NCBI GenBank assembly: GCA_964459225.1
Contig: CAYWKB010000001.1
Location: 32,356 to 96,355 of the forward strand
Direction of reading: 5' to 3'
Source: an uncultured Candidatus Saccharibacteria bacterium
GTDB taxonomy: Bacteria; Patescibacteriota; Minisyncoccia; Phycocordibacterales; PALSA-1337
DNA: 64,000 nt
Shown here: one piece after another, positions 1 to 64,000 of the stretch
How positions within the stretch are numbered: the stretch's first letter is position 1
Layout of the letters: each line of letters opens with the position of its first letter
Program-made: the position numbers and the translations under genes
The notes under the pieces: generated by a model
What the model was told of the DNA's origin: nothing
The model's input: the letters and a program-made list of their open reading frames with translations, nothing else
Databases searched by the model: none

Positions 1-251
1 CAATTAGCACCTGAAGTATCTAATGTAGCTGGATAACTATTACATCTATCAAAATATAATTCTAAGGTTAATTGTAATTGTCCGATATCAGAAATCCTTT
101 TTGCATCTCTCGCTTTTATTTTAGATGATGCTAGATTAGCTGAAACTATTGCTGTTAGTATTCCTATAATTGCTATTACCACTAGTAACTCTATTAATGT
201 GAATGCTTTATTTTTAATTGATTTATTATTTTTCAAAAGTTCTTTTTTCAT
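1..251 (-). CDS. type IV pilin/pseudopilin, N-terminal part (runs off window edge); MKKELLKNNKSIKNKAFTLIELLVVIAIIGIL...
   Basis: Reverse-strand translation from ATG (rc of 249-251) gives classic prepilin leader + FTLIELLVVIAIIGIL N-methylation/TM segment; same 16-aa motif as pilin at 53000-53473. Confidence 0.75.
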   Translation of the reverse strand, partial: MKKELLKNNKSIKNKAFTLIELLVVIAIIGILTAIVSANLASSKIKARDAKRISDIGQLQLTLELYFDRCNSYPATLDTSGAN

Positions 252-288
252 TACTGTAATTATATCAAGGAAGCACATATAAACAAAA

Positions 289-327
289 CACCCCGGGGTC
301 GTCACTTCTGTGACTTACCCCGGGGTG
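289..327 (-). terminator. GC-rich hairpin (CACCCCGGGG...CCCCGGGGTG, 10-bp stem) followed on minus strand by T-run; terminator of small GC-rich cassette
   Basis: perfect inverted repeat read directly; A-run on plus strand upstream = U-run on minus strand. Confidence 0.6.
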
Positions 328-355
328 CATAATGACTGGCGTCAATTGCGTCAGG

Positions 356-487
356 AAACTTTTCTACCAGCGAGAATTTTCTCGCTAGCTGCTTTCTGCC
401 GCGCGGCATGTTCCTCCTGCAGCTTCTTGACCTCCTCGTAGCTGATTTCGACTCTCTTGCCATTGAGTATTCTGTATAACTTGGCCA
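356..487 (-). CDS. small hypothetical protein (44 aa, MAKLYRILNGKRVEISYEEVKKLQEEHAARQKAASEKILAGRKVS) in GC-rich cassette
   Basis: clean charged/helical 44-aa ORF, ATG start, TGA stop, ~52% GC vs ~30% genome; not in ORF track (below 60 aa). Confidence 0.4.
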
Positions 488-621
488 TAACCTATTAATT
501 TACCGACCTTGAGTCTAATTGGAATGTGCTTGTGGATGCGGTCCCCAAGAATCGCATCGCCATCCCAATGGATGGACCATGTAGACCTTTTTGGTAAACA
601 CAGTAACATCTGGACAATCAT
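385..621 (-). CDS. hypothetical small ORF (first ORF of GC-rich cassette); true 3' end uncertain, overlaps next ORF out of frame, possible frameshift/pseudogene
   Basis: ORF track 78 aa; ATG at 619-621 lies ~10 nt downstream of a consensus promoter; C-terminal part is low-complexity and overlaps the 44-aa ORF. Confidence 0.3.
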   Translation of the reverse strand: MIVQMLLCLPKRSTWSIHWDGDAILGDRIHKHIPIRLKVGKLIGYGQVIQNTQWQESRNQLRGGQEAAGGTCRAAESS

Positions 622-628
622 TATAGCA

Positions 629-657
629 CCATATATTTACGTGTCAAGCAAATATAA
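629..657 (-). promoter_or_regulatory. consensus sigma70-type promoter TTGACA-16nt-TATAAT on minus strand, start codon ~10 nt after -10 (leaderless-type)
   Basis: rc of 652-657 = TTGACA, rc of 629-634 = TATAAT, 16-nt spacer; sits exactly at AT-rich/GC-rich boundary. Confidence 0.55.
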
Positions 658-671
658 CTATATGTGGAAAA

Positions 672-1823
672 CTAATTTGCACTTGTACTAGTAGCTGTGA
701 GCAATGAACTTCTTGTATAGTTATTTGAAGCATTCCACATCATCCAACTATTTAGTCCTGTATCATATGTCGCAGTGATTTGTGCTCTAACCATTTCGGG
801 GGTATAGTCCACTCTTCCAATACTAAAATCTTGTAACCATGGTCTTAATTTACTTGGAGTTGTGCTCGCAGTTACCGCTCTCTTTACTGCCATACCCATA
901 GCATATTTAATCACTTCATATGGTTTACTTGCGGGACTTTCAAAATTCATAAAACCAGTTGGATAATGTGATGGATAAACCATAGGAGCAACATAATCAA
1001 AATGTTCAAGTGCGTATTCTAATATTTGCCCTATTCCTAAATCATCAGTATTAGATGTTGTCATACCAAACAAGTCAGCTGATATTGGAATATTTTTGGC
1101 TTTGAATTCTTTTTCTAAAAATGCAAAAAATTCTTTTAATGCTATTGATTTTACTTTTCCTTCACTAAAAGGATACGAAATATCCATCATATCTCCATCT
1201 GACGGAAATCTTATATAATCAAAATTCAATTCGTCAAAACCAACCGCGTATGATTCATTACCTATTTCAACAATATAATCCCATACAGGTTTTGCCCCCA
1301 CATCTAACCAACTAACTCCCTTTCGATCTTTCCATACATTTCCATTTTTGAACTTTACGGCGTATTCTGGTTTTTTATGAACTAAATATGAATCCTGAAA
1401 TGATGATATTCTCCCAATTACATATATTCCCTTATCATGTAGGCTACCTATAAATTGTTTAATATCCGGAATTCTGTTTTCCTCTGAACCCAAATCACTA
1501 ATTAATTTATTTTCTGAATGAAATGAAACCCGACCTGTATAATCTTTAATATCTATAACCACTGCATTTAATTCAGTATCATCAATCAGCTTTACAAGAT
1601 TATCTCTTAATCTTTTATTACCCGCCACCCAACTAGACATATAAATAGCCTTCACTGAATCTGGTGTTTTGATATGAGTAACTGAAAATGGAGGTGGTAA
1701 AGATATACTGATAGCAGCATTTTGTTCAGCTTTGTATATATCACTTTCAAAAGGGAATTTTTGTATTCCGACAACTGTCGCAATTAACAATGATATTCCT
1801 ATTGTGTAAGCGATATATCTCAT
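672..1823 (-). CDS. putative glycoside-hydrolase-like TIM-barrel protein (DUF4015/COG1306-like), N-terminal membrane anchor
   Basis: 383 aa; motifs DYIRFPSDG, FDELNFDY typical of DUF4015 family; N-terminal hydrophobic segment. Confidence 0.5.
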   Translation of the reverse strand: MRYIAYTIGISLLIATVVGIQKFPFESDIYKAEQNAAISISLPPPFSVTHIKTPDSVKAIYMSSWVAGNKRLRDNLVKLIDDTELNAVVIDIKDYTGRVSFHSENKLISDLGSEENRIPDIKQFIGSLHDKGIYVIGRISSFQDSYLVHKKPEYAVKFKNGNVWKDRKGVSWLDVGAKPVWDYIVEIGNESYAVGFDELNFDYIRFPSDGDMMDISYPFSEGKVKSIALKEFFAFLEKEFKAKNIPISADLFGMTTSNTDDLGIGQILEYALEHFDYVAPMVYPSHYPTGFMNFESPASKPYEVIKYAMGMAVKRAVTASTTPSKLRPWLQDFSIGRVDYTPEMVRAQITATYDTGLNSWMMWNASNNYTRSSLLTATSTSAN

Positions 1824-2036
1824 TTAAGCATTTGTATTTTGATTATCATTTTCTGTAAATACTGAAGATGAGGAATTTGAATTTGATTTTCTTTCGTGTG
1901 GAAGATTATATGATATACCAATTATTAATATTCCTGTTATTACAGCAATAATTTTGTACCAGTCAGCTGGAAAACCAGCAAAAAGAAATACAATAACCCA
2001 GGCACCCAACAGACATAACCATTGTCTCTTTGACAT
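1824..2036 (-). CDS. small membrane protein, hypothetical
   Basis: 70 aa, two hydrophobic helices, start abuts downstream gene (1823/1824). Confidence 0.4.
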   Translation of the reverse strand: MSKRQWLCLLGAWVIVFLFAGFPADWYKIIAVITGILIIGISYNLPHERKSNSNSSSSVFTENDNQNTNA

Positions 2037-2093
2037 ATTTTTTAATTTTAAATTATTATTGCAATAATTATACTATATAAATTGAAGTTTATC

Positions 2094-2795
2094 CTAAAAT
2101 GTGGATACTATAACTACGAATTCTCCTTTTTGTTTATTTGTATCTGTTTCTAAAATATTTAAAATATCATCCGCATTTCCTTGAATTACCTCTTCATATA
2201 TTTTTGTTATTTCTCTAACAATCGTTATTTTTTTATTTGAATCTTTCAAAAATTCCCTTAGAGATTGTAATGTTTTAATTATTCTATGTGTTGATTCATA
2301 AAAAATAATAGTTCTCTGTGAATCACGAATTTCATTGAATATTGTTTCTCTACCCTTTTTGTGTGGCATAAATCCTAAAAATATAAATTCATGACTTGGA
2401 ACTCCAGAAATTGAAATAGCGGTAGTTAATGCAGATGGACCTGGCACACCTATAATCTTTAATTCACCATTTTTGATCTCATCACTGAAATTTTTTCTTA
2501 CTTCACTTATAAGCATTGAGCCAGGGTCTGAAATACCTGGAGTACCAGCATCAGTTACTAAAGCAATATTTTTACCCTCTTTTATTTTTTCAAATATTAT
2601 TTCAACCTTAGCTTCACCACTTTGTGCATGATAACTCATCATTTGAGTATTAATATTGTACTTTTCAAATATTCTTTTTGTAACTCTAGTATCTTCACAT
2701 AGCACAATATCAACTTCCCCTAAAATCCTTATTGCTCTTAGTGTTATATCCTCAAGATTTCCAATAGGTGTACCGATTACATAAAAAGTAGACAT
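2094..2795 (-). CDS. rsmI: 16S rRNA (cytidine1402-2'-O)-methyltransferase RsmI
   Basis: YVIGTPIGNLEDITLRA...LCEDTR motif, tetrapyrrole-methylase fold, 233 aa. Confidence 0.85.
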   Translation of the reverse strand: MSTFYVIGTPIGNLEDITLRAIRILGEVDIVLCEDTRVTKRIFEKYNINTQMMSYHAQSGEAKVEIIFEKIKEGKNIALVTDAGTPGISDPGSMLISEVRKNFSDEIKNGELKIIGVPGPSALTTAISISGVPSHEFIFLGFMPHKKGRETIFNEIRDSQRTIIFYESTHRIIKTLQSLREFLKDSNKKITIVREITKIYEEVIQGNADDILNILETDTNKQKGEFVVIVSTF

Positions 2796-2822
2796 AAATA
2801 TATAATATACTACACTATCTAT

Positions 2823-4016
2823 ATGGCAAGCTTAGTATACATAGCAAGGGATATTGAAAGGGCTTTGGGAGCAGAGCCTATTGGTGATTATTATATTATT
2901 ACAAATAAGACTAGTTATTCAGTATCAATTAAAAATAAATACAATGAAAATGTTTATCTAATTGATAAGGGTGAAATACTGGATACATTTGAACTTTTGT
3001 CTTTGGATGAAGTTCAAGAAATAATAAAAAAATTAAATGCAGATGTTTTGGTATTTAAAAACACAATTCATATACAGCAATATTGTAAAGAAAAAAACAT
3101 AAAACTACTTAATCCCGATGCAAATTTATCAGAAAAAGTTGAAAACAAAATCACTCAGGTGTCTTGGCTTTCTGAATTATCATCATTACTTCCTAAACAT
3201 TTTATATCTACAGTTAGAGAAATCGATGAAAATAAATTAGTAGAAAATAAAGTATTGATTTTTCAATGGTCTCATGGACATACAGGAAATGGAACTATTT
3301 TGATTTCAAATATAAATGAATTAAATGATTTAAAAAAGAAATTCCCTTATAGAGAAGTCAGGGTAACAGAATACATAAAAGGCCCAATGTTTACCGCAAA
3401 TATTGTAGTTACAGATACTGTAATATTACTTGGAAATATTAGTTATCAAATTACTGGAATGCTACCTTTTACCGAAAATGCTTTTAGTACAATAGGAAAT
3501 GACTGGAGTGTTCCGCATACTATTTTGACTGAAAATCACATTAAGTCTTTTGAATCAATTGCAGAAAAAGTGGGGCAAAAAATGCAAAAAGAAAATTGGC
3601 GAGGGCTTTTTGGTATTGATGTTATATACGATGAAGAAAGAGATGAATTAAAATTAATTGAAATAAATGCAAGACAACCAGCATCAACAACTTATGAATC
3701 ACAGCTTCAAGCAAAATTTAAAATTCATGGAATACCAGGATCAACAGTATTTGAGGCACATGTAAATGCTCTATTAAAAAATGGAAAAGTATTACCACTT
3801 ATACCCATAAATGACGGCGCACAAATATTGCAAAGAGTGACAAAGTTAACTCGTAAAGTTGATACAAGTAAACTCACAAATGCAGGATATAAAGTAATAC
3901 AATATGATGAAATAAAAGATAATTCTGATCTAGTAAGAATACAAAGCGATAAAGGTATCATGGAAGTTCATAATAAATTTAATAAGAGAGGAAAAGAAAT
4001 AATTACTCTAATCTAA
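2823..4016 (+). CDS. ATP-grasp domain protein (unknown ligase)
   Basis: GIDVIYDEERDELKLIEINARQP ATP-grasp C-domain signature; 397 aa. Confidence 0.55.
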   Translation: MASLVYIARDIERALGAEPIGDYYIITNKTSYSVSIKNKYNENVYLIDKGEILDTFELLSLDEVQEIIKKLNADVLVFKNTIHIQQYCKEKNIKLLNPDANLSEKVENKITQVSWLSELSSLLPKHFISTVREIDENKLVENKVLIFQWSHGHTGNGTILISNINELNDLKKKFPYREVRVTEYIKGPMFTANIVVTDTVILLGNISYQITGMLPFTENAFSTIGNDWSVPHTILTENHIKSFESIAEKVGQKMQKENWRGLFGIDVIYDEERDELKLIEINARQPASTTYESQLQAKFKIHGIPGSTVFEAHVNALLKNGKVLPLIPINDGAQILQRVTKLTRKVDTSKLTNAGYKVIQYDEIKDNSDLVRIQSDKGIMEVHNKFNKRGKEIITLI

Positions 4017-4798
4017 ATAAACCAAGACAATCTCCTTACTTCGGTTGTAGATTTCTTTGCTCTCGTATGTGTGTAGTTTTCTTCTCCTTGTTTATCATTT
4101 TCTATCCATCTTTGTTCAACAATATTTTTATTTATATCGACTATTTCTATTTTACCTTCATGTATACCGTGACCGTATTCACCATCAGTTGGCCATGCTA
4201 TTGAATGTGTATAGTGCAATATTGTAGGAATAAAGTTTTGATATTCGATTTGGTAAATAATCAAAACATGATCTCTTTCTTTTCCTGATACATCGTTACT
4301 ATTTGTCATTGTAATAATGTCACCGACTTGAATATCTTTTGTATGAATACTTATACTATTATCGTTATGAGCAAAAGTTCTAACATCAGTGTTTTCGATA
4401 GGCCTTATTTTTGATTTTATTTTTCCCAAAAATCCACCAGCAAAAGGAAACGCCAAATGCTTATCTATTGTGCCCTTGCCTTTATTTTTTGATTCCTCAT
4501 TTAAGATGTAGTATGCATAACCTGAGCAATCTATACCAATATCATTGTCTACTAGTATTTTTTTTAAATCCTCTGAGTCAATTTCTTTTGAATTTATTTT
4601 ATTTAATATCAAAATATGCTCAATTTCAGAAAAAATTTCTTTAGGACTTCCCTTGCCAACATTTACCCTAAGTGCTGCCCTTTTAGAACCTCTGCGATTA
4701 TTGAAATACGGAATAGAACAAATAGCGTTGCCGATACGGAATTCTTTATACTGTGCAATGATATCCATTGCATCTTTTGATAGTAATTTTGTATTCAT
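4013..4798 (-). CDS. NlpC/P60-like papain-fold cysteine peptidase domain protein (cytoplasmic, no signal peptide)
   Basis: DCSGYAYYI (catalytic Cys context) followed by GDIITMT...RDHVLIIYQ (His context) mirrors NlpC/P60 Cys/His arrangement. Confidence 0.4.
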   Translation of the reverse strand: MNTKLLSKDAMDIIAQYKEFRIGNAICSIPYFNNRRGSKRAALRVNVGKGSPKEIFSEIEHILILNKINSKEIDSEDLKKILVDNDIGIDCSGYAYYILNEESKNKGKGTIDKHLAFPFAGGFLGKIKSKIRPIENTDVRTFAHNDNSISIHTKDIQVGDIITMTNSNDVSGKERDHVLIIYQIEYQNFIPTILHYTHSIAWPTDGEYGHGIHEGKIEIVDINKNIVEQRWIENDKQGEENYTHTRAKKSTTEVRRLSWFI

Positions 4799-4864
4799 AT
4801 TGTATGTAATATACTATCATATTTTAACTAGAATAATCACTAGTTTTATGATATTCTAATTTGC

Positions 4865-5992
4865 ATGATAAGCATACTTGAAGGATCAGCAAACCTTTCA
4901 TATATATTGAGTTTTTCCGTTTGGGCTTTTATTGTAGCCTTATTATTTTCTCCTGTACTAATTCATTTTTTGTATAAATATAAGGTTTTTAAGGGACAAA
5001 AAGTTGAATTAAAAAATATAGACTCACAAAGAGGAAAGGATAAAACTCCAGTAATGGGAGGATTGCTGGTTATATTAACTGTCGCAATTATTACTTATTT
5101 ATATAATTGGTCTAGAAGTTATACTTGGGTACCCATAAGTGTCATGCTTATATCTGCATCACTTGGAGCTATTGATGACTTATTAAATATCTATGGAGCA
5201 GAAAGAAGGTCAAGGAAATTGTCTCAAATATTTACCCTAATAAAAGTTCACAAGGAATTCAAAATGAGACTTTGGTATATCATCACATTGCCATGGTCAA
5301 TATTTAAAAGAACATCAGTATGGCTTGGCTCAAGAACAAATCGAGGTATTTTTGTTCATGAAAAATTATTTTTGCAATTTATAGCTGGATCAATAACTGC
5401 CTGGTGGATATATGACAAACTTGGCACAGCTTGGCATTATTTATATTTACCTTTTGGTCATGATTTTTATTTAGGATTTTATATTATACCCGTCATAATC
5501 CTTATTGTTATGTTTACAGCAAATGCAGTTAATATTGGTGATGGAATGGATGGACTTGCGGGTGGTATGCTTATTTCTTCTTTTAGTGCACTTACAATAC
5601 TAAGTTGGTTAAATGGTTTTGGTGAAATCGCAGCATTAAATGCAACAGTTGTGGGTGCGCTCGCTATATATACTTATTATAATATTAAACCAGCGAGATT
5701 TATGATGGGTGACGTAGGTTCATTGGGTTTAGGTGCACTCTTTGCCGTAAACACAATAGCAATCGGTGAAATTGGATCAATATTTTTCTTAGGATTTTTA
5801 TTTTATATTGAAGCGTTTAGTGTATTGGTACAGGTTGCCGGTAAATATATTTTAGGTAAAAAAATATTTAAAATGGCACCAATACATCACCATTTTGAAT
5901 TAAAAGGCTGGAGTGAAGAAAAGACCATAATGCGTTTTTGGATTATACACTTTATCTTTGTAGTATTTGGAGTTTGGCTTGCATTACAATAA
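4865..5992 (+). CDS. mraY: phospho-N-acetylmuramoyl-pentapeptide transferase MraY
   Basis: KTPVMGGL, DDLLNI, NAVNIGDGMDGLAGG, HHHFEL motifs. Confidence 0.85.
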   Translation: MISILEGSANLSYILSFSVWAFIVALLFSPVLIHFLYKYKVFKGQKVELKNIDSQRGKDKTPVMGGLLVILTVAIITYLYNWSRSYTWVPISVMLISASLGAIDDLLNIYGAERRSRKLSQIFTLIKVHKEFKMRLWYIITLPWSIFKRTSVWLGSRTNRGIFVHEKLFLQFIAGSITAWWIYDKLGTAWHYLYLPFGHDFYLGFYIIPVIILIVMFTANAVNIGDGMDGLAGGMLISSFSALTILSWLNGFGEIAALNATVVGALAIYTYYNIKPARFMMGDVGSLGLGALFAVNTIAIGEIGSIFFLGFLFYIEAFSVLVQVAGKYILGKKIFKMAPIHHHFELKGWSEEKTIMRFWIIHFIFVVFGVWLALQ

Positions 5993-6641
5993 TTTCTTTA
6001 TGAAATATTTACATTGGAAAGAAGAAAAAATAACAGACGCAACGCCAGAATTTATATCAAAAATGTATGATAGCGGATATGTATTTACAAGAATACAAAA
6101 AGGCATAATGCATCAAACAAGAAGCGTTAGAGTTAATTTAAATAAATTTGATTTATCTAGTGAAAATAGAAGGATTTTAAAAAAAGGTCAGGAAGTGTCT
6201 ATTGATATTCATGATATCCCCTACAATAATTATGATTGGAAAATAGGTAAAATAGCAAAAGACTTTTACGATACAAAAGCACCTGGAGATTTTTCGGTAA
6301 ACAAAATAAAAGAGATAATCACCACAGATCATAATTTTAATACCCTGATAGATTTCAATAAAGTAGGTTATACGATATGCTATATGAATAATGAAATATT
6401 ACATTATTCATATCCATTTTATGATTTAAACAATTCACCAAAAGATATGGGTTTGATTATGATGACCAAAACTATTTCAGAAATGAAAACACGCGGATTA
6501 AAATATGTATATCTTGGATCATTACAAAGGACAAATGATACATATAAATTACAATTTGGAGGTATGGAATGGTTTGATGGAACAAAGTGGAGTGAGGATT
6601 TGGAGGAGGTTAAAAAGATACTATTACCAATTCACGAATAG
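5967..6641 (+). CDS. aminoacyl-tRNA--substrate transferase-like protein (Bpt/ATE C-domain-like, GNAT fold); probable real start ATG at 5998-6000
   Basis: C-terminal KYVYLGSLQRTNDTYKLQFGGMEWFDGTKW matches Y.YLG...YK..F...W core of arginyl/leucyl-tRNA protein transferases; overlaps/abuts mraY stop. Confidence 0.45.
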   Translation: MEFGLHYNNFFMKYLHWKEEKITDATPEFISKMYDSGYVFTRIQKGIMHQTRSVRVNLNKFDLSSENRRILKKGQEVSIDIHDIPYNNYDWKIGKIAKDFYDTKAPGDFSVNKIKEIITTDHNFNTLIDFNKVGYTICYMNNEILHYSYPFYDLNNSPKDMGLIMMTKTISEMKTRGLKYVYLGSLQRTNDTYKLQFGGMEWFDGTKWSEDLEEVKKILLPIHE

Positions 6642-6892
6642 AGTTCGCTGTGACTGCCGATTGCATATAATAAACATGCATCCTTATTTATTTTTTTATA
6701 TATCACTCTTATATCACTAGTAATATTGATGCTTCTATATTCTGAATAGACTCCATGTAATTTATGGTTATTAAGTATTGGATTATATTCATCATCCAAG
6801 AAAAAATCTAATTTCTTACTAAAATTACTTTTATCCTTTTTAGAAAGCTTTTTAAATGATTTTTTGAATTTACTAGAATAAGCTAAGAACAT
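6632..6892 (-). CDS. yafQ: type II toxin, YafQ/RelE-family mRNA interferase
   Basis: HKLHGVYSEYRSINITSDIRVIYKK...LLYAIGSHSELY matches YafQ/RelE catalytic region; directly downstream of DinJ-like antitoxin. Confidence 0.7.
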   Translation of the reverse strand: MFLAYSSKFKKSFKKLSKKDKSNFSKKLDFFLDDEYNPILNNHKLHGVYSEYRSINITSDIRVIYKKINKDACLLYAIGSHSELYS

Positions 6893-6894
6893 TA

Positions 6895-7164
6895 TTATTT
6901 ACCCGATAAACTTTTAATAAAATCCTTACTACCCTTGTGAAATTTTATTTTCCCCTCATTAAGTTCTTTATCTGTCTCCTCAATTATTTTTCTAAGATAT
7001 GGGGACGGGTTATAGGAAGCAGAAAAGACTACTTCTCTATCCCTAACGAATTGCCTGAGAAATGAATTAATAACTGTACTCAATGGCACACCAATCTCTT
7101 CAGCAACCTCTTGAGCTGTATCTTTTATTACTTTATCCGTTTTAATTGTTAAAAGTGTTTTCAT
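6895..7164 (-). CDS. dinJ: type II antitoxin, RelB/DinJ family (start at ATG 7162-7164; ORF track extended to TTG at 7179)
   Basis: MKTLLTIKTDKVIKDTAQEVAEEIGVPLSTVINSFLRQFVRDREV = RHH DinJ signature. Confidence 0.7.
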   Translation of the reverse strand: MKTLLTIKTDKVIKDTAQEVAEEIGVPLSTVINSFLRQFVRDREVVFSASYNPSPYLRKIIEETDKELNEGKIKFHKGSKDFIKSLSGK

Positions 7165-7169
7165 AAATT

Positions 7170-7187
7170 TATATACCAAAGTATATA
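7170..7187. promoter_or_regulatory. palindrome TATATAC-caaa-GTATATA immediately upstream of dinJ start: likely TA operator/promoter
   Basis: perfect 7-bp inverted repeat, 5 nt from antitoxin ATG. Confidence 0.45.
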
Positions 7188-7307
7188 CAATGGTATGATT
7201 TAGTCAAATATCATTTGAATTATAATAATATCAATTCATGAAGCACACTCCTCAACACAGACTTTGTCAATAGCACTTCATTCACTTTTTTACCTTATAA
7301 TAAACTC

Positions 7308-8711
7308 ATGTCATCACCAAAACACATACATATAGTCGGCATAGCCGGTGTAGCAACAAGCGCTATCGCTATTGCTTTTCATAAAACTGGATGGAAAGTT
7401 ACAGGTTCTGATAAGGGATTTTTCCCTCCTGTTTCAACCGAATTAGAAAAAAATAATATTTCATTTTATGCTGGTTGGCATCCTGAAAATATTGCAAATT
7501 TTGAAAAAAAGCCTGATCTCATAATGACCGGTGGAAGTGGAACAAGCGCATCAAATCCTGAAGTTATTTATGCAAAGGAAAATAATATTCCAGTGTATGA
7601 CTATCCTCGAATTCTTGAAAAATATTTCATTAAAAAGAACTCTATCGTGACTGTTGGAACCTGGGGGAAAACCACTTCTTCTTCCCTGCTTTCATTTATC
7701 TTAATTCAAGCAGGTATGGATCCATCGTATTTTACTGGAGGTCTTTCGCTTTCACATGACACTGGTGCTATTTCAGATAGCGATTGGAGTGTTGTTGAGG
7801 GTGATGAATATCAAGTCTCTATTTCTGATAAAAGACCGAAGTTTGTTTATTATGCACCAACACATTTGCTCCTGACATCTGTTTCTTGGGATCACGCTGA
7901 CCTTTACCCCACAGAAGCAGATTATTTTAAGGTTTTTTATGATTTAGTTGAAAAGCCTAATCTGATTGTTGCTTGTAATGATGACGCAGGTGTAAATACG
8001 GTAATCAAAAATAGTAAGAAAAAAATAATTACATACGGTAAAACTGAGGAAGCAAATTATTATTTTCATTCTATTTCACATAATAAGGACGGACTTAAAT
8101 TTAAAATTAAAAGTGCTTCAGAAGAATACGATATTCAAACACCAATGCTCGGACGTTTTAATGCCGAAAATATCACTGGGGTCTTTGCGATGGCAAAAGA
8201 AATCGGAATTCCAACAGACAAAATAATAAAAGCGATTTCTGATTTTAAAGGAATCAAAAGAAGATTTGAAAAAAGACTCGAAACGGATATTACTGTTTTT
8301 GATTGTCATGCACCCACAGCTGAAAAGGCAATGTCAATACTCGAAAGTCTCAGAGAGGTTTATAGCAAAAACATAATTGCAGTTTATGAACCAAATATAG
8401 GAGGTAGACAGAGAAGTTCGGCTTCAATGTATGACAATGCTTTCAAAAATGCAGATGTTGTAATAATTCCTCGCCTAAGTAAATTAAAAATAGATGAAAA
8501 AGCTACAGAACAACCAATGGAAGGAAATGAATTGGCTTCAGTTATTTCAAAAACACATTCTAATACAAAATTTATTGAAAACGATGAACTTGTTATAAAA
8601 ACATTAGTTGAAATTGCAAAAAAAGACGATGTAATCGTCTATCTTGGTTCGCACGGTTTTAGAGGAATGATCGAAGAAACTATTACTTCCCTTCGTCAAC
8701 AATTGAAGTAG
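7308..8711 (+). CDS. murC: UDP-N-acetylmuramate--L-alanine ligase MurC (Mur ligase family)
   Basis: IHIVGIAGVATSAIAIAF...TGSD N-terminal Rossmann, GTWGKTTSSSLL P-loop; TATAAT (7296-7301) 6 nt before ATG. Confidence 0.7.
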   Translation: MSSPKHIHIVGIAGVATSAIAIAFHKTGWKVTGSDKGFFPPVSTELEKNNISFYAGWHPENIANFEKKPDLIMTGGSGTSASNPEVIYAKENNIPVYDYPRILEKYFIKKNSIVTVGTWGKTTSSSLLSFILIQAGMDPSYFTGGLSLSHDTGAISDSDWSVVEGDEYQVSISDKRPKFVYYAPTHLLLTSVSWDHADLYPTEADYFKVFYDLVEKPNLIVACNDDAGVNTVIKNSKKKIITYGKTEEANYYFHSISHNKDGLKFKIKSASEEYDIQTPMLGRFNAENITGVFAMAKEIGIPTDKIIKAISDFKGIKRRFEKRLETDITVFDCHAPTAEKAMSILESLREVYSKNIIAVYEPNIGGRQRSSASMYDNAFKNADVVIIPRLSKLKIDEKATEQPMEGNELASVISKTHSNTKFIENDELVIKTLVEIAKKDDVIVYLGSHGFRGMIEETITSLRQQLK

Positions 8712-8847
8712 CAACTGTATCACTTTCTATTTTATCTACTGATAATGTTATACCGCAATGATTGCACTCTATAACCATACCTTCGTTTAGCTTTGGATAT
8801 CTTGTAATATCTATTTCATTTTTACATTCTGGACAAATTGATTTCAT
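8683..8847 (-). CDS. small zinc-ribbon protein (54 aa, CPEC...19 aa...CNHC), LysW-like architecture, acidic C-terminus
   Basis: MKSICPECKNEIDITRYPKLNEGMVIECNHCGITLSVDKIESDTVATSIVDEGK; not in ORF track (<60 aa); 3' end overlaps murC 3' end by 29 nt on the opposite strand. Confidence 0.4.
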   Translation of the reverse strand: MKSICPECKNEIDITRYPKLNEGMVIECNHCGITLSVDKIESDTVATSIVDEGK

Positions 8848-8904
8848 ATTTTTTATATTATTTAATTAATTCTAATATTACATAAAATGGTGTAATATAT
8901 CAAT

Positions 8905-9789
8905 ATGCTAACAAAACAAGATGAGTACAAAGATTTAGCAAAAGTCTTGGGTATTAACAAATTAATACTTAAAAGAGAAGACTTGCACCCATACGGTTCT
9001 CATAAAGGCAGATCAATTCCTAAAATGATTGATTTGTATTTATCGAAAGGTATTAGGCATTTTGCTATTTCTTCATCTGGTAATGCAGCTCTCGCGGCGG
9101 CATTTTATATAAATAAATTAAATTCAGAAAATAAATTAGGCGAAAATGAAAAAATTAATTTAAATATACTTGTCGGTCAAAATATAAATAAGAAAAAACT
9201 ACACAAAATAGAACCTTTTAAAAGCGAAAATATAAATATAACAATGCATGATAGACCATTGCAGACATTGTTTAATATTTTAAAAGATCAAAATATAGTC
9301 GGACTTAGACAATCAACAGATGATAATGCCCTTTTGGGTTATAGAGAATTAGCAGAAGAATTAGAAAAAATAAATGATCTTGAAGCTATTTTTATTGGGA
9401 CATCATCTGGCACAACAGCACAAGCATTGGCAGAATACTTTATACAAAAAAATAAAAAAGTTGAAATTCATATAGTTCAAACAACTTCTTGTCATCCTAT
9501 AGCAATTAATTATGTGGATTCAGTACAGGAAGAAATATCAGTAGCAGATGCAATAGTAGATCAAACTGCAATTAGAAAAGATAAAATTATTGAATTAATA
9601 AATAAATGCAATGGATCAGGATGGATTGCGACAAATGAACAAATAAAAAGCGCCGAAGAAATGACCAAAAAATACGCAAATCTTGAAATTTCAAATAATA
9701 GTGCATTATCAATCGCTGGTCTTATGCAAGCAGTTTACACAGGAAAGGAATGGGCTGGATCAGTAGTTTGTGTTATATGTGGTGATTAG
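8905..9789 (+). CDS. PLP-dependent enzyme, fold-type II (Trp-synthase-beta/threonine dehydratase superfamily)
   Basis: HPYGSHKGR (S-x-K PLP-lysine context), glycine-rich SSGNAA loop; 294 aa. Confidence 0.5.
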   Translation: MLTKQDEYKDLAKVLGINKLILKREDLHPYGSHKGRSIPKMIDLYLSKGIRHFAISSSGNAALAAAFYINKLNSENKLGENEKINLNILVGQNINKKKLHKIEPFKSENINITMHDRPLQTLFNILKDQNIVGLRQSTDDNALLGYRELAEELEKINDLEAIFIGTSSGTTAQALAEYFIQKNKKVEIHIVQTTSCHPIAINYVDSVQEEISVADAIVDQTAIRKDKIIELINKCNGSGWIATNEQIKSAEEMTKKYANLEISNNSALSIAGLMQAVYTGKEWAGSVVCVICGD

Positions 9790-11082
9790 TTAGAGATTTC
9801 TAATCGCTCTTACAAATACTTCCCCTCTATGTTTGCGTGAATTATAAATACCCACAGCATCAAATGCTGGACTAAATAATACAATGTCACCTTTGCTTGA
9901 ATTATTGAAAGCAATTGATACAGCATCATCTATATCAAATGCATGGAGTACATTGACTTCATTTATTTTGTCTATAACACTTCTATATCCAATGGTTCCA
10001 CTTCCTGGTAATACAATTATATTTTTTACATAATTTGATAATTCCTTTAATAAAAAATTATAGTCATGACCTGTATATGAACCACCTATTATAATAGAAA
10101 TATTTTTATTATTTGATAATGATTTTAATGCCAAAATAGTTGAATGTGGTGATATGGATGAAGAATCATTATAAAACTCTATACTATTAACCTTCTTTAT
10201 GGCTTCAATACGTCCTTTAAGACCCAAAAAGCCCTGTATAACCTCTTTTGCTATGTCTTTTGATACCTTGAACAATTCACTGGTTTGTAGGGCTAAAGAG
10301 GCATTTTCCCTGTCATAAGCAACCTTTCTATGTGAAATCCAATCACTTGGAATACTGCTACTTCTTGTCCTTAATATCTTTGCCCTAATTTCAATTTCAT
10401 CCTTAACTAAATCGATAACATTATCAGAGGCAATAATAAAGTTATTGTATGTTTGGAATTCTAATATTTTTGAAGAGATCTTTGATGTTAGTACTGCAAC
10501 ATGAGGACTAATACGAATTTCATGATAATAAGGTATGAGATTTTCTTGAATGCGAACAATAACAACATCGCCTTTTTTAATCTTTTTTAAGTGTGTGAGT
10601 ACGCCATTTGATGTATCTGAGTCAATAACAAAAAGCCCCTGATCCTCATAATCAACAAAAGACTTTTTAAGCATTTGATGTATCAAATGAGCAACTGTGC
10701 TTTTACCGTACACACCAAGAACACCGATGATTGTAACTGTTGGAACTAATTTAAAAAATAATATCTCAGCATATTCAATCTGTATACCTGCCTCAATTGC
10801 CTTTTTAAGGAAATGAGATTTTTTAGAGATATCAGAGGAAAGTATTATGAGATCCGAATCAAGTAAATCATTTTGATTTATCTTCCCATAACTAACTTTA
10901 TTCAAATTTAAATCAATTAAATCTGAGGCGATATCTTCTAACTTTGATTCACTTCTCATATCATACACAGAAACAATTGATTTATTTTTTGCAAGAAACT
11001 TTATATCAGCCAACATCTCTCCATGTGGACCTAGTCCTATTACTGATATTTTTTTATCTTTAAAAAAGTCTTTGTATATCAC
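9790..11082 (-). CDS. murD: UDP-N-acetylmuramoylalanine--D-glutamate ligase MurD (Mur ligase)
   Basis: KKISVIGLGPHG N-terminus, IIGVLGVYGKST P-loop, 430 aa. Confidence 0.65.
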   Translation of the reverse strand: MIYKDFFKDKKISVIGLGPHGEMLADIKFLAKNKSIVSVYDMRSESKLEDIASDLIDLNLNKVSYGKINQNDLLDSDLIILSSDISKKSHFLKKAIEAGIQIEYAEILFFKLVPTVTIIGVLGVYGKSTVAHLIHQMLKKSFVDYEDQGLFVIDSDTSNGVLTHLKKIKKGDVVIVRIQENLIPYYHEIRISPHVAVLTSKISSKILEFQTYNNFIIASDNVIDLVKDEIEIRAKILRTRSSSIPSDWISHRKVAYDRENASLALQTSELFKVSKDIAKEVIQGFLGLKGRIEAIKKVNSIEFYNDSSSISPHSTILALKSLSNNKNISIIIGGSYTGHDYNFLLKELSNYVKNIIVLPGSGTIGYRSVIDKINEVNVLHAFDIDDAVSIAFNNSSKGDIVLFSPAFDAVGIYNSRKHRGEVFVRAIRNL

Positions 11083-11089
11083 AATATCA

Positions 11090-11407
11090 TTATAGCAAAT
11101 CGTAATCTTTAATTGATTTTGGATTAACGATCAGACCTTTTACCTTTATTAATTCCTGTAAAAGCGCCTGCATTTTTATCGTTTCCTCATCGCTTATATT
11201 TTCAAACATAGCAAATGAAGCGAACTTTCTCAAGAAAAGATTATACACATCATTAAAATACTTTTCTAGCAAGTCTACATCATGTAATTCAATTTCTCCG
11301 TCTTTTATCATTTCTATATTATTTGGTCTTTTTACACCTTCAAAATATAGGAAATCATCAGACAAAATGCCCTGAATAATAGGTATATTCATTGAATATG
11401 TTTTCAT
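11090..11407 (-). CDS. hypothetical protein
   Basis: 105-aa ORF co-directional with murD/radC. Confidence 0.35.
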   Translation of the reverse strand: MKTYSMNIPIIQGILSDDFLYFEGVKRPNNIEMIKDGEIELHDVDLLEKYFNDVYNLFLRKFASFAMFENISDEETIKMQALLQELIKVKGLIVNPKSIKDYDLL

Positions 11408-11419
11408 ATTTTTTATTAT

Positions 11420-11998
11420 TTAATAATTAGCTTTTATATTTTCGTAATTATTTCTAGTAATTATTATGTGATCTAGTATTCTAATACCCAATATCTTCCC
11501 TGCTTTAATCAATTGTTCTGTTATCTCAATGTCTTGTGTGCTTGGAGTACTAACATCTGATGGATGATTATGAGCAAGTATAATAGCAACCGCCCCATAC
11601 TCAATCGCTGGACGGAATACTTCTCGAGGATGTGCTATGTTTGAGTTTATTGTTCCAACTGAAATCAATTCATCATGAACAATACGATTATGGCTATTTA
11701 GATATAGACCGCGGAAATGCTCCTTTGAGAGATTTTTCATATCACTTAAATATCCGAAAGCGTCTTCAGCTGTACGAATAGTTACAAAACCTCTAGAATT
11801 ATGTGAGTAGTATCTCCTGCCTAACTCACCACATGCTACAATTTGGCATGATTTAACGATTGGAATATTTGACTCTTCTGATAATCTTTTTGGATTTCTT
11901 TCTTCTATTATACTTTTTTCACCATAATCTCTAACAAGTCTATTGACCATTTCGAGCACACCCTCTGATTTTGTGCCTGAATTTAAAACAATTGCCAT
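11420..11998 (-). CDS. radC: RadC-family JAB-domain protein (UPF0758)
   Basis: LAHNHPSDVSTPSTQD JAMM-like motif, 192 aa. Confidence 0.8.
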   Translation of the reverse strand: MAIVLNSGTKSEGVLEMVNRLVRDYGEKSIIEERNPKRLSEESNIPIVKSCQIVACGELGRRYYSHNSRGFVTIRTAEDAFGYLSDMKNLSKEHFRGLYLNSHNRIVHDELISVGTINSNIAHPREVFRPAIEYGAVAIILAHNHPSDVSTPSTQDIEITEQLIKAGKILGIRILDHIIITRNNYENIKANY

Positions 11999-12200
11999 TA
12001 ACTCTTGTAATGATAATGTTTCTGGACCGTATTTGATTATCTTTTCCCTTGGTTGCTCATCCCTTGGTATATCATGTATTTTTAGAACATACTCTTTATT
12101 GATATTATCTAATACTAAATCAGTATTTATATTTTTGTATTTAATAAATTTTTAATTTTATTTTAATAATTTATAGCCATATTAATTATTACTCAAACAA

Positions 12201-12224
12201 AAAATGCCCACAAGAGCATTTTTT
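12201..12224 (-). terminator. hairpin AAAATGC-ccacaaga-GCATTTT with flanking T/A runs; terminator of pyk
   Basis: inverted repeat read directly, 95 nt downstream of pyk stop. Confidence 0.5.
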
Positions 12225-12249
12225 GTAAAAATTTTATCAAAATTTTATC

Positions 12250-12261
12250 TTATGTGGATAA
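12250..12261. promoter_or_regulatory. 12-mer TTATGTGGATAA (rc TTATCCACATAA = perfect DnaA-box consensus TTATCCACA); copy 1 of 3; second near-box TGTGGGATAAC at 12289-12299
   Basis: exact 12-mer also at 43497-43508 and 53537-53548, all intergenic, same orientation. Confidence 0.5.
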
Positions 12262-12318
12262 CTTGTTTTGATTTATCAAAACAGAAATCCCCTTGTGGGA
12301 TAACTGGGATAAGTAATA

Positions 12319-13734
12319 CTATATTGTCTCAATCAACATCATATTTGTCTCCAAAACCTTACCGAAAGGCATTCCTGATGCGATCACCACCTTATCACCC
12401 TTTGCTGCTAATTTTGATTTAATAGCTGTCTTTCTAACTACTGACATTATCTGTATGATACTTGAAAACTTTGGTACCAACACTGCATAACATCCAAATG
12501 TTAATGCTAGTTTATTTGCTGTTGTTTGATTTGAAGTTAATGCAATTATTCTTTCTGCTGGCTTATATCTTGCTATCATTCTTGCTGTTCTTCCTGATTC
12601 TGTTAATGCGACTATAAACTTTGCCTCAACACCATGTGATGCTTGTACTGCAGATTGTGATGTTATATCTGTTATACCGTGTAGATCTTGGTATTCTGCT
12701 ATTACGTCTTTTGTAAATACTTCTTTTTCAACTCTCAATGCTACACGTGTCATCATTGAAACTGCTTCAACCGGGAAATCTCCGAGTGTTGTTTCTTCTG
12801 AAAGCATTATTGCGTCAGTTCCGTCAATTATTGCATTTGCAATGTCTGAAACTTCTGCACGAGTAGGTACTGGACTCTTTATCATTGATTCCAACATTTG
12901 TGTTGCTGTTATAACAGGCTTTCCTACTGCATTACATTTTTGTATAAGCATTTTTTGTACCAATGGAACTTCTTCTGCTGGTATTTCAATTGCCAAGTCT
13001 CCACGTGCAACCATAAGACCATCAGAAAGTTTGATAATTTCATCGATATTTTCCAATGCTTCTGGTGTTTCAATCTTTGCGATAATTCCAGCCTTACTCT
13101 TTACCTTATCAAGTATTCCTCTTAGCTCTGTAATATCTGAAGGTCTACGTACAAATGAAAGAGCAATAAAATCGACTTTATTTTTAATTCCAAATTCTAG
13201 ATCCGCACGATCTTTTTCTGTGATTGAACTTATAGATAGATATGCACCTGGAAGATTTACTCCTCTTTTATTTTTGATTTCACCACCGACAATAACCTTA
13301 GTAATAACATTATTACCCTTTATATCTGTAATTTGTAATTTCTTTTTACCATCATGCAAAAGAACATAACCACCAACTTTTACTTCCTTTGGTAATAATG
13401 GATAGTTTACATATACTCTTTCCTCATTTCCCATTACCTTATCTGTTGTTAGGGTAAATGTCTGTCCCTCTTTTAAAACAATTAATCCTTTTTCAAATTC
13501 ACCAATTCTAATCTTTGGTCCTCCAAGATCTTGAAGTATGGCTATATTTTTACCTGTCTTTTCAACTACCTTTCTTAGATTTTCGACTCTGTTTTGATGT
13601 TCAGCAAAGTCTCCATGAGAAAAGTTAAGTCTCATTACATTCATTCCTGCATCAACAAGATCCTTTAACTTTTCTACCGTTTCAGTTGCTGGACCTATAG
13701 TACAAACTATCTTTGTTTTCTTGCCGTTATTCAT
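12319..13734 (-). CDS. pyk: pyruvate kinase
   Basis: KIVCTIGPA...MNVMRLNFSHG, 471 aa. Confidence 0.9.
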   Translation of the reverse strand: MNNGKKTKIVCTIGPATETVEKLKDLVDAGMNVMRLNFSHGDFAEHQNRVENLRKVVEKTGKNIAILQDLGGPKIRIGEFEKGLIVLKEGQTFTLTTDKVMGNEERVYVNYPLLPKEVKVGGYVLLHDGKKKLQITDIKGNNVITKVIVGGEIKNKRGVNLPGAYLSISSITEKDRADLEFGIKNKVDFIALSFVRRPSDITELRGILDKVKSKAGIIAKIETPEALENIDEIIKLSDGLMVARGDLAIEIPAEEVPLVQKMLIQKCNAVGKPVITATQMLESMIKSPVPTRAEVSDIANAIIDGTDAIMLSEETTLGDFPVEAVSMMTRVALRVEKEVFTKDVIAEYQDLHGITDITSQSAVQASHGVEAKFIVALTESGRTARMIARYKPAERIIALTSNQTTANKLALTFGCYAVLVPKFSSIIQIMSVVRKTAIKSKLAAKGDKVVIASGMPFGKVLETNMMLIETI

Positions 13735-13832
13735 TTTCTTATTGAAATTAATATTACTTATCTATAAATATATGGTTAATAATACGAAATGACATATTAC
13801 TATAAAATACGTCATTTTGCAAAATAGAATTA

Positions 13833-15152
13833 TTATTTAATATATTTCTTATTTATTGTAATTGAAAAGTAACCTAATGAAATAAATAAGAATCCAAGAA
13901 TAACTAAAGAGACAGGCCAGCCTATTGAGTTTGCAAAATATTCATTTGTTATATAAGAAGCAAAAGCAAGCAAAGATACAGTACTAGCGATCAATATAAT
14001 TAAACTTCTAACATATATTGATAACGCGAAGCTAAAAATAACAAGTATTAGGAAAAATATTTGCCAAGGTAATGATCCAAATATCTCTGAAAATGCAGAT
14101 CCGAGTAGACCAATAATACCTAATAAGTTTAGCGGCTTAATTAGAACCGCATTCCAAGTATCTTTAAATGAATATGATAACAATAAATAAACCGCACCGA
14201 TAACCATTGTTAGATAAACATAAATATGTGTTTCTGGACCAAGATAAGATCCCAATGTCGCACTAAGTATTGAATATAATAGAGCAGAACCATTTAAAAT
14301 AGCGAGTAAGGTTAATCTTGTATCTTTAAGACGGGTGTTAAGTGAAAGATAAAGGAAAAATATAGTTCCAAGAGAAAGAACTAATGGCCATACTGAATGT
14401 CTATAACCATATGAATAAATATTTATATATTGAATATAAACCGCTATCTGTATTCCAAAAACACCAAACAGATTAAGTATTCTTACAAGCTTATCATTCC
14501 ATCCATTTTTAAATGAATATGCTAAAAACATATACGACATACCTATAATTATAGTAAGATATGCGTACAAATTATAATAACTATTTAACATTCCTTTTGT
14601 GATAGCTTCTACCAAAAGATAGATAAATGCTGTCCCATTTGCGATAGTAAAGAAAGTCAAAATAACACTTTTATGTATTGAATTTATTATTAAATAAAAT
14701 GCAAAAATTAATCCAAAAGTAATCGCTAATGGCCATTCTGGTGGTTGTCCAGTACTAAACTCCATAAGAGTTACAAGAGCACCTCCAGGTATTAACATTC
14801 CTCCAATAAAATGGAATATTTTACCAACATCACTCTCTTTATTACTCTTATGTAAAAGTGATCCACCACCAGTAATAACTAGACCCATTCCGAGAGTAAT
14901 CAATATTCTTCCAAATGATCCTATGTAATACCATATTTGATAAGTAAATAAGATAACCCCAACGATAACAATAATTGCACCCAAAACATATAGTAACTTT
15001 GTAACAGAACTTGATGTAATAGCTGTTGAGTTTTTTAAAGGTAATTCACTTTTTATAGCATTAATTTTAGAAAGATTCACCACTTCATCGTGATTAATCT
15101 CGCCTGTATTAATTTTATTTGAGAGCTCATTTAATAATTGTTCTTTATTCAT
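13833..15152 (-). CDS. polytopic membrane protein, hypothetical
   Basis: 439 aa, >10 hydrophobic helices. Confidence 0.45.
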   Translation of the reverse strand: MNKEQLLNELSNKINTGEINHDEVVNLSKINAIKSELPLKNSTAITSSSVTKLLYVLGAIIVIVGVILFTYQIWYYIGSFGRILITLGMGLVITGGGSLLHKSNKESDVGKIFHFIGGMLIPGGALVTLMEFSTGQPPEWPLAITFGLIFAFYLIINSIHKSVILTFFTIANGTAFIYLLVEAITKGMLNSYYNLYAYLTIIIGMSYMFLAYSFKNGWNDKLVRILNLFGVFGIQIAVYIQYINIYSYGYRHSVWPLVLSLGTIFFLYLSLNTRLKDTRLTLLAILNGSALLYSILSATLGSYLGPETHIYVYLTMVIGAVYLLLSYSFKDTWNAVLIKPLNLLGIIGLLGSAFSEIFGSLPWQIFFLILVIFSFALSIYVRSLIILIASTVSLLAFASYITNEYFANSIGWPVSLVILGFLFISLGYFSITINKKYIK

Positions 15153-15173
15153 AAAAATATTTTATTTTAAATA

Positions 15174-15770
15174 TTAATTTCTATCTGGAATTACCCAACC
15201 TAAAAATTTAAAGTTATTTTGATAATTATATCTATCGTTAATATCAATTAAATTTAATTTTGACTTACTCTTACCTTTTGTAAGGTAATAACCATAAGAT
15301 GAATAACCGCCACCCACAAAAGGAAATATAAAATAATCACCTCTTCTGTCGTATGAACTAGAAATGGTAATTTGATCAGGGGAAGTTAATAAATCACTCA
15401 AAGTCATGATTTGAGCCTCTTTTAAAGATATTTCCCTACTTTCATTTTTTTGGGTGTCATGAAAAAAAATATGTTCTGAATATTTTTCGATAGAAACATC
15501 TTTATCATCTTTACCATTTTTATTCACTAATAATTTACCGTCAACAACAGAATATATTTCTTTTGAATAATCATTACAGTTATATGGATAGTGATTGTTA
15601 TTATCCATGCACATTGAATAAATAAAATTATAATTAGTCTTTATAAAAGCTGAAGGAATATAAGTTACACAAACAACTACAACAATTAGTATTATCGGTA
15701 AGGAAAAAGCCAAAAACAATGCGAAATTATCTTTTAAGATTTTTTTCATATTAACGATATTATAACACAA
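15174..15770 (-). CDS. membrane-anchored hypothetical protein
   Basis: 198 aa, N-terminal TM helix. Confidence 0.4.
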   Translation of the reverse strand: MCYNIVNMKKILKDNFALFLAFSLPIILIVVVVCVTYIPSAFIKTNYNFIYSMCMDNNNHYPYNCNDYSKEIYSVVDGKLLVNKNGKDDKDVSIEKYSEHIFFHDTQKNESREISLKEAQIMTLSDLLTSPDQITISSSYDRRGDYFIFPFVGGGYSSYGYYLTKGKSKSKLNLIDINDRYNYQNNFKFLGWVIPDRN

Positions 15771-15825
15771 ATTAGATTTATATTCTATATTTGAATCATT
15801 AATCTAAATATATATACATTATCCT

Positions 15826-15846
15826 TTGTGCGCGTGCTAGGATTCG
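15826..15846. repeat. 21-bp direct repeat identical to 16703-16723 (3' end of tRNA-Ile): attR-like duplicate
   Basis: ttgtgcgcgtgctaggattcg exact match at both sites, 856 bp apart. Confidence 0.7.
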
Positions 15847-15869
15847 GTCACAAAAATTTTAGTATATAT

Positions 15870-16703
15870 CTATCCTTGAGGTAATTTTAATTCTCCAATA
15901 CCTTCAACCATATCTCTTATCTTATCAGAAAATTGTGGATAGGCAGTTACACTAGCTTCGAATCTAAGATCCAGCGTCTTACCATTACCATCCATAAAAT
16001 ATAGGTCTGTAATATGTTTAAAATCACCTGTGTATGCTGCAATATGATAGATTCGTGTGCTATTTTCCATCTGAATACTGATCATGTCCTTTGTGGCTTT
16101 ATTAAGTATTATCTCACTAATTATCATTTCATTCTTTGGAATATCATTTATCATAGTAAGATAAATATTTTCAGCGTTATTTGATTCGGTGCTTGTACTT
16201 ACATCATATATAATATCTGAAAAATCATCATAGTTTTCCCTTACCTTAGGGGTAAATTTCATACCCTCAGATCCGTATTTACCCATTACCCAATTATTGG
16301 CGAGCCAATTTGGAACAGACCATGCAAACGCACCATGAGCGAAATACCCCACTATATTACTAATATTTTGATCTCTCTTTTCTTCAAATAAATACGAGTA
16401 CTTACCTTGAATATTTGTTGTTGATGCCGTAATACCATCATATGTCGGTGCAACATTTCTAATTCTAAAAAATTTTTGCTGAGAATCAATTACCTCAGAA
16501 AAACTCTCACCAGACTTATGAACTTGTGGGGTCTGTTCAACTATATTTGTTTTTGATATCTGAATTAAATCCGTGGTAGTTGTGGCTATTTCATTAACTA
16601 CACTTTGCTTATTTACAAAAGAAATATAGTGAATAGAACCAATCAACAAAAATACAATAACTACTAGTAGGAAAATCACAGTATAAAGTATTTTATTTTT
16701 CAT
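15870..16703 (-). CDS. secreted/membrane-anchored hypothetical protein (single cargo gene between tRNA-Ile and its 3'-end duplicate)
   Basis: ORF track ORF extended through tRNA; real start MKNKILYTVIFLLVV at 16701-16703 with signal-anchor. Confidence 0.5.
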   Translation of the reverse strand: MKNKILYTVIFLLVVIVFLLIGSIHYISFVNKQSVVNEIATTTTDLIQISKTNIVEQTPQVHKSGESFSEVIDSQQKFFRIRNVAPTYDGITASTTNIQGKYSYLFEEKRDQNISNIVGYFAHGAFAWSVPNWLANNWVMGKYGSEGMKFTPKVRENYDDFSDIIYDVSTSTESNNAENIYLTMINDIPKNEMIISEIILNKATKDMISIQMENSTRIYHIAAYTGDFKHITDLYFMDGNGKTLDLRFEASVTAYPQFSDKIRDMVEGIGELKLPQG

Positions 16704-16705
16704 TG

Positions 16706-16778
16706 TGCGCGTGCTAGGATTCGAACCTAGGACCCCACCAGTATCAGTGGTGTGCTCTACCAACTGAGCTACACGCGC
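16706..16778 (-). tRNA. tRNA-Ile (anticodon GAT)
   Basis: GCGCGTG acceptor, GCTCAGTTGGTAGAGC D-arm, anticodon loop CTGATAC, GGTTCGAATCC T-arm; no encoded CCA. Confidence 0.85.
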
Positions 16779-16846
16779 ATACATTAAATCCCGTATTTAC
16801 CGTCAAAATATATCAAAAATCATTACTAATAGCAATTATAAAGTTT

Positions 16847-16875
16847 AAAGGTCGCGAGTGTAAGTCGCGACCTTT
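16847..16875. terminator. perfect 11-bp-stem hairpin AAAGGTCGCGA-gtgtaag-TCGCGACCTTT with T-rich flanks (bidirectional terminator-like)
   Basis: read directly. Confidence 0.5.
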
Positions 16876-16904
16876 GTTTGTGTTTGTTCATTTGTTTGTT
16901 TTTT

Positions 16905-17129
16905 CTACCAAGGGGTTACGATACTGATAGCAAGACTTGTTATTGGTAATGTCACAAATGCTATAAACATAAGTGCACAGAACACAACCTTTGACGCAGG
17001 CTGTCTGTCAAACCAGTTAATAACTCTCCTCCAAATTGGCTTTCTGGAGAGAAAATTATCACCGCCTAGCAATAGTACCCCTTGTAAAGGAGATAACGAT
17101 GAGCTTTTCATACCTTTAACTTTATACAC
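16905..17129 (-). CDS. small membrane protein, hypothetical
   Basis: 74 aa, C-terminal TM. Confidence 0.35.
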   Translation of the reverse strand: MYKVKGMKSSSLSPLQGVLLLGGDNFLSRKPIWRRVINWFDRQPASKVVFCALMFIAFVTLPITSLAISIVTPW

Positions 17130-17174
17130 CCTAATATTGATTATGTCAAATAAATTAAGTTATTAATCATTAAT

Positions 17175-17206
17175 AAAAAAGCACCCAGCATGGTCAATGC
17201 GGGTGC
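17175..17206 (-). terminator. hairpin GCACCC-N14-GGGTGC followed (minus strand) by TTTTTT
   Basis: read directly, 30 nt after stop of 17234-18316 ORF. Confidence 0.55.
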
Positions 17207-17233
17207 TTGTTATCATCGGAGGATGATGTTTAT

Positions 17234-18316
17234 TTAGTGAACTCCATCATCGGAATGATCGTAGAGGTCAAACTTAATTCTCATTCTACCATCAATTGGT
17301 AACTTACCCTTTTTCGGTAGTAAATACCCTACATGATTATCTCTAGGCAGCATGATTGCTCCAAATCCATGCTGAAATCCTTTACTTACTAGTGAGGGGT
17401 ACTTCGTTTTCCATTTCTCATGCTCATCTTCAGGATGAATACAAAGAGAAAAATTAGACGAACTTCCTCCTCCCTGCATTGAATTAATGTGAAGTGTTGG
17501 GATATCAAATCTCCAAGTGGCTACCCTATGTTGCTGGTCACGAGGAATACATCCAAGAACATCATTTTGTCGTTCCCCGTGAAGTAGCATTCCAAATAAG
17601 TAGCGTCTGACAGCGACAATATTATTCTGATCACTGTTATAAAGCCGTAAAAGGACTTCATCGCGTGCTCCATAAGACAATACTTTTGTTAAACACCCAT
17701 CACCCCTCCACCATTTTGTAGCGTTATAGCTCTGCATGAGACCTTGAAATCTATTTTCGTGGGAAAATCTTGTAGTCTTTTCCCATTCAGACAAGTTTTC
17801 CTCAAGATCAGGCAATATACTATAGAGTTTACTTAACACATCATCAGTGTGTTTAGCATGTCGATTTCGAGCAAACTTCTCCAGATCATCAACAGAGTGT
17901 GTAAGACCCCATATAATCATTGGTAATGTGATATATGGATCAAAGATGACTGCTGTGACTGGTGTAGTCTGATCTAGTGGAAATGATTCACCTTCAATCG
18001 TTTTTCCATATACTAGTGCATTGTACAATTCACTATAAGCATGTTCATGACCATCACGCCTAAGCTTAGCCAACAGACTCAGCATAACCCCAACACTTTT
18101 ACCATGATCGCTCCAGTCGCTTACCACCTTAGATGGTAGTGTGTTCACTCCTAAAAATGAATAGGAAGATTTACGGAAATACCGCCTACAATATTTAAAC
18201 GCATTATTATCGGTAAGTTTTTCGCGAAGCAGTTCCAACTGCTTCTCTCTACTTTTTTTACTAGGTGCAAAGACTCCAGGCAATTGATTCATAAAAAAAT
18301 CCATCTGAAGTGACAT
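17234..18316 (-). CDS. hypothetical protein, compositionally atypical (GC ~40%, Trp/His/Arg-rich)
   Basis: 360-aa ORF without recognisable motifs; GC clearly above genome background; located just downstream of 16S terminator. Confidence 0.45.
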   Translation of the reverse strand: MSLQMDFFMNQLPGVFAPSKKSREKQLELLREKLTDNNAFKYCRRYFRKSSYSFLGVNTLPSKVVSDWSDHGKSVGVMLSLLAKLRRDGHEHAYSELYNALVYGKTIEGESFPLDQTTPVTAVIFDPYITLPMIIWGLTHSVDDLEKFARNRHAKHTDDVLSKLYSILPDLEENLSEWEKTTRFSHENRFQGLMQSYNATKWWRGDGCLTKVLSYGARDEVLLRLYNSDQNNIVAVRRYLFGMLLHGERQNDVLGCIPRDQQHRVATWRFDIPTLHINSMQGGGSSSNFSLCIHPEDEHEKWKTKYPSLVSKGFQHGFGAIMLPRDNHVGYLLPKKGKLPIDGRMRIKFDLYDHSDDGVH

Positions 18317-18440
18317 CTCTTGCGAGATTGCCGATTGTCTAATCTATCTCTTGCGACATAGATGAGGACTGTAAACCACCATACACACGTATAGTGAAAT
18401 CCATTAACATAGTACTCTCATATAAATATTTGTAAATACC

Positions 18441-18478
18441 AAAACAAAAACCACTCTTTTGGAGTGGCTTTTGTTAAT
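18441..18478. terminator. hairpin CCACTC-tttt-GGAGTGG flanked by A- and T-runs (bidirectional); ends 16S transcription unit
   Basis: read directly. Confidence 0.5.
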
Positions 18479-18669
18479 ATTAACTGTTCTTTATTTTGTT
18501 CCGTTCATCCGGTCAGTATCTCTATAGAGGATACCGACCTATGTCCTTTATCTCGCGGACTGAGTGTTCACTTTTAGGATGTAGAACAATAATCCTTGTT
18601 TATCTTACGATAAAAATCGACTCGGTTAGAAATATTTACGCCGAAGCAATAAATAATTTCGTATGATCA

Positions 18670-20289
18670 AATTGAAATAATCCACGAGCAGCTTCCGCTA
18701 CCCGTGCCTTGTTACGACTTACTCCCTGTCATTGAGCTTACCTTAGGCCACGACAAGCGTAGACTTCGGGTATTCCCAACTCCCTTGAGTTGACGGGCGG
18801 TGAGTACAAGACTTGAGAACGTATTCACCGCAGTATAGCTGACCTGCGATTACTAGCAATTCCAACTTCATGAGGTCGAGTTGCAGACCTCAATCCGAAC
18901 TGGGGATAGCTTTATAAGGATTTGCTCCATCTTTCGACTTTGCGTCCTGTTGTACTATCCATTGTATCACGTGTGTAGCCCAGGGTATAAGGGACATGCT
19001 GACCTGGCGTCATCCTCACCTTCCTCCCACGACGCAGCAAACAATTTTACAGAGGTTAGGAAAAATTGGTTCACATCACTTGCGTGCGTAGTAACTTTTT
19101 ATATCTCTTACGAGCTATAAAAAGTTCTCCGCACCGGATGTTCACTCAATTTTTCATCATCTCAACAAAATTCCGCACTGTGTCGTGGGCAGTCTCGCCT
19201 GACAAATATAACAGACAACGAGGGTTGCGTTCGTTACCCCACTGAAGGGAACAACTCAAGCCACGAACTGACGACGGCCATGCATCACCTGACTAACTGT
19301 CTTGCGACGCCAAAAGTTTCTTCTTGGCTTCAGCTAGATTAAACCCTGGTAAGGTTCTTCGTTTATCATCGAATTAAACCACATGATCCACTGCTTGTGC
19401 AAGTCCCCGTCTATTCCTTTGAGTTTTAACCTTGCGGTCGTACTACCCAGGCGCTTCTCTTAACGCGTTAGCTACGCCACTCAGAGGGTCGATACTCCGA
19501 ATAGCTAGAGAAGATCGTTTAGGGCGTGGACTACTGGGGTATCTAATCCCATTCGCGACCCACGCTTTCTTGTTTCAGTGTCAGGAGTGCTCTAGTCTGC
19601 TGCCTTCGCTTTTGGTGTTCCCCATAATATCAACGCATTTTACCGCTACACTATGAGTTCCGCAGACCTCTCGCATCCTCTAGTCATACCGTTTCCCTTG
19701 CATGCCCCCGGTTAAGCCGAAGAATTTAACAAGAGACTAATATAACCACCTACACAACCTTTACGCCCAATGATTCCGGATAACGCTTGAGGCACTCGTA
19801 TTACCGCTGCTGCTGGCACGAGTTTAGCAACCTCTTATTCGCCAAGTACTATCAATAAACTTTCTCCCTGGCAAAAGAACTTTACATGCCTAAGCACTTC
19901 ATCGTTCACGCGGCGTCGCTCCGTCAGACTTTCGTCCATTGCGGAAGATTCTCGACTGCGGCCACCCGTAGGTGTATGGACCGTGTCTCAGTTCCATCGG
20001 TGGGGGTCACCCTCTCAGGTCCCCTAGGCGTCATAGCCTTGGTGAGCTTTTACCTCACCAACTAGCTGATACCGAGCAGGCTCATCTTGAAGCGATAAAT
20101 CTTTAGTCTTTCGACACCATCAAGTATTAACTCATCTTTCGATGAGGTATTCCTGACTTCAAGGTTGATACCTACTTATTACTACCTCGTCTGCCACTGA
20201 CTATATATTGCTATACAGCCCGTTTGACTTGCATGCCTTATCCACGCCGCCAGCGTTCATCCTGAGCTAGGATCAAACTCTTAACTAAA
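18670..20289 (-). rRNA. rrs: 16S rRNA (about 1620 nt) with ~140-nt AT-rich expansion in helix 40 (plus coords ~19030-19175) and non-canonical 3' tail lacking CCUCC
   Basis: rc matches AGAGTTTGATCCTAGCTCAG (20262-20281), GTATTACCGCTGCTGCTGGCAC, GGACTACTGGGGTATCTAATCC, ACGGGCGGTGAGTACAAG, CCTTGTTACGACTT; flanking leader/trailer complementarity (18481-18507 vs 20290-20330). Confidence 0.9.
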
Positions 20290-20535
20290 ATGAACGGAAC
20301 AAAATAGAAAACAGTAATACTTAAATTATAGCTTTTATCTTGATCTTGTTTTAGATGATATAGAGTTCAAACTTCGCTCCCGTTAATGTGAATAAATTAA
20401 CTTGGAATCATTTTAAAATAAACATTAAACTTGCACGCATTCAATATCATTTGAATTCGAATACGTTCTTTAATGCACAACTTACTAAATTGTCGAAAAA
20501 CTCATTAAATTCGCCTTACTTAAGGCGTAGGTAGT

Positions 20536-20563
20536 ATTCTACTCGAAGTAATTTTAAAGTCAA
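20536..20563 (-). promoter_or_regulatory. candidate 16S promoter TTGACT-16nt-TAGAAT on minus strand, ~250 nt upstream of mature 5' end
   Basis: rc of 20558-20563 = TTGACT, rc of 20536-20541 = TAGAAT. Confidence 0.4.
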
Positions 20564-20585
20564 GCGAAAATGTATATTTATACCA

Positions 20586-20801
20586 TTAAGCAATCAATCC
20601 CTGCTCTTTCAACAATTTCAAAGCCTCTTCAGCTTTTTCTTTTGAAACATAAATATGTTGTGATGTTGCTGCAGTTGTTGTACCTTTCCATAACAGAGAA
20701 TCCACTGCTGGAGCATATGTTGCATGTATTCCTACACCATCCAAATAACCAACTATAATTTGCGCATTTACAATTCCTGAAGCTGTAACGATTTGTTTCA
20801 T
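20586..20801 (-). CDS. small hypothetical protein
   Basis: 71-aa ORF. Confidence 0.35.
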   Translation of the reverse strand: MKQIVTASGIVNAQIIVGYLDGVGIHATYAPAVDSLLWKGTTTAATSQHIYVSKEKAEEALKLLKEQGLIA

Positions 20802-21319
20802 TACTTTAATTTATTTTTAAGTAAACTTATTATACTATAAAAATAATCTTTAGTTCTTGATTTTTTATTCTCTTCTTTAATAAAAAGATGCACTGGTATG
20901 ATAATATTTGCCAACAGTATTAATATTGCTATAAATATTACTATACTATAGATAGGATGAATAATTATTGAAAGTGGATACTTTAATATACCCCAAAAGG
21001 ATAGTCCTAAAAATAAGGATGGATAAAATGAATGATAGATCAAATATAACACATAAAACCAGGCACTCTTAATTTTATAAGCAAACAAAATCAGTTGAAT
21101 TGTAATCAAGGACATAAATAATTCAAATCCGACGAAAAAATATATAAAATAAGATAAGGGTGAATCATCTATATCAGCCGAGATCACATCTGCCGGTGTA
21201 TTCAAATAACCAAAAGTAGTGTTGTAAACACCGTAACAAATAACTAAAATAATATGTAGGGTTGTAATAATAAATATTATATTAATTATACTATTTAATT
21301 TTGGACTAATTTTATTCAT
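20801..21319 (-). CDS. polytopic membrane protein, hypothetical
   Basis: 172 aa, 4-5 TM helices. Confidence 0.4.
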   Translation of the reverse strand: MNKISPKLNSIINIIFIITTLHIILVICYGVYNTTFGYLNTPADVISADIDDSPLSYFIYFFVGFELFMSLITIQLILFAYKIKSAWFYVLYLIYHSFYPSLFLGLSFWGILKYPLSIIIHPIYSIVIFIAILILLANIIIPVHLFIKEENKKSRTKDYFYSIISLLKNKLK

Positions 21320-21323
21320 AGTA

Positions 21324-22232
21324 TCATTTCTTTTTTCCCTTATTTTTTTCCTGCCATTTCCATATTGTTACAAGTAATGGTGAGCCTAGGAACACTGATG
21401 AATATGTTCCTGCAACTATACCGATTATGAGCGCCAAAGAAAAATGTTGTGTTGACTCACCACCAACAAAATAAAGTACAATTAGAGCCAATAATGTAGT
21501 TAATGAGGTATTTATTGATCTTGTGAATGTCTGACTAATACTTTCCCCTACAATTTGGTCAAATGGCTTCTTTGAATTACCTTCTTTTAGATTTTCTCTT
21601 ACTCTATCGAATACAACTATTGTATCGTGAACTGAAAAGCCTAGAACTACTAGAAGTGCGGTAACAAAGAGAGTATCTACTTCATATCCCTTATAATGTC
21701 CTAATATTGAAAATGCTCCTGTAGGTATTATCACATCGTGAATTAGTGCAATGATAGCTACAAAGCCATATTTCCATGAAGAAATCGGCAAAGACACATG
21801 TCTAAAGGCATAAGCAATAAACAAAACGATAGCTAATATTACAAAGACAATTGATGTTAGAGACTTAATCAATGCTTCAGTTCCTAGTATAGGACCTATT
21901 GAATCAAATCTTTTTTCGTTTATTGAAACTTTACCGTATTCACCTATTACACTTATTAATTTATTTTTTTCACTTTGATCAATAGATTTCATCTTGATTA
22001 TATAGCCCTTTTCCCCTGTTGCTCTTATTGAAGCATCATAATTTAAAGGTGAAATCATTGAAGATAGTGCTGATTGTTCTGGTCTTGCATCTGTATATTC
22101 GATTTCAAGTATTGATCCACCCTTAAAATCTATACCAGGATTTAAGCCCCACTTTGCCACAGCAATTCCAGATACAATAACGAGTATCGCTGATAATGTG
22201 TAGAAAAGTTTTCTGTATTTTACGACAAACAT
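21324..22232 (-). CDS. secF: protein-export membrane protein SecF
   Basis: 302 aa, SecF topology and GPILG/FD.I motifs, immediately downstream of secD. Confidence 0.85.
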   Translation of the reverse strand: MFVVKYRKLFYTLSAILVIVSGIAVAKWGLNPGIDFKGGSILEIEYTDARPEQSALSSMISPLNYDASIRATGEKGYIIKMKSIDQSEKNKLISVIGEYGKVSINEKRFDSIGPILGTEALIKSLTSIVFVILAIVLFIAYAFRHVSLPISSWKYGFVAIIALIHDVIIPTGAFSILGHYKGYEVDTLFVTALLVVLGFSVHDTIVVFDRVRENLKEGNSKKPFDQIVGESISQTFTRSINTSLTTLLALIVLYFVGGESTQHFSLALIIGIVAGTYSSVFLGSPLLVTIWKWQEKNKGKKK

Positions 22233-22233
22233 A

Positions 22234-23622
22234 TTATTTATTTAAATTATTAGTAATTGTTCTAGTAAATCCGTTACTTACCAAAAATGTTGATATTTTA
22301 TTGGTCTTTTTTGGTGCTACAGAGTATAAGAATACTCTAGAAGCAGTAATAGCTGTAAACATACTTACAAGCACTCCGATTAGGAATACTAGTGCAAATC
22401 CAGTAATTACTGATGTACTACCAAAATAATAGAGAATTAAGCCCGTAATAATACTTGATGTATTTGAATCACGTATTGAAAGCCATGCTCTAGCAAAGCC
22501 TTCGTGCATCGCTTCACTTATTCCCTTTCCTCTTCTTAATTCCTCTTTCATTCTTTCAAAGATAAGCACATTTGCATCCACCGCCATTCCGATTGAAAGT
22601 ATAAACCCTGCTATTCCTGCAGCCGTTAGAGTAACTGGTAGCATTTTAAATACAAACAACATTATAAGTGTATAAACAGCAAGTGATACAACAGCAATAA
22701 AGCCAGGTAGTCTGTACCAGATTATCAAAAATATACCTATAACAATTAGTGATATTACTCCAGCTCTAATTCCCCCATTTAAAGCACTTTGTCCAAGTGA
22801 TGCTCCCACAGTTTGAGTTGAAATTAATTCGATAGGTACTGGCAATGCACCGTAATTTAGATTTCTTACTAATAACTTTGCCTCATCAATATTAAAGGCA
22901 CCAGATATAACCGCCTTACCATCTCTTATTTCATCCCTGACAGTTGGTAATGATATAGGACTTCCATCTAAGAATATTCCTACAATATTACCCACATTTT
23001 CCTTTGTGACTTTTGCAAACAAATTTCTACCTTCTGAATTAAAACTTAATGATACTGAAGGCTCACCCGTTGTTTGATTGAATTCGAGTGTTGCTCTTTC
23101 AAGCATTCTACCTGTAATGCCAGTTGGCTTAAACAATTTCATCATTTCCTTTGTCTTTTCCTCATCAGTAGCACTACTATCTTTATATTTCGTATTAAAC
23201 GCTTCTGAATCTTCTTTATTTAAAACCTGAAATTCAAGAACTGGTGTCTGACCTATCATACTTATTGCCTCATCAATGTTTGTAACACCAGGTAATTCGA
23301 CTATAAGCTTTTCTTGAGCTTCTTTTGTACCAAGAACACCCGCTTGTTCAACTTGCACAATTGGTTCACTTACACCAAAAACATTCACTCTTTTTTCAAT
23401 AACATCTCTTAATGCCTGCATTGAAACCCTAACCTCAGAAGAGGCTATCTTTGAAACATCAGCTTTATACACCAAATGTGTACCGCCATTTAAATCCAAT
23501 CCTAGTTTAAAGGGTCTACTTAGATTTGATTCTGTATTAACTATTTGTGAATAATATGTAAACCAACCAATGACTAATGAAATAATAATCAGAAATACGG
23601 CAATAATTCTTGTTTTAAGCAT
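22234..23622 (-). CDS. secD: protein-export membrane protein SecD
   Basis: LGLDLNGGTHLVYKAD, 462 aa. Confidence 0.85.
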   Translation of the reverse strand: MLKTRIIAVFLIIISLVIGWFTYYSQIVNTESNLSRPFKLGLDLNGGTHLVYKADVSKIASSEVRVSMQALRDVIEKRVNVFGVSEPIVQVEQAGVLGTKEAQEKLIVELPGVTNIDEAISMIGQTPVLEFQVLNKEDSEAFNTKYKDSSATDEEKTKEMMKLFKPTGITGRMLERATLEFNQTTGEPSVSLSFNSEGRNLFAKVTKENVGNIVGIFLDGSPISLPTVRDEIRDGKAVISGAFNIDEAKLLVRNLNYGALPVPIELISTQTVGASLGQSALNGGIRAGVISLIVIGIFLIIWYRLPGFIAVVSLAVYTLIMLFVFKMLPVTLTAAGIAGFILSIGMAVDANVLIFERMKEELRRGKGISEAMHEGFARAWLSIRDSNTSSIITGLILYYFGSTSVITGFALVFLIGVLVSMFTAITASRVFLYSVAPKKTNKISTFLVSNGFTRTITNNLNK

Positions 23623-23667
23623 AATAGGTCTATTATAGAGATTTAATTGCTTTTTGCAATAATAAAG

Positions 23668-25047
23668 CTATCTACCGACAAATGTAACAAGTACTTTTAA
23701 TGTTCTAAGTGCAATCTTTAAATCAAGGGAAAGTGATCTATGTTTAATATAATAAAGGTCATAAGATAGCTTATTTGCTGTCTCGACTATATCTATACCA
23801 TGATGAGGATGCATTTCATGATAAATTTGTGCCCAACCAGAAAGTCCAGGTTTAATACTATGACGAATAGTGTAATTTGGTATTTGTTCAGTGTATTTAT
23901 TTACTGCATCTCTGAATTCTGGTCTAGGGCCAATGAGTGATATATCACCTTTAATAACATTCCATAATTGTGGTAGTTCATCTATTCTTGTTTTTCTTAA
24001 AAATGAACCAACAACTGTGACTTTATTTTCCTTTTGACCCCATTTACCATCATCATTTGCTATATTCATAGTTCTGAACTTAACAATATTTATCATTTTA
24101 TCGTATTGTCCTACTCTAGTTTGATAGCTGAATATTTCACCATCATCCTCAATTTTAATTGCAATGATAACAAACGGATAAATAACAAGCGAAATAATAC
24201 CCAAAACAGAGGCAATAATAATATCCATTAGCCTTTTAATACCATCATAAACGAGCTTTGGTGCCATTGATGACATATGTTCAATAAACCAAGTATTACC
24301 AATCATTGAAACTGGTATACGATCAAAAATATTTTCATATATTTTACCTATTCCATAAAACAAAACGCCTTGTAGAGCAATTCCATAAAGTGAAGGAATA
24401 ATCGCACTTACCCTTTTATCATTCGTATCTAGAACAACTAAACTTATATCATATTGTGAAATTGTGCTTTTAATTTCCTTTAATAATTCCTGACTATTAT
24501 CATTTGGTATAATTGTTTTAATAAAATTAATATCATATCTAGAATTACTATTAACTTCATTTTCTAATTCTTTTGACTCATTTGTATTTGCTATCAAAAT
24601 GGCTTTTTGAACCTTATCCCCTTTTTTATCTGAACTAAATTTATAAACAAAAAATATTCTCCAACAATAAATCAGAATGAGTGATAGTACTAAGAAAAGA
24701 AATAGAACAAATTTAGGGGCAATAGAAAAATTTGGAATAAAATAAAAGAAAGCGATACCAACAATAGTATTTACTAATTGTACATTTAGTAGTGTTAGGG
24801 GTAATTTATTTCTTAATAAAATAGTATGCTTTTCGTATAAACCTGCAATAAAATACACCAAGATAAATGCAATAAACAAAATTGAAAAAGGAATGATATG
24901 TAGCTCTAAAAGATTTAGAGAAGGAAATTCACCATATCTAAGTACCAAGGTCAGTACAAGTGACGCTAATAACACCAATATATCCCCAATAAACAGTATT
25001 ATATGGTCTTTTCGGTGAAATCTATTCATATGCGATATAATACACAA
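23668..25047 (-). CDS. polyprenyl-phosphate sugar phosphotransferase (bacterial sugar transferase, WbaP/WcaJ-like)
   Basis: KRLMDIIIASVLG...FRTM...IDELPQLWNVIKGDISLIGPRPE. Confidence 0.8.
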   Translation of the reverse strand: MCIISHMNRFHRKDHIILFIGDILVLLASLVLTLVLRYGEFPSLNLLELHIIPFSILFIAFILVYFIAGLYEKHTILLRNKLPLTLLNVQLVNTIVGIAFFYFIPNFSIAPKFVLFLFLVLSLILIYCWRIFFVYKFSSDKKGDKVQKAILIANTNESKELENEVNSNSRYDINFIKTIIPNDNSQELLKEIKSTISQYDISLVVLDTNDKRVSAIIPSLYGIALQGVLFYGIGKIYENIFDRIPVSMIGNTWFIEHMSSMAPKLVYDGIKRLMDIIIASVLGIISLVIYPFVIIAIKIEDDGEIFSYQTRVGQYDKMINIVKFRTMNIANDDGKWGQKENKVTVVGSFLRKTRIDELPQLWNVIKGDISLIGPRPEFRDAVNKYTEQIPNYTIRHSIKPGLSGWAQIYHEMHPHHGIDIVETANKLSYDLYYIKHRSLSLDLKIALRTLKVLVTFVGR

Positions 25048-25075
25048 AAATCAAGAAAAATGGTACTCTTTTAGT

Positions 25076-26245
25076 ATGAAGGTGCTTTTACTTATCACCA
25101 AATCAAATATGGGTGGCGCACAGAGATATGTATACGATATCGCCACAAATTTACCTAAAGACATCTATGAAGTAGAGGTTATGGCGGGAGGTAATGGGCC
25201 ACTTATTGAAAGCCTGCAATCCGCTGGAATAAAAGCTTCAGGAAATTTACCTGTAGGTAGAGATATAAATCTCATTCAAGATATAAAATCTTTTTTTGAA
25301 TTATTTAAAATAATAAGAGAAAAAAAGCCAGATGTATTACATGTAAATAGTTCTAAAATAGGCGGCATCGGAGCATTTATTGGTAGATTACTTGGAATTA
25401 AAAACATAATATTTACCGCTCATGGTTTTGCATTCAATGAAGACAGAAGTCGTCTTTCTAAATTAATTATTAAGTTCTTCCATTGGTTAACTATTTTCCT
25501 TTCTCATAAAACTATATTAGTTTCAGAAGCCTTAAAATATCAAATAGCAGATTGGCCATACATAGAAGGCAAATTATATGTAATTCGTAATGGTTTAGAT
25601 AGCAAAGCAGTATATTCTAAAATAAATGCTAGGTATGAATTAGGGAAAATCAATAAAGACTTTGATAAAATAATTAAAGAAAATAAAAACACAATTATAA
25701 TAGGCAGTGTCGGTGAATTGCATCACATAAAAGGCTATGAATACGCTATTAGAGCTATTTCAAACTTAATAAAAGATATTAGAAAGAGTAGCCCCGATAA
25801 AAAAATAATCTATACAATATTTGGTGAAGGTGAAGACAGAATTAACATAGAAAAAGAAATACATTATCAAGAATTAAAAGACTCAGTAATATTATTTGGT
25901 AATATCAAAGACGCATTTCAATATATGAAGGCATTTGATATTTACCTTATGCCATCCATATCAGAAGGATTACCATATGCCCTTCTTGAGGCGGGTATTG
26001 TTGGTCTTCCGGTTGTTGCTAGTGCAGTAGGTGGAATACCTGAAGTTGTGGAGGATATGAAAACTGGTGTATTAATACAATCTAAAAAACCAAAAGAAAT
26101 TCAGCATGCATTAGAATTCTACATATCACACAAAAAGATTCAGGGTGATCATGCAAAATTGTTAATGACTAATATTCAGAACAATTTTTCTATTTCAAAA
26201 ATGCTTGAAAATACAATCAAAGTATACAATACTAAGCACCAATAA
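25076..26245 (+). CDS. glycosyltransferase family 4 (GT-B)
   Basis: EGLPYALLEAGIVGLPVVASAVGGIPEVV motif. Confidence 0.75.
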   Translation: MKVLLLITKSNMGGAQRYVYDIATNLPKDIYEVEVMAGGNGPLIESLQSAGIKASGNLPVGRDINLIQDIKSFFELFKIIREKKPDVLHVNSSKIGGIGAFIGRLLGIKNIIFTAHGFAFNEDRSRLSKLIIKFFHWLTIFLSHKTILVSEALKYQIADWPYIEGKLYVIRNGLDSKAVYSKINARYELGKINKDFDKIIKENKNTIIIGSVGELHHIKGYEYAIRAISNLIKDIRKSSPDKKIIYTIFGEGEDRINIEKEIHYQELKDSVILFGNIKDAFQYMKAFDIYLMPSISEGLPYALLEAGIVGLPVVASAVGGIPEVVEDMKTGVLIQSKKPKEIQHALEFYISHKKIQGDHAKLLMTNIQNNFSISKMLENTIKVYNTKHQ

Positions 26246-27395
26246 ATTCATTTTTCATATCGTCTTTATGGGCTGTTCTTCTATATCTTCTCATACCCAT
26301 TAATATTCCGAGTCCAGTGAATTCTGTTAGTAAATGCGTACCACCATAACTCAAAAAAGGTAGCGTGGTTCCAGTAACAGGAAGCAATTGAATATTCATA
26401 CCAATATTAATAAAAAAGTGCACAACAATAAGTATCGCAACACCTGTACCAAATAATATTTCAAAATTCGAATCTCCTCTCATGCTGTTTCGTACTATTC
26501 TCCATATAACTATACCGAAAAGTGAAAATACAATAATCACTCCGATAAATCCCCATTCTTCTGCAAATGCTGCAAAAATAAAGTCAGTTTGATATTCAGG
26601 TAGGAATTTTAATCTAGACTGTGTGCCATATCCAACACCCTTGCCCCATATTTGCCCTGACCCCACCGCAATTGTCGATTGATAGGCATTATAGCCAGTA
26701 CCATGTATATCTGCCATAGGATTTATGAAGTTCAATATTCTATTTTTCTGATATTCCTTGAAGCCAAAATTCCATAGCCCTATAAACATCATAATTCCCA
26801 GCAAAATCATACCTAAAAGATGTTTTTTGGATAAACCCGATACGAATATCATTCCTAGCCATATAAAAAATATTATAATTGCAGAACCAAAGTCAGGCTG
26901 TATCAATACCAAAAGGAAAATCGTAAATGCATATATACCAGATATAAATATATGTTTTAAATCAGCAATTTCTATATGTCTTCTTGAAAAATACTTTGCT
27001 AAAATGATTATCACAACAAGCTTAATTGGGTCTGATGGCTGAAATGACAGTAGTCCAAAATCAAACCACGATATCGCTCCTTTTGTTACTTTTGCAACAA
27101 AAAATAGCAGCACAAGAAGGAAACATGATCCAAAAAAAAGAGTTACAGAAACCCATGTCTTTCTTAAAAATCTAAAATCTATAAAACTCAGACTAAAAAA
27201 TATTATAAGGGAAATACAAATCCAAATTGACTGCTTTTCAAAATAACTACCATCTCCAACAAATGAATTCATAGTGATAAGTCCAGCACCAAGTAGTGGT
27301 AAAGTAGCTAGGAAAAGTATCCAGTCTATACCCGCCTTATCACCATTATTCATTATTGAATAACTTCCAAATAGTCTTTCAAAAATATTTTTCAT
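26232..27395 (-). CDS. ftsW: SEDS-family peptidoglycan polymerase/lipid II flippase (FtsW/RodA)
   Basis: 10-TM SEDS pattern, 387 aa. Confidence 0.75.
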   Translation of the reverse strand: MKNIFERLFGSYSIMNNGDKAGIDWILFLATLPLLGAGLITMNSFVGDGSYFEKQSIWICISLIIFFSLSFIDFRFLRKTWVSVTLFFGSCFLLVLLFFVAKVTKGAISWFDFGLLSFQPSDPIKLVVIIILAKYFSRRHIEIADLKHIFISGIYAFTIFLLVLIQPDFGSAIIIFFIWLGMIFVSGLSKKHLLGMILLGIMMFIGLWNFGFKEYQKNRILNFINPMADIHGTGYNAYQSTIAVGSGQIWGKGVGYGTQSRLKFLPEYQTDFIFAAFAEEWGFIGVIIVFSLFGIVIWRIVRNSMRGDSNFEILFGTGVAILIVVHFFINIGMNIQLLPVTGTTLPFLSYGGTHLLTEFTGLGILMGMRRYRRTAHKDDMKNEFIGA

Positions 27396-27411
27396 AATAT
27401 ATTCCTACAAA

Positions 27412-28179
27412 CTAATTAGGTATCAAATTGAGAAGCACATCTTGTCTTACAACCTGACCATTTCTCGAAACTGGCCATGTAAATACTGCTGTTTCTTTTG
27501 AATTTTTTGATATATTATCGACTTTTGTTTGTGAAAAACCGATAACATTATCATCAATATCATACAATATTACTGATACCAGTATATTTGTATATGGATA
27601 TAATGTTTTATTTTCTAATATAATTTGCAAACTTGATGTCTTATCATCCTCCTCATATTTCTTATCAATTATTGATATCCCTGCTAATTGATCATTTGAT
27701 TTAAACCATAGCGGTGAATTAATAAATTCAAAAGTAGCCGTTTTCGGAATACTATTGTTTACCTTTATTGCATTTTCAAAAGCCAATGAATCCCTATGTG
27801 GGTAAAGATTTACCTTACCCAATCTCTCAGTTATCAAAACCCCTTCTGCATCATAAAGTGAAATCTTATATGGTACTTTTATTGCACCCCCTATTATATT
27901 TGGATTTATGATATATGACGAAGCATTATATAATCCGTTTGCTAACTTTTCGAGTTTTGCTCCTCCCCATTTTATCCGTGGTGGCAAAAATGCACTTTGA
28001 CAAAGTCTTTTGCATGACCCTCCACAATCTAATCCTGTTTCGTCTCCATTTTGTTTACCATCAAAGCAAGTTGGTGCTTTATAAAAAAGCTTGAATAAAG
28101 GAACTATGATAAGTACTCCTAATAATATTATTGCTGATCCTGCATATGTTAATTTTCTTTTTGTTGACCAGGTTGCCAT
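27412..28179 (-). CDS. membrane-anchored Cys-rich hypothetical protein
   Basis: 255 aa, N-terminal TM, CFDGKQNGDETGLDCGGSCKRLC. Confidence 0.4.
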   Translation of the reverse strand: MATWSTKRKLTYAGSAIILLGVLIIVPLFKLFYKAPTCFDGKQNGDETGLDCGGSCKRLCQSAFLPPRIKWGGAKLEKLANGLYNASSYIINPNIIGGAIKVPYKISLYDAEGVLITERLGKVNLYPHRDSLAFENAIKVNNSIPKTATFEFINSPLWFKSNDQLAGISIIDKKYEEDDKTSSLQIILENKTLYPYTNILVSVILYDIDDNVIGFSQTKVDNISKNSKETAVFTWPVSRNGQVVRQDVLLNLIPN

Positions 28180-28291
28180 GGCTTAAGTATATAGTATTTG
28201 AGCTGTTTACTGTACTATTGACTTTATGTACTATATATGGTATCATATTAATAGTCAGAGGTTGGACAACTAAAACTTAAATTTAGAATGT

Positions 28292-29116
28292 ATGAGAGTC
28301 CTAATGTTCATTGTCATGGTGGTGGCGGTCGCAACAATAAACTGCACTGCGGATCCAATAGTACGAGCACCTCGCGTGAGTGAGAAGCTCAAAGAGAAAA
28401 TAGACTACTACAAAAAGGTAGCCGAGGGTCAAAAATACCCGAATCATTTTGTATCAGTCGAGGGGCAGTGGTCAAATGAGTACTCGTCTGCTCAAGAACT
28501 GCCAGACTACTTCGTAGTCAAAGCATCTAATCGTGATGGGGGGCGAATCCTAAAAATGTCCCCCATCGGGACGGTATTTGGCGGAATGTCAGTACCACCA
28601 GTATTCACGGATGTGCTAACTGGAGAAGTGTTTTTTCCTTCACTCCAGACACAAGATGTCCGCAATGGTCCATATGACTATACAAGTACCGACGGAAGAC
28701 TACTGGAAAACTATTTCCAGTACGGATCATTGGTGATCCATGGTGATGTTTACAATATTGTCATCGCCTATGCAGACACACCCCGCTATCCCACAGTCTC
28801 AATGACATGGGGAGCCGAATCAGATCTAATGCATGCCGGAACAATAATTGATACATTCGATGATGTCTCAGTTGAGGATCCGGCAACAGAAACAGAGGTC
28901 TGGTTGCATAATTCAAAAGGAGAAGTTGGTCTATCGGATGGGTTATATCTGTTGGTCTCATCACCAAAAGAAGTAGCACAACTACGAATTGAAACATCAA
29001 CCGATTTAAAAAGTTGGCGAGAAATGACAGTACAACCATATTATATATTTGGTGATGTTATTGTCTACCAAATCCCTTCGGCTAATCTAGGATTCTTTAG
29101 AGCAAAAGAGCTCTGA
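28292..29116 (+). CDS. secreted hypothetical protein, GC-rich (~47%) relative to genome
   Basis: signal peptide MRVLMFIVMVVAVATINCTADP; composition anomaly. Confidence 0.45.
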   Translation: MRVLMFIVMVVAVATINCTADPIVRAPRVSEKLKEKIDYYKKVAEGQKYPNHFVSVEGQWSNEYSSAQELPDYFVVKASNRDGGRILKMSPIGTVFGGMSVPPVFTDVLTGEVFFPSLQTQDVRNGPYDYTSTDGRLLENYFQYGSLVIHGDVYNIVIAYADTPRYPTVSMTWGAESDLMHAGTIIDTFDDVSVEDPATETEVWLHNSKGEVGLSDGLYLLVSSPKEVAQLRIETSTDLKSWREMTVQPYYIFGDVIVYQIPSANLGFFRAKEL

Positions 29117-29140
29117 GAAAGACCGGAATTAGCTCAAACA

Positions 29141-29177
29141 AAAAAGCGCATTGATCATTATGATCTCTGCGCTTTTC
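29141..29177. terminator. hairpin AAAAGCGCA-N17-TGCGCTTTT (nested GATCAT/ATGATC inner stem)
   Basis: read directly, 25 nt after stop. Confidence 0.55.
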
Positions 29178-29213
29178 CTTTTACCTTAAACTTGACCAGG
29201 TTGCTATTTGAAT

Positions 29214-30128
29214 TTATTGTATACCTCTTTCTAACCTCACATTTTCTTGTATTTGTGCACCACTATTATCTCTACTGTATTTTAAAGATTGGACAACAAT
29301 AATTGGTACTATCGTTATTAGTAATATTGAAATTATTACACCATAAACAGTTAACGCTACAAATACTTTTTTCTGTTTTTTTAATTTTTCATCTGGCACA
29401 ACCTCAATCTTAATAGATTTCAATGAACTATATATTTTATAAATTAAAATAAAATATATCGATGATATCATGATTGGCACAAATTGATTTATAATTCCAA
29501 ACATAATCTCGGCATACTTTGGAAACATTGAAAAATGAACTAATATTATCTGAGGAACAATTATTACAAGTATAAAGAAAAAAGATATAAGAGAAGCAAC
29601 TAGAGTGACATTAAATACATTAACAGCATTTCCCTTAATATAATTATAACTTGCAATTAATGCTTGATATCCCTTTTTTTCTTCTTTAACTAAAACGACT
29701 TGTACCAACATCAGGTACATTCCAAGTATTAGAGCAGGAAGTATGAATGGCACAAATGAACCCATAACTACTATTGCCATTATTAGGGAAATTAAGAGTA
29801 CACTAGGAAGCTTTTTAAACGCGTATTTATATGATTCATTTAATGAAAAATTATTATTTTCAATATCCGACATAGATTTATAAAATATAATTGGTAATAA
29901 AATATTTATAAATGCTGACAACATCGAAATTATAAATGACACAAATGAAGATATTGATTCAATACCAGTCTCAAAACTTGGACCACTTGTTAGTGTCTGA
30001 GATACACCTATCAATAGAGGCACTAACATTATTGATAATATTATTTTGAAATTATCTCTGTAGTAGATTACTGACTCTTTAATTATTTGTGTAATTTTTG
30101 GAAAACTTCCAATTGTGTTTGTGTCCAT
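29214..30128 (-). CDS. polytopic membrane protein, hypothetical
   Basis: 304 aa, ~8 TM helices. Confidence 0.4.
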   Translation of the reverse strand: MDTNTIGSFPKITQIIKESVIYYRDNFKIILSIMLVPLLIGVSQTLTSGPSFETGIESISSFVSFIISMLSAFINILLPIIFYKSMSDIENNNFSLNESYKYAFKKLPSVLLISLIMAIVVMGSFVPFILPALILGMYLMLVQVVLVKEEKKGYQALIASYNYIKGNAVNVFNVTLVASLISFFFILVIIVPQIILVHFSMFPKYAEIMFGIINQFVPIMISSIYFILIYKIYSSLKSIKIEVVPDEKLKKQKKVFVALTVYGVIISILLITIVPIIVVQSLKYSRDNSGAQIQENVRLERGIQ

Positions 30129-30206
30129 TTTATTTTTATTATTTTTTTCTATTATAACAAAAATAACACTATTTCTCCATAGTGTCTGTGTTGTTTTAAT
30201 TGAATA

Positions 30207-30321
30207 CTTTGTACTGGCGACTAGCTACTTTCCCCTTCATATGAGTATCATCGCCGCAACTGCGTTTCACTTCCGTGTTCGGAATGGGAACGGGTGTTTC
30301 CACAGCGCCAAATCACCAGAA
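30207..30321 (-). rRNA. rrf: 5S rRNA
   Basis: rc contains GCGTTTCACTTCCGTGTTCGGAATGGGAACGGGTGTTTCC matching conserved 5S core. Confidence 0.8.
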
Positions 30322-30720
30322 CAAAAAATTCAATCTGTTGATAAAAATTCAGATAAACAAAAGCTTATCGAATTTTAATAAATAAAGGTTTGTGCTTGTT
30401 ATAGACAAGTAATTGTGGTTCTTAAATTTCCTAATAGGATCGACGGATTAGTACTTCTCAGCTTAACATATTACTATGCGTACACCTAAAGCCTATCAAC
30501 GTAATCATCTCTTACGGGTCTCAAACGATTCCTAATCTTGGGGTTGGCTTCCTTCTTAGATGCTTTCAGAAGTTATCCATTCCGAACATAGCTACACTGC
30601 GATGCTCTTGGCAGAACAGCAGTCACACCAGAGGTTCGTTCAATTTGGTCCTCTCGTACTAAAATCAAATCCCCTCAAGAATCAACGCCTGCAGTAGATA
30701 GGAGACCAACCTGTCTCACG

Positions 30721-31276
30721 CTTGTTATCATAGATTACTCTATGCAATGGACTATAGCTTCACCTTCTTACGAAGGTTGTTAACGTTTAGTCTCTACGGG
30801 TGTTTATGAGTTTTGAAGAGAAGGCGAGACACAAGTTCCTGAGCTTTCGCCCCTCGTCCCCTAGGGGACTCTTAGGCGTGATTCCTTCGGATACGCCTAG
30901 CAATACATGTGCCTCACCAAAATTTGAGAACAAAAATTCTCTACAAAACTCACAAACTTCCCTCGGTATTATCCCTTTTTCATGGACTTCCACCGATTTT
31001 AGTTAACTTGATCTTTCTTATATTACTATAAGTGACCGCCGTGTTTGATTGATCTACTTCCTATACTTTTATTTTGTATAAATGTTACTTTATACTTTTC
31101 TTAAACGAAAAACTCGAAGTGATTCAGACTGTTCAATTGTTATAATTGCTTTACAAAATTATATTTCTCAAAATACTCGCATACTTTTCTGCTGAAAAGT
31201 TGCTCTTCTCGGCGCCAAGCGCCTGCGAAAGGTATTTTTCGAAACAAATTTTGCTCCGCTTAGTCATCACAACTAA
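30721..31276 (-). ncRNA. group I-like intron in 23S at E. coli position ~2593 (between ...AGACCGU and CGUGAGACAG), ~556 nt, no convincing homing-endonuclease ORF
   Basis: exon sequences contiguous in E. coli are split here; 5' exon ends in U, insertion ends in G; internal GCGG can pair with exon CCGU (P1 with U.G); known hotspot for group I introns. Confidence 0.55.
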
Positions 31277-31942
31277 ACGGTCTGAACCCAGCTCGCGTAA
31301 CTTTTTAATTGGCGAACAGCCAAACCCTTGGAAGCTTCTCCACCTCCAGGATAAGTTGAGCCGACATCGAGGTGCCGAACTGCGCCGTCGCTATGAACGC
31401 TTAGGCGCAACCAGCCTGTTATCCCTAGAGTAGCTTTTGGTCCGATAATCTTCCCCCGCGTCTAATGCGTAAGGTCGGTTCACTATGTTCTGCTTTCGCA
31501 TCTGTTCGACAAGTACGTCTTACAGTCAAGCCAGCTTATGCCATTACACTATCGGCACGGTTTCCATTCGCGCCTAGCTGACCTTAATAAACTCCTCCGT
31601 TACTTTTTAGGAGGATAGCGCCCCACTAAAACTGCCCGCCAGATTCTGTCTCTTGCCGTTTTTGCCGTCAAGGTTAGAATATATATTTTTTAAGAATGGT
31701 ATTTCACTGTCGGATCCATCTTCCCCGAAAGAAAAACTTCAAATCCTCCCATCTACGCTACGCATAAAAAACATATAGTCAAAATCAAGTTGCAGTAAAG
31801 CTTCTAGGGTCTTTTCGTCTAACTGCAGGTAATCGGCATCTTCACCGATATTGTATTTTCACCGAGCAAGTCTCCGAGACAGTTCTCCAGACATTACACT
31901 ATTCGTGCGCGTCAGAACTTACCTGACAAGGAATTTCGCTCT

Positions 31943-32194
<252 letters not shown>

Positions 32195-32997
32195 CAGGGC
32201 TTACAACAGTCAGCTTGATATAATCGCACCGCCGTTGTTTGACCTTCTGGCATTGGTCAAGTGTCACCCCCTATACATCCTCTTACGAGTTCGCAGGGAG
32301 CTGTGTTTTTGATAAACAGTTGCCAGAGATACTTTAGCTGCGGCCCTTCTTGCGAAGGGCAAGCCTTATTCCGAAGTTACGGCTGATTTTTTGCCGAGTT
32401 CCTTGGAGACCTCTCACTCGTTCGCCTTGGTCTACTCGACCTGAACACCTGTGTCGGTTTGCGGTACGGTTCCTGCATAGATAAGTTTAGAAGATTTTCT
32501 TGGAAGCGCGCTTTATAACATCTAAAAGGGCGAACCCCTCTATTTTCACTCTACTCGGAATTGTCATCAAAGACATTACCCGGATTTTCCTGGGTAAATT
32601 CCCTATAGCATGAACTCAAATCCAATAATGAGCGTCATATACTGCACTCCGTCCCTTCATCACTCTATACAAAAGTCATGGAATATTAACCATGTGTCCA
32701 TCGGGTGCGGTTTTCACCATCCCCTTAGGCCCGACTAACCCTTGGCTGATTTACATAGCCAAGGAAACCTTGTTCTTTCGGCGTGCCGGATTCTCACCGG
32801 CATTGTGGTTACTTGTGCCAACATTCTTACTTCCAAACGCTCCAGCATGGCTCACGCCTTTGCCTTCAACGCAGATTGGAATACTCTCCTACCACTGTAT
32901 ATTATCGAAATAAAATACAATCCTCAGTTTCGGTATCATGTTTAACCCCGATTATCTGCGGCGCAGAATCTCTCGATGAGTGAGCTGTTACGCTTTC

Positions 32998-33029
<32 letters not shown>

Positions 33030-33602
33030 TCATTGTTTGAGAAATTCAACCACCTTAAGCGTACTTAACATGAATTTAGGGACCTTAAATGGAGATCTAG
33101 GCTGTTTCCTTTTTGACGTATGGAGCTTAGCCCCCACCGTCTAACTGCTGAATAATTTAACCTCTGTATTCGGAGTTTGATAGGTCTCGTGATCTTTCGA
33201 CCTGTCGAGACCTTCCAGTGCTCTACCCCAGAGGGGTACATTCAACGCTAGCCCAAAAGCTATTTCGGAGAGAACCAGCTATTACCAGATTCGATTAGCT
33301 TATCACTCCTTACCTCAAGTCATCGCAGAGAATTGCACAACTCTAGCGTTCGGACCTCCCTTTCCACTTCTGAAAAGTTCATCCTGCTCAAGGCAAGCTC
33401 ATCTGGCTTCGGGTCTGATGCATACTACGAACGCGCTATTCACACTCGGTTTCCCTGTGGCTCCAGTCTCTCGACCTTAGCCTGCAGCATGCTTCAACTC
33501 GTTGGCTCATTCTTCAATAGGCACGCAGTCGAGGTATTGCTACCTCTTCTACTCCTTGTAAATATATGGTTTCAGGTCTATTTCATCGCCCTTACCGGGC
33601 TG

Positions 33603-33642
<40 letters not shown>

Positions 33643-34545
33643 TTCTAGAATATTTAGCCTTACCGGTTAGTTCCGGCAGATTCCCCCGAGCTATTCGTGT
33701 CTCGAGGTACTCAAGAATAGGAACAAAAAAGATCTTTTGATTTCGACTACAGGGCTATCACCTTCTGGGGCTAAGCTTTCCAGCTTATTCTTCTATCAAA
33801 AAATTTTGTAACTTTTCTGTTATAAATAACACGTTCCTACCTTACTACCCCCAACCTTTATCGCACGATAGGACATGAGAGACATTGCTGTCCCCCAAAA
33901 TTCCTATAGCACGATAAAGGTTGAGTTTGGGCTCTTCCGCTTTCGCTCGCCGCTACTTACGAAATTCTTATTTAGTCTCTATTCCTCCAGGTACTGAAAT
34001 GTTTTACTTCCCTGGGTGCGCATTCAAATATCAAGTACTTGAATTCTGACTCGAGGTCAGAGGGTTTCCCCATTCGGAGTCTTCCGGATCAAAGGTTGCT
34101 AGGCACCTCCCCGGAAAATATCGTCGCCATGCCACGTCCTTCATCGCTTCTTAGAAGCCTAGGCATCCACCATATACTCTTAAATTTCCCATTAGGAAAT
34201 CTAAAAACCACAATTATTTGTCTACAACTTACAACATACTATTTAATGTATATATTCGAAAAAACCCTAACATATATACATCTTATAGTATTACCTTTAT
34301 TTATCACTCAGTAACTTCCTGATTGTTGAAATTACTGAGTTATTTAATTGTCAATGTTTCTGTCATTATGTTATTGAATTTTTCATTTCAATTTTACAAA
34401 AAAATCGCTTTATTAAGCGACCTTTCCTAACACCGTTTTAAAGCGTTATTATGGCCGTTTAAATAGTGAAGTTTTTAACATATTTCTGTGTAAGGGATAG
34501 TGTATACGAAGGTGAAATTAAAGTCAATAGCGATACATAAAATAG

Positions 34546-34578
34546 AACAAAAAACACACATTTCTGTGTGCTTTTTGT
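34546..34578 (-). terminator. hairpin CACACA-tttc-TGTGTG + T-run; terminator for 34602-35294 gene
   Basis: read directly. Confidence 0.5.
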
Positions 34579-34601
34579 TTGATAATTAATTTAAAATTAA
34601 A

Positions 34602-35294
34602 TTACTCTTTATCTGAAATAGCTCTGATTGTCTTTTCAACTATCTCTCCCGCTGCCTCCTTTCCTCCTAATCCAAATGACAATCCTAGTGCTAGAGCAAT
34701 AGCTACTATTATTCCCATAAACAATGTATTTAGAAGTGTTTGAGCAATACCTAGTTGGTATAATGCTGCTAAGACTGCAAATACCCATATTGACCACTTT
34801 GCTACTGCGCCAAGCATTAATGCTGACTTAATATGTGCAGCACGTGCTGAAGCAACAACTATTCTGTGTACTGCATCAGCTATAACTGCTGATACCATAA
34901 TTACAAGAACTGCTACTATAACATTTGGTAAATATGAAAGAACAACACTCTTTAGAAAATCATTTACTTGCTGTAGTCCTAGAACATCAAATGATGCAAC
35001 CAAGAAAACCACAATGATAAACCACTTTATAAGTGATCCAACAAATCTTCCTGAGTTAAGCTTATGTCCTGATCTCTCAACAACATCCTCTAGACCTGCT
35101 GTCTTAAGAGCTTGATCTATTTTGAATGTCTTAAATAGACCTTCGATTAATTTTTCAACTAATGCTGCCAATATCCAACCGATAGCAAAAATGATTATCG
35201 CTATTACAAGTGTTGGTAAAAAGTCTGCAATACCAAACCATATACTTTGTAATGACTGTGTAAATACGACACCCCAATTTTCTACAAAATTCAT
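34602..35294 (-). CDS. membrane protein with tandem conserved-TM-helix repeats (mechanosensitive-channel-associated type)
   Basis: 230 aa, repeated hydrophobic helix units. Confidence 0.4.
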   Translation of the reverse strand: MNFVENWGVVFTQSLQSIWFGIADFLPTLVIAIIIFAIGWILAALVEKLIEGLFKTFKIDQALKTAGLEDVVERSGHKLNSGRFVGSLIKWFIIVVFLVASFDVLGLQQVNDFLKSVVLSYLPNVIVAVLVIMVSAVIADAVHRIVVASARAAHIKSALMLGAVAKWSIWVFAVLAALYQLGIAQTLLNTLFMGIIVAIALALGLSFGLGGKEAAGEIVEKTIRAISDKE

Positions 35295-35348
35295 AATTTA
35301 AATTAAATTAGCCTTGTTAATAATTACTAATACAATAATTATAACATT

Positions 35349-35975
35349 TTATTTATTTAGAATTCCAAGCTTATCCACAAGTATAGTATGTGGTGAATCT
35401 AAAATATCTCTAATCAATCTATCGTGAATACCTAACCTGTATTCAAAATCTGTAGTTTCAAATGCTGAATATGCTATTTCCCTCCCTATTTCTGATTCTA
35501 TATTTTTAATAACGATTTCTAATTTACTCATATTTAAATCATCTCCAACTATAAGCAAATCGACTCTAGAATCCCATTCTTGTATAAAAAGACCTGAAGC
35601 GAGGAATAATTTCATCTTTCCTGCTGTGCCAATTTTTCTAACCAAACTATCATCTGCATGTAGACTTGCTGTAATTAAGAGATTTTTAAGTGATTGTAAA
35701 TAAGGAAATTTTGTATCTAAAACATAGCCGACATCATTTAACTTTTTTATAACAACCTTTTTACCCTTTTTCTGATGTATCTCTCTAGTAATATTTCTCT
35801 TTTTAATTAGACCAATATTTAGCAGTATTGTGATTTCCTTTTTTATGTCTTTTATATTTGATTTTGACCTTTCTACAATATCAACAATCGGATATGCTAT
35901 ATCAGTATTAAATAGGAACATTCTCATTATTTTGACCTTGGTGGCGTTTCCGAATAACTTTTCTAGTATTTCCAT
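35349..35975 (-). CDS. hypothetical protein, possible winged-helix regulator
   Basis: 208 aa, N-terminal HTH-like segment. Confidence 0.3.
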   Translation of the reverse strand: MEILEKLFGNATKVKIMRMFLFNTDIAYPIVDIVERSKSNIKDIKKEITILLNIGLIKKRNITREIHQKKGKKVVIKKLNDVGYVLDTKFPYLQSLKNLLITASLHADDSLVRKIGTAGKMKLFLASGLFIQEWDSRVDLLIVGDDLNMSKLEIVIKNIESEIGREIAYSAFETTDFEYRLGIHDRLIRDILDSPHTILVDKLGILNK

Positions 35976-35988
35976 ATTTCACATAATA

Positions 35989-36023
35989 ACAAAAAACCAC
36001 CGTGATGTCAGGTGGTTTTTTGT
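35989..36023. terminator. hairpin AACCACC-gtgatgtca-GGTGGTT + T6; terminator after rplL
   Basis: read directly. Confidence 0.6.
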
Positions 36024-36038
36024 TGTATAATATTTTAT

Positions 36039-36419
36039 TTATTTATATTCTACCTTACCTCCAGCTTCCTCTATTTTCTTCTTTAGTACATCTGCATCCT
36101 CTTTCTTCATTCCGTCCTTTACTAATATTGGAGCTCCATCAACCATATCCTTTGCCTCCTTTAGTCCAAGACCTAATGCTTCCTTTACAACCTTTATAAC
36201 AGCGATCTTTTGATCACCTGCTGCTGTTAAGTGAAGTGCAACAGTTGATTTTTCATCTGATGCGGCTGCTGCAACTGGTGCTGCAACTGCTACCGCGGCT
36301 GCTGAAACACCGAATTTCTTTTCTAATAATTTAACTAATTCATTTAGATCAAGAACTGACATAGTCTCAATAGACTCTACAATTGACTTGAACTTTGCTG
36401 GTACTTCTACTGTTTCCAT
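36039..36419 (-). CDS. rplL: 50S ribosomal protein L7/L12
   Basis: Ala-rich hinge + C-terminal [40 protein letters not shown]. Confidence 0.9.
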
Positions 36420-36462
36420 TTTTTTAATTTTAATTTAATAATTTATAATTTCAATTTTAAAC

Positions 36463-36954
36463 CTAAGCTGTCTTTTTCTTTGCTATTTGATCAAGTGCCA
36501 TTACAAATCCTTGTATTGGTGAATTTATAACGTTTACAAACATACCACGAAGTGTATTTACAGAAGGTATTAGGGCTATTCCCATCATTTCCTCCTTTGT
36601 CATATACTTACCATCAAATACTCCCCCGAGAATAGTTATATTGCCCTTATATTTCTTTTGGAATTCATATACCTCACGTGCAGGTGCGATAAGATCTGGA
36701 CCAAATGCTAGACCTACCTCTCCTGTAAGTTCAGGTAATATTCCTTCTATTTTCTTTGATTCAAGAGCCTTTCTTGTAAGACTTTTCTTTGATACAAAAA
36801 ATCCTACATTTTCACTCTTCAATTTTCTACGTACCAATGTAGTATCTCCCACATTTAATCCGTGAAAATTAACAAAGATCATAGAGTTGGCGTCCTTAAC
36901 TATACTTTGGAGTTTTTCAAGTATTTCCTTTTTCTCTACTTTTGTTCTTGCCAT
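36463..36954 (-). CDS. rplJ: 50S ribosomal protein L10
   Basis: 163 aa L10 pattern, upstream of rplL; ~180-nt leader upstream (36955-37140) is candidate L10-leader autoregulatory region. Confidence 0.85.
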   Translation of the reverse strand: MARTKVEKKEILEKLQSIVKDANSMIFVNFHGLNVGDTTLVRRKLKSENVGFFVSKKSLTRKALESKKIEGILPELTGEVGLAFGPDLIAPAREVYEFQKKYKGNITILGGVFDGKYMTKEEMMGIALIPSVNTLRGMFVNVINSPIQGFVMALDQIAKKKTA

Positions 36955-37141
36955 TTTATTTAATTATTTAATAACTAGCGACCTTTATAAGGATATAGAG
37001 TGGTTCTATTTAAAAATAGAAGAACCTCGGAAGGATATTAAAGGGATATTCCCATACCTTCTGTCTCTGGCCTTATGAAATATAAGTTAACAAAATAGAG
37101 CAGATTAGTCAAACTTTGTCGCGTATTACAAAATAAGAATA

Positions 37142-39910
37142 CTATTTATTTTGAATTTCTATATCTTTTATCATTTTTTCAATCCCCGTAATGGTCTTTG
37201 TGAATTCCGAGTTATTAAGCTTTATTTCTTTGATTTTAATGTTGGTAGTAATCATGGTGTTATCGGGTTTATAACCATTTTTTCTTAATTTAGTCTCAAG
37301 CCTGCTGATTTTCATAAGTAGGCTATTGACTCTTTTATCTTCATTCACCCTAATAGAAAATAGTATCTTTTTCAATGTAGCAATATAGGTAGATAGATCA
37401 GAAATTGGTCCCAATTTACTTTCTGAAATCAAATCATCTGATTTATTAATAAAATCAATTGTGTTATTACCATCAATATCTATCTTTATTTGCGAACTAC
37501 TTGCAAAGTCTATTGTACTTGTAGCGAGTTCGATTTCGGCTATTGAATTTGTAGTTATTGGCATATCACTAAAATTAATCGAAGTTATTGTATTATCATT
37601 TTGTATTACTCTTGCATCGACAGAAAAAGGGGCTGTGTCCAAACCTTTCAACTTAATCTTATACTGCATTCCATCGTATGGAAGTATTAACATTTTTACC
37701 CTACCATACTCCTCATAATACGAGTCTGGTATATCGGTATCATATTTATTAATATCATTTGAAATACTCAGATTATCTACAGCTCTTCCTGTATGATTAC
37801 CATCCTCATCATATGCATCAATACTTACCGGTGAATGAACCTTAACACTTAGATACTTTGTATCATCAACTGGTTTAGTAGCTGAAAAATATGAGTCATA
37901 GGTGTTAGCAATTTGATTATTTACGGTCACTAAACTATTTATTTTTTCAATCAATTCATCTGAATTAAATATATTTGAATGATTAATACTTAATTTCTTA
38001 GCAGTCTTTAATTTTTTTAAATTTAGATATTCAGTATTTGAACCGTTTATAAAATCACTCATATTTATAACAGTTCCGTCACCATCATTCGTGAAAATAG
38101 GATTAAATTCAATGGGACATTTTAATACAAAACAGTGCGGCTCTCTTTGATACTCAATACCTTGAGTTGTGATATTGCCCCATCCTTTAATATTTACTAT
38201 TTTTGTGGAGCTTGAAATCAACAAATTATCTAAGGTATTGTGTAAATTTTCACTTTCGGTGAGTAAGGTTTTATTTAATAATAGAGGAATATTTATATCA
38301 TCAGTGTTTTTAAGAGAAAAAGAATTACCAATTAAAAAATCCTTAATCTGCGTATAACCGGACAAAACCTTGCTCGAAGTAGCGCTACTATATGAATCTA
38401 TAATCTTAATATCTTTATTATTATCAAATATTTTTAATGATGGTAGCAAACCATATGCACCAGGCAAGTTTTGTGAAAATTTTCTGGATTTATTCTCAGT
38501 TAAAAATATTCCCCCAAGTATAGACTGACCATAGCCATGCAACATTCCTAATAGAGCCTGTGGTGTACCGAGATCAGGCACAGCAACAAAAATTATCTTA
38601 TCTATAGTATCACCCCTACCCTTATCATTTAATTTCTTTATAAGTGCCTTTGTAAATAAACCACCATTACTATGAGAAATTATAGTTACCTTACCCGTCT
38701 TTGATGTTGAAGCCATGCTATATACACTGTTTATCACATTATTATCAATTAATGAAAAAACATTATATCTCCAATCATATGGTATTGATTTCCATGAATT
38801 TATATTTTTATTTTCAACAATATGATTTAAATAGTCAATTAAATTGGAATATATACTTTTAACACCGTATGCTTTATCAATAATATCCTTAGCGTATATT
38901 CCACTATTTATACTTTGCCCCTTAACATTCATACTTAAAATATCTATATCCTTTTCCCTATTTGGCTCCCATAGCATATTTGTACTAGTGCCTAATACAC
39001 CCTTATCATCTTTATATAATCTAGTCGCTTGTATGCCGGGTATAAAAATTATATTTGAGCAACATATATCAGGAGATACAATATTGTCTTTCCAGGGACT
39101 ATAGATAACGTCTCCTAGTATAATATCGCCAAATTGATCATTTTTAATTGTATCTTGTGTATTTGGTCCCTTAGCATTACCCCACCAATTGTCTTCAGCA
39201 AATACAGGATTTGTCGACGAATTGTCTATTGCATAATTTTGATTATCAAATAAATTTGAATTAGAAATGTTAATAATATTTTGATAAATATCTAAATCAT
39301 ATTGACCATCTTCCCTTGCCATTATTACAGCATTTCCAATACCACCTATTTCAGATTTTATATTATTCTTAACCTGGAATACCTGACCTTCGTATTCTGA
39401 TTTTATACCGTTAATATTATTATTTATTGTACTATTATCTATTTTTAAATTACTACCTCTTGAAATAATGGCATTTTTTGAATTTTTAATTATTGAGTTT
39501 GTAATTGTGGTTGTACTTTTTTCTAAAATCAATTCTGAATTATCAAAAACCGCGTATTTAATTACTGAATTATTTGAAACCAGATTGATTTCACCCAAAT
39601 CTTTAAACAAAACTTCATTATCTTTACTGCCATTAATGTTAATGCCTCCATCTACTGTGATTGCCACCCTATCATTTTCATCATTTTTTAAAGATTCAAT
39701 TTTAACACCGCTATCAATATTTAATTTATATTTATCAGGAATATATATTGATTCATCAATAATATATGGACTACCACTGTCTTTCCACTCCAAATTATCT
39801 AATATGTTTGCAGAGTTGATATGAGTAAGTGCCGAAACCATCTTTAGTGGAAATAACAATATAAAGAAAGTAATTATAGAAATGATTATATATGGATTTT
39901 TGATTTTCAT
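37142..39910 (-). CDS. large secreted protein: N-terminal right-handed beta-helix repeats + alpha/beta-hydrolase lipase/esterase domain (LCAT/PGAP1-like, HSNGG nucleophile elbow) + C-terminal extension
   Basis: 922 aa; signal peptide; parallel beta-helix repeat signatures (NSIIKNSKNAIISRGSNLKIDNSTINNN); IISHSNGGL = GxSxG. Confidence 0.55.
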   Translation of the reverse strand: MKIKNPYIIISIITFFILLFPLKMVSALTHINSANILDNLEWKDSGSPYIIDESIYIPDKYKLNIDSGVKIESLKNDENDRVAITVDGGININGSKDNEVLFKDLGEINLVSNNSVIKYAVFDNSELILEKSTTTITNSIIKNSKNAIISRGSNLKIDNSTINNNINGIKSEYEGQVFQVKNNIKSEIGGIGNAVIMAREDGQYDLDIYQNIINISNSNLFDNQNYAIDNSSTNPVFAEDNWWGNAKGPNTQDTIKNDQFGDIILGDVIYSPWKDNIVSPDICCSNIIFIPGIQATRLYKDDKGVLGTSTNMLWEPNREKDIDILSMNVKGQSINSGIYAKDIIDKAYGVKSIYSNLIDYLNHIVENKNINSWKSIPYDWRYNVFSLIDNNVINSVYSMASTSKTGKVTIISHSNGGLFTKALIKKLNDKGRGDTIDKIIFVAVPDLGTPQALLGMLHGYGQSILGGIFLTENKSRKFSQNLPGAYGLLPSLKIFDNNKDIKIIDSYSSATSSKVLSGYTQIKDFLIGNSFSLKNTDDINIPLLLNKTLLTESENLHNTLDNLLISSSTKIVNIKGWGNITTQGIEYQREPHCFVLKCPIEFNPIFTNDGDGTVINMSDFINGSNTEYLNLKKLKTAKKLSINHSNIFNSDELIEKINSLVTVNNQIANTYDSYFSATKPVDDTKYLSVKVHSPVSIDAYDEDGNHTGRAVDNLSISNDINKYDTDIPDSYYEEYGRVKMLILPYDGMQYKIKLKGLDTAPFSVDARVIQNDNTITSINFSDMPITTNSIAEIELATSTIDFASSSQIKIDIDGNNTIDFINKSDDLISESKLGPISDLSTYIATLKKILFSIRVNEDKRVNSLLMKISRLETKLRKNGYKPDNTMITTNIKIKEIKLNNSEFTKTITGIEKMIKDIEIQNK

Positions 39911-39955
39911 ATGAAGTTAATTAAGCTATTAATTAACTTATATTAATCTATACCG

Positions 39956-40001
39956 ATGAAATCCAAATAAAATCGAAATAAAATCTAAATGAAATTTTTA
40001 T
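39956..40001. repeat. intergenic repeat element copy A (core AATAAAATCTAAATGAAATTTTTAT, preceded by TGAAATCC...ATAAAAT, with TGAAATCC/GGATTTCA inverted repeat)
   Basis: 25-nt core identical to 50371-50395. Confidence 0.6.
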
Positions 40002-40223
40002 CAGGATTTCATTTTGTACTTTCCAATTAATGGGATTTGATTAAATGATGTGTCGTTAAATATGAAAGATGATTATTTACCTGTCTGCAAAACCTTAACT
40101 TGTTGTGAGTTTAAACTAGTACTGTATTGACCAACAAAAAGCATCATTAAAAAACTTGCACATAATATAAAACTGAAACCTAAAATAAATTTAAAAAAGT
40201 TTTGATCAAAAGGGTTTTTCATA

Positions 40224-41216
40224 TTATTTACGTAAACTATTAACATAATTATATACTATTGCTGACAATTCAGATATAACAGATTCTAATTCTTTAAAGT
40301 CATGACCTTTAGTCATAATACATATTAGGTATGGTCTTTGTGGATAATATACTATTCCACAATCATGTAGCTCTCTATCTTGTACCTTATTATCCTCTAA
40401 TTCATAAGTATGTTCACCAAATTTATGAGCTACAACAATATCTTTTGGAATACCAGAAATTATACCTTTATTAAAGGTGGTCTTTGTTAGTAAATCTAAT
40501 GCCTTTTCAGACATTTCTCTTGATAGATATGTAGAGTTATACAATGCCCTAAGTAGGGATGAATACGATCTAGGTGACATAAACCCATCTACATCATCCA
40601 AATTATTTGCTAGTGGCAACTGAAATGTTTTATATGCCTTATTAAAAATGTTTTCACTATCCTGTTTATCAAATATACTAAGTACAGTATTGTCAGAATA
40701 TATAATCATCTGCTTTATCAGCTCGTCAAATGTGTAATTTCCAACACTTAATATTTTTTCTGGTGGATAATTTTGCCCATAGTCTTTATCGTATTTATAA
40801 AACAACTTCTTTGAGAGCAAACCTTCTACATCCTGTGATTGTCTGTAATAACTCATCATTCCCAAGACTTTTAACATACTTGATGGATGATATTTAAAAT
40901 CCTCATTAACTCCAGTCCAGTGACCAGAGTTCATGTCTCTATAATATACTGAGATTGACTCAGCCTTATTTTCTTTTGTGCTTTTTTTAATATAATTCTG
41001 TAAATCACTATCTAAAACACTAAACTCATCTTCATAAAAAAGCTTACTGATTCTATAGAATAATAGTGGGTTTATATACTTATAATCTTTTGAATTTTCT
41101 CTGACTTCAACTGGTATTGGTGCTTTATATTCAGTTCTACAATAAATAATCCCAATAAATATTCCGACTATAAGAATGGTAATAAATGATAGTATTTGTA
41201 TTCCGGTTTTTTTCAT
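40224..41216 (-). CDS. class A beta-lactamase-like serine hydrolase, membrane-anchored
   Basis: HPSSMLK (S-x-x-K), YSDN (SDN), HKFGE (KTG-like) motifs; N-terminal TM. Confidence 0.55.
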   Translation of the reverse strand: MKKTGIQILSFITILIVGIFIGIIYCRTEYKAPIPVEVRENSKDYKYINPLLFYRISKLFYEDEFSVLDSDLQNYIKKSTKENKAESISVYYRDMNSGHWTGVNEDFKYHPSSMLKVLGMMSYYRQSQDVEGLLSKKLFYKYDKDYGQNYPPEKILSVGNYTFDELIKQMIIYSDNTVLSIFDKQDSENIFNKAYKTFQLPLANNLDDVDGFMSPRSYSSLLRALYNSTYLSREMSEKALDLLTKTTFNKGIISGIPKDIVVAHKFGEHTYELEDNKVQDRELHDCGIVYYPQRPYLICIMTKGHDFKELESVISELSAIVYNYVNSLRK

Positions 41217-41360
41217 ATTTTCTTTATAACTGTATTTATATTTAGATAATTATATACCTATTATTACAATACACAATCAAAACTTTAGACAAAACAAAAA
41301 CCACCCGTTAAGGTGGCTTTTGTACATCATTTTAACCCGATGTTAGGAGATTAGAGTGAA

Positions 41361-43262
41361 TTAGAACGCAACTAGAGGTGTAGTCAATGACTCTAGACCA
41401 TAAGTTATACTGTATGTTCTTGGAGTTGCAATGTTTGTAAGATCTGTAAAGTAAACTGAACTGATCTTAACTGTACCTGTCTTTGTTGTGTTATCACGTG
41501 TTGTATCGATTGTACTCTGGTATGTGAATGTTCTTGATCCACCAGCTGGGATAACATACATTGTTGATGTATCTCCTGAAACAACTGCCTCAGACACAAC
41601 TGTGTTTGCCCATGGTTGAGTTGTTGTAGCTGCAAATGTTGTTGTTGTTCCTAGAGCGATGTTTCCATCCTTTGAAACATACAAATCATTTGTACCTGTG
41701 TTGTTAAACTTGAATGTGAATGCGAATGTCTTCTTAACAACAGCTGAGTTACCGTTATCAACAGGAGTAACTACTACTGGTGACACTATACCTGTAACTG
41801 AAGCTCCGTTTGAAAGGAATGTCAAGTCACTTGATGTAACTGTATTAGCTCCTGAAGCTGTAACTGTTGTGTAATTACTATCAACACCAACAATGTTTGT
41901 TGTGTTTACTGTAATTGTTGTTGAAGCTATTGCTCCGTTTACAAAATCATCCTGATCAGCAACGTCTGCCATCAATGTGATTGTCTTCCATGAATCTTGT
42001 GGTAGATCTATTGTTAGATTTGAGAACACAGATGATGTAGCAACTGAATCTACATTGTACTTTGTAGCACCGTCAACAATGTACAATCTCTTGAACATAG
42101 TTGAGAAAGCTCTGTTTCTACCATTATCCTTCAATGTGAAAGTTAATGTGTTGATTGTAGAAGCTCTATTTTCTGACTTAAAGTCATATCTTCCAAGAAC
42201 AACATTTGATGTTTCACCAGATGTTGATGTTGTTTGTATACCTGTTGAAGGTGAATTTGGAGCGATCTTTACAAGGATGTTTCCTGTTGATCCTGATGAT
42301 GACAGTGTAGCTGTTCTACCTGTTGTACCAGAAACAGCAACTGTTCCTAGACCGATTGAATCTGTGTATCCCTTTCCGTTAAGAGTTCTGATTGAACCAT
42401 TTGGAACTGATACTATTACAGAAACATCTGATGATAGCTTGTCTGTTGTAGACAATACTGTTCCAGAAACAACCATTGTTCTGTCTGTACCTGGTGTAAC
42501 AACTGCATTGATACCTTCGAATCTTACTAGGTAGTCTGATCCAACTGTAATTTCAGTTGCGTCAGCTGCACTTGAAAGAGCCTTTGTAGCAACTACTGTT
42601 CCGTTACTATCCTTCAATGTAATTGTACTGAAGTACAACCATGGACGTGTATTGAATCTTACATCGAATCTTGTAACTGAAACTGGAGCAGCTGTAGCTT
42701 GAAGCTTAACAGCAACCAAGTCCTTTGTCTCACCCTTCTTTATTGTTACGTTTGATGCATAACTTGATAGAGAAGCTGTAAGAGATCCGTCTGTACCATC
42801 CATTACTAGAGCAGTTGGAGTAACTGGTGTTACTACTGTTCCTGGATTAGCTGTACATGTAAATCCTACTGGACATGCTGTTGTTGAAACTGTTGCTGAT
42901 GTTCCATTTAGAACTCCTCTTGTAAGAGGTCCTACGAATCCTGTACTTGGAAGACCAACACTAGCTTGATATGCAGAAACTGCTGACTTTGTCTGTGAAC
43001 CAAAGTATCCTGGAGCTACTGCCTTTGAACTAACAGCCTTGATATCAAAGCCCTTGCTTATAAGAAATGCTTGTAGAGCAGATACGTCTGCACCTGTACT
43101 ACCAACACTTAGATTTGCGTTATATGCTGCATTAACTGATGCTGCTCCTACGAGTGCAACTGTCAAAGCTATAACACTTGAAACTATAGTTTTCTTCATA
43201 ATAAATTTTATAATTAAATAATCTTTCTTTCGGTTAATTAATAATGTTGAAAGAAAAATCAT
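41361..43262 (-). CDS. cell-surface protein: signal peptide + peptidoglycan-binding domain (PG_binding_1-like) + long Thr/Ser/Val-rich beta-rich region; likely real start MKKTIVSS at ~43202
   Basis: GSTGADVSALQAFLISKGF...YFGSQTKSAVSAYQASVGL repeat pair typical of PG-binding domain; 633 aa. Confidence 0.5.
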   Translation of the reverse strand: MIFLSTLLINRKKDYLIIKFIMKKTIVSSVIALTVALVGAASVNAAYNANLSVGSTGADVSALQAFLISKGFDIKAVSSKAVAPGYFGSQTKSAVSAYQASVGLPSTGFVGPLTRGVLNGTSATVSTTACPVGFTCTANPGTVVTPVTPTALVMDGTDGSLTASLSSYASNVTIKKGETKDLVAVKLQATAAPVSVTRFDVRFNTRPWLYFSTITLKDSNGTVVATKALSSAADATEITVGSDYLVRFEGINAVVTPGTDRTMVVSGTVLSTTDKLSSDVSVIVSVPNGSIRTLNGKGYTDSIGLGTVAVSGTTGRTATLSSSGSTGNILVKIAPNSPSTGIQTTSTSGETSNVVLGRYDFKSENRASTINTLTFTLKDNGRNRAFSTMFKRLYIVDGATKYNVDSVATSSVFSNLTIDLPQDSWKTITLMADVADQDDFVNGAIASTTITVNTTNIVGVDSNYTTVTASGANTVTSSDLTFLSNGASVTGIVSPVVVTPVDNGNSAVVKKTFAFTFKFNNTGTNDLYVSKDGNIALGTTTTFAATTTQPWANTVVSEAVVSGDTSTMYVIPAGGSRTFTYQSTIDTTRDNTTKTGTVKISSVYFTDLTNIATPRTYSITYGLESLTTPLVAF

Positions 43263-43496
43263 TTATAAACTGATAAACCTACTGATAATTGATAATCTAA
43301 TTTCACCATTTCCCAATGCCTTGTTATCGACACAAGGCAAAAGGATTAGGCTATAAGGATTTTAGTCTGAATTTCTATCTTTAACTAACAATAAAGGTAT
43401 GGGTAAATTCGGTATTTATAACTCAATTAAATTGTCAACGAACCAAAACCGTAACTGCAGAATATTATACATCTAAATGTACGTAAACTGCAAAAG

Positions 43497-43508
43497 TTAT
43501 GTGGATAA
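43497..43508. promoter_or_regulatory. TTATGTGGATAA 12-mer (DnaA-box containing), copy 2
   Basis: exact match to 12250-12261 and 53537-53548. Confidence 0.5.
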
Positions 43509-43675
43509 CTAGGGGTTTTTGGCCATAAAGACCACATCGGTATATTACACAAAATAAGGTCGAAAGTCAATAATATACAGCTCATAATATATATAGTGTG
43601 GGATCAATTGATAATATGGCTAATTTAAGCCATATACCGGTATTTAAGATCAGGATATGATCTTGTAATCAGAGT

Positions 43676-44335
43676 CTATATTAATGAATACTTACTCCAT
43701 CTCCTTTCCCCCTCTTTCTTGATTAAACCCCTAGTAACCATATCTGTCAGCTCCCTTTGTATGGTCTTTTCACTGCAATCTGTTATCACTTTAACGAAAT
43801 CTTTTATGGTCAGATTTGAATTATTTTTTAATAGATTTATTATACTTTCCTGCCTATCTTTTTTAGGCATTTTGCCTATAGTATTTGAAGTATTTTTAAC
43901 ATTAAAACTTGATGATTTATTTTGATTATTTTTAAAATTATCTATAGACATTTCACCACTATTGTCAGTAGCAAAATAACTATTTGAAAGTACATATCCA
44001 GATAGCTCCTCCAGTGAATTGCGATTTTTCTCAATGTAAAGTTTTAATTGATTTAATTCAGTAGAGATTACATTAGTATTCATTATTGAAACCTGCTTTG
44101 ATAACTCCAAAATCTTAAGTAATGAATTAATCTTATTCAAAGAATTAATAAAAAGGTTATAAGCATAGTCCTTTTCGCTTGTTATTGGTGAATACATAAT
44201 ATGAGAATTAGAGACAAAGCTTATTGCCTCCTCGCGTATCTCCCACTTAATACAGTCACTGTCTTTTATGTTGTCTGTGATTAAATATATTGCAGATACG
44301 ATTCTTTCTGACTTTTGTACTATATAATTACTCAT
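43676..44335 (-). CDS. putative transcriptional regulator with C-terminal winged-helix HTH
   Basis: C-terminus KDRQESIINLLKNNSNLTIKDFVKVITDCSEKTIQRELTDMVTRGLIKKEG = DeoR/HTH_11-like. Confidence 0.4.
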   Translation of the reverse strand: MSNYIVQKSERIVSAIYLITDNIKDSDCIKWEIREEAISFVSNSHIMYSPITSEKDYAYNLFINSLNKINSLLKILELSKQVSIMNTNVISTELNQLKLYIEKNRNSLEELSGYVLSNSYFATDNSGEMSIDNFKNNQNKSSSFNVKNTSNTIGKMPKKDRQESIINLLKNNSNLTIKDFVKVITDCSEKTIQRELTDMVTRGLIKKEGERRWSKYSLI

Positions 44336-44508
44336 GTCTTTAATAAAATATATTATGTCTTTTTTGATTACAAAATTAAGTAATCAATGTCTTTTATAGC
44401 AAAATCAATATTTTATATGTCCATTATATAAAGGACGCAATCATATTGCAAAGAAATAATATTCTATGACATGCACAGTGAATAATTACAATGGTTATTT
44501 GATATAAT

Positions 44509-46743
44509 ATGTTATTATTATTTAATAAATATATGGCAAATAAAAAGAAAATTATTGATAGTGGTATTCCAGTAAAAAAGGAAACCAAACAAACTGTCTT
44601 TGCGGTATTGTTTTTTGTTCTAGCATTGCTATCAATATTATCTGCCATAGATGCTGCCGGTAAAGTTGGTACTTATGCATACAAACACCTAGCAATACTA
44701 TTTGGAATGGGTTATTTCCTTATACCTATTTCTTTTATAATGACCGCTATCGCTTTTATTATGGGTGTTAAAGCGGAATTCAAAATATCAAAAATAATAA
44801 GTATATTTCTGTTTTTCTTTTCTGGTTTAGGACTTATGGGACTACTTGTTGCAAATGAGGGCGGAATTGTTGGTAAATGGATACTATATCCTTTTATTAA
44901 TTTATTTGATGTTTATGCAACCGCAGCGATACTTATAGCATGTATATGTATTTCAGTGATTATAACTTTTGAAATGCATATAACGGCTGAGAGTTTAAAA
45001 TTTTGGAAATGGTTCCATAGGGATGAGGATGAATTAGAGTCAGTGGATACTGTTGATATTGAAGATGATGAATTTTCTGATATCAAATCAGAAAACCGCA
45101 TCAACAAAGCAGTGCAGGATGTAGAAAATAATATAAAGAAAAATGAAAAAGCAGAAAAGATAGCAAAAGATGAGGTTCAAGATATTGTAATGAGTAAATC
45201 ATATATCAATAAAGAGTTTACTCCTCCACCACTTTCATTACTTGAAAAAGACAAGGGTAAACCAGAAACTGGAGATATAAAAGCTAATGCAAATATAATA
45301 AAAAGAACTCTACAAAATTTCGGTATCAGTGTTGAAATGGATGAAATATCTATTGGACCCTCAGTTACAAGATATGCATTAAAGCCCGCTGAAGGCGTTA
45401 AACTCTCAAAAATAGTCGGACTAAATAATGATCTTGCCTTGGCACTTGCCGCACATCCGATAAGAATAGAGGCCCCCATACCAGGCAAATCACTAGTCGG
45501 TATCGAAATTCCAAATACCACAAAGACCACAGTGGGACTTGCAACACTTTTGGGTTCTGATGAATATCAAGGTTCAGATAAACCATTACTTATTTCACTG
45601 GGTAAAGGTATTTCAGGTAAATCATTTTTTTCAAATCTTGCAAAAGCACCACATATGCTTATAGCGGGTACAACTGGTTCTGGTAAATCAGTAACAATTC
45701 ACGCGATTATAACCTCTTTGCTATTTAGAAATTCTCCTGAAAATCTAAAATTCATAATGATTGATCCTAAAAGAGTTGAATTAACTTTGTACAATAAAAT
45801 CCCTCATCTCTTAACACCAGTTATAACTGATGCAAAAAAGGCAATTTTGGCACTAAAGTGGGCGGCAAAGGAAATGAGTAGAAGATACGATATATTAGAA
45901 AAAAACACAGTAAGGGATATTGATTCATATCACAAAACTGTTTTGGCTCCAGCATTAAAAAACAAAAAGTCAGGCGATGATGAAACCAAATTACCTGAAT
46001 CGATGCCTTATATCGTAATCGTATTGGATGAATTGGCCGATATTATGCAGACATATCCAAGAGAGCTTGAATCAGCAATAGTAAGACTTGCACAAATGAG
46101 CCGTGCTGTTGGTATACATTTAATACTATCAACACAAAGACCTAGTGTTAATGTTATTACAGGGTTAATCAAAGCAAATGTACCAACAAGAGTTGCGCTT
46201 CAAGTTTCTGCACAGATAGACTCAAGAACTATTTTGGATACTGGAGGAGCTGAAAAGCTATTGGGTGCAGGAGATATGCTCTATCTTGGCTCTGAAATGT
46301 CAAAACCACAGAGATTACAATCAGCATATATCACTGAGCGTGAAGTTAAAGAGGTAGTTAAATATCTTGCTGACACATATAAAGATGAAATTATGGGTGA
46401 AATAAATCTAGCAGTACCTGAGGCTGGCAAAGATGCCATATTTGAGGCAAATTTTGATTCTGATAGCGAAGATTTAGGAGATGAAGATGAATTACTAGGT
46501 CAGGCAAAACAAATTGTAGTTGAAAGCGGCAAGGCATCTACTTCATGGTTACAAAGGAAATTAGGCATAGGATATTCAAGGGCTGCCAAATTAATTGATT
46601 TACTTGAGAGTAAAGGTATAGTTGGTCCTGCCAATGGTTCAAAACCAAGAGAAGTTTATGGAAATGATTCTCCATCTCAATCAACTGAAGATATATCAAG
46701 TACAGGCGAAGACACAATACAATCAAATCGTGATAGTATCTAA
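44509..46743 (+). CDS. ftsK: DNA translocase FtsK/SpoIIIE (N-terminal TM, motor domain, C-terminal gamma domain); start possibly MANKKK at 44536
   Basis: GTTGSGKSV Walker A, DELAD, gamma-domain WLQRKLGIGYSRAAKLIDLLE. Confidence 0.85.
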   Translation: MLLLFNKYMANKKKIIDSGIPVKKETKQTVFAVLFFVLALLSILSAIDAAGKVGTYAYKHLAILFGMGYFLIPISFIMTAIAFIMGVKAEFKISKIISIFLFFFSGLGLMGLLVANEGGIVGKWILYPFINLFDVYATAAILIACICISVIITFEMHITAESLKFWKWFHRDEDELESVDTVDIEDDEFSDIKSENRINKAVQDVENNIKKNEKAEKIAKDEVQDIVMSKSYINKEFTPPPLSLLEKDKGKPETGDIKANANIIKRTLQNFGISVEMDEISIGPSVTRYALKPAEGVKLSKIVGLNNDLALALAAHPIRIEAPIPGKSLVGIEIPNTTKTTVGLATLLGSDEYQGSDKPLLISLGKGISGKSFFSNLAKAPHMLIAGTTGSGKSVTIHAIITSLLFRNSPENLKFIMIDPKRVELTLYNKIPHLLTPVITDAKKAILALKWAAKEMSRRYDILEKNTVRDIDSYHKTVLAPALKNKKSGDDETKLPESMPYIVIVLDELADIMQTYPRELESAIVRLAQMSRAVGIHLILSTQRPSVNVITGLIKANVPTRVALQVSAQIDSRTILDTGGAEKLLGAGDMLYLGSEMSKPQRLQSAYITEREVKEVVKYLADTYKDEIMGEINLAVPEAGKDAIFEANFDSDSEDLGDEDELLGQAKQIVVESGKASTSWLQRKLGIGYSRAAKLIDLLESKGIVGPANGSKPREVYGNDSPSQSTEDISSTGEDTIQSNRDSI

Positions 46744-46745
46744 GC

Positions 46746-47102
46746 ATGAATAGATATGAATTCAAGAAATTAATAGCTGCTGTTATTTTTGTCCTAATTA
46801 CTTTTTTTATACTTGGATATGTGTATTTTGCATCAAGAGACTATATCAAAGGCCCATCGATTGAAATAACTGAACCAGAAAACGGTATATCAACAAGCAC
46901 ATCAACAGTAAAGGTTCTAGGTAAGGCACTTAGGATTAAAGAAATAACATTAAATGGTAAACCCCTACTTATCGATAAACAAGGAAACTTCAATGAAACA
47001 CTTTTACTTGCCCCTGGTTACAATGTTTCAATGATAAATGCTATAGATAAATTTAATAGAACTATTGAATACAAATTAGAACTTGTCTATAAAAAAGATT
47101 AG
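46746..47102 (+). CDS. membrane-anchored hypothetical protein
   Basis: 118 aa, N-terminal TM. Confidence 0.35.
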   Translation: MNRYEFKKLIAAVIFVLITFFILGYVYFASRDYIKGPSIEITEPENGISTSTSTVKVLGKALRIKEITLNGKPLLIDKQGNFNETLLLAPGYNVSMINAIDKFNRTIEYKLELVYKKD

Positions 47103-47157
47103 TAGATTGTAGTAGAATATATGTAGTACCCTGGAATTATTTTTAATAACTATACAT

Positions 47158-48276
47158 ATGGCAAAGAAAACAAAAGACGTAAAGGAAGAATTGAATGAAG
47201 TTGAAGAAAAATTTGAAGAATTAGATAGTGAAGGTGAAGAAATAAAAAATAGCAAAAACAAAAAGGAACAGAAAAAAATAGATCATGCAGGTGGTATAAA
47301 CTCTACTCTTGATGCAATACGTTCAAAGTTCGGCGATGAGTCTATAATGAAGCTTGGTGATAAGCCAAAGGTAAATGTAAATGCAATTCCTACAGGCTCA
47401 ATAGGACTTGATGCAGCACTTGGTATAGGAGGAATGCCTAGAGGAAGAATAGTCGAAATATTCGGCCCAGAATCATCTGGAAAGACAACATTATCATTAC
47501 ATGTAATCGCTGAAGCACAAAAGCTTGGTGGTATATGTGCTTTTATTGATGCTGAGCATGCTATGGATCCAGATTATGCAAAGAGACTTGGTGTTAAAAC
47601 AGAAGAATTACTAATATCACAACCAGATACAGGAGAACAAGCCCTTGGTATTGTTGAAAGTCTTGTGAATTCAGGAAAAATGGACGTGATAGTGATAGAC
47701 TCTGTCGCAGCCCTTACTCCAAAAGATGAAATCGAGGGAGATATGGGAGCATTTCATGTTGGAAAGCAGGCAAGACTTATGTCACAAGCTCTAAGGAAAC
47801 TCACAAGTATAGTAGCAAAGTCAAAGACAGTTGTGATATTCATCAATCAAATAAGAATGCAAATAGGAGTTATGTTCGGTAATCCAGAGACAACACCAGG
47901 AGGCAAAGCATTAAAATTTTATACTTCAGTAAGATTAGATATACGTAGAATAGCACAAATCAAAAAAGGAGAAGAAATAATGGGAGGTAGAGTGCGTGTG
48001 AAAGTAGTTAAAAACAAAGTCGCTGCCCCATTTAGGCAAACTGAATTTGATTTAATGTACAATGAAGGAATATCACAGGAAGGTGAAATCATAGCTCTAG
48101 GTGAAAAGATGGGTATAATAACAAAATCAGGTACATCATATTCATATAAAAAGGAAAACGATGAGGTTAAACTAGGTAGAGGATATGATGCGACAAGACA
48201 GTTTTTAAAGGAAAATACACCCATCAAAAACGAAATCCTAAAGAAAATAAGAGTAGAACTTGCACAAGCCAAATAA
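47158..48276 (+). CDS. recA: recombinase RecA with ~45-aa acidic/lysine-rich N-terminal extension
   Basis: [10 protein letters not shown] Walker A, full RecA core; extension [28 protein letters not shown]. Confidence 0.9.
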
Positions 48277-48287
48277 TGGTGTAATAT

Positions 48288-48875
48288 GTGAATACTATGT
48301 CAATGTTAGAATATAATGAAGTTGTAGAAAGGAAATATATAGTTATGGATGGTCAGCCTTATGAGGTTATTTCTTCTCATGTTTTCAGAAAACAACAGAG
48401 AAAGCCTGTTAATGCTACTAAGCTTAAAAATCTTTTTAGTGGAAAGGTAACAGAATATTCATTCCATGTATCTGAAAAGGTTGAAGAGGCAGAAATAGAA
48501 TCAAGAGAGGTTAAGTATTTATACGAAAATAAAGGAAAAGGTGAATATTGGTTTTGCCTACCAACAGATCCTAGTAAGAGATTTAGTTTTACAGGCGACA
48601 AAGTTGGTAATCAAATCAAATACATTAAGCCAAATACAATAATCACAGAATTAATGTTCCGTGAACAAACTATTGGTTTTAAAATCCCTATAGTAGTAGA
48701 GCTTAAGGTTACAGAAGCCCCACCAAATGTTAAAGGTGATAGTGCAACAGGTGGAAATAAAATCATTACACTTGAGACAGGAGCAACAATAAACGCACCA
48801 CTCTTTGTAAATGAAGGCGATATCGTTAGAGTAAATACTGAAACTGAAGAATATAAAGATAGAGTGGGTAAATAA
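48288..48875 (+). CDS. efp: elongation factor P-like protein (EF-P fold), loop lacking canonical KPGKG
   Basis: three-domain EF-P pattern (GQPYEV..., KLKNLFSG); loop reads QQRKPVNATK. Confidence 0.6.
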   Translation: MNTMSMLEYNEVVERKYIVMDGQPYEVISSHVFRKQQRKPVNATKLKNLFSGKVTEYSFHVSEKVEEAEIESREVKYLYENKGKGEYWFCLPTDPSKRFSFTGDKVGNQIKYIKPNTIITELMFREQTIGFKIPIVVELKVTEAPPNVKGDSATGGNKIITLETGATINAPLFVNEGDIVRVNTETEEYKDRVGK

Positions 48876-48885
48876 CATATAAGTA

Positions 48886-48920
48886 AAACAAAAACCGAGA
48901 TTATCTCGGTTTTTGTTTTG
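48886..48920. terminator. hairpin AACCGAGAT-tatc-TCGGTT + T-run, bidirectional between efp and rpsR
   Basis: read directly. Confidence 0.6.
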
Positions 48921-48940
48921 TTTGTATTCCCTTTTTACTA

Positions 48941-49144
48941 TTACATTGCTACATATGGAAGTAATCCCATAAATCTAGCTCTCTTAACTGCAATAGATAA
49001 TTGTCTTTGACTTCTTGCACATACTCCTGTCTTTTTCCTACTAATCATACGAGCATGAGGATTAAGAAACTTTTTTAGTATTTCAGTATCCTTATAGTCT
49101 ATATGCTTAATATTGTTTTGTAAAAAATAACACTGTTTATTCAT
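48941..49144 (-). CDS. rpsR: 30S ribosomal protein S18
   Basis: 67 aa, ...KKTGVCARSQRQLSIAVKRARFMGLLPY. Confidence 0.85.
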   Translation of the reverse strand: MNKQCYFLQNNIKHIDYKDTEILKKFLNPHARMISRKKTGVCARSQRQLSIAVKRARFMGLLPYVAM

Positions 49145-49167
49145 ATTTTTAATTTATTTTAATAATT

Positions 49168-49632
49168 TTAGAATGGTATATCATCTGGATTAATTTCTTC
49201 TTCTGGATAATCTATTGTATCTACTGGAGCATTATCCTTTGTATTATCTTCAGATGCTGGCATTCCCTTTGCATCCTTTGATGGAGATGATGCTACTGCA
49301 CCTGAACTCTTTGGACCAAACTGTATTTTATCTGCTACTATTTCTGTTCTGTACTTTTTTTGTCCATCCTGACCGTCCCATGTTCGTGTTTGAAGTCTTC
49401 CTTCAACATATACTCCACTTCCTCTCTTTAAGTATTGTCCGACTATTTCAGCCTGACGACCAAATACAACAATATTGTGGAAATCAGCTGCTTCTTTTTT
49501 TGCACCTGATTGATCCTTCCAAACACGATTTGTTGCTACACTAAATGAGCAAACTTTACTTCCTGATGGCAATGCTTTTATTTCTGGATCTTTGGTTATA
49601 TTTCCATAGATCATTACTTTGTTTAAGTACAT
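49168..49632 (-). CDS. ssb: single-stranded DNA-binding protein
   Basis: OB-fold core, C-terminal acidic tail ending DDIPF. Confidence 0.85.
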   Translation of the reverse strand: MYLNKVMIYGNITKDPEIKALPSGSKVCSFSVATNRVWKDQSGAKKEAADFHNIVVFGRQAEIVGQYLKRGSGVYVEGRLQTRTWDGQDGQKKYRTEIVADKIQFGPKSSGAVASSPSKDAKGMPASEDNTKDNAPVDTIDYPEEEINPDDIPF

Positions 49633-49658
49633 ATTTTTTAGAGTTAAGTTAATAAAAA

Positions 49659-50147
49659 CTACGCCTCTTTCACCATAGCATCAATACTTTTATCCATTTC
49701 TTCAGTTAATACAACTGGAGCTGCTTCTACACCCTCCACAACCTCTACATTTACATCTGCTTGAGGTTCTGGCATTGGCTCTGTAGACTTTTTGCCCAAA
49801 TATGTATTTTCCTTAACTGTTGTTATAAGCAACATACGGAGCATATTTACATTTTCCTCAAATGCCTTTTTAACAGCTTCGATTTCCTTTGTGTCTAGCT
49901 CAAATTTGAACCATCCAAAGTATCCCTTATCAAATCTATGATTTGTAGGGCCTATCTTTTTAATCATTGTATAGGCCAATGTTCTAAGCTCTGGAGCTTC
50001 TTCCCCTATAAATTGAGCGTTCTTTTTTGTTAAAATTTCTTTTAACTTTAAGACCTCAGACTCAACTTTTTCTTCTGGTATGCTTGAAACAAGCAAATAA
50101 CCTATTTCATATACCTGAGACTTACTTTCCTTTAAATTTTCCTTCAT
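49659..50147 (-). CDS. rpsF: 30S ribosomal protein S6 with extended acidic C-terminus
   Basis: YEIGYLL...RTLAY motif; rpsF-ssb-rpsR synteny. Confidence 0.75.
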   Translation of the reverse strand: MKENLKESKSQVYEIGYLLVSSIPEEKVESEVLKLKEILTKKNAQFIGEEAPELRTLAYTMIKKIGPTNHRFDKGYFGWFKFELDTKEIEAVKKAFEENVNMLRMLLITTVKENTYLGKKSTEPMPEPQADVNVEVVEGVEAAPVVLTEEMDKSIDAMVKEA

Positions 50148-50350
50148 TTGTTTATACCTAATGGTAATAGTGACAGTAATTTACCCTCATTTCTAAAAGA
50201 AATTTAGTAAAGCATGGCCCGTGCTATTGCCAAGACTGTTCACGTTATGTAGTTGATAAAATGCACGTAAATGCAGATTAACATGTTAATTGATGGAAAT
50301 CAAGGTATTAACCATGGTGAAATGGTTAAATAAACGATAACAAATTGAAA

Positions 50351-50395
50351 TGAAATCCGTATAAAATATTAATAAAATCTAAATGAAATTTTTAT
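50351..50395. repeat. intergenic repeat element copy B (TGAAATCC..ATAAAAT..AATAAAATCTAAATGAAATTTTTAT)
   Basis: 25-nt core identical to 39977-40001; flanking ATAAAATCT/AGATTTTAT inverted repeat. Confidence 0.6.
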
Positions 50396-50425
50396 TAAGA
50401 TTTTATCCTGATCAAAAGTTATTAT

Positions 50426-51253
50426 TTAACTTAGTTTAAATAATTCCTTTGCATTATTGACTATTTGATTTAGTACCATTTCCCTATCTTCCCCTCTTAT
50501 ATCGGCAATTGCATGTGCAATTTCGATAACATGACTTGGTTCATTCCTCATCATATGACCGCGCTTCCTATACGGTAATGGGGTTACATATGGCGCATCT
50601 GTTTCAGACATAATCATATTAAGTGGAGCACTTTTAACTATTTCATCGTAATCTCTCACAAAAGTTATCACACCTGTAAATGAAATTCTAAATCCTAAAT
50701 CTATAAAAGCTTTTGCTTCATCAAGTGATCCAGCAAAAAAGTGTGCATCACCGTGAACCTTTGCATGTTTTTTAAGTATTTCCAATGCATCATTGTATGC
50801 ATTTTCCTTTTTATCTAAGCTACTTCTTAGATGTAACATAAGTGGTTTATTTACTTCATTAGCTAATTGTATTTGTTTTTCAAAAACCTTTTTTTGTAAA
50901 TCTTTATCTATTCCCTTTTCCTCGTTGTATTTATTTTTAAAATAATCAAAACCACATTCACCAATTCCTACAACTTTATTATGTTCTGCTAATTTCTTAT
51001 ATTCATGATAGGCAAATTCACCATCAATTACTTCGCATGGTATTTCAACTGGATGCAATCCTATAATTGCCCATATTCCCTCATTTTGTTCTGCTATTTC
51101 CACTGCCCTTTTAGATGATTGTAGATTTGTACCGACAATTATTATTCCGACACCTTTTTCCTTACATCTATCTATAACCTCCTGTCTATCCAAATTAAAA
51201 TCATCAAAATTTATATGACAATGTATATCTATGTATTTCATCTTATCTATCAC
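50426..51253 (-). CDS. tatD: TatD-family metal-dependent hydrolase/DNase
   Basis: IDIHCHINFDDF..., 275 aa TIM-barrel hydrolase pattern. Confidence 0.75.
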   Translation of the reverse strand: MIDKMKYIDIHCHINFDDFNLDRQEVIDRCKEKGVGIIIVGTNLQSSKRAVEIAEQNEGIWAIIGLHPVEIPCEVIDGEFAYHEYKKLAEHNKVVGIGECGFDYFKNKYNEEKGIDKDLQKKVFEKQIQLANEVNKPLMLHLRSSLDKKENAYNDALEILKKHAKVHGDAHFFAGSLDEAKAFIDLGFRISFTGVITFVRDYDEIVKSAPLNMIMSETDAPYVTPLPYRKRGHMMRNEPSHVIEIAHAIADIRGEDREMVLNQIVNNAKELFKLS

Positions 51254-51551
51254 CTGCTTTAACTTCTAAAAAATCCGATGATACGTATTCAACTTTGTTT
51301 GAGGACCTAAATATATTTTTGATATCCTGATATGCACCTATAACATTTGCGGTTAGAGTTGAAACTGGAGTTTCGACTGTATTTCCATCTGGTAACTTTT
51401 TGACAATTATTTGAGAAGTATTTTGATTTACTGAAATCATCCATCCAGCAAACAAAATAAAGGAAAAAGAAAAAGACACAAGAAAAGCAAATCTCTTTTT
51501 GATATGTTCTGGTTTTTCTCTTAAATTTTCAATAAAATTATTTAAACTCAT
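51243..51551 (-). CDS. membrane-anchored hypothetical protein
   Basis: 102 aa, TM after N-terminal basic region. Confidence 0.35.
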   Translation of the reverse strand: MSLNNFIENLREKPEHIKKRFAFLVSFSFSFILFAGWMISVNQNTSQIIVKKLPDGNTVETPVSTLTANVIGAYQDIKNIFRSSNKVEYVSSDFLEVKAGDR

Positions 51552-51554
51552 ATT

Positions 51555-52202
51555 TTAATCTTGTGATGATTGAAGTAGCATAATGTCTCCTTCTTTGCCT
51601 TCCAAATCCTTTTTCTTTAAAGTTAATTTGGCTTCTGGAGCTGGATTTTCACCTGCCTCCTTCAAAAATACTTTCAAAGCATCCTTTGAGCCGATTTCGC
51701 CATAATGCATTGGTATAATTATCTTAGGTTGCAAAGACACTGCAAACTTATATGCACGCGCAGGATCAAGTACTCCCTCACCACCAATAGGTACAAAAAG
51801 TATATCAATCTCATCAAGCGCCTCTATTGTTTCTGCTTTTAATTCAGTGACATTTATTGCACCTAGGAAGCAAATATTCATATTTTCAAGAGAAACAGTA
51901 TAAATAGTATTTATCGCATCACCATCACCCTTTATATCGTATCCTGACACTGATGGTAGACCTTTTATAAACACACCACCAACTTCGTATTCACCTGGGC
52001 CCTTTATAACAAAGGGCTTTTTGTCGCCATGAGTTACTTGATCAATGCCATTAAAATCCTCGTGATATCTGCTTATAAGCACAATATCAGCACCAAAACG
52101 CTTTGGACTTAGCTTTGACTCCTTTGAAATAGGATTAAAAGCTAGTGTTGTATCACCAAATTGCACCTTTAAAAATTCAGCTCCGAAATATGTAATAATC
52201 AT
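51555..52202 (-). CDS. metallo-beta-lactamase-fold hydrolase (UlaG/UPF0173-like)
   Basis: 215 aa, MBL-like beta-sandwich pattern. Confidence 0.45.
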   Translation of the reverse strand: MIITYFGAEFLKVQFGDTTLAFNPISKESKLSPKRFGADIVLISRYHEDFNGIDQVTHGDKKPFVIKGPGEYEVGGVFIKGLPSVSGYDIKGDGDAINTIYTVSLENMNICFLGAINVTELKAETIEALDEIDILFVPIGGEGVLDPARAYKFAVSLQPKIIIPMHYGEIGSKDALKVFLKEAGENPAPEAKLTLKKKDLEGKEGDIMLLQSSQD

Positions 52203-52250
52203 AATACTGTCATTTTAGCATAAAAATATGTTATCGTTAAACATATCAAT

Positions 52251-52925
52251 ATGCAGGAAAATACATGGGAAAATGAATACAGAGACCCCAAACTCATTAG
52301 TTTAAGTAATGAGCCAGCTAAGTGCGTAAAGGATTTTGTTAGATTTATAAGAAAGGATAGAAATCTCGAATTATCTAATTTAAATATTCTTGACCTGGGC
52401 TGTGGCAATGGCAAAAATAGCTTTTATATAAGTGAGCACGGTTTAAATAATAAAGTTTGTGGTATTGATATTTCAGAAACCGCAATCAAATACGCTCGTG
52501 AATTAAATAACAATGGTAATTTTATAAAAGGAAGTATTGGAAATAAATTACCTTTTGATAATGAGAGCTTTGATATTGTTTTAGATATCACCTCTTCAAA
52601 TTCACTTAGCGAGACTGAGAGACAAGTATATTTAAATGAAATAAAAAGAGTTATTAAGCCTAGTGGATATTTATTTATAAGAACACTTTGTAAAGACGGT
52701 GATCAAAATGCAAAAAATCTAATTGAAACATTTCCAGGAAAAGAAAAAGATACATATATAATGCCAGATATTAATCTGACCGAGAGAGTTTGGAGTAAGG
52801 AAGATTTACTCAACTATTATAGCGATTTTGAATTATTATATTTAAAAAAAGAAACACATTACACTAAATTTAATAATAGGTCTTATAAGAGGAATTTTTG
52901 GATAGGGTGTTTTGTTAGAAAGTAA
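52251..52925 (+). CDS. class I SAM-dependent methyltransferase
   Basis: ILDLGCGNGKNS motif I. Confidence 0.7.
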   Translation: MQENTWENEYRDPKLISLSNEPAKCVKDFVRFIRKDRNLELSNLNILDLGCGNGKNSFYISEHGLNNKVCGIDISETAIKYARELNNNGNFIKGSIGNKLPFDNESFDIVLDITSSNSLSETERQVYLNEIKRVIKPSGYLFIRTLCKDGDQNAKNLIETFPGKEKDTYIMPDINLTERVWSKEDLLNYYSDFELLYLKKETHYTKFNNRSYKRNFWIGCFVRK

Positions 52926-52952
52926 TTTATAGAACAATTAAATTATACAAAC

Positions 52953-52980
52953 AAAAATCCCGCCATAAGCGGGAGATTTG
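52953..52980. terminator. hairpin ATCCCGC-cataa-GCGGGAG-AT with flanking A/T runs (bidirectional, between MTase and pilin)
   Basis: read directly. Confidence 0.55.
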
Positions 52981-52999
52981 TAATATCTTTTAAAAAATA

Positions 53000-53473
53000 T
53001 TATGAACAGACCACAACTCCGCTACCTAAGTTTGCATTTCTTGATTCTGATTTACCTGAACTATCAACACACCAGAAACCTCCACTTGGAAGATTAGCTG
53101 ACACTGCCCATGCTGTTGCAGTTGCCTGACAACTTAGCAATGTTCCATTTGGCCATGCTCCTGCTGTACCAGTTACGGCAATCAAACCTGAAGCATTATC
53201 GATAAACATTCCACCAGTACATGGTAGAGCGGGTAAAGCCATAACTGAAGCAGCGTAACCATTATTATTCGCATTAGCAAACAGCTCAGCACCTGTTCTT
53301 ACAGTTGCAAGTTGCTCTTTAACTTTTGTATCACTAGCCTTGTTTCTCGCAGTTGAAAGTGAAGCCAAAACTACTGATGACAAGATACCGATGATTGCTA
53401 TAACAACTAGCAACTCGATCAATGTAAAACCTCTTTGTAAATATGTTTTATTCATAACGTATAAATTAACCAA
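53000..53473 (-). CDS. pilA: type IV major pilin (PilA-like); likely start MNKTYLQRGFTLIEL (7th codon of track ORF)
   Basis: GFTLIELLVVIAIIGIL class III signal + two C-terminal Cys. Confidence 0.85.
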   Translation of the reverse strand: MVNLYVMNKTYLQRGFTLIELLVVIAIIGILSSVVLASLSTARNKASDTKVKEQLATVRTGAELFANANNNGYAASVMALPALPCTGGMFIDNASGLIAVTGTAGAWPNGTLLSCQATATAWAVSANLPSGGFWCVDSSGKSESRNANLGSGVVVCS

Positions 53474-53536
53474 AAACTTATTAATAATTAAACTTATAGC
53501 TATAAGTATAGCAAATATAGAAATGTCTGTTAAACG

Positions 53537-53548
53537 TTATGTGGATAA
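53537..53548. promoter_or_regulatory. TTATGTGGATAA 12-mer (DnaA-box containing), copy 3, ~65-85 nt upstream of pilin start
   Basis: exact match to copies at 12250 and 43497. Confidence 0.5.
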
Positions 53549-53559
53549 ACTGTGCTTAT

Positions 53560-54768
53560 TTATTGTGCACTTGCAACGTTGTATATAGGTATAAGCACAG
53601 ATGCAAGAAGCACTGCTACTCCAGCACCGAGCATTACTATCATGGCAGGCTCTATAAGATCAACTAGAGCATCCACAGCAGTAGTTACCTCTCTTGAGTA
53701 AAACCTAGCTAATGTTTTTAATATATTTCCCAACTCTCCTGACTCTTCACCCACTTTCATCATTTGAATCATAATACCTGGTATTTCACCATTACCTGAA
53801 AGTGCCTCAGATACTGGCTTTCCTGCCTTTACAGCCTCAACTGATTCGCTTAATATCTTATTGTATATACTGTTGTTTATAACTGATGATGTAAGCTCTA
53901 ATGCTCTTATCATAGGGATTCCTGCAGCAAGCATTGTGTTCATATTGTCTGACAATCTTGACCAATATAATTTCCTAAATAGATTACCAATATATGGTAC
54001 TGCTAATTTAAATTTATCGAACATCAATGCACCTACTGGAGTTTTGATGTATTTATAAAGGAAAAATCCTCCAATAATAGCAACTCCAAGCACTATAAAA
54101 CCATAAGACACAAAGAAATTACTAATACCCAAAACTATCTGTGTGTATATCGGTATCTCTTGTCCTGAATCAACCAAGATAGAGCTTATCTTTGGTATAA
54201 CCATAGTGAACATAAGTATCATAACTGTAATAAATGTAAAGATAACGAATGCCGGATATATAAGCGCACTTTTTGCTTTTGAAACTAGCTCATATGTTCG
54301 GTCAAGATAATCTGCAAGATATGTAAATGTCTCATTTAACTTTCCAGATTCTTCACCTGCCTTTACCATACTAACGTAAAATTCTGAAAAGACTTTTGGA
54401 TGCTTCCCTAATGCTGCAGATATTTGACTACCTGATTGCAGGTCATCTGAAATTGTTATTAGTTTTGCACCTAGTACTTTGTTTTCACTTTCACTTGCCA
54501 AAAGTCTAAATATTCTAAGAGCTGAAACTTGTGCTTCAAAGAGTGTTGCTAATTGTCTTGAAAGTATCACAACATCCTTGTTTGATACTCTATCGAGCCA
54601 ATTGATATTCATATTCAGAAAGCCCTTTGCTTTGTCTGCTTCAACAATTGATGAAACAACTAGCCCCCTGCGTTGAAGTGATGCTATGGCAATATCTACA
54701 TTTGCCGCATCTATTGACCCTGACTTTATTGAACCATCTTGTTCTATTGTTTTATAATTAAAAAGCAT
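53560..54768 (-). CDS. pilC: type IV pilus assembly platform protein PilC (GspF family)
   Basis: 402 aa, duplicated GspF domain pattern. Confidence 0.85.
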   Translation of the reverse strand: MLFNYKTIEQDGSIKSGSIDAANVDIAIASLQRRGLVVSSIVEADKAKGFLNMNINWLDRVSNKDVVILSRQLATLFEAQVSALRIFRLLASESENKVLGAKLITISDDLQSGSQISAALGKHPKVFSEFYVSMVKAGEESGKLNETFTYLADYLDRTYELVSKAKSALIYPAFVIFTFITVMILMFTMVIPKISSILVDSGQEIPIYTQIVLGISNFFVSYGFIVLGVAIIGGFFLYKYIKTPVGALMFDKFKLAVPYIGNLFRKLYWSRLSDNMNTMLAAGIPMIRALELTSSVINNSIYNKILSESVEAVKAGKPVSEALSGNGEIPGIMIQMMKVGEESGELGNILKTLARFYSREVTTAVDALVDLIEPAMIVMLGAGVAVLLASVLIPIYNVASAQ

Positions 54769-54783
54769 AAATAAATTATATCA

Positions 54784-55842
54784 TTAAATCATTCTCTCCA
54801 ATGTCTTTGGATTAAATGAATTCAAATAAGCATTTTCAACAGATATTTCCCCTCTTCTTACAAGCTCTGCCAATGATCTGTTCATATCTATCATTCCTTC
54901 GCCTGAACTTGTTTCTATAACTGTATTTATTTCATGTATTCTTTTTTCTCTTATTAGATTTGCAACCGCACTATTACTTATGAGTAATTCATATGCAGGA
55001 ATTAGTCCACCTGAAATACGAGGGATTAATCTTTGTGAAAATATACCAGTCAAACTTCCTGCAAGTTGTACACGTATTTGATCTTGTTGACCACTTGGGA
55101 ATGAGTCAATAATACGATTGATTGTCTGTGCTGCGTTGTTTGTATGCAAAGTTGAAAAAACCAAATGCCCAGTTTCAGCGGCCGTAACCGCAGTTGCCAT
55201 AGTGTTGTTATCGCGCATTTCCCCCACCAAGCACACATCAATATCCTGTCTAAACATTGAGACTAATGCTCCGTTAAAATCAGGGGTGTCGCTTCTCACC
55301 TCTCTTTGATCGATTATAGATTTCTTTGATTCAAATAAATATTCTATTGGATCTTCAATGGTTAAAATATGTTCGCTTCTTGTTTGATTTATTAATTCAA
55401 TAAGTGATGCAAGAGTTGTAGTCTTTCCCTGTCCTATTGGACCCACAACCATAAAAAATCCCTGCTGTTTCCTAGTAAAAGTTTCAAGTATTGGAGGCAG
55501 ATTTAATTCAGCCAATGTCCTTATTGCTTTTGGTATAAGTCTAAGAGCGATAGAGATCACTCCTTGATGATAAAATGCATTTCCACGGAAACGTGTATTT
55601 GTTAGACTGTATGCAAAATCCACCTCTCTATTGTCCATTAATAGCTTTTGATTTTCTTCATTTAAAAATACTTTTAAAAAACCCTTCATATCCTCAGAGG
55701 TTAGCTCTGCTTTTTTAACTAGTGGTATGAGGCCACCAGATACACGCACAAGTGGATGTCTACCATCAGATAAGTGCAAATCCGATGCTCCCTCTTTTAC
55801 TAGCATGTCCACAAGTTCTTCAATTTGTTTTTTGTATTCCAT
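54784..55842 (-). CDS. pilT: twitching-motility retraction ATPase PilT
   Basis: 352 aa, GPIGQGKTTT Walker A. Confidence 0.8.
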   Translation of the reverse strand: MEYKKQIEELVDMLVKEGASDLHLSDGRHPLVRVSGGLIPLVKKAELTSEDMKGFLKVFLNEENQKLLMDNREVDFAYSLTNTRFRGNAFYHQGVISIALRLIPKAIRTLAELNLPPILETFTRKQQGFFMVVGPIGQGKTTTLASLIELINQTRSEHILTIEDPIEYLFESKKSIIDQREVRSDTPDFNGALVSMFRQDIDVCLVGEMRDNNTMATAVTAAETGHLVFSTLHTNNAAQTINRIIDSFPSGQQDQIRVQLAGSLTGIFSQRLIPRISGGLIPAYELLISNSAVANLIREKRIHEINTVIETSSGEGMIDMNRSLAELVRRGEISVENAYLNSFNPKTLERMI

Positions 55843-55859
55843 ATTTTTAAATGATTATT

Positions 55860-56258
55860 TTATTTACTTTTTTTCAAAGAATCGTATATCTTCATAACCT
55901 CACCCATAACTTCCGACGGAACCGTAGTTGCCTTTATTATATACCCATCTGCATTTAATTTCTTTGCTTTTGCAATATCATCTGGTAATCCCTGATTTGT
56001 AAGCATTATTATTACAGTATTTTTGATTAATTCTTCCTTTCTAATCGTACCTAAAAGCTCTATACCATTGATACCTGGTATCACCACATCTATAAGCATT
56101 ATATCTGGTGACAATCCATCCCTTAGCATTTTTAATGCTGTTTCCCCATCCTGTGCTGTATGAATATCAAAATTATTTTTTGAAAACTTAATAATATACA
56201 TATCAAGCAAAAACTTATCGTCATCTACAAATAGTATTGAAAGTTTTTTGTTTTCCAT
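55860..56258 (-). CDS. stand-alone response-regulator receiver domain (CheY/PilH-like)
   Basis: ILFVDDD...LIDVVIPGINGIEL... Confidence 0.75.
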   Translation of the reverse strand: MENKKLSILFVDDDKFLLDMYIIKFSKNNFDIHTAQDGETALKMLRDGLSPDIMLIDVVIPGINGIELLGTIRKEELIKNTVIIMLTNQGLPDDIAKAKKLNADGYIIKATTVPSEVMGEVMKIYDSLKKSK

Positions 56259-56276
56259 AATGTATTGATTATATCA

Positions 56277-57992
56277 TTAAAGTTTATTCACTTCTTCAAA
56301 AGGTATTGCTCTTTCAAAAGCTTTTATCATTGCATCCTCTTTCATTGTTAGCATTCCTTTTTGTCTTAATAACTGACTAATTTCCATTTCTGTTGGACTT
56401 TTGAGTATTGCATTTTCAATATCCTTATCCATTTTAAATACTTCAAATACAGCCATTCTTCCTCTTGTACCTCTTGGACAATCTGAAGTTGGGTTTATAG
56501 CATATACTGTATCTGAAAATGGTATTTCCTTTTTGTATTGTTCAGGTAAATCTGCAAATTGTTTATCTATTATCATTTTAATACTTCCTTCAACTGGTAC
56601 AGGTTTTCCTCCGCCTGTTGGTAGCTTACCGACTAGTCTTTGTCCAATTGCAAGTATAAGTGTTGGCGCGATAAGATATGGATCAACTCCCATGTCTATA
56701 AGACGAGGTATAACTCCTGCAACATTATTTGTGTGTAGAGTTGAAAACACAAGGTGGCCGGTAAGCGCAGCTTGCACTGCAAGCTGCGCAGTTTCTTTAT
56801 CTCGAATCTCTCCCACCATGATTACATCTGGGTCCTGACGAAGTGTTGTTCTAAGTCCAGATGCAAATGTATAACCAATTTCAGGATGAACTTGTGACTG
56901 ACTTACGCCATCCATATTGTATTCGATAGGGTCTTCAAGTGAGAGCACATTTGAACCTTCCTTATCAACATCATTTAACATGGAATACAGTGTGGTTGAC
57001 TTACCGGATCCTGTAGGGCCTGTTATAAGTATAAGTCCGTATGGTCTTTGAATTGCATTTTTAATTGCATCCAGATTTTTCTTAGTTAAACCCATTTCAT
57101 CCAATCTCTTTACGCCCTTTTCTTGATCCAAAATACGCATCACGACCTTTTCACCGTAATACGCTGGGAATGTTGATACACGAAAATCTATTTTTCTTCC
57201 ATCAATACGTGCTGAAAATCTTCCGTCTTGTGGCTTTCTTTTTTCATCCAATTTCATATTTGAAAGAACTTTAATACGCGCAACCACAGCATCATGCACT
57301 TGTGGTGGAAGCACCAAACTAGTATTTAAAGTTCCATCAACACGGAATCTTACACGTATTTTGTCACGCATATGTTCAATATGCACATCTGATGCTTCCC
57401 CTTCGGTTGCATATCTAACAATTGTCGCCACTATCTTAACAACTGGCGCATCCTCAATAATTATTGCATCTGTTTTCTTTTCTACCTTACTATCTTTTGT
57501 GTTTATTGCATCATTTACATCAACTGAAAGTACTGATTCGAGCTCTGTTAATGCTTTTGAAACCTCACCACCGATGCCTTTATATGATTTTATTACCTTA
57601 TCAAAATCTTCAGATGTTATTAAAAATACTTTATATGGAATATTATTTTTAGCAGTAATAAAGTTAAGTGCATCTCTCGCTTCTATATTGTCCGGATTAA
57701 CTATTCCAACCTCCAATGTGCCATCCTTTAAACCTATAGGTACAAATTTGTAATGTAATGCTGATTCTTCTGGTACATAATCCAATGCTTCAAAAGGAAC
57801 CGAAGCATCTGCCAAACTTCTAACTGGTATATTTAAATATTCTCCATGAGCAGCAAGAATATCAGTAGGTAATACTCCCTGTTCTTGTAAAGCTTGATCT
57901 ATAGTTGCACCATCTGCAACTCTCTTATCAATCTCTTTTATTGCATCTTTTGTTATAAGATTTTTTTCTAATAAGATGTCAATTACACTCAT
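56277..57992 (-). CDS. pilB: type IV pilus assembly ATPase PilB (GspE family)
   Basis: GPTGSGKSTTLYSML Walker A, 571 aa. Confidence 0.85.
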   Translation of the reverse strand: MSVIDILLEKNLITKDAIKEIDKRVADGATIDQALQEQGVLPTDILAAHGEYLNIPVRSLADASVPFEALDYVPEESALHYKFVPIGLKDGTLEVGIVNPDNIEARDALNFITAKNNIPYKVFLITSEDFDKVIKSYKGIGGEVSKALTELESVLSVDVNDAINTKDSKVEKKTDAIIIEDAPVVKIVATIVRYATEGEASDVHIEHMRDKIRVRFRVDGTLNTSLVLPPQVHDAVVARIKVLSNMKLDEKRKPQDGRFSARIDGRKIDFRVSTFPAYYGEKVVMRILDQEKGVKRLDEMGLTKKNLDAIKNAIQRPYGLILITGPTGSGKSTTLYSMLNDVDKEGSNVLSLEDPIEYNMDGVSQSQVHPEIGYTFASGLRTTLRQDPDVIMVGEIRDKETAQLAVQAALTGHLVFSTLHTNNVAGVIPRLIDMGVDPYLIAPTLILAIGQRLVGKLPTGGGKPVPVEGSIKMIIDKQFADLPEQYKKEIPFSDTVYAINPTSDCPRGTRGRMAVFEVFKMDKDIENAILKSPTEMEISQLLRQKGMLTMKEDAMIKAFERAIPFEEVNKL

Positions 57993-58003
57993 GTTTTTAT
58001 TTA

Positions 58004-58363
58004 TTATCTCTTTGAAGTACTGACACTAGATTCAGTAACTCCTGGAATAGGGGCAAATGGATTTGGTCTACCAATATTTTGTTCTGGAATTGCGACTGTA
58101 TAATCTACAAGTGATTTATATACAGAAGTTTTAAATATTGAATCATTTATTTCTAGTGAACTTATTTGATTTAATAATTTTACAACTCTGTCACTTGCTG
58201 CTTTTGCTTCATTTGATTCTGAATCTCCTGATGTTTCAAGTGATGAAATACTATCTGAGCTTGGTTTACCCTTAAAATAAAAGAAAAGCATAATACTAAT
58301 AAAAATAATCACTATTAGTATTATCATTGTTCCCTTTGAATTTTGTGATTGATTTTGTTGCAT
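58004..58363 (-). CDS. pilus assembly membrane protein (PilP-like position), hypothetical
   Basis: 119 aa, N-terminal TM; within pil cluster. Confidence 0.35.
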   Translation of the reverse strand: MQQNQSQNSKGTMIILIVIIFISIMLFFYFKGKPSSDSISSLETSGDSESNEAKAASDRVVKLLNQISSLEINDSIFKTSVYKSLVDYTVAIPEQNIGRPNPFAPIPGVTESSVSTSKR

Positions 58364-58367
58364 AATA

Positions 58368-58961
58368 TTATTGTTTTAACCAATATGTTTTTATTTCAAC
58401 ATCATATGTGTAAGCACCTGACTCCCCAACTGTTAACTGTATTTTTGATACATCCATAATTCTAAGACTTGCCTCCAAATCAGTTAAAAAGTCCTTGAAC
58501 GCTTCATAATTACTTACAACAGTAAATGTAAGTGTCATAGTATTGTACACTGACTGATTTGACGCTGAAGCATTTGCACCTAACTGCTGAGCACTCGCTA
58601 TTGAAGCTTGATTACTTAATCCTGCTGAATCATTTGCATTTGATGCCACTGTTTTAACATTTTTAACGACTATTCCATGTTTTGCCGCAACTGAATTTGT
58701 ATCAATAATTAATCTAACATTATCAATATTATCTGGGATTAATTTTTCTAGATTTTCCCTATCAACAATATCGAGTTTATTGTAATTTGCTATAACATTA
58801 TCTCTAACTTTTATAAGTTTTTGTGAATTATCCAATGCTTGTGCATATACAGCATTTACCGCTCTTACAGATTTGATTTCATCAAATTTGATTCTAGTAA
58901 AAGTAAAGTACACTCCTATTGCCAAGACTATTAGTATGATTGGTGTAAGATTTTTATTCAT
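58368..58961 (-). CDS. PilO-like pilus assembly protein
   Basis: 197 aa, N-TM + coiled coil; cluster position. Confidence 0.45.
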   Translation of the reverse strand: MNKNLTPIILIVLAIGVYFTFTRIKFDEIKSVRAVNAVYAQALDNSQKLIKVRDNVIANYNKLDIVDRENLEKLIPDNIDNVRLIIDTNSVAAKHGIVVKNVKTVASNANDSAGLSNQASIASAQQLGANASASNQSVYNTMTLTFTVVSNYEAFKDFLTDLEASLRIMDVSKIQLTVGESGAYTYDVEIKTYWLKQ

Positions 58962-58962
58962 A

Positions 58963-59610
58963 TTAATTTGATTCTTGATTATCTGTTACAGTCATTGATT
59001 CCTCTAATTTCCTCTCATAGGAAACTTCAGACGGATCTACATAGGCGGTAAATGTAAAGTTTACATTTCCAAAATCATCTAGTACAAGATCAGACATCAC
59101 AGGATTTTTAATTATTTTATTTTTACCAAACTTTGATGATTGACCAAAGACATCTGATTGAAATGCAATTGCACTAAAACTACTTCCTATACCCTTCATA
59201 ACTATTTTAATTAAATCCCCGTCTTTAGCTGGTGCTGTATATGTAAATGTTTTAAATCTTATTCCCTCAATAGTTAATGAACTAATTATATTAAATATTT
59301 CGGATACTGCTAGGTGATTTTTCAAAAGCTTTTTACCTAAATCTATTTTAGTATTTACTTTTTTGAGCTTTTCAATTGTCTTTGTATCAAAAGCTTCTTC
59401 TGCTTTTCTTAGATTTGCTATATAGCTTTCCTGACTTTTAGTTAAAATACTTTTCCAAACAACAGCTCCAATAGCAACAGAAAGAGAAACAATAAAGATC
59501 AAAACAGAGATAAACATAAAGATGCTTATGTTTGCACCTCCCTTTACGACTTTTTGTTCTGCAAGTATTGGCTTCTTAGGAATGAACGATGTTTGGAATT
59601 TTGTATCCAT
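58963..59610 (-). CDS. PilN-like pilus assembly protein
   Basis: 215 aa, basic N-terminus + single TM; downstream of pilM. Confidence 0.45.
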   Translation of the reverse strand: MDTKFQTSFIPKKPILAEQKVVKGGANISIFMFISVLIFIVSLSVAIGAVVWKSILTKSQESYIANLRKAEEAFDTKTIEKLKKVNTKIDLGKKLLKNHLAVSEIFNIISSLTIEGIRFKTFTYTAPAKDGDLIKIVMKGIGSSFSAIAFQSDVFGQSSKFGKNKIIKNPVMSDLVLDDFGNVNFTFTAYVDPSEVSYERKLEESMTVTDNQESN

Positions 59611-59628
59611 TGCAATAATTATAGTTGA

Positions 59629-60771
59629 TTATTCTATTTCAGACAATCGTCTTAATGCACACCCTATCGCAACCGCAAATTCTGGACCCGCTTCACTGAA
59701 TTGTTCATTCAAAAATGCTGGAGTTTCTAGTTTACTAAATGGATTTGCATAGATTATTTCGGTTTGAAAGCTTATCTTTGCTAAGTCAACAAAACCTTTT
59801 AACAATACACCTCCTCCTGTAAGTATTACTTTACTGATATTTTTAGAGTACTTTTTTTGATATGCAAACATTGTTGTATTTGCCTCATAAAAAATATAAT
59901 CCAAATTAACAGTTATGATTTCAGTTAATTCTTTGTATTCTGGGCCTCCTTTTAGACCGTACGCCCTCTTCATACTTTCAGCTTCATTTACACTTATGCT
60001 TAATGATTTTGAAATGGCCAAAGTAATATCTTGTGCACCACGATTGATAATATGTGATGATTTCAATAAACCTCTTTCAATAATGTATAGCTTAGTTGAT
60101 CTCGCCCCCATATCCACAACCATCATTGCATTTACGCCAGGCTCAACAACTGCGCGTATTGAACTAAATATTTCAATTTCGAAAAAAGATGTTTGAAGTC
60201 CTGTTGATGTAACAATTGATTGATAGTTATTTACATACTCATTGTGAATAGCAACAACCAAAACATCCTGTGATTGATTTACTGCTTTATTATTTTCATC
60301 CCTTTTTTCAATATCAGGATCCTCTGGTGGATAATTGTCTTCACGTGGAATAATAGAATAATCAAGCATTACCTCACTCATTGGAACTGGAATATATTTG
60401 CGCGCTTCAAGAGCGATGACTTCTGGTAATTGCTTTTCAGGTACTGGCGGAATAGTTATAAAACTAATTAGACTAGATGATAGTGGCAATGCCATACCAG
60501 ATTCAGTTGTTGTAGTCTTTGCTTCACGCAAAATATCTTTTAATGCCTCAATAATCTTGTCATTAGTGAGACTTGTTGATCTACCCACCTCGATTCCAGC
60601 ATAAGGACCTAGGGCTAGTTCACCATAAGTTTCAAGTACTGCCTTGCCCCTTTTCTTTTTGATTTGTACAACTTTTATAGCAGATGAACCAATATCAATA
60701 CCCAAAACGCTTTGACTTTTTTTAGAAAACAATGACATCACACTGCCAAATAAGTCTTTTATAGAATTCAT
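59629..60771 (-). CDS. pilM: type IV pilus assembly protein PilM (actin-like ATPase)
   Basis: VLGIDIGSSAIKVVQI N-terminus; TATAAT 8 nt before ATG. Confidence 0.8.
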   Translation of the reverse strand: MNSIKDLFGSVMSLFSKKSQSVLGIDIGSSAIKVVQIKKKRGKAVLETYGELALGPYAGIEVGRSTSLTNDKIIEALKDILREAKTTTTESGMALPLSSSLISFITIPPVPEKQLPEVIALEARKYIPVPMSEVMLDYSIIPREDNYPPEDPDIEKRDENNKAVNQSQDVLVVAIHNEYVNNYQSIVTSTGLQTSFFEIEIFSSIRAVVEPGVNAMMVVDMGARSTKLYIIERGLLKSSHIINRGAQDITLAISKSLSISVNEAESMKRAYGLKGGPEYKELTEIITVNLDYIFYEANTTMFAYQKKYSKNISKVILTGGGVLLKGFVDLAKISFQTEIIYANPFSKLETPAFLNEQFSEAGPEFAVAIGCALRRLSEIE

Positions 60772-60804
60772 AAAATATATTATAGCATAATTATATAGTG
60801 TAAA

Positions 60805-61443
60805 ATGACTGCAATGAATAAAATTATCGAAATAGTACTAGATTATATTTTCCCTCCAAACACTGAGGAGTTGTTATTACGTAATCTGAACGAACAACAA
60901 GTCTATACTAAATACAGGCAATACAATAATGATCATCCATTAACACATAGTATTTTCCCATATAAAGACAAATTTATTAAAGAATTAGTCTGGCAAATAA
61001 AATACAAAAGAAATCAACATGCAATAAAATGTGCAGGCTATGCATTGTACAGTGAAATTATTAAATATATTAATGAAAATAAAATAGAAAAAGTTGTACT
61101 GATACCAATTCCTATTTCAAAAGCAAGACGAAATGAAAGAGGCTACAATCAATGTGAATTAATAATAGATGAAATTATTAAATACGATACCGACAATATA
61201 TTAAAAAAAGATTATACAAGTTTAATCAGATCAAAAGATATTGATAAACAAACGCATAAAAATAGAAATGAGAGATTAGAAAATTCAAAAGATATTTTTG
61301 AATTAAAAAATAATTTACCCAATGATTATCAAATCATAATAATAGATGATGTAACAACCACAGGTAGTACATTGGCAAATGTTCGAAATGCAATAAATAA
61401 ATCAGGAGAAAGAGATGTATTGGCTTTTACTTTGGCTCATTAA
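60805..61443 (+). CDS. comF: ComF-family phosphoribosyltransferase-domain protein (no N-terminal Zn finger)
   Basis: IPIPISKARRNERGYNQ and IIIIDDVTTTGSTL PRTase motifs. Confidence 0.75.
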   Translation: MTAMNKIIEIVLDYIFPPNTEELLLRNLNEQQVYTKYRQYNNDHPLTHSIFPYKDKFIKELVWQIKYKRNQHAIKCAGYALYSEIIKYINENKIEKVVLIPIPISKARRNERGYNQCELIIDEIIKYDTDNILKKDYTSLIRSKDIDKQTHKNRNERLENSKDIFELKNNLPNDYQIIIIDDVTTTGSTLANVRNAINKSGERDVLAFTLAH

Positions 61444-61711
61444 CCTTTTTCTTATTCCAAATATCTACCACAAAATACAAATATATAAGCTCAAGAATTC
61501 CCATAGTATTTATTAGAAGTAGTGCAATAAACCATCCCTTTTCATTTCTTTTTGCTGCATGCCATAATGCATAACCCTTAAGTATAATAGACGCAATAGT
61601 TAATAAGAAAAATAGAAAAGCTCCTAATGCAAATAGACCAAAACCCATACCAAGCATTGGTAATCCAAAACCAAATTCATGAGCACCAGCAATAAAATTA
61701 TTTGTCATCAT
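61427..61711 (-). CDS. small membrane protein, hypothetical
   Basis: 94 aa, 2-3 TM. Confidence 0.35.
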   Translation of the reverse strand: MMTNNFIAGAHEFGFGLPMLGMGFGLFALGAFLFFLLTIASIILKGYALWHAAKRNEKGWFIALLLINTMGILELIYLYFVVDIWNKKKVNEPK

Positions 61712-61754
61712 ATTTAACTATTATATCACAAATTAACATTACCCATCACAGACC

Positions 61755-61787
61755 AAACAAAAGACTAAAACAATCTAGTCTTTTGTT
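61755..61787. terminator. 13-bp-stem hairpin AAACAAAAGACTA-aaacaatc-TAGTCTTTTGTTT at AT-rich/GC-rich boundary
   Basis: read directly. Confidence 0.5.
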
Positions 61788-61940
61788 TTGTTGCGGGCAT
61801 CGTGGGTTCAGTACCAAAGCAGTGAGACACCGTAAGGGTATTTTAGCAGACTTTTGGAGGTTGAAATGAGGTATGTGGGTCGGGGTCTGCTTTACAGATT
61901 TTGACAAGTTAAAAGCCTAGCTCACGGATCGAACGTGATA

Positions 61941-62342
61941 CTAGGCTTTTTCAAACATCCAGCCGAGTCGTGTACCGAAGTTCTCCCTTACCGAGAGTTC
62001 GTCGAGACGATCCTTGAAGCTGAAAGTCCTTTCGCGCGGAATGTAGTCGCGGTTCATCCCGCTGATGCACATCACTCGAGATTGCAGAGGGCCGAGTCTT
62101 TCGAAGACATCGTGACCATTGAGACATTTGCAGCGACCTGTAGTGAACCGGCAATCGCAGAAGTCGTGGTCAAGCAGGATAAGGACAGGATCAACTTCCA
62201 GAATCTGCCTTACGATTTCATCAGCAGAAGTATCCCATTTCGGAGTGATCGTCAGGACAACTTCGAATCCGTTCTTCTGACAGGCATCCGCGAGTGGTTT
62301 TTGATATCTGATTACATCTTCGATAAGAACTGTTTTTTGCAC
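61941..62342 (-). CDS. hypothetical protein, possibly receiver-domain-like with Cys-rich insert (CDCRFTTGRCKC); GTG start preceded by perfect SD AAGGAGGTG; GC ~52%
   Basis: 133-aa ORF; rc upstream = ctgAAAGGAGGTGtctcGTG; hairpin terminator AAGCCTAG...CTAGGCTT overlaps stop (61911-61951). Confidence 0.5.
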   Translation of the reverse strand: MQKTVLIEDVIRYQKPLADACQKNGFEVVLTITPKWDTSADEIVRQILEVDPVLILLDHDFCDCRFTTGRCKCLNGHDVFERLGPLQSRVMCISGMNRDYIPRERTFSFKDRLDELSVRENFGTRLGWMFEKA

Positions 62343-62423
62343 GAGACACCTCCTTTCAGGGTTTTATTGGGTTTGAGTTCTAGTTGAATAGTAACACGTA
62401 TTTATAGTTTCGTAAAGCTTCGG

Positions 62424-62460
62424 TGCCTAGGTACTTGGGTCGCCCCACATACCTAGGCAC
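62424..62460. promoter_or_regulatory. inverted repeat GTGCCTAGGTA-N15-TACCTAGGCAC between island ORF and tRNA-Ser (operator/att-like)
   Basis: perfect 11-bp arms read directly. Confidence 0.35.
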
Positions 62461-62487
62461 TCGGGTCACTCCGATACTTTATTCTCT

Positions 62488-62577
62488 TGGCGGAAAGAGC
62501 GAGATTCGAACTCGCGGTTCCGATGAAGGAACGGCGGTTTAGTAAACCGCTGGTTTAAACCACTCACCCATCTTTCC
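62488..62577 (-). tRNA. type II tRNA, Ser identity (long variable arm, G73 discriminator, CCA encoded) with anticodon loop UUACUAA -> anticodon ACU (A34)
   Basis: GGAAAGA/TCTTTCC acceptor, 3-bp D stem, GCGGT-TTACTAA-ACCGC anticodon arm, GTTCC/GGAAC variable arm, GCGAG-TTCGAAT-CTCGC T-arm. Confidence 0.7.
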
Positions 62578-62638
62578 ATACCTTCATATACTATACAAAA
62601 TTAAGATCTTTTACAAACTCACATGATATAATATCGAA

Positions 62639-64000
62639 ATGAAAGAAAAGTTGATTTCTCTTAAACAAATATTTAATGGCGACATAGATACAAGCGAAGG
62701 CACATTACTCGAATATTCTCATGATGCAAGTCTATTTGAAATTAAACCAAAAGTAGTTGTATTTCCGAAAGACAGTAGCGATATCAAAAATCTAGTCAAA
62801 TGGGTAAATGAAAATAACAGCAAAGACAATCCCCTATCCATAACCGCAAGATGTGCAGGGACATGCATGACTGGTGGATCAATTGGTAATTCAATAATTG
62901 TTGATTTTACTAGGTATATGAATAATATTATTGAAATAAAAGATGACTATGCAATAGCCATGCCCGGTTGCTTGTATAGAGATTTTGATATTGAAACTAA
63001 AAAGCATGGTAAATACATGCCAGCATACACAGCATCGAGAGATATAAATGCAATAGGCGGAATGGTGGGCAATAATAGTGGTGGCGAAAAATCTATTAAA
63101 TACGGTAAAACAGAAAATTATATTAATTCATTAAAAGTAGTTTTGAGTGATGCGAATGAATATGAAATTAAACCTTTAAGTCTTAGTGAATTAGAAGAAA
63201 AAATAAAATCAGATAATTTTGAATCTTCAATTTACAAAAAGATTTTTGAATTAATTCAAAATAATTATGATGCGATAATGTCAGCAAAACCAAATGTATC
63301 CAAAAACTCTGCTGGATATTATCTTTGGAATATTTATGACAAAGAAAATAATAAATTTGATTTATGTAAATTGATTGTTGGCTCACAGGGAACATTAGGT
63401 ATTGTTACTGAAATAAATTTCAAAATTATCCCCTTTGAAGCATGTTCAAATATTATGGCTGTCTTTTTGCCTTCAATTGATCATGTTAGTAAACTTGTAA
63501 ATGAAATACTTCCCTATAAACCAGACAGTCTCGAAACATATGATGACAAGAGTATGATACTGGCAGTTAAATTTTTCTATGATTTTATTGAGTATTTAGG
63601 TATTTGGGGAGCAATTAAATTAGGTTTTCAATTTATTCCAGAAACTTACATGCTCGCAATCGGTGGCGTTCCAAAATTAATTTTAATGATTGAATTTACA
63701 GGCAATACAGAATCAGAAGTTAAAAATAAATTAATACAAGTAGAAAAGCATATAAAACCTTTTGGTTTCCATACTCATATAGCCCATTCAAGTGCGGAAG
63801 CAAATAAATACTGGAAAATACGCCATGAAAGTTTTAATTTATTGAGGAAGCATAGTAATGGAAAAAGAACAGCCCCATTTATTGATGACATAATAGTTAA
63901 ACCAGAATATTTACCAAAATTCCTTCCACAAATCAAAAAACTATTAGATGAATACAAATTAGATTATACGGTACAGGGGCATTTGGGTAACGGTAACTTT
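62639..64000 (+). CDS. FAD-binding oxidoreductase (FAD_binding_4/GlcD-D-lactate dehydrogenase-like), 5' part; continues beyond window
   Basis: VVVFPKDSSDIKNLVKWVNEN...ITARCAGTCMTGGSI FAD-binding motif; extended -10 TGaTATAAT ends 6 nt before ATG; absent from ORF track because it runs off the edge. Confidence 0.65.
   Translation, partial: MKEKLISLKQIFNGDIDTSEGTLLEYSHDASLFEIKPKVVVFPKDSSDIKNLVKWVNENNSKDNPLSITARCAGTCMTGGSIGNSIIVDFTRYMNNIIEIKDDYAIAMPGCLYRDFDIETKKHGKYMPAYTASRDINAIGGMVGNNSGGEKSIKYGKTENYINSLKVVLSDANEYEIKPLSLSELEEKIKSDNFESSIYKKIFELIQNNYDAIMSAKPNVSKNSAGYYLWNIYDKENNKFDLCKLIVGSQGTLGIVTEINFKIIPFEACSNIMAVFLPSIDHVSKLVNEILPYKPDSLETYDDKSMILAVKFFYDFIEYLGIWGAIKLGFQFIPETYMLAIGGVPKLILMIEFTGNTESEVKNKLIQVEKHIKPFGFHTHIAHSSAEANKYWKIRHESFNLLRKHSNGKRTAPFIDDIIVKPEYLPKFLPQIKKLLDEYKLDYTVQGHLGNGNF

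Follow-up and report, generated by a model that had tools for sequence, protein, structure and literature searches.

A compact unit on the minus strand, lying between a DUF4015 gene and a type IV pilin gene, is probably an ordinary monocistronic gene with a structured leader, a 45-codon open reading frame (ORF), and a strong terminator; its transcript and its protein are both predicted. It was found in the 64,000-nt stretch of DNA analyzed here, called the window throughout. To judge from comparisons with related genomes, the ORF is a real, conserved coding sequence under purifying selection, and the 45-aa protein that it encodes belongs to a clade-restricted, fast-evolving family. The public gene call is corrected here: it annotates the 78-aa ORF, which is spurious, in place of the real 45-aa gene, an error typical of small proteins in candidate-phyla genomes.

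The features of the locus, by position in the window, are as follows.

1..264, minus strand: downstream neighbor, a type IV pilin gene that runs off the window start; ATG at 251, TATAAT at 264..259
281..327, minus strand: intrinsic terminator, a 12-bp G/C stem with an inner 5-bp stem (327..289), followed by UUUUGUUU (288..281)
351..488, minus strand: coding sequence of the 45-aa protein MAKLYRILNGKRVEISYEEVKKLQEEHAARQKAASEKILAGRKVS (stop codon included in the coordinates; the 45 residues count Met)
366..389, minus strand: hairpin within the 3' part of the 45-aa ORF, CUAGCGAGAA-AAUU-CUCGCUGG
385..621, minus strand: spurious 78-aa ORF, chosen by the public gene call on the window's contig
489..517, minus strand: A/U-rich linker with the start context GUUAUGGC; in-frame UAG two codons 5' of the AUG
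518..569, minus strand: second hairpin of the 5' untranslated region (UTR), HP2, with UGGGG in its apical loop
571..613, minus strand: predicted transcript start (about 613, from the spacing to the -10 box), YCCRGAUG motif, and 5'-terminal hairpin HP1 (610..571)
620..647, minus strand: sigma-70-type promoter with -35 TTGACA (647..642), a 16-nt spacer, and an extended -10, TGc-TATAAT (628..620)
672..1823, minus strand: upstream neighbor, a DUF4015 (putative glycoside hydrolase) gene, PF13200 being recorded for its product; its stop codon is 24 nt upstream of the -35 box

A promoter-to-terminator unit with a structured leader

The unit stands out by its composition. In 100-nt windows, GC content is 0.46 to 0.52 across 251-450 and 0.41 to 0.48 up to 650; it is 0.23 to 0.33 in the flanks on either side and 0.333 in the entire window. 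rRNA genes aside, it ranks among the strongest GC islands of the 64 kb. The GC jump, the perfect promoter, the overlapping ORFs, and the GC-rich terminator hairpin that an initial annotation had listed are all present on the minus strand. Its description of a self-contained promoter-to-terminator unit also holds, with a promoter that matches the consensus at 12 of 12 positions and adds the TG of an extended -10, and with a terminator that folds at -34.1 kcal/mol (z = -6.2) and is unique within the window. In a consensus scan of the first 3 kb, the promoter is the sole 12/12 match, while promoter-like sites as a whole are as frequent there as expected from shuffling (17 found, 16.9 expected). 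A simple terminator scan missed the hairpin at 327..289 because its compound loop exceeds the scan's loop limit.

An autonomous transcription unit is taken here to have -35 and -10 hexamers 16 to 18 nt apart and a G/C-rich hairpin followed by a U-tract. Consensus hexamers at the proper spacing and such a hairpin are both predicted from the sequence of this unit, and both are conserved in relatives. The promoter of locus L024 is nearly identical to that of the window. The pattern TTGAC-N13-GTRSTA-N3-T-N3-T-N-YCCRGATG is retained in L003, L004, L005, L007, and L016, and its 3' portion, from the -10 box to YCCRGATG, also in L024, L025, and L028 to L033. At every related locus a G/C-rich hairpin with a T-run occupies the equivalent place, typically in the form CCCC...GGGGAUU(C)UUUUUAUAU.

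How would such a unit be expressed? Transcription from the near-perfect sigma-70-type promoter would yield an RNA of about 333 nt (613..281 on the minus strand), both ends of which we infer; folding of this predicted transcript as a whole gives a minimum free energy (MFE) z of -4.8. Its 5' part, a stem-loop that begins with YCCRGAUG plus a second hairpin, would make up a structured leader of 125 nt. Translation of the 45-codon ORF would then begin in the A/U-rich region 489..517, in the context GUUAUGGC. This linker has no Shine-Dalgarno sequence, which fits a 16S 3' end without CCUCC, and the start context GTTATGGC(A/C)AA recurs in L001, L006, L008, L009, L024, and L025. The very stable terminator may serve also to insulate the pilin promoter immediately downstream. 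The TATAAT of the pilin gene lies 7 nt before its ATG, and the pilin mRNA is therefore probably leaderless; TATAAT-N7-ATG is kept in L003, L004, L005, and L024, and the full pilin gene in L001 carries PF07963 (N_methyl). The unit would presumably be highly expressed.

Most related loci conserve the YCCRGAUG motif, which occurs once in the window and once at each locus. Independent folds place a two-tier hairpin 3 to 6 nt from the predicted 5' end in 12/12 loci (z between -1.1 and -5.5), and it is on these folds, not on alignment-based covariation, that the evidence for HP1 rests. The inner stems of HP1 are unrelated in sequence between loci, while the basal sequence GAUGA...UCAUC is conserved. 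As the inner stems cannot be aligned, RNAalifold found no structure in a MAFFT alignment of HP1; in a column-wise count of L001 against L024, HP1 appears broken only because the register of the stem shifts. The second hairpin, HP2 (-20.8 kcal/mol, z = -3.3), can be compared directly. Relative to L024, one of its pairs shows a compensatory change (G-C to U-A), three changes preserve pairing by wobble, and one pair is broken; in L025 the outer stem is kept with other bases.

Stem-loops at the very 5' end that stabilize an mRNA or bind a protein are familiar from the ompA 5' UTR of Escherichia coli and from the leaders of ribosomal-protein operons. The window hairpin resembles them in lying a few nucleotides from the predicted 5' end and in its conserved presence and basal sequence around a variable inner stem. 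It differs in that the start of the leader is predicted, its effect is putative, and no known leader family matches. The 5' stem-loop is probably an mRNA stabilizer or a binding site for a regulator, which might be the 45-aa protein itself.

The 45-aa protein and its family

Two frames compete for the same transcript. The 78-aa ORF, called as a gene in L001/L002, has an ATG (621..619) that overlaps the -10 hexamer and therefore lies upstream of any transcript from the promoter at 620..647; the next in-frame ATG (609..607) would be about 4 nt into the predicted transcript. The frame overlies both 5'-UTR hairpins and has no Pfam match. In L024 it is open for 31 sense codons before a stop and in L025 for one codon, and upstream ORFs that start at the conserved AUG vary in length from 1 to 74 codons across loci. 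The 78-aa ORF is spurious, and its sequence is 5' UTR. The suggestion that this first ORF is a frameshifted gene can be dropped, and so can the two-gene micro-operon of the initial annotation, since only the 45-aa ORF is conserved.

Positional orthologues of the 45-aa ORF occur in L024, L025, L028, L030, L033, and L035; the peptides of the first two begin MAKYYKTIGEKRVEITLEEVKKIQ... and MARFYFTDSDGTRTQITKEDAAKI..., respectively. Against L024, the closest relative, tblastx gives E = 6e-10 in frame +1/+1, and over the first 32 codons pS is 0.92 versus a pN of 0.30, with synonymous sites saturated. Both other frames of L024 are interrupted by stops. Position and frame are thus conserved with synonymous change in excess, as expected of a small-protein gene. 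In 8/8 of the first loci, moreover, a frame is open from the conserved AUG to within 6 to 35 nt of the terminator, for which the joint chance is about 10^-12.5. The clean, charged, helical peptide noted at the outset is in this sense real, but it has 45 residues including Met, not 44.

Cross-validated profiles detect distant members of the family at 0 to 18 of 500 shuffles. When members are left out in turn, L001, L025, and L030 are recovered at 0 to 1 of 500 shuffles and L024 only at 18 of 500; the score of L028 does not exceed those of shuffled sequences when the profile is made from L001 and L024, whether L025 is added or not. Past L024, the homology of the ORF is weak. The family pattern reads MAK-x-h-Y-x(3-5)-G-[KET]-R-x-x-I-[STD]-x-x-E, followed by a helix and a Gly-rich tail. 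With this recognizable motif and the conserved structured leader, a clade-specific small-protein family is defined that can be traced in metatranscriptomes and metaproteomes of Paceibacteria, in which regulation is almost uncharted.

What does the protein look like? The AlphaFold2 model (pLDDT 84) has strands at residues 4-8 and 11-15 and a helix at 17-41, a predicted fold of a beta-hairpin followed by one long helix. Its probable role is that of a small binding or adaptor factor that works through the hairpin. A Foldseek search of the model against the PDB gave nothing significant (best E-value, 2.6). A word-index search with the peptide against 5.8 billion clustered proteins found no homologue, and phmmer against 1.84 billion representatives gave 0 matches, a 45-aa query having little power in either search. 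The initial annotation had proposed family searches; those of Pfam, PADLOC, PHROGs, and NCBIfam yield no credible match for any of the seven frames or for any family member.

A distant likeness does exist to small lipoproteins of the YgdI/YgdR type (PDB 2rd1) and to PA2021 (PDB 1ywy), which have the motif Y-x-D-x-x-G-x-x-x-x-I-x-x-x-D/E-V-x-x-I. The family profile aligns across the hairpin-helix core (AklYvtdadGkRheIddeevkkI versus ARLSVLYIDGKRLHISEEDAQRL), and the AlphaFold2 model likewise has a hairpin and a helix. The profile E-values, however, are only 0.05 and 0.31, and the window protein has neither a signal peptide nor a lipobox. Together with the null Pfam and Foldseek results, this places the protein outside YgdI/YgdR (DUF903) and the PA2021-like proteins; the relation is one of resemblance, not membership.

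The C-terminal half of the protein is poorly conserved. This half overlaps an RNA hairpin that is conserved in position, and part of the constraint may therefore act on the RNA. The 50-nt segment 400..351, which contains the hairpin, folds at -17.8 kcal/mol (z = -2.8), and hairpins of differing sequence stand in the equivalent place in L024 (GCGCAGCUUGC-ACA-GCAAGCUGCGC) and also in L025. The hairpin probably contributes both to the high GC content and to the weak conservation of the C terminus. By codon position, the GC content of the ORF is 0.52 (GC1), 0.35 (GC2), and 0.59 (GC3); GC3 is 0.21 in the neighboring gene, and 0.37 and 0.30 in the nearest orthologues. The preferred reading, an ordinary small gene, accounts only in part for the high GC3 of the 45-aa ORF.

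Position and inheritance

The cassette comes after the DUF4015 gene at all related loci that have one. The same architecture, with a local rise in GC content each time, is found right after the DUF4015 stop in L003 to L009, L016, L024 to L026, and L028 to L035, and the fixed position 3' of DUF4015 was counted in at least 14 related genomes (Paceibacteria). The ORF class agrees with the DUF4015 tree inside the clade to which the window belongs, and there the gene is inherited vertically at this position. A check for recurrence, another early suggestion, was borne out in that the unit recurs in related genomes at a fixed site, one per locus, but the 64-kb window holds no second copy.

Searches of phage and plasmid collections by blastn and tblastn gave nothing except one chance 33-nt match. 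The promoter-leader pattern had no match in viral contigs; in a metagenome collection it matched only L022, by chance, and L023, another copy of the L007 species.

Does the GC island mark foreign DNA, as was first thought? Relatives share the rise at the equivalent site, so it does not indicate a recent transfer, and the idea of a recent acquisition is not sustained. The GC jump has mixed causes, namely, the structured leader, the terminator, and the GC3-rich ORF. The thought that a structured RNA might lie behind it was half right: the leader and the terminator are indeed structured and GC rich, but the ORF is conserved as a protein. A GC island in a very AT-rich genome need not be foreign DNA, then; here it reflects RNA structure and a locus-specific codon bias.

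Alternative readings and ORF turnover in the sister clade

The initial annotation took the unit for a toxin-antitoxin or addiction system or some other selfish module, acquired horizontally. It does share with type I and type II toxin-antitoxin systems a small size, a strong promoter, overlapping small ORFs, and a structured mRNA (like those of type I toxins), all in a compact, self-contained unit of atypical GC content. This genome is, moreover, not devoid of toxin-antitoxin genes, as the contig carries a YafQ-type toxin gene some 5 kb past DUF4015. But the two co-conserved, co-transcribed genes of a type II system are not what the locus holds: one ORF is conserved, the other is 5' UTR, and no conserved partner gene was found. 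Nor is the protein a small, hydrophobic, membrane-active peptide as in type I; it is charged and soluble, lacks a hydrophobic segment, and is modeled as a hairpin plus an amphipathic or charged helix. The four family collections, null for every frame and family member, place it in no known toxin or antitoxin family. A consensus scan, which does not cover weak promoters or the host's promoter diversity, found no plus-strand promoter-like site within 281-660 and thus no convergent antisense promoter, and the single-copy unit with its fixed syntenic position lacks any multicopy or mobile spread. A toxin-antitoxin or other selfish module is, on this evidence, highly improbable. Other mobile or selfish cassettes (IS, MITE, integron cassette, prophage moron) were likewise not recognized in the window, the related loci, or the phage, plasmid, and viral-contig collections. 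Morons come closest, as small-ORF units with their own consensus promoter, a single short ORF, their own terminator, and a GC content unlike that of the flanks. They are, however, prophage defined and sporadic, whereas the window unit is chromosomal, sits between housekeeping-type genes at a position fixed clade-wide, and has no phage relatives among those searched. A diversity-generating retroelement was also considered and set aside, as the 64-kb window has no repeat of the cassette usable as a template.

Could the RNA be the product that matters, with the short ORF secondary or a by-product? An sRNA or a dual-function RNA with a regulatory role would account for the folding of the whole transcript, for the presence of HP1 in every locus folded despite its unrelated inner stems, for the survival of HP2 through compensatory and wobble changes, and for the intra-ORF hairpin at a matching place in L001, L024, and L025. 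Conservation is far stronger in the promoter, the 5' motif, and the terminator than in the body of the ORF, and in sister-clade loci L004 and L005 the ORF bodies are unrelated while the RNA ends are retained. Dual-function sRNAs that encode small proteins, such as SgrS/SgrT, RNAIII/hld, and SR1/SR1P, offer a model. Like them, the window unit would give a highly structured transcript of about 330 nt from a strong promoter to a strong terminator, with a short conserved ORF; different from them, it has no identified target-pairing region, and constraint on the protein is better supported than an RNA-only element. The protein-type substitutions in the ORF, the stops in the other frames, and the long open frames after the conserved AUG all speak against a primarily regulatory RNA. 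HP2 and the intra-ORF hairpin are backed by three close sequences only, so the covariation evidence is thin. With Rfam 15 at gathering thresholds, neither the window nor any of 15 related loci had a match, and relaxing the search to E-values of up to 10 produced only chance-level matches (best score 21.6 bits, versus a threshold of 105). We therefore regard this reading as unlikely. RNase P RNA, tmRNA, 6S RNA, and SRP RNA, considered for their size and GC content, were rejected; Rfam at gathering and relaxed settings and ARAGORN were null at the site, and the ORF evidence is contrary.

The preferred reading, an ordinary small gene, fits the window's own clade, in which the ORF is alignable and vertically inherited. 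The sister clade is less simple. In L004 and L005 the flanking genes are 83 to 85% identical at the DNA level and the DUF4015 proteins 91% identical (third positions, 63%). Between these flanks, the small ORFs share 41% identity, no more than shuffled sequence does (43%), and show no similarity in any frame. The L004 ORF instead has its homologue in the more distant L016 (E = 5e-6), in disagreement with the DUF4015 tree. Unrelated ORFs in the same frame in such close genomes are not expected of an ordinary housekeeping small gene. The class-C profile scores none of the other ORFs above shuffles, and two metagenome-assembled genomes (MAGs) have 100-N gaps inside the cassette. In these small ORFs GC3 is 0.51 to 0.68, versus 0.24 to 0.33 in their neighbors. 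A single family for all of the small ORFs was entertained, the ORFs of L003, L005, and L007 having a hairpin-helix likeness by eye to the window's class, and was abandoned when profile scores proved no better than shuffles.

These observations might mean that the locus is a slot for replaceable accessory genes, a fixed frame of promoter, leader, and terminator in which recombination exchanges the payload or the payload itself diversifies at an extreme rate, driven perhaps by conflict with phages, hosts, or competitors; the window ORF would then be one allele class. The unrelated L004 and L005 ORFs between similar flanks, the L004-L016 homology that runs against the tree, the failure of the class-C profile on other ORFs, and the elevated GC3 would all fit, as would the 100-N gaps if variants in the population break assemblies. 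Yet replacement is seen in one close pair only (L004/L005), the gaps could be artifacts of MAG assembly, and the window has no recombinase genes, attC-like sites, repeats, or second copy, nor were phage or plasmid relatives found. Together with the vertical inheritance in the window's clade, this makes it quite unlikely that the window gene is such a payload. For the Paceibacteria clade at large, at least three ORF classes without detectable mutual similarity occupy the site, and their GC3 is roughly double the genome value. A conserved high-expression slot, in which an invariant promoter, the YCCRGAUG stem-loop, and the G/C-rich terminator surround a repeatedly replaced or hyperdiversified ORF, is doubtful for this wider clade. 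If true, it would be a compact replacement locus without a recombinase, perhaps for conflict with phages, hosts, or competitors, or alternatively a dual-function RNA whose coding part turns over freely. The turnover of ORFs within a fixed expression frame is the sole part of this locus that may interest specialists beyond routine annotation.

A bounded unit in a conserved locus

The GC-rich cassette at 283-660 of the window, between the pilin and DUF4015 genes, is a real, sharply bounded transcription unit. The promoter, GC rise, two ORFs and hairpin described in the initial annotation were all found, on the minus strand:

647..642, minus: promoter -35 box, TTGACA
628..620, minus: promoter extended -10 element, TGc-TATAAT, at a 16-nt spacer from the -35 box
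621..385, minus: 78-aa ORF, from the ORF listing
488..351, minus: 45-aa ORF, from the ORF listing
327..289, minus: terminator hairpin, a 12-bp G/C stem around a 5-bp inner stem, then UUUUGUUU

The promoter is the sole 12/12 consensus match within the first 3 kb. The terminator hairpin (-34.1 kcal/mol, z = -6.2) has no second copy in the window, and the predicted transcript of the unit folds more stably than shuffled sequences (z = -4.8). Taken over 100-nt intervals, GC is 0.46-0.52 across 251-450 and 0.41-0.48 up to 650, compared with 0.23-0.33 beside the island and 0.333 for the entire window.

Orthologous loci, fetched from GTDB genomes and public assemblies with the neighbouring DUF4015 protein as anchor, come from Paceibacteria (Parcubacteria-type CPR). 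The same arrangement recurs ~5-50 nt past the DUF4015 stop in at least 14 of them (loci with the cassette are L003-L009, L016, L024-L026, and L028-L035), in the order TTGAC promoter, conserved YCCRGATG right after the -10 box, hairpin, small ORF, and G/C-rich hairpin with a T-run. Downstream lies a pilin operon or a TraG/VirD4-like gene. The more distant loci L012, L013, L015, and L020 lack the cassette. A local rise in GC occurs in every locus that carries it, which argues that the island is a property of the conserved locus and not a mark of recent import.

What, then, raises the GC content? The structured RNA that the initial annotation named as a possible cause explains about half of the island. 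GC is 0.45 in the 5' untranslated region (UTR), 0.52 in its second hairpin, 0.49 in the ORF, and 0.67 in the terminator stem-loop. The only RNA genes that Rfam finds in the window are those for rRNA and tRNA, with no credible match at the cassette even at E values up to 10, and ARAGORN finds no tmRNA. Third-position GC (GC3) is 0.59 in the 45-aa ORF versus 0.21 in the DUF4015 gene and is lower in the closest orthologues of the ORF (0.37 and 0.30); the high value is only partly explained.

The small-protein gene

Which of the two ORFs is the gene? The 78-aa ORF begins with an ATG that shares bases with the -10 hexamer and therefore cannot be on a transcript from the cassette promoter. In L024, the closest relative, whose DUF4015 protein shares 80% identity with that of the window, the peptide at the equivalent site begins MAKYYKTIGEKRVEITLEEVKKIQSEYRARVAQ, against MAKLYRILNGKRVEISYEEVKKLQEEHAARQK in the window, and tblastx joins the two in frame +1/+1 (E = 6e-10). 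Across its first 32 codons the 45-aa ORF has a saturated pS of 0.92 against a pN of 0.30, an asymmetry missing from the other two frames, both of which are interrupted by stops in L024. The 78-aa frame has 31 sense codons before a stop in L024 and a single codon (AUG UAA) in L025, and across all loci its counterpart yields upstream ORFs that vary in length from 1 to 74 codons and are not conserved in sequence. A frame starting at the conserved AUG, on the other hand, stays open until 6-35 nt before the terminator in all of the first eight loci, with a joint chance of ~10^-12.5. Further family members are found in L025, L028, L030, L033, and L035. A leave-out profile built from L028, L030, and L033 ranks the window's own contig and L025 over every one of 500 shuffles or every one except a single shuffle, and a profile of the window, L024, and L025 ranks L030 over 500/500; scores are weaker for L028 and L024. 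On this comparative evidence the 45-aa ORF is most probably the real gene and the 78-aa ORF is not. The public gene call for the window's contig is the 78-aa ORF, while those for L024 and L025 are the correct, short ORF.

The cassette is best read as an uncharacterised gene for a small protein, specific to its clade and preceded by a structured leader. Pfam matched none of the seven candidate peptides taken from the two strands, and no member of the 45-aa family matched Pfam, PHROGs, PADLOC, or NCBIfam. For the 45-aa peptide, neither a word-indexed set of 5.8 billion proteins nor an exhaustive phmmer search of 1.84 billion representatives yields a relative. AlphaFold2 without an alignment confidently predicts (pLDDT 84) a beta-hairpin with strands at residues 4-8 and 11-15, then a long helix at 17-41; Foldseek returns no significant match for this model. 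The family profile is marginal over the hairpin-helix core of PA2021 (1ywy; E = 0.05) and of a YgdR-like lipoprotein (2rd1; E = 0.31), in both cases a resemblance only. The value of the finding is modest, an annotation correction and a new small-protein family, to which the sister clade may add a hypervariable slot.

Leader RNA and translation starts

The leader hairpin HP1 (610..571) begins 3-6 nt after the predicted 5' end and is present in 12/12 loci folded independently (z -1.1 to -5.5); the basal part of its stem (GAUGA...UCAUC) is conserved, and the inner stem differs locus by locus. The second 5'-UTR hairpin, HP2 (518..569; -20.8 kcal/mol, z = -3.3), occurs in the window as well as in L024 and L025. 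Of its pairs, one differs between the window and L024 by a compensatory change and three by wobble-preserving changes, and one is broken; in L025 the hairpin is kept with different bases. The same three loci have a third hairpin within the 3' part of the ORF, each with a different sequence.

No Shine-Dalgarno sequence precedes the 45-aa ORF, whose start context, GUUAUGGC(A/C)AA, is kept in several loci. The 16S rRNA 3' end (18670-18700, minus) reads ...GUGGAUUAUUUCAAUU, the E. coli counterpart being GGAUCACCUCCUUA, and CCUCC is absent both there and in the following 100 nt, which fits the absence of Shine-Dalgarno sequences ahead of the genes studied. The pilin gene has TATAAT-N7-ATG (249-264, minus), kept in L003, L004, L005, and L024; a TATAAT exactly 7 nt before the ATG suggests that the type IV pilin mRNA is leaderless. 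The -35 region of this putative mRNA overlaps the T-tract of the cassette terminator. Within the cassette, the conserved YCCRGAUG places an AUG (607-609, minus, with equivalents in most loci) ~4 nt after the predicted start of the transcript. As the genome seems to use leaderless starts, this AUG could begin a very short upstream ORF (1-74 codons), which in L025 is a bare start-stop. The conserved bases AUGNNNNUGUG after it could reflect peptide or RNA.

Selfish module, ORF turnover, and neighbouring features

The initial proposal of a toxin-antitoxin or other selfish module fails, and the cassette is not a mobile element either. The defining features of a toxin-antitoxin module are lacking: only one gene is conserved instead of a pair; the peptide, charged rather than hydrophobic, matches no family; and a consensus scan reveals no antisense promoter in the cassette. 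A selfish element is likewise rejected, the cassette being single-copy in the 64-kb window and in each related locus, with clade-wide synteny and, within the window's clade, an ORF that tracks the DUF4015 tree. Its DNA has no relative among phage or plasmid collections. Toxin-antitoxin genes do exist near this region, unrelated to the cassette: a YafQ-type toxin gene (PF15738; L001 1-192) lies ~5 kb beyond the DUF4015 gene, at roughly 6.8-7.0 kb of the window.

In the sister clade, the window-type profile detects none of the ORFs (GC3 0.51-0.68). L004 and L005 have DUF4015 proteins 91% identical, flanking-gene DNA 83-85% identical, and promoter-leader and post-stop segments 75-81% identical; their small ORFs (5245-5460 and 2006-2242) are 41% identical, equal to shuffled sequence (43%), with similarity absent in every frame. 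The ORF of L004 has its homologue in L016, a more distant genome (5269-5538; E = 5e-6). Two independent MAGs have scaffold gaps of exactly 100 N within the cassette (L008 5290-5389; L025 3291-3390, bordered by a duplicated 55-nt end), which suggests that assembly breaks at this locus. Taken together, these observations from few genomes suggest allele replacement or very fast turnover within a fixed expression frame.

Elsewhere in the window, the rRNA genes are unlinked, with 23S and 5S (30212-34196) ~10 kb from 16S (18670-20288, minus), which is followed by tRNA-Ile (16705-16778). The 23S, at 3769 nt versus a 2925-nt model, therefore carries insertions. Two further GC-rich islands lie at 28292-29116 (plus; GC up to 0.49, an ORF of 274 aa) and 61935-62387 (GC up to 0.535, ORFs of 133 aa on one strand and 150 aa on the other); Pfam gives nothing credible for the ORFs of either, and Rfam at 61600-62700 gives only the tRNA. 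The second island adjoins tRNA-Ser (62488-62577, minus), a typical integration site. This 90-nt tRNA (Rfam, 56 bits) has the anticodon ACT by ARAGORN, an unusual one; AGY codons are expected to be read with GCU.

Follow-up and report, generated by a model that had tools for sequence, protein, structure and literature searches.

Profile and structural comparisons support the identification of BptL, a Bpt/ATE-like aminoacyl-tRNA-transferase homologue encoded in the window (the whole stretch of DNA that was analyzed, 64,000 nucleotides), as a Bpt/ATE-type GNAT-fold enzyme that is distant from ordinary Bpt. The reading that we prefer, tentatively and at a little under an even chance, is that BptL works in the cytoplasm as an aminoacyl-tRNA-dependent transferase and adds branches to peptidoglycan (PG) precursors, being analogous to the Fem enzymes but derived from ATE/Bpt. 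A FemX/MurM-like step of this kind had been proposed in the preliminary description of this DNA, and it is the best supported of the readings considered here, on the strength of genomic context, a gene fusion, and lost N-degron features; we infer the donor to be an aminoacyl-tRNA and the acceptor to be a PG precursor. A cell-wall acceptor is preferred over protein tagging because the hallmarks of N-terminal recognition are lost and because the gene is wired into, and in one lineage fused to, PG-precursor genes. The positions of BptL, its parts, and its neighbors are collected in Table 1.

Table 1. BptL, its parts, and neighboring features in the window
Feature	Positions	Strand	Remarks
ATP-grasp_3 enzyme	2823..4016	+	Weak NCBIfam matches (PRK06524, archaeal Ddl-like); PF02655 in homologues; kept across loci
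261-aa NlpC/P60-like protein	4013..4798	-	Pfam NlpC_P60 E 0.0026, sub-threshold; no recognizable signal peptide
mraY (lipid I synthase)	4865..5992	+	TIGR00445 E 1e-51, PF00953; immediately 5' of BptL
BptL (Bpt/ATE-like aminoacyl-tRNA-transferase homologue)	6000..6641	+	213 aa; ATG 6000, TAG 6639-6641
Shortened ATE_N-like N-terminal part, residues 1-62	6000..6185	+	Without metal-binding cysteines, without GFRRSG arginines
Basic helix S54-E-N-R-R-I-L-K-K62	6159..6185	+	Counterpart of klAte1 tRNA-binding alpha3 patch
GNAT (ATE_C-like) catalytic core, residues ~115-200	6342..6599	+	Includes motif flagged earlier (6501-6590)
Tyr182-Lys183	6543..6548	+	Counterpart of klAte1 Y303-K304, FemX F304-K305 (catalytic pair)
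YafQ/RelB-type toxin-antitoxin pair	6632..7179	-	Pfam YafQ_toxin E 1.5e-11; weak RelB/DUF6364; between BptL and murC
MurC-type Mur ligase	7308..8711	+	TIGR01082 murC 250 bits (cut-off 335); next best Mpl 192 bits
Fold-type II PLP enzyme (PALP)	8905..9789	+	PF00291 in homologues; conserved block member
murD	9790..11082	-	TIGR01087 E 2.6e-43; conserved across loci

In the window the BptL gene starts beyond the end of mraY, since 95 of 97 homologues align from an M-x-Y-L start (Y3 conserved) that matches ATG 6000, leaving a spacer of 7 nt (5993 to 5999). The overlap claimed previously is thus not present, and position 5998, which had been given as a start, is not a start codon. The sole start able to overlap mraY is an in-frame TTG at 5967; this was ruled out, as it would add 11 residues that match nothing in the homologues, whose first residue corresponds to ATG 6000. 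A 7-nt spacer is compatible with the translational coupling of mraY and BptL that had been suggested but is no proof of it. The MraY protein of the window has an extra segment of about 50 residues.

The score of BptL against Pfam ATE_C is 21.0 bits (cut-off, 25), and its best NCBIfam score, from the PRK01305 arginyltransferase models, is 40.5 bits (cut-off, 252), while Pfam ATE_N gives no match. With scores below the curated family cut-offs, BptL counts as remotely related and cannot be called an ordinary Bpt. The comparison with Bpt profiles that had been proposed as a check on the assignment nevertheless bore it out, as hhalign of BptL against eight canonical Bpt sequences returned a probability of 98.1% and an E value of 1e-13 over 188 columns. 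The predicted model has one GNAT domain with an ATE_N-like module packed against it, and its top ten structural neighbors are almost all aminoacyl-tRNA transferases, with acetyl-CoA GNATs scoring lower. A sequence search of the PDB with BptL and the family profile as queries retrieved no ATE1 and only a weak GNAT match; the link from BptL to ATE1 was made via canonical Bpt sequences recovered from chromids. In the searchable literature we found no paper that deals with the BptL family or with Bpt-like genes located in PG clusters.

Sixteen residues are invariant across the BptL family. The pair Y182-K183 is present in all 97 members and aligns with the invariant Y223-K224 of Bpt. In klAte1, Y303 and K304 have a catalytic role, and mutation of these residues or of the alpha3 basic patch abolishes activity (PMC9351520). 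The corresponding helix of BptL, residues 54 to 62 in the predicted model, has invariant S54, E55, N56, and R58, and at least 93 of the 97 members also share R57 and K62. Mapped through the Bpt-to-7wfx alignment and PMC9351520 onto klAte1 K112, K115, K119, and R120, the helix places the basic residues R57, K61, and K62 at the last three of these positions, in addition to the invariant R58, and Ser54 at K112; this comparison covers the alignment as printed, which does not include K123. The residues lining the donor pocket are Y/M/A/I in BptL, whereas Bpt has A/A-S/Q/L-V and eukaryotic ATE1 has S/S/E/Y. One may speculate that this bulkier, uncharged pocket selects a small donor amino acid (Gly, Ala, or Ser).

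Other features of the Bpt/ATE1 proteins are missing. The four-cysteine Zn/Fe-S site (C23, C67, C70, and C73 in Bpt; C23, C26, C95, and C96 in klAte1) is absent from all 97 members, which have a median of two cysteines per protein, none of them conserved. In the hhalign alignment the Bpt-invariant C67, C70, and C73 fall on K34, M37, and T40 of BptL, and the segment with C23 lies outside the alignment, BptL beginning about 22 residues later than Bpt. Of the GFRRSG motif only the G-F is retained (G26; F/Y27), the RRSGD falling in a gap that is followed by V/L28-F29-T30, so that the two arginines are either lost to the gap or matched by V/L-F. All 97 members examined therefore lack an equivalent of the first arginine of this motif, R80 in klAte1, which is essential for recognition of N-terminal Asp/Glu (PMC9351520). 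Judged from these alignments, BptL has lost the features with which Bpt and ATE1 recognize an acidic protein N terminus. Three further residues of Bpt, R64, R77, and F83, are retained as R31, R44, and F50; R31 and R44, together with R41, are invariant.

Genes of PG-precursor synthesis surround BptL. The preliminary description had staked its proposal on conservation of the mraY adjacency, and the adjacency is indeed kept: among 102 evaluable loci from patescibacterial relatives of 35 to 75% identity, 98 have mraY upstream of BptL and in the same orientation, with a median gap of about 15 nt. As most of the 116 patescibacterial loci collected are related to one another, this synteny may be partly inherited and not selected. 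A MurC-type ligase follows BptL in 93 of 98 loci, overlapping it in 25. Members at 35% identity without the mraY adjacency keep the murC overlap, and their clusters hold murA, murB, mraZ, and a PBP gene. The partnership with mraY proposed earlier thus stands as a conserved upstream position, but the gene that accompanies BptL most constantly in the family as a whole is murC and not mraY.

The association with murC extends to gene fusion. Cluster P0232 comprises seven proteins of 630 to 654 amino acids, from ENA, JGI, and NCBI, that consist of BptL, a Pro/Ser linker, and a complete MurC. The fusion gene sits in a full dcw cluster of one lineage in the order mraZ-rsmH-pbp-mur-[fusion]-murA-mraY...ftsW-murG. 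The bifunctional MurC/Ddl proteins (NCBIfam NF011171) are a precedent for a cytoplasmic PG-precursor enzyme fused to MurC, whereas the partner in BptL::MurC is an aminoacyl-tRNA-transferase homologue; no description of such a homologue fused to MurC was found in the literature. Beyond Patescibacteria, distant relatives in two genera of Bacteroidota lie in the order ftsW-murG-BptL-x-ftsA-ftsZ, and in a third genus the relative adjoins mreB-mreC-pbp2. Among the bacteria with a BptL relative, Marinilongibacter and Arcticibacterium can be cultivated. Cell-wall neighbors are absent in three of the six Bacteroidota/Calditrichota relatives, which counts against PG branching as the function of BptL. 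With slightly more caution than for that function itself, we suggest that BptL could represent a second lineage of tRNA-dependent PG-precursor-modifying enzymes that evolved independently, arising from Bpt/ATE1 and not from the Fem fold, near-universal in much of Patescibacteria, coupled to MurC by operon, overlap, and fusion, and present in dcw/mre clusters of some Bacteroidota.

Comparison with known systems sets BptL apart from each of them. Bpt and ATE proteins transfer Leu or Arg to N-terminal Asp or Glu and act with ClpS/ClpAP in the N-degron pathway. Compared with the canonical bacterial Bpt proteins examined (leucyl-tRNA-protein transferases; PRK01305) (238 to 292 amino acids), BptL is about 25 to 60 residues shorter, besides lacking the metal site and the GFRRSG arginines; and whereas BptL is found in mraY-murC operons or fused to MurC, canonical Bpt adjoins aat in Acinetobacter and has no cell-wall neighbors in two other annotated genomes examined. 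The tRNA-dependent PG branch transferases FemX/FemAB/MurM (335 to 420 amino acids) carry GNAT domains in tandem, in some cases along with a coiled coil, in contrast to one GNAT domain and an ATE_N-like module in BptL. BptL does not match PF02388, the model for these enzymes, and would, by analogy, share their PG role from another evolutionary lineage. The aminoacyl-phosphatidylglycerol synthases of the MprF type, which acylate a lipid hydroxyl, combine tandem GNAT domains with a membrane flippase, unlike the soluble, single-GNAT BptL, which has no match to Pfam DUF2156 (MprF C-terminal domain).

If BptL is a PG-branching transferase, a soluble enzyme would have been re-targeted from protein N termini to the PG-precursor pathway. 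The acceptor end of a charged tRNA would dock on the basic helix S54-K62, with the aminoacyl ester held in the pocket formed by Y136, M154, A/T158, and I/V170. A free amine of the UDP-MurNAc-peptide would then attack the ester carbonyl, the simplest candidate being, by comparison with FemX and MurM, the amine on the side chain of the diamino acid at position 3, and Y182-K183 would stabilize the tetrahedral intermediate. The branched product would pass to the lipid carrier via MraY. Three points count against this scheme, besides the relatives that lack cell-wall neighbors. The partner is murC and not murE or murF, the genes whose products make the amine-bearing acceptor. The histidine that contacts the tRNA 3' end (klAte1 H178, FemX H206, Bpt H125) corresponds to a gap in BptL and to Phe in the family consensus, but the hhalign alignment has gaps and low confidence in this region. 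Finally, the retention of R31 and R44 implies that some ATE_N-type acceptor site persists. Replacement of the MurC reaction itself by BptL was rejected, as UDP-MurNAc offers a carboxylate and aminoacyl-tRNA transferases need an amine nucleophile.

That persisting site also belongs to the main alternative, which we consider unlikely: BptL would still be a protein N-terminal aminoacyl transferase, applying an N-degron or a nondegradative tag with altered N-terminal specificity, and its gene would lie in a cell-wall operon because BptL is co-regulated with envelope or division proteins or acts on them. Its nearest homologues and its fold are those of Bpt/ATE1, the ATE_N-like module is kept with its three invariant arginines, and the JGI pipelines name the family bpt/ate1. 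Moreover, the MurC fusion need not define the chemical step of BptL, because PG enzymes also fuse with non-sequential partners, as the NCBIfam MurC/Ddl model illustrates. Protein tagging nevertheless fits poorly with the absence of R80 and of the metal site in every member, and one would not readily expect an enzyme that tags proteins generally for proteolysis to be joined to MurC by a flexible linker. Neither aat nor clpS was seen among the neighbors in the BptL loci retrieved, which also speaks against an N-degron role, and a tblastn search for ClpS found no match, although this check is weak, as it used an approximate query sequence on the window and short flanks. There is no special tRNA gene near the BptL locus.

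It is less probable still that BptL uses aminoacyl-tRNA on another small acceptor of the same pathway. Free D-Glu or a gamma-D-Glu-peptide could be converted into an L-Ala-D-Glu-type peptide and attached to UDP-MurNAc by the adjacent MurC/Mpl-like ligase, in a salvage or bypass route, but the conservation of murD in the block suggests that the usual stepwise route operates. Another acceptor of this kind would be a lipid or a lipid-linked glycan, as with MprF; BptL, however, lacks any membrane or flippase domain, the MprF-type enzymes, with their tandem GNAT domains, acylate a hydroxyl, and the structural alignment with BptL extends over 203 residues for ATE1 against 168 for MprF.

It is very improbable that BptL is an acyl-CoA-dependent GNAT N-acyltransferase acting on a PG precursor, or a noncatalytic partner of MurC or MraY, since the structural neighbors point to aminoacyl-tRNA transferases, the ATE-specific Tyr-Lys pair does not vary in the family and neither does the basic tRNA-binding helix, and the number of invariant residues argues against a noncatalytic role, even though NCBI labels the Bacteroidota relatives "GNAT family N-acetyltransferase" with a match to PF13480. 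BptL itself has neither an Acetyltransf_1-type model match nor CoA-binding proteins as its closest structural neighbors. The consensus K-x-x-G-x-G of its beta4-alpha3 loop resembles, by eye, a CoA pyrophosphate-binding motif, which would suit acyl-CoA use.

Much of bacterial diversity lies within Patescibacteria (CPR), whose cell-wall chemistry is, to our knowledge, essentially unknown. We know of no tRNA-dependent cell-wall enzymes so far other than the Fem/MurM family of Gram-positive bacteria, whose members are antibiotic resistance determinants and drug targets. Should BptL act on PG precursors, it would constitute a new enzyme family that uses the charged-tRNA pool for wall synthesis and a clear case of an N-degron transferase fold re-targeted to a small-molecule acceptor, and branching or another modification would be predicted for CPR walls, a prediction that can be tested. 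A second lineage of this kind would imply that these little-studied bacteria make peptidoglycan that is branched or carries other tRNA-derived modifications, and it would suggest that N-degron and cell-wall transferases swapped roles during evolution. Should BptL tag proteins instead, it would connect N-terminal aminoacylation with the cell-wall/division machinery for the first time. Either outcome is directly testable with a soluble protein of 213 amino acids.

The remaining neighbors in the window differ in how closely they follow BptL. The YafQ/RelB pair is missing from the position between BptL and murC in most relatives and occurs elsewhere in loci L011 and L018; it is an insertion and lies outside the BptL system. 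The ATP-grasp_3 protein, whose profile had no match in the PDB, is a candidate amino-acid ligase. The PALP protein, with profile matches to Thr synthase, Ser dehydratase, Asp racemase, and Ser racemase, is a candidate racemase or dehydratase. The NlpC/P60-like gene keeps its position in nearly all loci, on either strand.

The open reading frame of BptL lies in a frame different from that of mraY, and its start was assigned from the N termini of homologues. These proteins (n = 1574 in databases) are approximately 210 amino acids long and begin with M-x-Y-L, with Tyr3 present in 95 of the 97 aligned members, which places the start at the ATG at 6000 and leaves a 7-nt spacer 3' of mraY. The preliminary description had put the start at 5967 or 5998. 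The former is a TTG, which is also the start in a mechanical ORF list, and does not fit the homologue N termini, and the latter misplaces the ATG. The C-terminal peptide cited there was found exactly (residues 168 to 197, nucleotides 6501 to 6590), and the murC, murD, and ftsW neighborhood that it named is present as MurC-type, MurD, and RodA/FtsW-family genes. Window MraY matches TIGR00445 in two stretches (176 bits against a cut-off of 192), and the approximately 50 residues without a match (roughly 100 to 155) suggest a lineage-specific insertion.

Features of the window and of related loci (positions are those of the window unless a locus handle is given)
Feature	Position	Strand	Remarks
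ATP-grasp_3 enzyme	2823-4016	+	Weak archaeal Ddl-like and PRK06524 matches; no PDB sequence match
NlpC/P60-like protein	4013-4798	-	261 aa; weak match (DCSGY... and downstream His); no obvious signal peptide
mraY	4865-5992	+	TIGR00445 E 1e-51; PF00953; stop TAA 5990-5992
BptL	6000-6641	+	213 aa; stop TAG 6639-6641
YafQ/RelB-like toxin-antitoxin pair	6632-7179	-	Between BptL and murC
MurC-type ligase	7308-8711	+	250 bits with the MurC model (under the cut-off); 192 bits with Mpl
PALP enzyme	8905-9789	+	Fold-type II PLP; distant to Thr synthase, Ser dehydratase, Asp/Ser racemases
murD	9790-11082	-	MurD-type gene
16S rRNA	18670-20288	-	
RodA/FtsW-family gene	26232-27395	-	
23S-5S rRNA	30212-30320, 30428-34196	-	23S match 3769 nt; model 2925 nt
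tRNA-Ser	62488-62577	-	Anticodon ACT (ARAGORN)
Inverted pair, metagenome contig L077	L077:184-2681		murC 184-1590; Bpt-like gene 2025-2681
BptL::MurC fusion gene	L131:8001-9938		
Distant Bacteroidota Bpt-like genes	L045:7001-7777; L129:5660-6442; L130:6001-6777		Cys-less; cell-wall neighbors

Curated family models recognize BptL weakly, and all thresholds are missed (Pfam ATE_C, 21 bits with a cut-off of 25; NCBIfam arginyltransferase, E 2.4e-10 and 40 bits with a cut-off of 252). Automatic labels of the family are bpt/ate1 at JGI and hypothetical or GNAT at NCBI. A profile of eight canonical Bpt sequences, from bpt genes taken from chromids, matches the ATE1 crystal structures with an E value of ~1e-27, and the profile of 97 BptL sequences aligns with it over 188 columns (98.1% probability, E 1e-13). 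Ordinary acetyl-CoA GNATs score below the aminoacyl-tRNA transferases for BptL, and Foldseek concurs. The earlier assignment to Bpt/ATE is therefore right at the superfamily level.

Residues of BptL were mapped through profile alignments at 19 to 20% identity, which are firm at the motifs and weak in gapped segments. In the alignment of Bpt to the klAte1 structure (7wfx), chain numbering equals native numbering plus 4, as checked on C95/C96, R80, Y87, H178, and Y303/K304. The Tyr-Lys catalytic pair is kept as Y182-K183 in 97 of 97 sequences. The predicted tRNA-binding basic helix, mapped via klAte1 data (PMC9351520), is kept as S54-E-N-R-R-I-L-K-K62, as are the R-x-V...F segment (R44, F50), R31, and the YxYLG strand. 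The tRNA-contacting histidine (klAte1 H178) has no clear counterpart in BptL, where the alignment is gapped. The four metal-binding cysteines are lost, with K34, M37, and T40 in the aligned columns and the N-terminal Cys segment missing. The arginines of the GFRRSG motif are also lost: BptL has G-F/Y followed by V/L-F-T-R, and hhalign puts RRSGD in a gap. The first of these arginines is klAte1 R80; when its charge is reversed, N-terminal Asp/Glu is no longer recognized (Kim et al. 2022, PMC9351520). BptL thus has an aminoacyl-tRNA-transferase fold of the ATE/Bpt type in which the catalytic pair and the tRNA-binding helix are intact and the elements for reading acidic protein N termini have been lost.

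The donor side-chain pocket is formed by S255/S273/E277/Y289 in Arg-specific ATE1 and by A168/A185/Q189/L201 in Leu-specific Bpt (PMC9351520). The corresponding columns hold A/M, S/L/M, Q/H, and V/L in the eight Bpt sequences and Y136 (97/97), M154 (96/97), A/T158, and I/V170 in BptL. Because the predicted BptL pocket is uncharged and bulkier, arginine is unlikely to be the donor, which may instead be a small amino acid.

BptL is homologous to Bpt and ATE1, but since it lacks two defining features, the Cys4 site and the arginine for acidic N termini, and misses all curated thresholds, these comparisons do not place it in the Bpt class. Its proposed working would be analogous to that of the Fem transferases (PF02388), of which it is not a member, having no PF02388 match, one GNAT domain in place of two, and a separate lineage. 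The full-text literature covered, which takes in few subscription journals, gave no mention of the BptL family, of a Bpt-like gene in peptidoglycan or dcw clusters, or of a Bpt-MurC fusion.

Synteny was examined by tblastn at 32 genome loci (protein query), 4 distant-member loci (via contigs), and 80 metagenome loci (family profile), with counts that include related genomes. The link to mraY claimed in the preliminary description held up across relatives, mraY being upstream on the same strand in 98 of 102 evaluable loci, with a median gap of ~15 nt (≤50 nt in 65 loci). A MurC-type ligase lies downstream on the same strand in 93 of 98 loci, overlapping BptL in 25 and within 100 nt in 53. The wider conserved block comprises genes for a DUF4015 protein, rsmI, ATP-grasp_3, an NlpC/P60-like protein, mraY, BptL, murC, a PALP enzyme, and murD. 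Since many loci are related, part of this synteny is inheritance. In members at 35% identity, mraY adjacency is lost and the murC start is still overlapped by 8 to 11 nt, in clusters that hold murA, murB, mraZ, rsmH, and a PBP gene. In the L077 contig the order is inverted and adjacency is kept. Furthermore, protein cluster P0232 contains seven variants of a natural BptL::MurC fusion (630 to 654 amino acids) from three independent sources (ENA, JGI, and NCBI), composed of BptL (1 to 195), a Pro/Ser-rich repeat linker that varies in length, and an entire MurC (215 to 638). The BptL half has YK and SSENKRILKK intact, and the MurC half has the Pfam N, M, and C domains and 28% identity to window MurC (E 3e-49). 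The fusion gene lies in a full dcw cluster, mraZ-rsmH-x-pbp-mur ligase-[fusion]-murA-mraY...PALP-ATP-grasp-ftsW-murG. The overlaps at 35% identity, the inversion, and the fusion argue for selection, not inheritance alone.

The BptL-murC interval appears to be a hot spot for insertion, with 10 of 93 loci carrying inserts of >1 kb, comparable to the window toxin-antitoxin pair. That pair is tail-to-tail with BptL, the stop regions sharing 10 nt, and consists of a YafQ-like toxin and a RelB/DUF6364-like antitoxin; it occupies the same position in one related genome (L013) and other positions in two (L011 and L018). In nearly all relatives the NlpC/P60-like gene keeps its place, flanked by the ATP-grasp gene and mraY, while its orientation flips from genome to genome. 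The ATP-grasp_3 and PALP enzymes, side by side in the L131 dcw cluster, may form a pair of non-canonical D-amino-acid ligase and racemase.

The next-most-distant relatives, from Bacteroidota and Calditrichota, are Cys-less proteins of ~255 amino acids with 27 to 33% identity, named "GNAT family N-acetyltransferase" by NCBI. Marinilongibacter and Arcticibacterium have the order ftsW-murG-BptL-x-ftsA-ftsZ, with overlapping stops and starts and x a 251- to 253-amino-acid ORF; the murG-ftsA interval is the usual slot of murC. A Saprospiraceae MAG has a BptL-like gene divergent from mreB-mreC-x-pbp2, and three other relatives (L046 to L048) have no cell-wall neighbors at the locus. Canonical bpt adjoins aat in Acinetobacter; in Sinorhizobium and Sphingomonas its locus shows no cell-wall neighbors.

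BptL is coupled to the cytoplasmic peptidoglycan-precursor pathway at the operon, overlap, and fusion levels, and its function probably belongs to peptidoglycan synthesis or to cell division. We tentatively propose that it would use an aminoacyl-tRNA to aminoacylate a free amine on a peptidoglycan precursor before lipid I formation by MraY. The acceptor would most simply be the amine on the side chain of the diamino acid at position 3 of UDP-MurNAc-peptide (compare Weissella FemX), and the natural fusion to MurC, a soluble enzyme, points to the nucleotide-precursor stage. A transferase that modifies protein N termini with altered specificity, and that works on envelope proteins or shares their regulation, would agree with the retained ATE_N-like module and its invariant arginines but is unlikely given that a MurC fusion exists and that R80 and the Cys4 site have been lost. 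More doubtful is another small acceptor, either D-Glu/gamma-D-Glu peptides for Mpl-like use of the adjacent ligase, which also scores on the Mpl model, or a lipid, as for MprF: this would account for murC specifically being the partner, but the block also conserves murD, and BptL lacks a membrane domain. That BptL is a GNAT using CoA, or a partner without catalytic activity, is very improbable in view of the structural neighbors and the invariant ATE-specific residues.

Elsewhere in the window, the 16S rRNA gene lies apart from the 23S-5S genes, separated from them by ~10 kb of protein-coding sequence that includes secD/secF-like genes. The length of the 23S match points to an insertion of ~0.8 kb, which fits the insertion sequences reported for CPR rRNA genes (PMC11270868). 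A tRNA at the tRNA-Ser position was confirmed by Rfam (56 bits). A Ser anticodon with A34 is unusual in bacteria, and the call may be a mis-call or reflect a modified wobble base.

Follow-up and report, generated by a model that had tools for sequence, protein, structure and literature searches.

What is the role of a 12-mer that occurs in three exact copies, all between genes, in the DNA of an ultrasmall CPR bacterium? Gene regulation in CPR/Patescibacteria is almost unknown, and a recent perspective on these bacteria is silent on promoters, regulons and transcription factors (PMC11665869). Here we followed the 12-mer through the window (the whole 64-kb stretch of DNA analysed) and through related loci. 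In the window bacterium, of the Paceibacteria/Taylorbacteria type, and in dozens of related species the box lies at a fixed distance upstream of promoters, which indicates that it is a real gene-control site, one not described before. The comparisons further indicate that, in CPR bacteria of the Paceibacteria type, the conserved sequence acts in cis as the operator of a small regulon. Its predicted targets are the major pilin, additional pilins, a peptidoglycan-binding protein that is secreted, a further surface protein with a signal peptide, an MscS-like membrane protein and radC.

Results

Copies of the box in the window

A scan of the window gave three exact copies of TTATGTGGATAA, on the plus strand at positions 12250-12261, 43497-43508 and 53537-53548, in agreement with a preliminary description in which the 12-mer had been noted three times, always intergenic and co-oriented. 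The number expected by chance is 0.06, and three copies were reached in none of 100 dinucleotide-preserving shuffles, bearing out the earlier claim that the 12-mer is commoner than chance. The flanking genes are encoded by the minus strand; on it the 12-mer reads TTATCCACATAA, and the gene orders are pyk, box, radC; a winged-helix (wHTH) gene, box, the gene for a PG_binding_1 protein; and pilC, box, the pilin gene. The box sites of the window are single, separated by 8-31 kb. In a 320-nt alignment the identity around the three copies was confined to the 12-mer and the flanks were unrelated; the copies are thus not a dispersed repeat, and a MITE or REP element would likewise be expected to show similarity running into the flanks.

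What is conserved is the 9/10-mer (G)TTATCC[A/C]CA. The TAA extension is lineage-specific, being common only to orthologous sites of the nearest relatives, and position +1 is variable in the motif profile. The exact 9-mer, TTATCCACA, occurs five times in the window. The fifth of these (40339-40347, minus strand) is inside a beta-lactamase-like gene and has no promoter context, so it is probably a chance or coding occurrence. This coding copy and the AT-rich genome are what could be said for reading the three 12-mers as chance, or as relics of a mobile element or some dispersed repeat. With 0.06 copies expected, unrelated flanks and conservation of the orthologous sites in more than 80 loci, that reading has next to no probability, and the comparative data refute it.

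The pilin promoter

Box 3 (TTATCCACA, 53540-53548, minus strand) is located upstream of the promoter of its downstream target, the type IV major pilin gene (53000-53455, minus strand; N_methyl / GFTLIE motif), at about -51 to -43. The core promoter (53505-53533, minus strand) consists of a -35-like TTAACA (53528-53533), a 17-nt spacer and an extended -10, TGCTATACT (53505-53513), and the pilin ATG at 53455 is 81 nt from the 12-mer. In an unbiased count of 9-mers in the pilC-pilin spacers of 69 related species, TTATCCACA was the commonest, outranking the -10 itself. It was present in 49 of the 69 (0.04 by chance) and TTATCCCCA in 16 others, so that a forward box, exact or TTATCCCCA, is found in 65 of the 69 spacers; one more has a reversed copy. 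From the end of the box to the -10 there are 28-34 nt in the related species, with a mode of 31-33.

TGn precedes the -10 (TG at -15/-14, TGnTATAAT-like) in 67 of 68 related pilin promoters; this column had not been selected for and so gives independent support to the promoter call. The -35 is poor, the best match reaching at most 3 of 6 positions in 53 of the 68. These promoters therefore fit the extended -10 class of sigma-70-type promoters, in which TGn adjoins a TATAAT-like hexamer and the -35 is dispensable; TGn was also seen at sites 1, 3 and 4 of the window. Information profiles of the 68 promoters showed the box, a T-rich spacer and TGnTATAAT as the only conserved features, with no second conserved half-site around the box. 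The competence cis-elements CRP-S (TGCGA-N6-TCGCA), the ComK box (AAAA-N5-TTTT) and the cin-box TACGAATA were absent from the same profiles.

The strong orientation bias, the narrow spacing to the -10 and the lack of a -35 are also what might be expected if RNA polymerase read the box directly, as an UP-like element for the alpha subunit or as the distal element of a special sigma factor, with no separate regulator taking part. A gap of 28-34 nt is, however, far beyond the -35/-10 geometry of the sigma-70 family. The box contains GC, unlike an A/T tract, and no copy was found at other strong promoters of the window (rRNA, rplJL and the pilM operon). Furthermore, although the forward orientation is strongly favoured, inverted copies are found at equivalent promoters, with gaps of 27-40 nt to the -10, pointing to a protein operator rather than a sigma element. 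Direct reading by RNA polymerase is thus very improbable. An alternative-sigma -35 element would require a fixed orientation and a spacer of 15-19 nt, neither of which is seen.

The other sites of the window

Box 2 (TTATCCACA, 43500-43508, minus strand) precedes the promoter of the gene for the PG_binding_1 surface protein. The core promoter (43464-43493, minus strand) is composed of TTGCAG (43488-43493), an 18-nt spacer and TATAAT (43464-43469), and the gap between box and -10 is 30 nt in the window and 29-31 nt in all relatives. The box was kept at the orthologous position in 12 of 12 relatives. When nine orthologous upstream regions were aligned, the only invariant blocks were GTTATCCACA and TATAAT; GTTATCCACA was also found in relatives L104-L107. 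The region downstream (41361-43457, minus strand) comprises a conserved 5′ leader of ~258 nt (43200-43457) and the gene for the secreted protein, starting with ATG at 43199. The leader, for which no Rfam match was found, contains a hairpin (43310-43345) with a conserved loop, GUGUCGAUA.

Box 1 (TTATCCACA, 12253-12261, minus strand) is situated between the pyk stop codon and radC (11420-12151, minus strand), which encodes the RadC JAB domain and a conserved N-terminal part; no canonical start codon was found ahead of the latter in the window genome. The near-box reported beside this copy is present as TTATCCCACAAGGGGAT at 12284-12303. An orthologous box, with A or C at position 7, was found in 6 of 6 relatives (L021, L024 and L099-L102). 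In the upstream region (12196-12239, minus strand), TGATAAAAT at 12231-12239 follows TCCACA after 16 nt, and box 1 thus doubles as a -35-like hexamer. By eye, the TCC[A/C]CA-16-TAAAAT-like arrangement is present in 7 of 7 genomes, and a conserved hairpin with a T-run (12196-12227) follows the TAAAAT-like element; any role of the arrangement is putative.

Box 4, an exact 9-mer overlooked in the preliminary description, is on the plus strand (35371-35379), opposite in orientation to its target, the MscS-like gene at 34602-35294. It falls within the final codons of an ORF for a 208-aa wHTH-like protein, and an extended -10, TGTTATAAT (35338-35346), follows after 27 nt on the way to the target. 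The combination of TGTGGATAA, a gap of 27-28 nt and TGnTATAAT was kept in L104-L106 and, with one mismatch, in L107, to which protein-coding constraint could have contributed. A possible fifth box with one mismatch, TTTTCCACA, belongs to a feature at 620-671 (minus strand): the 9-mer, at 663-671, stands 15 nt before TTGACA-17-TGCTATAAT. This consensus promoter leads into a unit of ~300 nt, richer in GC and closed by a strong terminator, which precedes a minor pilin gene. Here the gap between box and -10 is 37 nt, beyond the usual 28-34. No box was found at other competence genes of the window (pilM operon, comFC, recA and ssb).

At most targets, then, the layout is one asymmetric box 28-34 nt upstream of TGnTATAAT without a good -35, which places the box at about -52 to -44. 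The box usually points to the gene and is now and then inverted. At the pilin (28-34 nt), PG-binding (29-31 nt) and MscS-like (27-28 nt, inverted) promoters it is within reach of RNA polymerase.

Enrichment among relatives

In 1.6 Mb of related DNA, of which 9% is non-coding, 93 of 116 copies of TTATCCACA (80%) and 27 of 45 copies of TTATCCCCA were intergenic. Control 9-mers with a single substitution were not enriched (1/17, 1/12, 3/26 and 2/12 intergenic). Equal frequency in coding DNA, which the preliminary description had named as speaking against its proposal, is therefore not observed, and its view of the copies as promoter-associated regulatory sites gains support from the orthologous conservation and the fixed distance from the extended -10. 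In more than 80 loci the orthologous sites retain the box amid variable neighbouring bases, and position -1, which had not been selected for, is G in 72% of sites. Partial auxiliary boxes, variously spaced and oriented (for example at the L101, L052, L026 and PG-binding gene sites), are in weak excess (GTGGAT, 10 observed and 3.1 expected).

A sequence that equals a DnaA box might serve replication, as a piece of the origin, a datA-like titration locus or a DARS-like site, its location at promoters being incidental. A sign change of the GC skew around 10 kb, by which the window is possibly near the terminus, could be added in favour. Against such a role, the boxes are single and tens of kilobases apart, without any cluster of at least three, and a fixed distance to the -10 together with conservation ahead of the same genes across dozens of species would be unexpected of titration sites; we regard it as extremely unlikely. 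An oriC would require a cluster of boxes and an AT-rich unwinding element, usually close to dnaA or dnaN. The sites have neither a box cluster nor a dnaA gene, in keeping with the earlier statement that none of them is a full oriC. Searches of the window and of 104 related loci gave no DnaA signature. Clusters of boxes within 400 bp do exist in six loci, mostly of single-mismatch 9-mers, and none is at the sites described here. Nor is a compact array of the datA/DARS type seen, which would act on DnaA itself whatever the adjacent genes: auxiliary boxes are in weak excess, and position is tied to the -10 elements of specific genes.

Discussion

The likely reader of the box

Because the box is a canonical high-affinity DnaA box, domain IV of DnaA is its likeliest reader, and we predict that most likely DnaA, acting as a transcription factor, binds it. 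The 10-mer GTTATCCACA of R1 and R4 in E. coli oriC is identical to the boxes here; R4 is GTTATCCACAG, and many CPR sites read likewise. R1, R2 and R4 also carry the G at position -1 that is present in 72% of our sites. Any DnaA with canonical specificity is expected to occupy a perfect R1/R4-type box. The asymmetry of the single boxes, the lack of a conserved second half-site and the varied arrangement of the auxiliary partial boxes speak for DnaA as well. The A at position 7 is essential for E. coli DnaA (consensus TTWTNCACA); exact TTATCCACA, in the three copies and at 35371-35379, belongs to this class, whereas the common variant TTATCCCCA, altered at position 7, falls outside it. In B. subtilis, stable binding of DnaA in vivo needs clusters of boxes, and the sites here are mostly single and weakly clustered. 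They also differ from E. coli oriC in being isolated, without a box array, an unwinding element or a nearby dnaA or dnaN.

The DnaA consensus 9-mer is TTATCCACA, and it is likewise found beside the DnaA-controlled promoters of E. coli dnaA and nrdAB, B. subtilis sda and Caulobacter gcrA, ftsZ and mipZ (PMC8203912). Known DnaA regulons (dnaA, nrd, sda, gcrA, ftsZ and others), however, are without pilins or surface proteins (PMC8203912), and the pilins, surface and membrane proteins and radC targeted here are in no described DnaA regulon. The present sites differ further in being mostly single, in tolerating C at position 7 and in belonging to extended -10, -35-less promoters, and DnaA is only their candidate binder. 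We found no literature linking DnaA boxes to pilins or to CPR.

The targets resemble a surface or competence regulon rather than a replication regulon, which, with the acceptance of TTATCCCCA at 27 intergenic sites, atypical for DnaA, would suit a dedicated regulator other than the initiator. Its match to the DnaA box would be convergent or inherited through duplication of domain IV. Candidates are a 219-aa protein with a weak match to a DeoR-like winged helix at its C-terminus, encoded directly upstream of box 2 (43676-44335, minus strand), the 208-aa protein whose gene overlaps box 4, and a paralogue made of DnaA domain IV only, encoded elsewhere. Genes of the wHTH kind are indeed directly upstream of two targets, in an arrangement syntenic in relatives (as for the 219-aa gene next to box 2), and small proteins (~100-230 aa) with the domain IV signature exist, many in viral contigs. 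Yet the Pfam and NCBIfam matches to wHTH were below threshold, no wHTH gene adjoins the pilin or radC sites, and the domain IV signature was not found in the 1.6 Mb of window and related loci. Winged-helix regulators typically bind dyads or direct repeats, and a second half-site is not conserved. Finally, ten positions, including the unselected G at -1, match E. coli R1/R4, and DnaA would in any case bind a perfect box, producing cross-talk. A dedicated regulator is thus possible though rather doubtful. As far as the sequences go, the earlier alternative of DnaA or another regulator with the same core stands.

Competence and pilus regulons (CRP-S/Sxy, ComK boxes, the ComX cin-box) similarly place a single short motif at pilin and radC-type genes, and radC is a member of the competence regulons of H. 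influenzae and S. pneumoniae. The sequence and architecture of the present motif are unrelated to theirs, however, and the pilM operon, comFC, recA and ssb are boxless. The monomeric activators MarA, SoxS and Rob provide another parallel: their asymmetric site is just upstream of the -35 region, with an orientation linked to promoter distance. Marboxes are, however, ~20 bp long, degenerate and bipartite, whereas the boxes here are conserved over 9-10 bp only, and no AraC-family gene was seen.

A proposed model of DnaA-dependent activation

We propose that a monomeric helix-turn-helix protein, most likely DnaA through domain IV, would bind the box and, positioned at about -48, touch RNA polymerase at sigma region 4 or the alpha C-terminal domain. 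This contact might activate the -35-less promoters, as judged from the position of the box only. A model for such activation could be E. coli nrdAB, where DnaA at high-affinity promoter boxes stabilises RNA polymerase and thereby activates, and high DnaA-ATP is repressive (PMC8203912). Higher occupancy, or the -35-like overlap at radC, would possibly lead to repression. Expression of pilus, surface and DNA-uptake genes would in this way be coupled to the status of replication initiation. The explanation as a whole, an operator of a surface regulon that is read by DnaA and activates -35-less promoters, we consider evenly poised between right and wrong. More tentatively, and at somewhat less than even confidence, DnaA could be the master activator of the major type IV pilin and of envelope genes in Paceibacteria, perhaps in CPR more widely, through single boxes at about -48. 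In a more exotic version, a paralogue derived from DnaA domain IV may have taken over the role at envelope genes.

In CPR bacteria, type IV pili have a central part in epibiotic life and in DNA uptake. A 10-bp operator at pilin and surface-protein promoters in at least 65 species-level genomes would be the first defined regulon and promoter architecture for the group, with DnaA, present in every genome, as a concrete candidate regulator. Should DnaA be the reader, its known activity as a transcription factor would extend to cell-surface and host-interaction genes, and a direct link would join host attachment and DNA uptake to the state of replication initiation, a counterpart of the DnaA control of nucleotide supply (nrd) in organisms unable to make nucleotides. 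The rule of box, ~31 nt and TGnTATAAT could pick out surface genes under high regulation across the thousands of genomes from uncultured organisms.

Copies of the box in the window

We found three exact, co-oriented copies of the 12-mer TTATGTGGATAA on the + strand (starting at 12250, 43497 and 53537), as the preliminary description had reported. Its claim that chance would not supply them was borne out, since dinucleotide-preserving shuffles of the window gave a mean of 0.06 copies and never three. The complement of the 12-mer, TTATCCACATAA, is the canonical DnaA box TTATCCACA followed by TAA. The genes adjoining the three copies all lie on the minus strand; therefore, each box reads TTATCCACA towards its downstream gene. 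The order is pyk, box, radC at site 1; gene for a 219-aa wHTH protein, box, gene for a PG_binding_1 protein at site 2; and pilC, box, type IV pilin gene at site 3. Alignment of 320 nt around the three copies showed similarity limited to the 12-mer; the flanks are thus unrelated, which rules out a dispersed or longer repeat. In the two nearest relatives the exact 12-mer recurs at the orthologous PG-binding and radC sites, and apart from the window's organism it was seen nowhere else; the TAA extension is therefore lineage-specific.

Exact 9-mers number five in the window, versus 0.99 expected. The fourth (35371-35379), inverted relative to its target, lies 27 nt upstream of TGTTATAAT of an MscS-like gene (34602-35294), an arrangement kept in three related loci (L104-L106) and, with one mismatch, in another (L107). 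Coding constraint may contribute to this conservation, because the box falls within the last codons of the upstream ORF. TTTTCCACA at 663-671, upstream of a consensus promoter with a 37-nt gap to the -10, is a possible fifth site. The box TTATTCACA in the rRNA leader (20387-20395) was left uncounted, as it lies downstream of the rRNA promoter and its geometry does not match.

The view that none of the copies is a full oriC also held: the boxes are single, 8-31 kb apart, and lack an oriC-type array. An origin or titration locus is ruled out, as no such array was present at the sites or at any related locus. Clusters of three or four boxes within 400 bp were few and made up mostly of single-mismatch 9-mers, and DnaA signatures (Walker A, LIDDIQ, RDHTTV type) were found neither in the window nor in any related locus.

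The box at pilin promoters

We collected the best 80 pilC relatives (65-82% identity) from a species-representative genome collection. All are MAGs labelled Taylorbacteria, Paceibacteria, Parcubacteria or Patescibacteria, and one deposited set among them contains many records labelled 'uncultured Candidatus Saccharibacteria'. Of the 80 species, 69 have a pilin gene after pilC. In an unbiased count of every 9-mer in these 69 pilC-pilin spacers (mean length 138 nt), TTATCCACA ranked first, occurring in 49 species versus 0.04 by shuffling; the C7 form of the box, TTATCCCCA, was present in 16 others, an inverted box in one, and degenerate versions only in three. At the position preceding the box, which was not selected for, 72% of sites have G and 24% have C.

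Elsewhere the spacers vary, with the exception of the -10 region. The box lies 28-34 nt from a TATAAT-like hexamer in 64 of 66 cases (mode 31-33). Aligned on the -10, 67 of 68 pilin promoters have TG at -15/-14, a column that was unused in selection and is therefore an independent validation of the promoter call, and the best -35 match is 3/6 or less in 53 of the 68. The TG frequency and the poor -35 match indicate that the pilin promoters are of a predicted extended -10, essentially -35-less type; the box then spans about -52 to -44. In the window, the pilin box (53540-53548) is followed by a -35-like TTAACA (53528-53533), the extended -10 TGCTATACT (53505-53513) and the ATG at 53455. Perfect inverted boxes stand 27-40 nt upstream of the -10 at the second pilin genes of four relatives (L019, L020, L037 and L072), and L029 has one within the same range at its first pilin gene. 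On sequence grounds, we read site 3 as a conserved operator.

The PG-binding protein and radC sites

Scanning metagenomes with the PG-binding protein (633 aa) gave 16 loci, and look-ups of its MscS-like neighbour gave four more syntenic loci. gagTTATCCACA is present in each of the 12 distinct PG-binding loci that are at least 41% identical and have upstream sequence; behind it come a -35 resembling TTTGCA and, at a gap of 29-31 nt, TATAAT. The only invariant blocks in nine aligned upstream regions are GTTATCCACA and TATAAT, and by this comparison site 2 is conserved. More distant homologues (35-40% identity) had no box at the corresponding position. The gene that comes next, for another protein with a signal peptide, has in several of these genomes a box of its own, 31 nt and TATAAT; in L084 and L085 an inverted box takes the place of the forward one.

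Just upstream of box 2 we noted a second promoter-like element, TTGACT-17-TAATAT (43528-43570, minus strand), and after it a partial inverted box, which reads GTGGATT in relatives. The element is kept in most orthologous regions, at varying distances from the main box. The mRNA leader of the PG-binding protein gene, of about 258 nt (43197-43457, minus strand), has blocks kept across eight genomes, including GGTTCGTTGACAATTTAAT, and a hairpin (43310-43345, minus strand) with the invariant loop GUGUCGAUA and three covarying pairs. It is possibly a new cis-regulatory RNA or a second operator. Neither the leader nor the site 2 region matched an Rfam family at E≤1, and the window gave no match at the boxes at the gathering threshold; known RNA families were accordingly rejected as an explanation.

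Between pyk and radC, TTATCC[A/C]CA is present in six of six relatives (L021, L024 and L099-L102; RadC 63-73% identical), so that site 1, judged in the same way, is conserved. Its geometry sets it apart from the rest: 16 nt separate TCC[A/C]CA from a TAAAAT-like hexamer, in many cases with TGn ahead of the hexamer. With this spacing the radC box overlaps a -35-like position, and it could serve either distant activation or repression of the overlapping promoter. A T-run hairpin lies downstream in four of seven radC genomes, and in L100-L102 TATAAT stands 6-7 nt before the radC ATG, which looks like a leaderless mRNA.

The UPF0758_N part at the N-terminal end of radC in the window (11998-12151, minus strand) is an open, conserved frame without ATG, GTG or TTG; where radC of the relative L099 starts with TTG, the window has TTA. 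Three readings fit: an N-terminal truncation (192 aa, per public annotation), a start at ATT or ATA, or a decaying gene. A module, TTATCCCCGCAAGGGGGATTCCCGGAG, a GNRA-looped hairpin whose 5' arm is a near-box, directly precedes the radC box in L100 (9845-9880) and L101 (9866-9925) and the pilin box in L016 (about 10020-10070); its relative in the window is TTATCCCACAAGGGGAT at 12284-12303.

Distribution at genome scale

We pooled 1.616 Mb from 104 sources, with a few loci sharing an assembly and a coding fraction of 91% by a longest-ORF heuristic. The preliminary description had named equal frequency of the motif within coding regions as what would refute its reading; that refutation failed, since in the pooled sample 93 of 116 copies of TTATCCACA were intergenic. 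The forward arrangement (box, 26-36 nt, TGnTAnnnT) accounted for 57 copies, and 9 had the inverted arrangement only. For TTATCCCCA, 27 of 45 copies were intergenic, 19 forward and none inverted only. The controls TTATCCTCA, TTATCCGCA, TTATCGACA and TAATCCACA were intergenic in 1 of 17, 1 of 12, 3 of 26 and 2 of 12 copies, respectively, and never in either arrangement. The box is conserved, constrained in position, biased in orientation and enriched in intergenic DNA. Among the other genes seen downstream of boxes in relatives are those for a transposase, a signal-peptide protein of 523 aa and an AAA ATPase, the last inserted after pilC.

Two points rule out a sigma -35 element: the box stands too far from the -10, and copies in inverted orientation appear to work. 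A general promoter element is ruled out too, since no box was found at the rRNA, rplJL and pilM operon promoters; other extended -10 promoters of the window also lack it.

Candidate binding proteins and proposed mechanism

Whether DnaA is the reader of the box is, in our estimate, evenly balanced. The 9-mer is the DnaA consensus (PMC8203912). Counted for DnaA are the unselected G at -1, the same as in E. coli oriC R1, R2 and R4 (checked directly), the assorted additional partial boxes at some sites, and the form of the box, one asymmetric element of 9-10 bp that lacks a conserved second half-site. A single asymmetric site is the binding mode of DnaA domain IV and is unusual for dimeric regulators, and DnaA of canonical specificity is expected to bind such boxes whatever other factor is present. 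Against DnaA count the frequency of the C7 variant, which occurs with the A7 form within one genome (for example, L087, L102 and L049), a regulon content unlike every described DnaA regulon, and secondary-box clustering, weakly supported as a DnaA hallmark. E. coli DnaA depends critically on position 7. Literature searches did not find TTATCCCCA as a DnaA-box variant, giving primer-type matches only.

A dedicated regulator is a possible reader, on the improbable side. It would fit two points that also count against DnaA: the two small winged-helix proteins (35349-35975 and 43676-44335, minus strand) encoded immediately upstream of two box-bearing genes, and the existence, at least in phage contigs, of small proteins whose only DnaA signature is that of domain IV. 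The two wHTH-like proteins have no significant family matches and no informative homologue in PDB or NCBIfam, and what they have in common is limited to a short helix-wing motif, K-x-I-x-[RK]-E-[LI]-T ... GLIKK. Many viral contigs (L110-L229) encode 80-230-aa proteins with the domain IV signature GGRDHTTV and no AAA+ part; HTH proteins of the DnaA-box type that stand alone are thus common in phages. In viral contigs, the matches of a degenerate GGRDHTTV scan were limited to small domain IV proteins of phage type and unrelated DnaA genes, and a DnaA profile scan gave one match, unrelated. What probability remains falls to reading by RNA polymerase itself or to replication-related roles.

Whichever protein it is, binding at about -48 would place it directly upstream of the expected seat of sigma region 4, where it could help RNA polymerase onto -35-less extended -10 promoters. 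Such activation would resemble, by analogy, what is reported for DnaA at the high-affinity boxes of E. coli nrdAB (PMC8203912). The protein might also repress when occupancy is higher, or at radC, given the overlap of the box with a -35-like hexamer there. From these patterns we infer who might bind, in which direction it might regulate, and a possible physiological link to replication status.

DnaA is already known as a transcription factor; the box regulon, the architecture of its promoters and the lineage in which it occurs are not known from earlier work. Full-text literature held nothing relevant on the DnaA box with pilin, Patescibacteria/CPR or competence, and a recent perspective on Patescibacteria (PMC11665869) mentions neither promoters nor regulons.

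Other features of the window

The GC content of 31%, the many genes without Pfam matches, the 16S gene unlinked from 23S-5S and the long 23S fit a CPR bacterium. 16S and 23S-5S are about 10 kb apart (regions concerned: 18670-20288, 30212-34196 and 16705-18316), and 23S spans 3769 nt versus 2925 nt of the Rfam model, hence about 840 nt of insertions. tRNA-Ile follows 16S after 1.9 kb, with a 360-aa ORF of unknown family between them; one relative has LAGLIDADG genes in the corresponding region. A 90-nt tRNA-Ser (62488-62577, minus strand) has the anticodon ACU, with A at position 34, which is unusual, as bacterial AGY codons are normally read by GCU.

At 251-671 (minus strand), a consensus promoter, TTGACA-17-TGCTATAAT, drives a GC-richer unit of about 300 nt. 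The unit has a strong terminator (288-335) and may contain a 46-aa ORF. The minor pilin gene after this unit has TATAAT 7 nt before its ATG, and its mRNA is possibly leaderless. GC skew changes sign at 10 kb, from weakly positive (4-10 kb) to negative beyond it, and gene orientation switches there too; because of these changes, the region around 10 kb may hold a replication terminus. OY969557.1, a complete relative, has its pilC locus at about 0.46 of 0.88 Mb.

Follow-up and report, generated by a model that had tools for sequence, protein, structure and literature searches.

Results

A repeat of the tRNA-Ile end encloses a single gene

The 3' end of a tRNA-Ile(GAT) gene recurs exactly on the far side of one gene, fam, and we read this distal copy, with moderate confidence, as an attR-type junction. 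The cassette that it bounds would consist of a single gene without a recombinase, at a tRNA end that serves recurrently for attachment and where fam has long been fixed. In relatives the tRNA end repeatedly receives small recombinase-less cassettes, and the repeat is therefore best read as a recombination junction and not as a recent foreign island.

The repeat, TTGTGCGCGTGCTAGGATTCG, is a 21-mer with two exact copies in the window, the whole 64-kb stretch of DNA analysed here, which is a CPR/Patescibacteria-type genome segment with a GC content of 33% (Table 1). In the sense of the tRNA it reads CGAATCCTAGCACGCGCACAA, running for 18 nt from C56 in the T-loop to the discriminator base A73 and continuing with a trailing CAA (3 nt). 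The two copies are 856 bp apart (877 bp from start to start), an interval occupied by 23 nt and a single ORF of 277 aa plus stop (16703 to 15870). The fam ATG begins with the final base of the copy next to the tRNA. The first-pass annotation had reported an exact recurrence of the last 18 nt of tRNA-Ile with 3 flanking nt, a single gene without an integrase between the copies and a start codon abutting the tRNA, and each of these observations was reproduced; the enclosed gene has no Pfam match.

Even when 3 mismatches were allowed, no third copy was present in the window, and 100 dinucleotide shuffles gave 0 matches. Since chance predicts no copy at all and the window has just these two at that tolerance, a chance or dispersed repeat was ruled out. 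A sequence model of the arms found in relatives (see below), run on the window and on 193 kb of related loci, likewise detected no additional copy. The block of identity extends from T-loop C56 to 3 nt beyond A73 of a tRNA-Ile that scores 74 bits; since it runs from the tRNA loop to and past the 3' end, the tRNA is restored. The tRNA gene does not encode CCA, and its acceptor 3' strand, discriminator and next base together read GCGCAC. The distal copy has neither a hairpin nor a tRNA-like fold (fold z = -0.83; no Rfam match at E<=10; no ARAGORN prediction), and a hidden tRNA, a tRNA-like element or another structured RNA was rejected on these grounds. The locus is 100% identical in two metagenome contigs from other samples.

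Under the cassette reading, the 23-nt spacer between the fam stop and the distal repeat would be the cassette-side arm. Beyond the distal repeat lies a gene for a 191-aa membrane protein that has 365 homologs in Patescibacteria, including one of 63% identity that follows fam in the related locus L020. The extended -10 element in front of this gene, which also follows the distal element in locus L012, points to a leaderless-type promoter of its own, so that the downstream gene is not part of the unit.

Table 1. Features of the tRNA-Ile/fam locus and of the surrounding window
Feature	Position	Strand	Basis or comment
191-aa membrane protein gene, conserved flank beyond distal repeat (B' side)	15174..15749	-	
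Extended -10, TGTTATAAT	15759..15767	-	9 nt before ATG of next gene; sequence
Distal 21-nt repeat, attR-like	15826..15846	-	core GCGCACAA at 15826-15833
Spacer, fam stop to distal repeat, ATATATACTAAAATTTTTGTGAC	15847..15869	-	23 nt; sequence
fam, 277 aa	15870..16703	-	ORF; ATG overlaps last repeat base
tRNA-proximal 21-nt repeat, attL-like	16703..16723	-	core GCGCACAA at 16703-16710
tRNA-Ile(GAT)	16706..16778 (lower end 16705 or 16706)	-	ARAGORN; Rfam RF00005 74.1 bits; sequence
Promoter-like site CTTACA-18-TATAAT	16835..16864	-	consensus scan only; ~57 nt upstream of tRNA 5' end
16S rRNA	18670-20288	-	
23S-5S rRNA	30212-34196	-	

An occupied and an empty site in two related loci

The mechanism class is addressed by a pair of related loci, L025 and L023 (GCA_964952985.1). 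Positions 547-703 of L025 align with 562-717 of L023, and positions 697-857 of L025 align with 2836-3005 of L023. Because the two alignments overlap on GCGCACA (L025 697-703), the extra 2119 bp of L023 (718-2835) sits exactly at the tRNA-Ile core. This insert comprises a tandem pair of units, 1183 and 942 bp in length, that share a left end of 167 nt (94%, with terminator) and a right end of 158 nt (89%), and the right ends finish in GGTTCGAACTTCGT-N8-GCGCAC. Each unit carries one small ORF, the two ORFs are different, and neither a Pfam family nor a recombinase gene was found in these units, which bring their own terminator and promoter. In these alignments, L025 is a clean empty site for the sister cassettes of L023 at the tRNA-Ile core, and at the level of sequence we regard the pair as decisive for the mechanism class. 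Larger inserts also lie between tRNA-Ile and fam, of 2.8 kb in L007 and of 1.3 kb, with an rve_3 fragment, in L025. As a separate observation, relatives show signs of frequent rearrangement in this region, among them palindromes, partial 5'-tRNA copies and IS debris.

fam and its arm at several tRNA ends

Across related loci the fam ATG lies -1 to +2 nt from the tRNA 3' end in four tRNA identities, namely tRNA-Ile (window, L012 and L013), tRNA-Lys (L021, L022 and L024), tRNA-Tyr (L004) and tRNA-Val (L009). The tRNA-Ile, -Lys and -Tyr genes abutted by fam end in GCGCAC and the tRNA-Val gene in GCCCAC, while such an end is found in none of the other tRNA types in these loci (0/8). In a neighbour-joining tree of the fam domain, computed without branch support, the Ile-, Lys- and Tyr-hosted copies are interleaved.

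Loci L012 and L013 show the same arrangement as the window: tRNA-Ile, an abutting fam ATG, a tRNA-Ile-3'-like element and then a next gene with its own promoter. The element lies 3-35 nt after the fam stop, is also present downstream of fam in L021 (GCA_034680565.1), and consists in all three of a T-loop-like TTC(G/T)AAT, a 5-nt insertion, 8 nt and the tRNA-end core; in L012 it reads TAATTTCGTTCTAATATCGTCCCACAAC followed by GCGCACAA. The tRNA upstream of fam in L021 is tRNA-Lys and the arm after fam is still of the Ile type, indicating that the arm travelled with fam. In L007 and L008 the arm abuts the fam ATG behind unrelated genes (methyltransferase and AsnB; an Ig-domain protein). The arm, ATATCGTCCCACA(A/G)(C/T)G(C/T)GCAC, is identical at 20-21 of 23 positions among L012, L007 and L008, the fam C-domains of which are just 58-60% identical, and in L008 its changes create a CACAAT box 7 nt before the fam ATG. 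A decayed tRNA-Ile end precedes fam in L020, where it matches at 13 of 19 positions, all 6 mismatches are transitions and the fragment ends 1 nt before the ATG; in a shuffle test, such decayed fragments scored 280/2000 for L020 and 63/2000 for L007, which taken alone is modest support, and weak for L020. A 12-nt tRNA-end match at L013 5558-5569 falls inside MurD-like coding sequence and was set aside as a chance match.

The distal arm of the window consists of GTGAC plus 13 tRNA-identical nt. It is not of the ATATCGTCCCACA type and is not matched by the arm model, so that its proposed equivalence to the arms of relatives is one of position and core only; the distal core ends 44 nt after the fam stop in the window and 34 nt after it in L012. 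Every locus in the comparison was reached by way of fam, and the association of the arm with fam is therefore partly a sampling effect. The attL/attR-like signature that the first-pass annotation had recognized was nevertheless strengthened by the identity from T-loop to trailer, by the arm and core of relatives and by the L023/L025 insertion at GCGCACA.

One further relative, L030, was found by searching with the 191-aa neighbour and encodes a 191-aa protein of 97% identity. Here the distal 21-mer is intact, yet 5 of the next 17 nt have changed; the contig measures 1 kb and starts 8 nt before the distal repeat, which places the fam side outside it. The intact 21-mer in L030 is suggestive, but at a divergence of ~10%, zero changes over 21 nt would arise by chance in about 1 in 10 cases.

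fam is an old resident predicted to encode an envelope protein

In four related loci, L003 (MAG GCA_054403235.1), L007, L013 and L020, the gene order runs from tRNA-Ile through fam and variable membrane genes to pyruvate kinase, RadC, a 105-aa gene and MurD. The fam proteins of these loci are 51-67% identical and the neighbours 53-70%, so that fam has diverged in step with its surroundings. The composition of the gene is near-native (GC3 0.24 vs 0.18-0.21 for neighbours), and neither foreign composition nor a patchy phylogeny of the fam insert was seen in GC3 or in divergence relative to neighbours. Given this composition and synteny, nothing shows recent movement of the fam unit, and judging from gene order and composition fam is an old, largely fixed resident, not recent foreign cargo.

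Two suggestions of the first-pass annotation had to be revised in this light. A highly decayed island finds no support, as no pseudogene debris lies between the repeat copies and fam is syntenic in relatives and diverges with its neighbours. The idea of a minimal cargo cassette survives in part: integrase-less single-ORF cassettes do occur at the core in L023/L025, but synteny and near-native GC3 speak against recent foreign cargo. The proposed comparison for empty sites gave no relative, among those examined, in which tRNA-Ile directly precedes the 191-aa gene at 15174; in the closest relative, L020, fam is retained and adjoins the homolog of that gene, and L030 keeps the distal repeat.

Homologs of fam (n=36) all come from Patescibacteria-like metagenome bins. 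Their alignment shows an N-terminal membrane anchor, a variable, low-confidence Ser/Thr-rich linker and a conserved C-terminal domain of ~175 aa. The AlphaFold model of the C-domain has a pLDDT of ~90-97, and Foldseek matched it to PsbP, DcrB and LpqN (E 2e-6 to 1e-3), placing it in the PsbP/Mog1-like fold that is common to the envelope proteins DcrB, LpqN, Apa and MTC28. Since this fold is combined with a membrane anchor, fam is predicted to be an extracytoplasmic envelope protein and not a mobility gene.

A start codon at a tRNA end without Shine-Dalgarno signals

The 3' end of the 16S rRNA reads GGATTATTTCA in place of GGATCACCTCCTTA, and the anti-Shine-Dalgarno sequence is absent; loss of this motif has been reported for a subgroup of Parcubacteria (PMC9297842). 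A Shine-Dalgarno sequence was lacking at 41 of 42 ORF starts in our set, and about half of the starts have TAnnnT 5-12 nt before the ATG. Copies of fam that lie away from a tRNA have a TAnnnT-type box 4-8 nt upstream. In the window only tRNA sequence lies upstream of fam, the ATG following 1 nt after the ARAGORN tRNA end, with no promoter or Shine-Dalgarno sequence between tRNA-Ile and this ATG; the nearest promoter-like site, CTTACA-18-TATAAT, precedes the tRNA and is likely to be the promoter of a tRNA-Ile-fam co-transcript. Relatives also have unrelated ORFs joined to the ends of tRNA-Gly and tRNA-Pro, which indicates that start-codon fusion is a general habit of these genomes.

Because the anti-Shine-Dalgarno sequence is absent and the genes appear to be leaderless, a start codon joined directly to the end of a tRNA probably gives a leaderless mRNA. 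For fam, transcription would start at the tRNA promoter, and cleavage at the tRNA 3' end would release an mRNA beginning 0-3 nt before the AUG. Processing of the tRNA-fam co-transcript thus probably yields a near-leaderless fam mRNA.

Searches for a recombinase and a donor

The first-pass annotation had found no integrase between the repeats and had proposed a wider search; within the window, no recombinase domain was present in the scanned ORFs of at least 150 aa. Coverage was indirect for the ORFs at 9790-11082, 11420-11998 and 12319-13734, which match by position and length the Mur-ligase, RadC and pyruvate-kinase genes of L001 and L003, contigs that are identical or syntenic. The 360-aa ORF upstream of the tRNA found no support as the recombinase, having no Pfam match and retrieving only itself from 5.8 billion proteins. 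The ORFans 5' of the tRNA (17234-18316 and 16905-17129) have a GC3 of 0.31-0.36 and no homologs anywhere. No recombinase was seen in the related loci either. RecA is encoded in the window. An FtsK with a gamma domain is also encoded, from which it follows that a Xer system probably exists.

Searches for a phage or plasmid-like donor with the att sequence returned none. No viral contig contained the 19-mer, the arm pattern gave a single match in viral or phage sequence, in an unrelated AT-rich stretch and at about chance level, the L023 arm had no match in such sequence, and blastn against a phage database returned tRNA matches only. No ICE or IME, relaxase, conjugation gene or autonomous partner element was seen at the loci. 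A literature search found no paper on such a tRNA-end cassette system in Saccharibacteria or CPR.

Discussion

A cassette junction at the tRNA-Ile end

The arrangement would be explained if the distal 21-mer were the far, attR-type junction left when site-specific recombination took place at the tRNA-Ile(GAT) 3' end, and it is such a recombinase-mediated origin that we infer for this repeat. The 877-bp unit, fam plus 23 nt, would then be a recombinase-less and promoterless single-gene cassette resembling a cis-mobilizable element, and the lineage would use the tRNA end GCGCAC(AA) as a recurrent attachment site. The right-hand arm of a cassette would mimic the T-loop and acceptor region of tRNA-Ile and end in the same core, and new cassettes would insert beside the tRNA, pushing older units downstream, with the recombinase supplied in trans. 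That the two copies match perfectly may reflect recent excision and re-integration, a recent conversion event, or selection on the site. The unit may be mobile today. The cassette view predicts an empty junction of the form tRNA-21mer-AGGATAATG, that is, tRNA...CGAATCCTAGCACGCGCACAA/AGGATAATGTATAT, and a circle junction of the form GTGAC-21mer-TGAAAAAT, that is, ...AAAATTTTTGTGAC/CGAATCCTAGCACGCGCACAA/TGAAAAATAAAATA. A more far-reaching version, which we consider possible but doubtful, is an integron-like cassette system in CPR in which the tRNA 3' end, with its core GCGCAC(AA), would serve both as attachment site and as expression platform. A trans-acting recombinase would capture recombinase-less single-gene cassettes there, and the tRNA promoter together with 3'-end processing would make the first cassette a leaderless mRNA in bacteria that have lost Shine-Dalgarno pairing.

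Other origins of the repeat

An unlikely origin, though the likeliest one after the cassette junction, is local duplication without site-specific recombination, which would leave a vertically inherited fam and a functionless 21-nt repeat. This could have come about if the tRNA 3' end plus fam underwent tandem duplication, slipped or illegitimate, and the second gene copy was later deleted, or if a short gene-conversion tract overwrote an older and diverged fragment with the sequence of the tRNA end. Such an origin fits the conserved residence and native composition of fam, the failure to find a recombinase, the palindromes, partial 5'-tRNA copies and IS debris that mark the region in relatives as rearrangement-prone, and the presence of RecA in the window. 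The first route, however, needs two precise steps and the deletion endpoints lack microhomology, while for the second 21 nt is short for RecA-mediated conversion. Local duplication also leaves unexplained why arm and core are conserved at the same position in L012, L013 and L021, why the arm stands beside unrelated cargo in L007 and L008, and why the L023/L025 insertion is precise at the core.

That the locus is the remnant of a larger tRNA-integrated island or prophage with its own integrase, decayed to one gene, we consider improbable. CIMEs are thought to arise by decay of this kind (PMC5704250), and the inserts at tRNA-Ile/fam in L007 (2.8 kb) and L025 (1.3 kb, rve_3 fragment) show that larger insertions occur in relatives. 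Yet besides fam only 23 non-coding nt lie between the repeats, with no pseudogene debris, and in four tRNA contexts the gene begins right at the core, unlike a random end-point of decay. The gene is moreover older than the split of relatives at ~50% identity, and the L023 units, each with a single ORF and intact conserved ends, exist as such.

We give equally little credence to the view that the distal copy acts as an RNA or DNA signal whose match to the tRNA end is preserved by selection, whether as a site for 3'-end processing, as a decoy or protein-binding site on the co-transcript, or as an operator for the downstream gene. Selection of this kind would be in line with the unchanged 21-mer of L030 next to 5 of 17 altered nt, with arms that are more conserved in relatives than the coding sequence, and with the CACAAT box that the arm changes of L008 create 7 nt before the fam ATG. 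The copy has no stable or tRNA-like structure, however (z = -0.83; no Rfam match), and the absence of changes from its 21 nt at ~10% divergence is expected about once in 10 cases. Genomes furthermore differ as to whether the element precedes or follows fam, it stands beside different genes, and its spacing to the next promoter is inconsistent (9 nt in L012, ~60 nt in the window).

Relation to known elements

We return to the reading of the distal copy as a cassette junction, for which the closest precedent appears to be the ssrA islands (ssrA-GIs) of Dehalococcoides. There, each unit is bounded by a direct repeat of ~20 bp from the 3' end of the tRNA-like gene, insertion takes place in the T-loop, a conserved non-target motif lies just upstream of each repeat, and the units form tandem arrays downstream of the target gene, some of them without an integration module (PMC3146451, McMurdie et al. 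2011). The tRNA-Ile cassettes resemble these islands in the 3'-end repeat, the T-loop insertion point, the conserved motif before the repeat, the tandem arrays and the module-less units. Whereas ssrA-GIs span kilobases to tens of kilobases and mostly carry a serine-recombinase module next to attL (PMC3146451), the units described here measure 0.9-1.2 kb and hold one ORF, with no recombinase in any locus examined. The target differs as well, being tRNA-Ile, with related cores in tRNA-Lys and tRNA-Tyr, and the tRNA end can run straight into the first ORF.

CIMEs are bordered by attL and attR in the 3' end of their target gene, lack integration and transfer genes, undergo tandem accretion, and are defined as decayed ICEs or IMEs that an incoming ICE can mobilise (PMC5704250). 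The fam unit is CIME-like in keeping perfect attL/attR-like 21-nt copies without integration or transfer genes, and the tandem units of L023 are compatible with accretion. Unlike CIMEs, it is accompanied by no ICE or IME, relaxase or conjugation gene at the loci, and the units look designed as single genes and not decayed. On these comparisons, the fam cassette may be described as a variant of tRNA-targeted, CIME-like elements that would be new in its scale, in the lack of a recombinase at every locus examined, in a core shared by several tRNAs and in the fusion of the start codon.

The likeness to integron cassettes would lie in a promoterless single ORF with a 3' recombination site and an external promoter, here that of the tRNA, and in arrays that grow at one attachment site. 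In contrast to integrons, no IntI stands beside the site, which is a tRNA 3' end and not attI; the neighbouring gene on the upstream side of the tRNA is an ORFan without a domain, and no integrase domain was found in the window. The 3' element also has no attC-type hairpin (z = -0.83), and the cassettes of L023 come with a terminator and promoter of their own.

Partial tRNA 3' ends recur in the hypervariable regions of Prochlorococcus, in islands at tRNA genes that often lack an integrase; those islands are large and multi-gene, unlike the single-gene units seen here, and we know of no report of a gene start fused to a tRNA in islands of that type. In the tRNA punctuation of mitochondria, start codons directly follow tRNAs in an organellar polycistronic system that is experimentally proven. 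Processing of the tRNA end at fam would similarly give a leaderless mRNA without Shine-Dalgarno or anti-Shine-Dalgarno sequences, a likeness that in the present bacterium is drawn from the genome sequence.

To our knowledge, little is understood of gene flux in CPR/Patescibacteria, for which few mobile elements have been described. Should the repeat be only a fixed old junction, it would represent an ordinary att scar with unusually small content. If tRNA-end sites do collect recombinase-less single-gene units of ~1 kb, they would offer episymbionts with genomes of ~0.5 Mb a compact route for the exchange of envelope genes. Start codons joined to tRNA ends, in genomes without an anti-Shine-Dalgarno sequence, provide a testable case of processing-defined leaderless mRNAs in bacteria.

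Translation starts and a candidate promoter in a relative

The 3' end of the 16S rRNA encoded in the window reads ...GGATTATTTCA and lacks the CCUCC anti-Shine-Dalgarno motif. Across the window, 41 of the 42 ORF starts have no Shine-Dalgarno sequence, and approximately half of the 42 carry a TAnnnT box 5-12 nt 5' of the ATG. Judged from the sequence, the typical mRNA of this genome appears to be leaderless. Loss of the anti-Shine-Dalgarno sequence has been described in a subgroup of Parcubacteria (PMC9297842).

Among the loci from relatives that were fetched through the 277-aa envelope-protein gene, whose ATG is fused to the tRNA-Ile(GAT) 3' end in the window, L008 carries C-to-T changes (AACGCGCAC to AATGTGCAC) in the tRNA-Ile-3'-like arm preceding the gene, an arm which we read as an att-type junction sequence. 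These changes result in a CACAAT box 7 nt 5' of the ATG, which could represent a promoter that evolved from the att arm once it was apart from the tRNA.

Genes and repeats at tRNA ends in relatives

Genes other than the envelope-protein gene also begin at tRNA 3' ends, at distances of -1 to +5 nt. For example, an ORF that resembles short-chain dehydrogenases, as read from its N-terminal sequence, starts at the 3' end of tRNA-Gly(TCC), and the 3' end of tRNA-Pro(TGG) is likewise followed by the start of an unrelated ORF. At L010 and L018, tRNA-Gly(TCC) is followed by the envelope-protein gene, without the dehydrogenase-like gene.

L023 and L025, the occupied and empty members of a pair for single-ORF cassettes at the tRNA-Ile core, both contain a perfect palindrome of 24-27 bp that starts inside the acceptor 3' strand of tRNA-Ile (GCGCACAA) and includes ATGAAAAAAGAC, which is similar to a truncated start of the envelope-protein gene. 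In both loci, the 5' part of tRNA-Ile also recurs as an incomplete copy ~75 nt upstream of the tRNA. Upstream of the envelope-protein gene, L003 and L023 display short repeated units containing GAATCCT (GCGAATCCTTCCC, CCGAATCCTGGCG and GAGAATCCTAACCC), similar to the tRNA-Ile T-loop/T-stem.

Other features of the window

The segment holding the 360-aa and 74-aa ORFs, located 5' of tRNA-Ile, resembles an insertion specific to this strain. GC3 of the two ORFs is elevated (0.31-0.36 vs ~0.2), hairpins flank the segment, neither ORF matched Pfam, and a search of 5.8 billion proteins with the 360-aa ORF returned only itself.

Coordinates of features in the window and in loci from relatives
Source	Position	Strand	Feature
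Window	16846-16876; ~17178-17210		hairpins
Window	16905-18316	minus	360-aa and 74-aa ORFs, between 16S and tRNA-Ile
Window	18670-18700	minus	16S rRNA 3' end
Window	30428-34196		23S rRNA match
Window	44509-46743		FtsK with gamma domain
Window	47158-48276		RecA
Window	53000-60771		type IV pilus cluster
Window	62488-62577	minus	tRNA-Ser(ACT) (ARAGORN)
L003	2979-3021		GAATCCT units
L008	4747-4783		arm
L010	719-800		other gene at tRNA 3' end
L016	778-860; 2734-2810		other genes at tRNA 3' ends
L019	594-670		other gene at tRNA 3' end
L023	2836-2885		palindrome
L023	2995-3040		GAATCCT units
L025	694-749		palindrome

The rRNA genes do not form a linked cluster: 23S-5S comes first, followed by 10 kb of protein genes and then by 16S. 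The 23S match spans 3769 nt compared to the 2925-nt model, indicating that one or more insertions totalling ~840 nt, which may be introns, lie within it. The gamma domain of FtsK implies a Xer/dif system somewhere in the genome, and the type IV pilus cluster encodes a pilin, PilB/PilT-like ATPases, PilC and PilM; on their predicted identities, FtsK, RecA and the pilus could plausibly supply trans-acting recombination and DNA-uptake functions. Finally, the gene called tRNA-Ser(ACT) by ARAGORN specifies a class-II tRNA with a long variable arm and an encoded CCA; its anticodon, ACT, is an uncommon choice for AGY serine codons.
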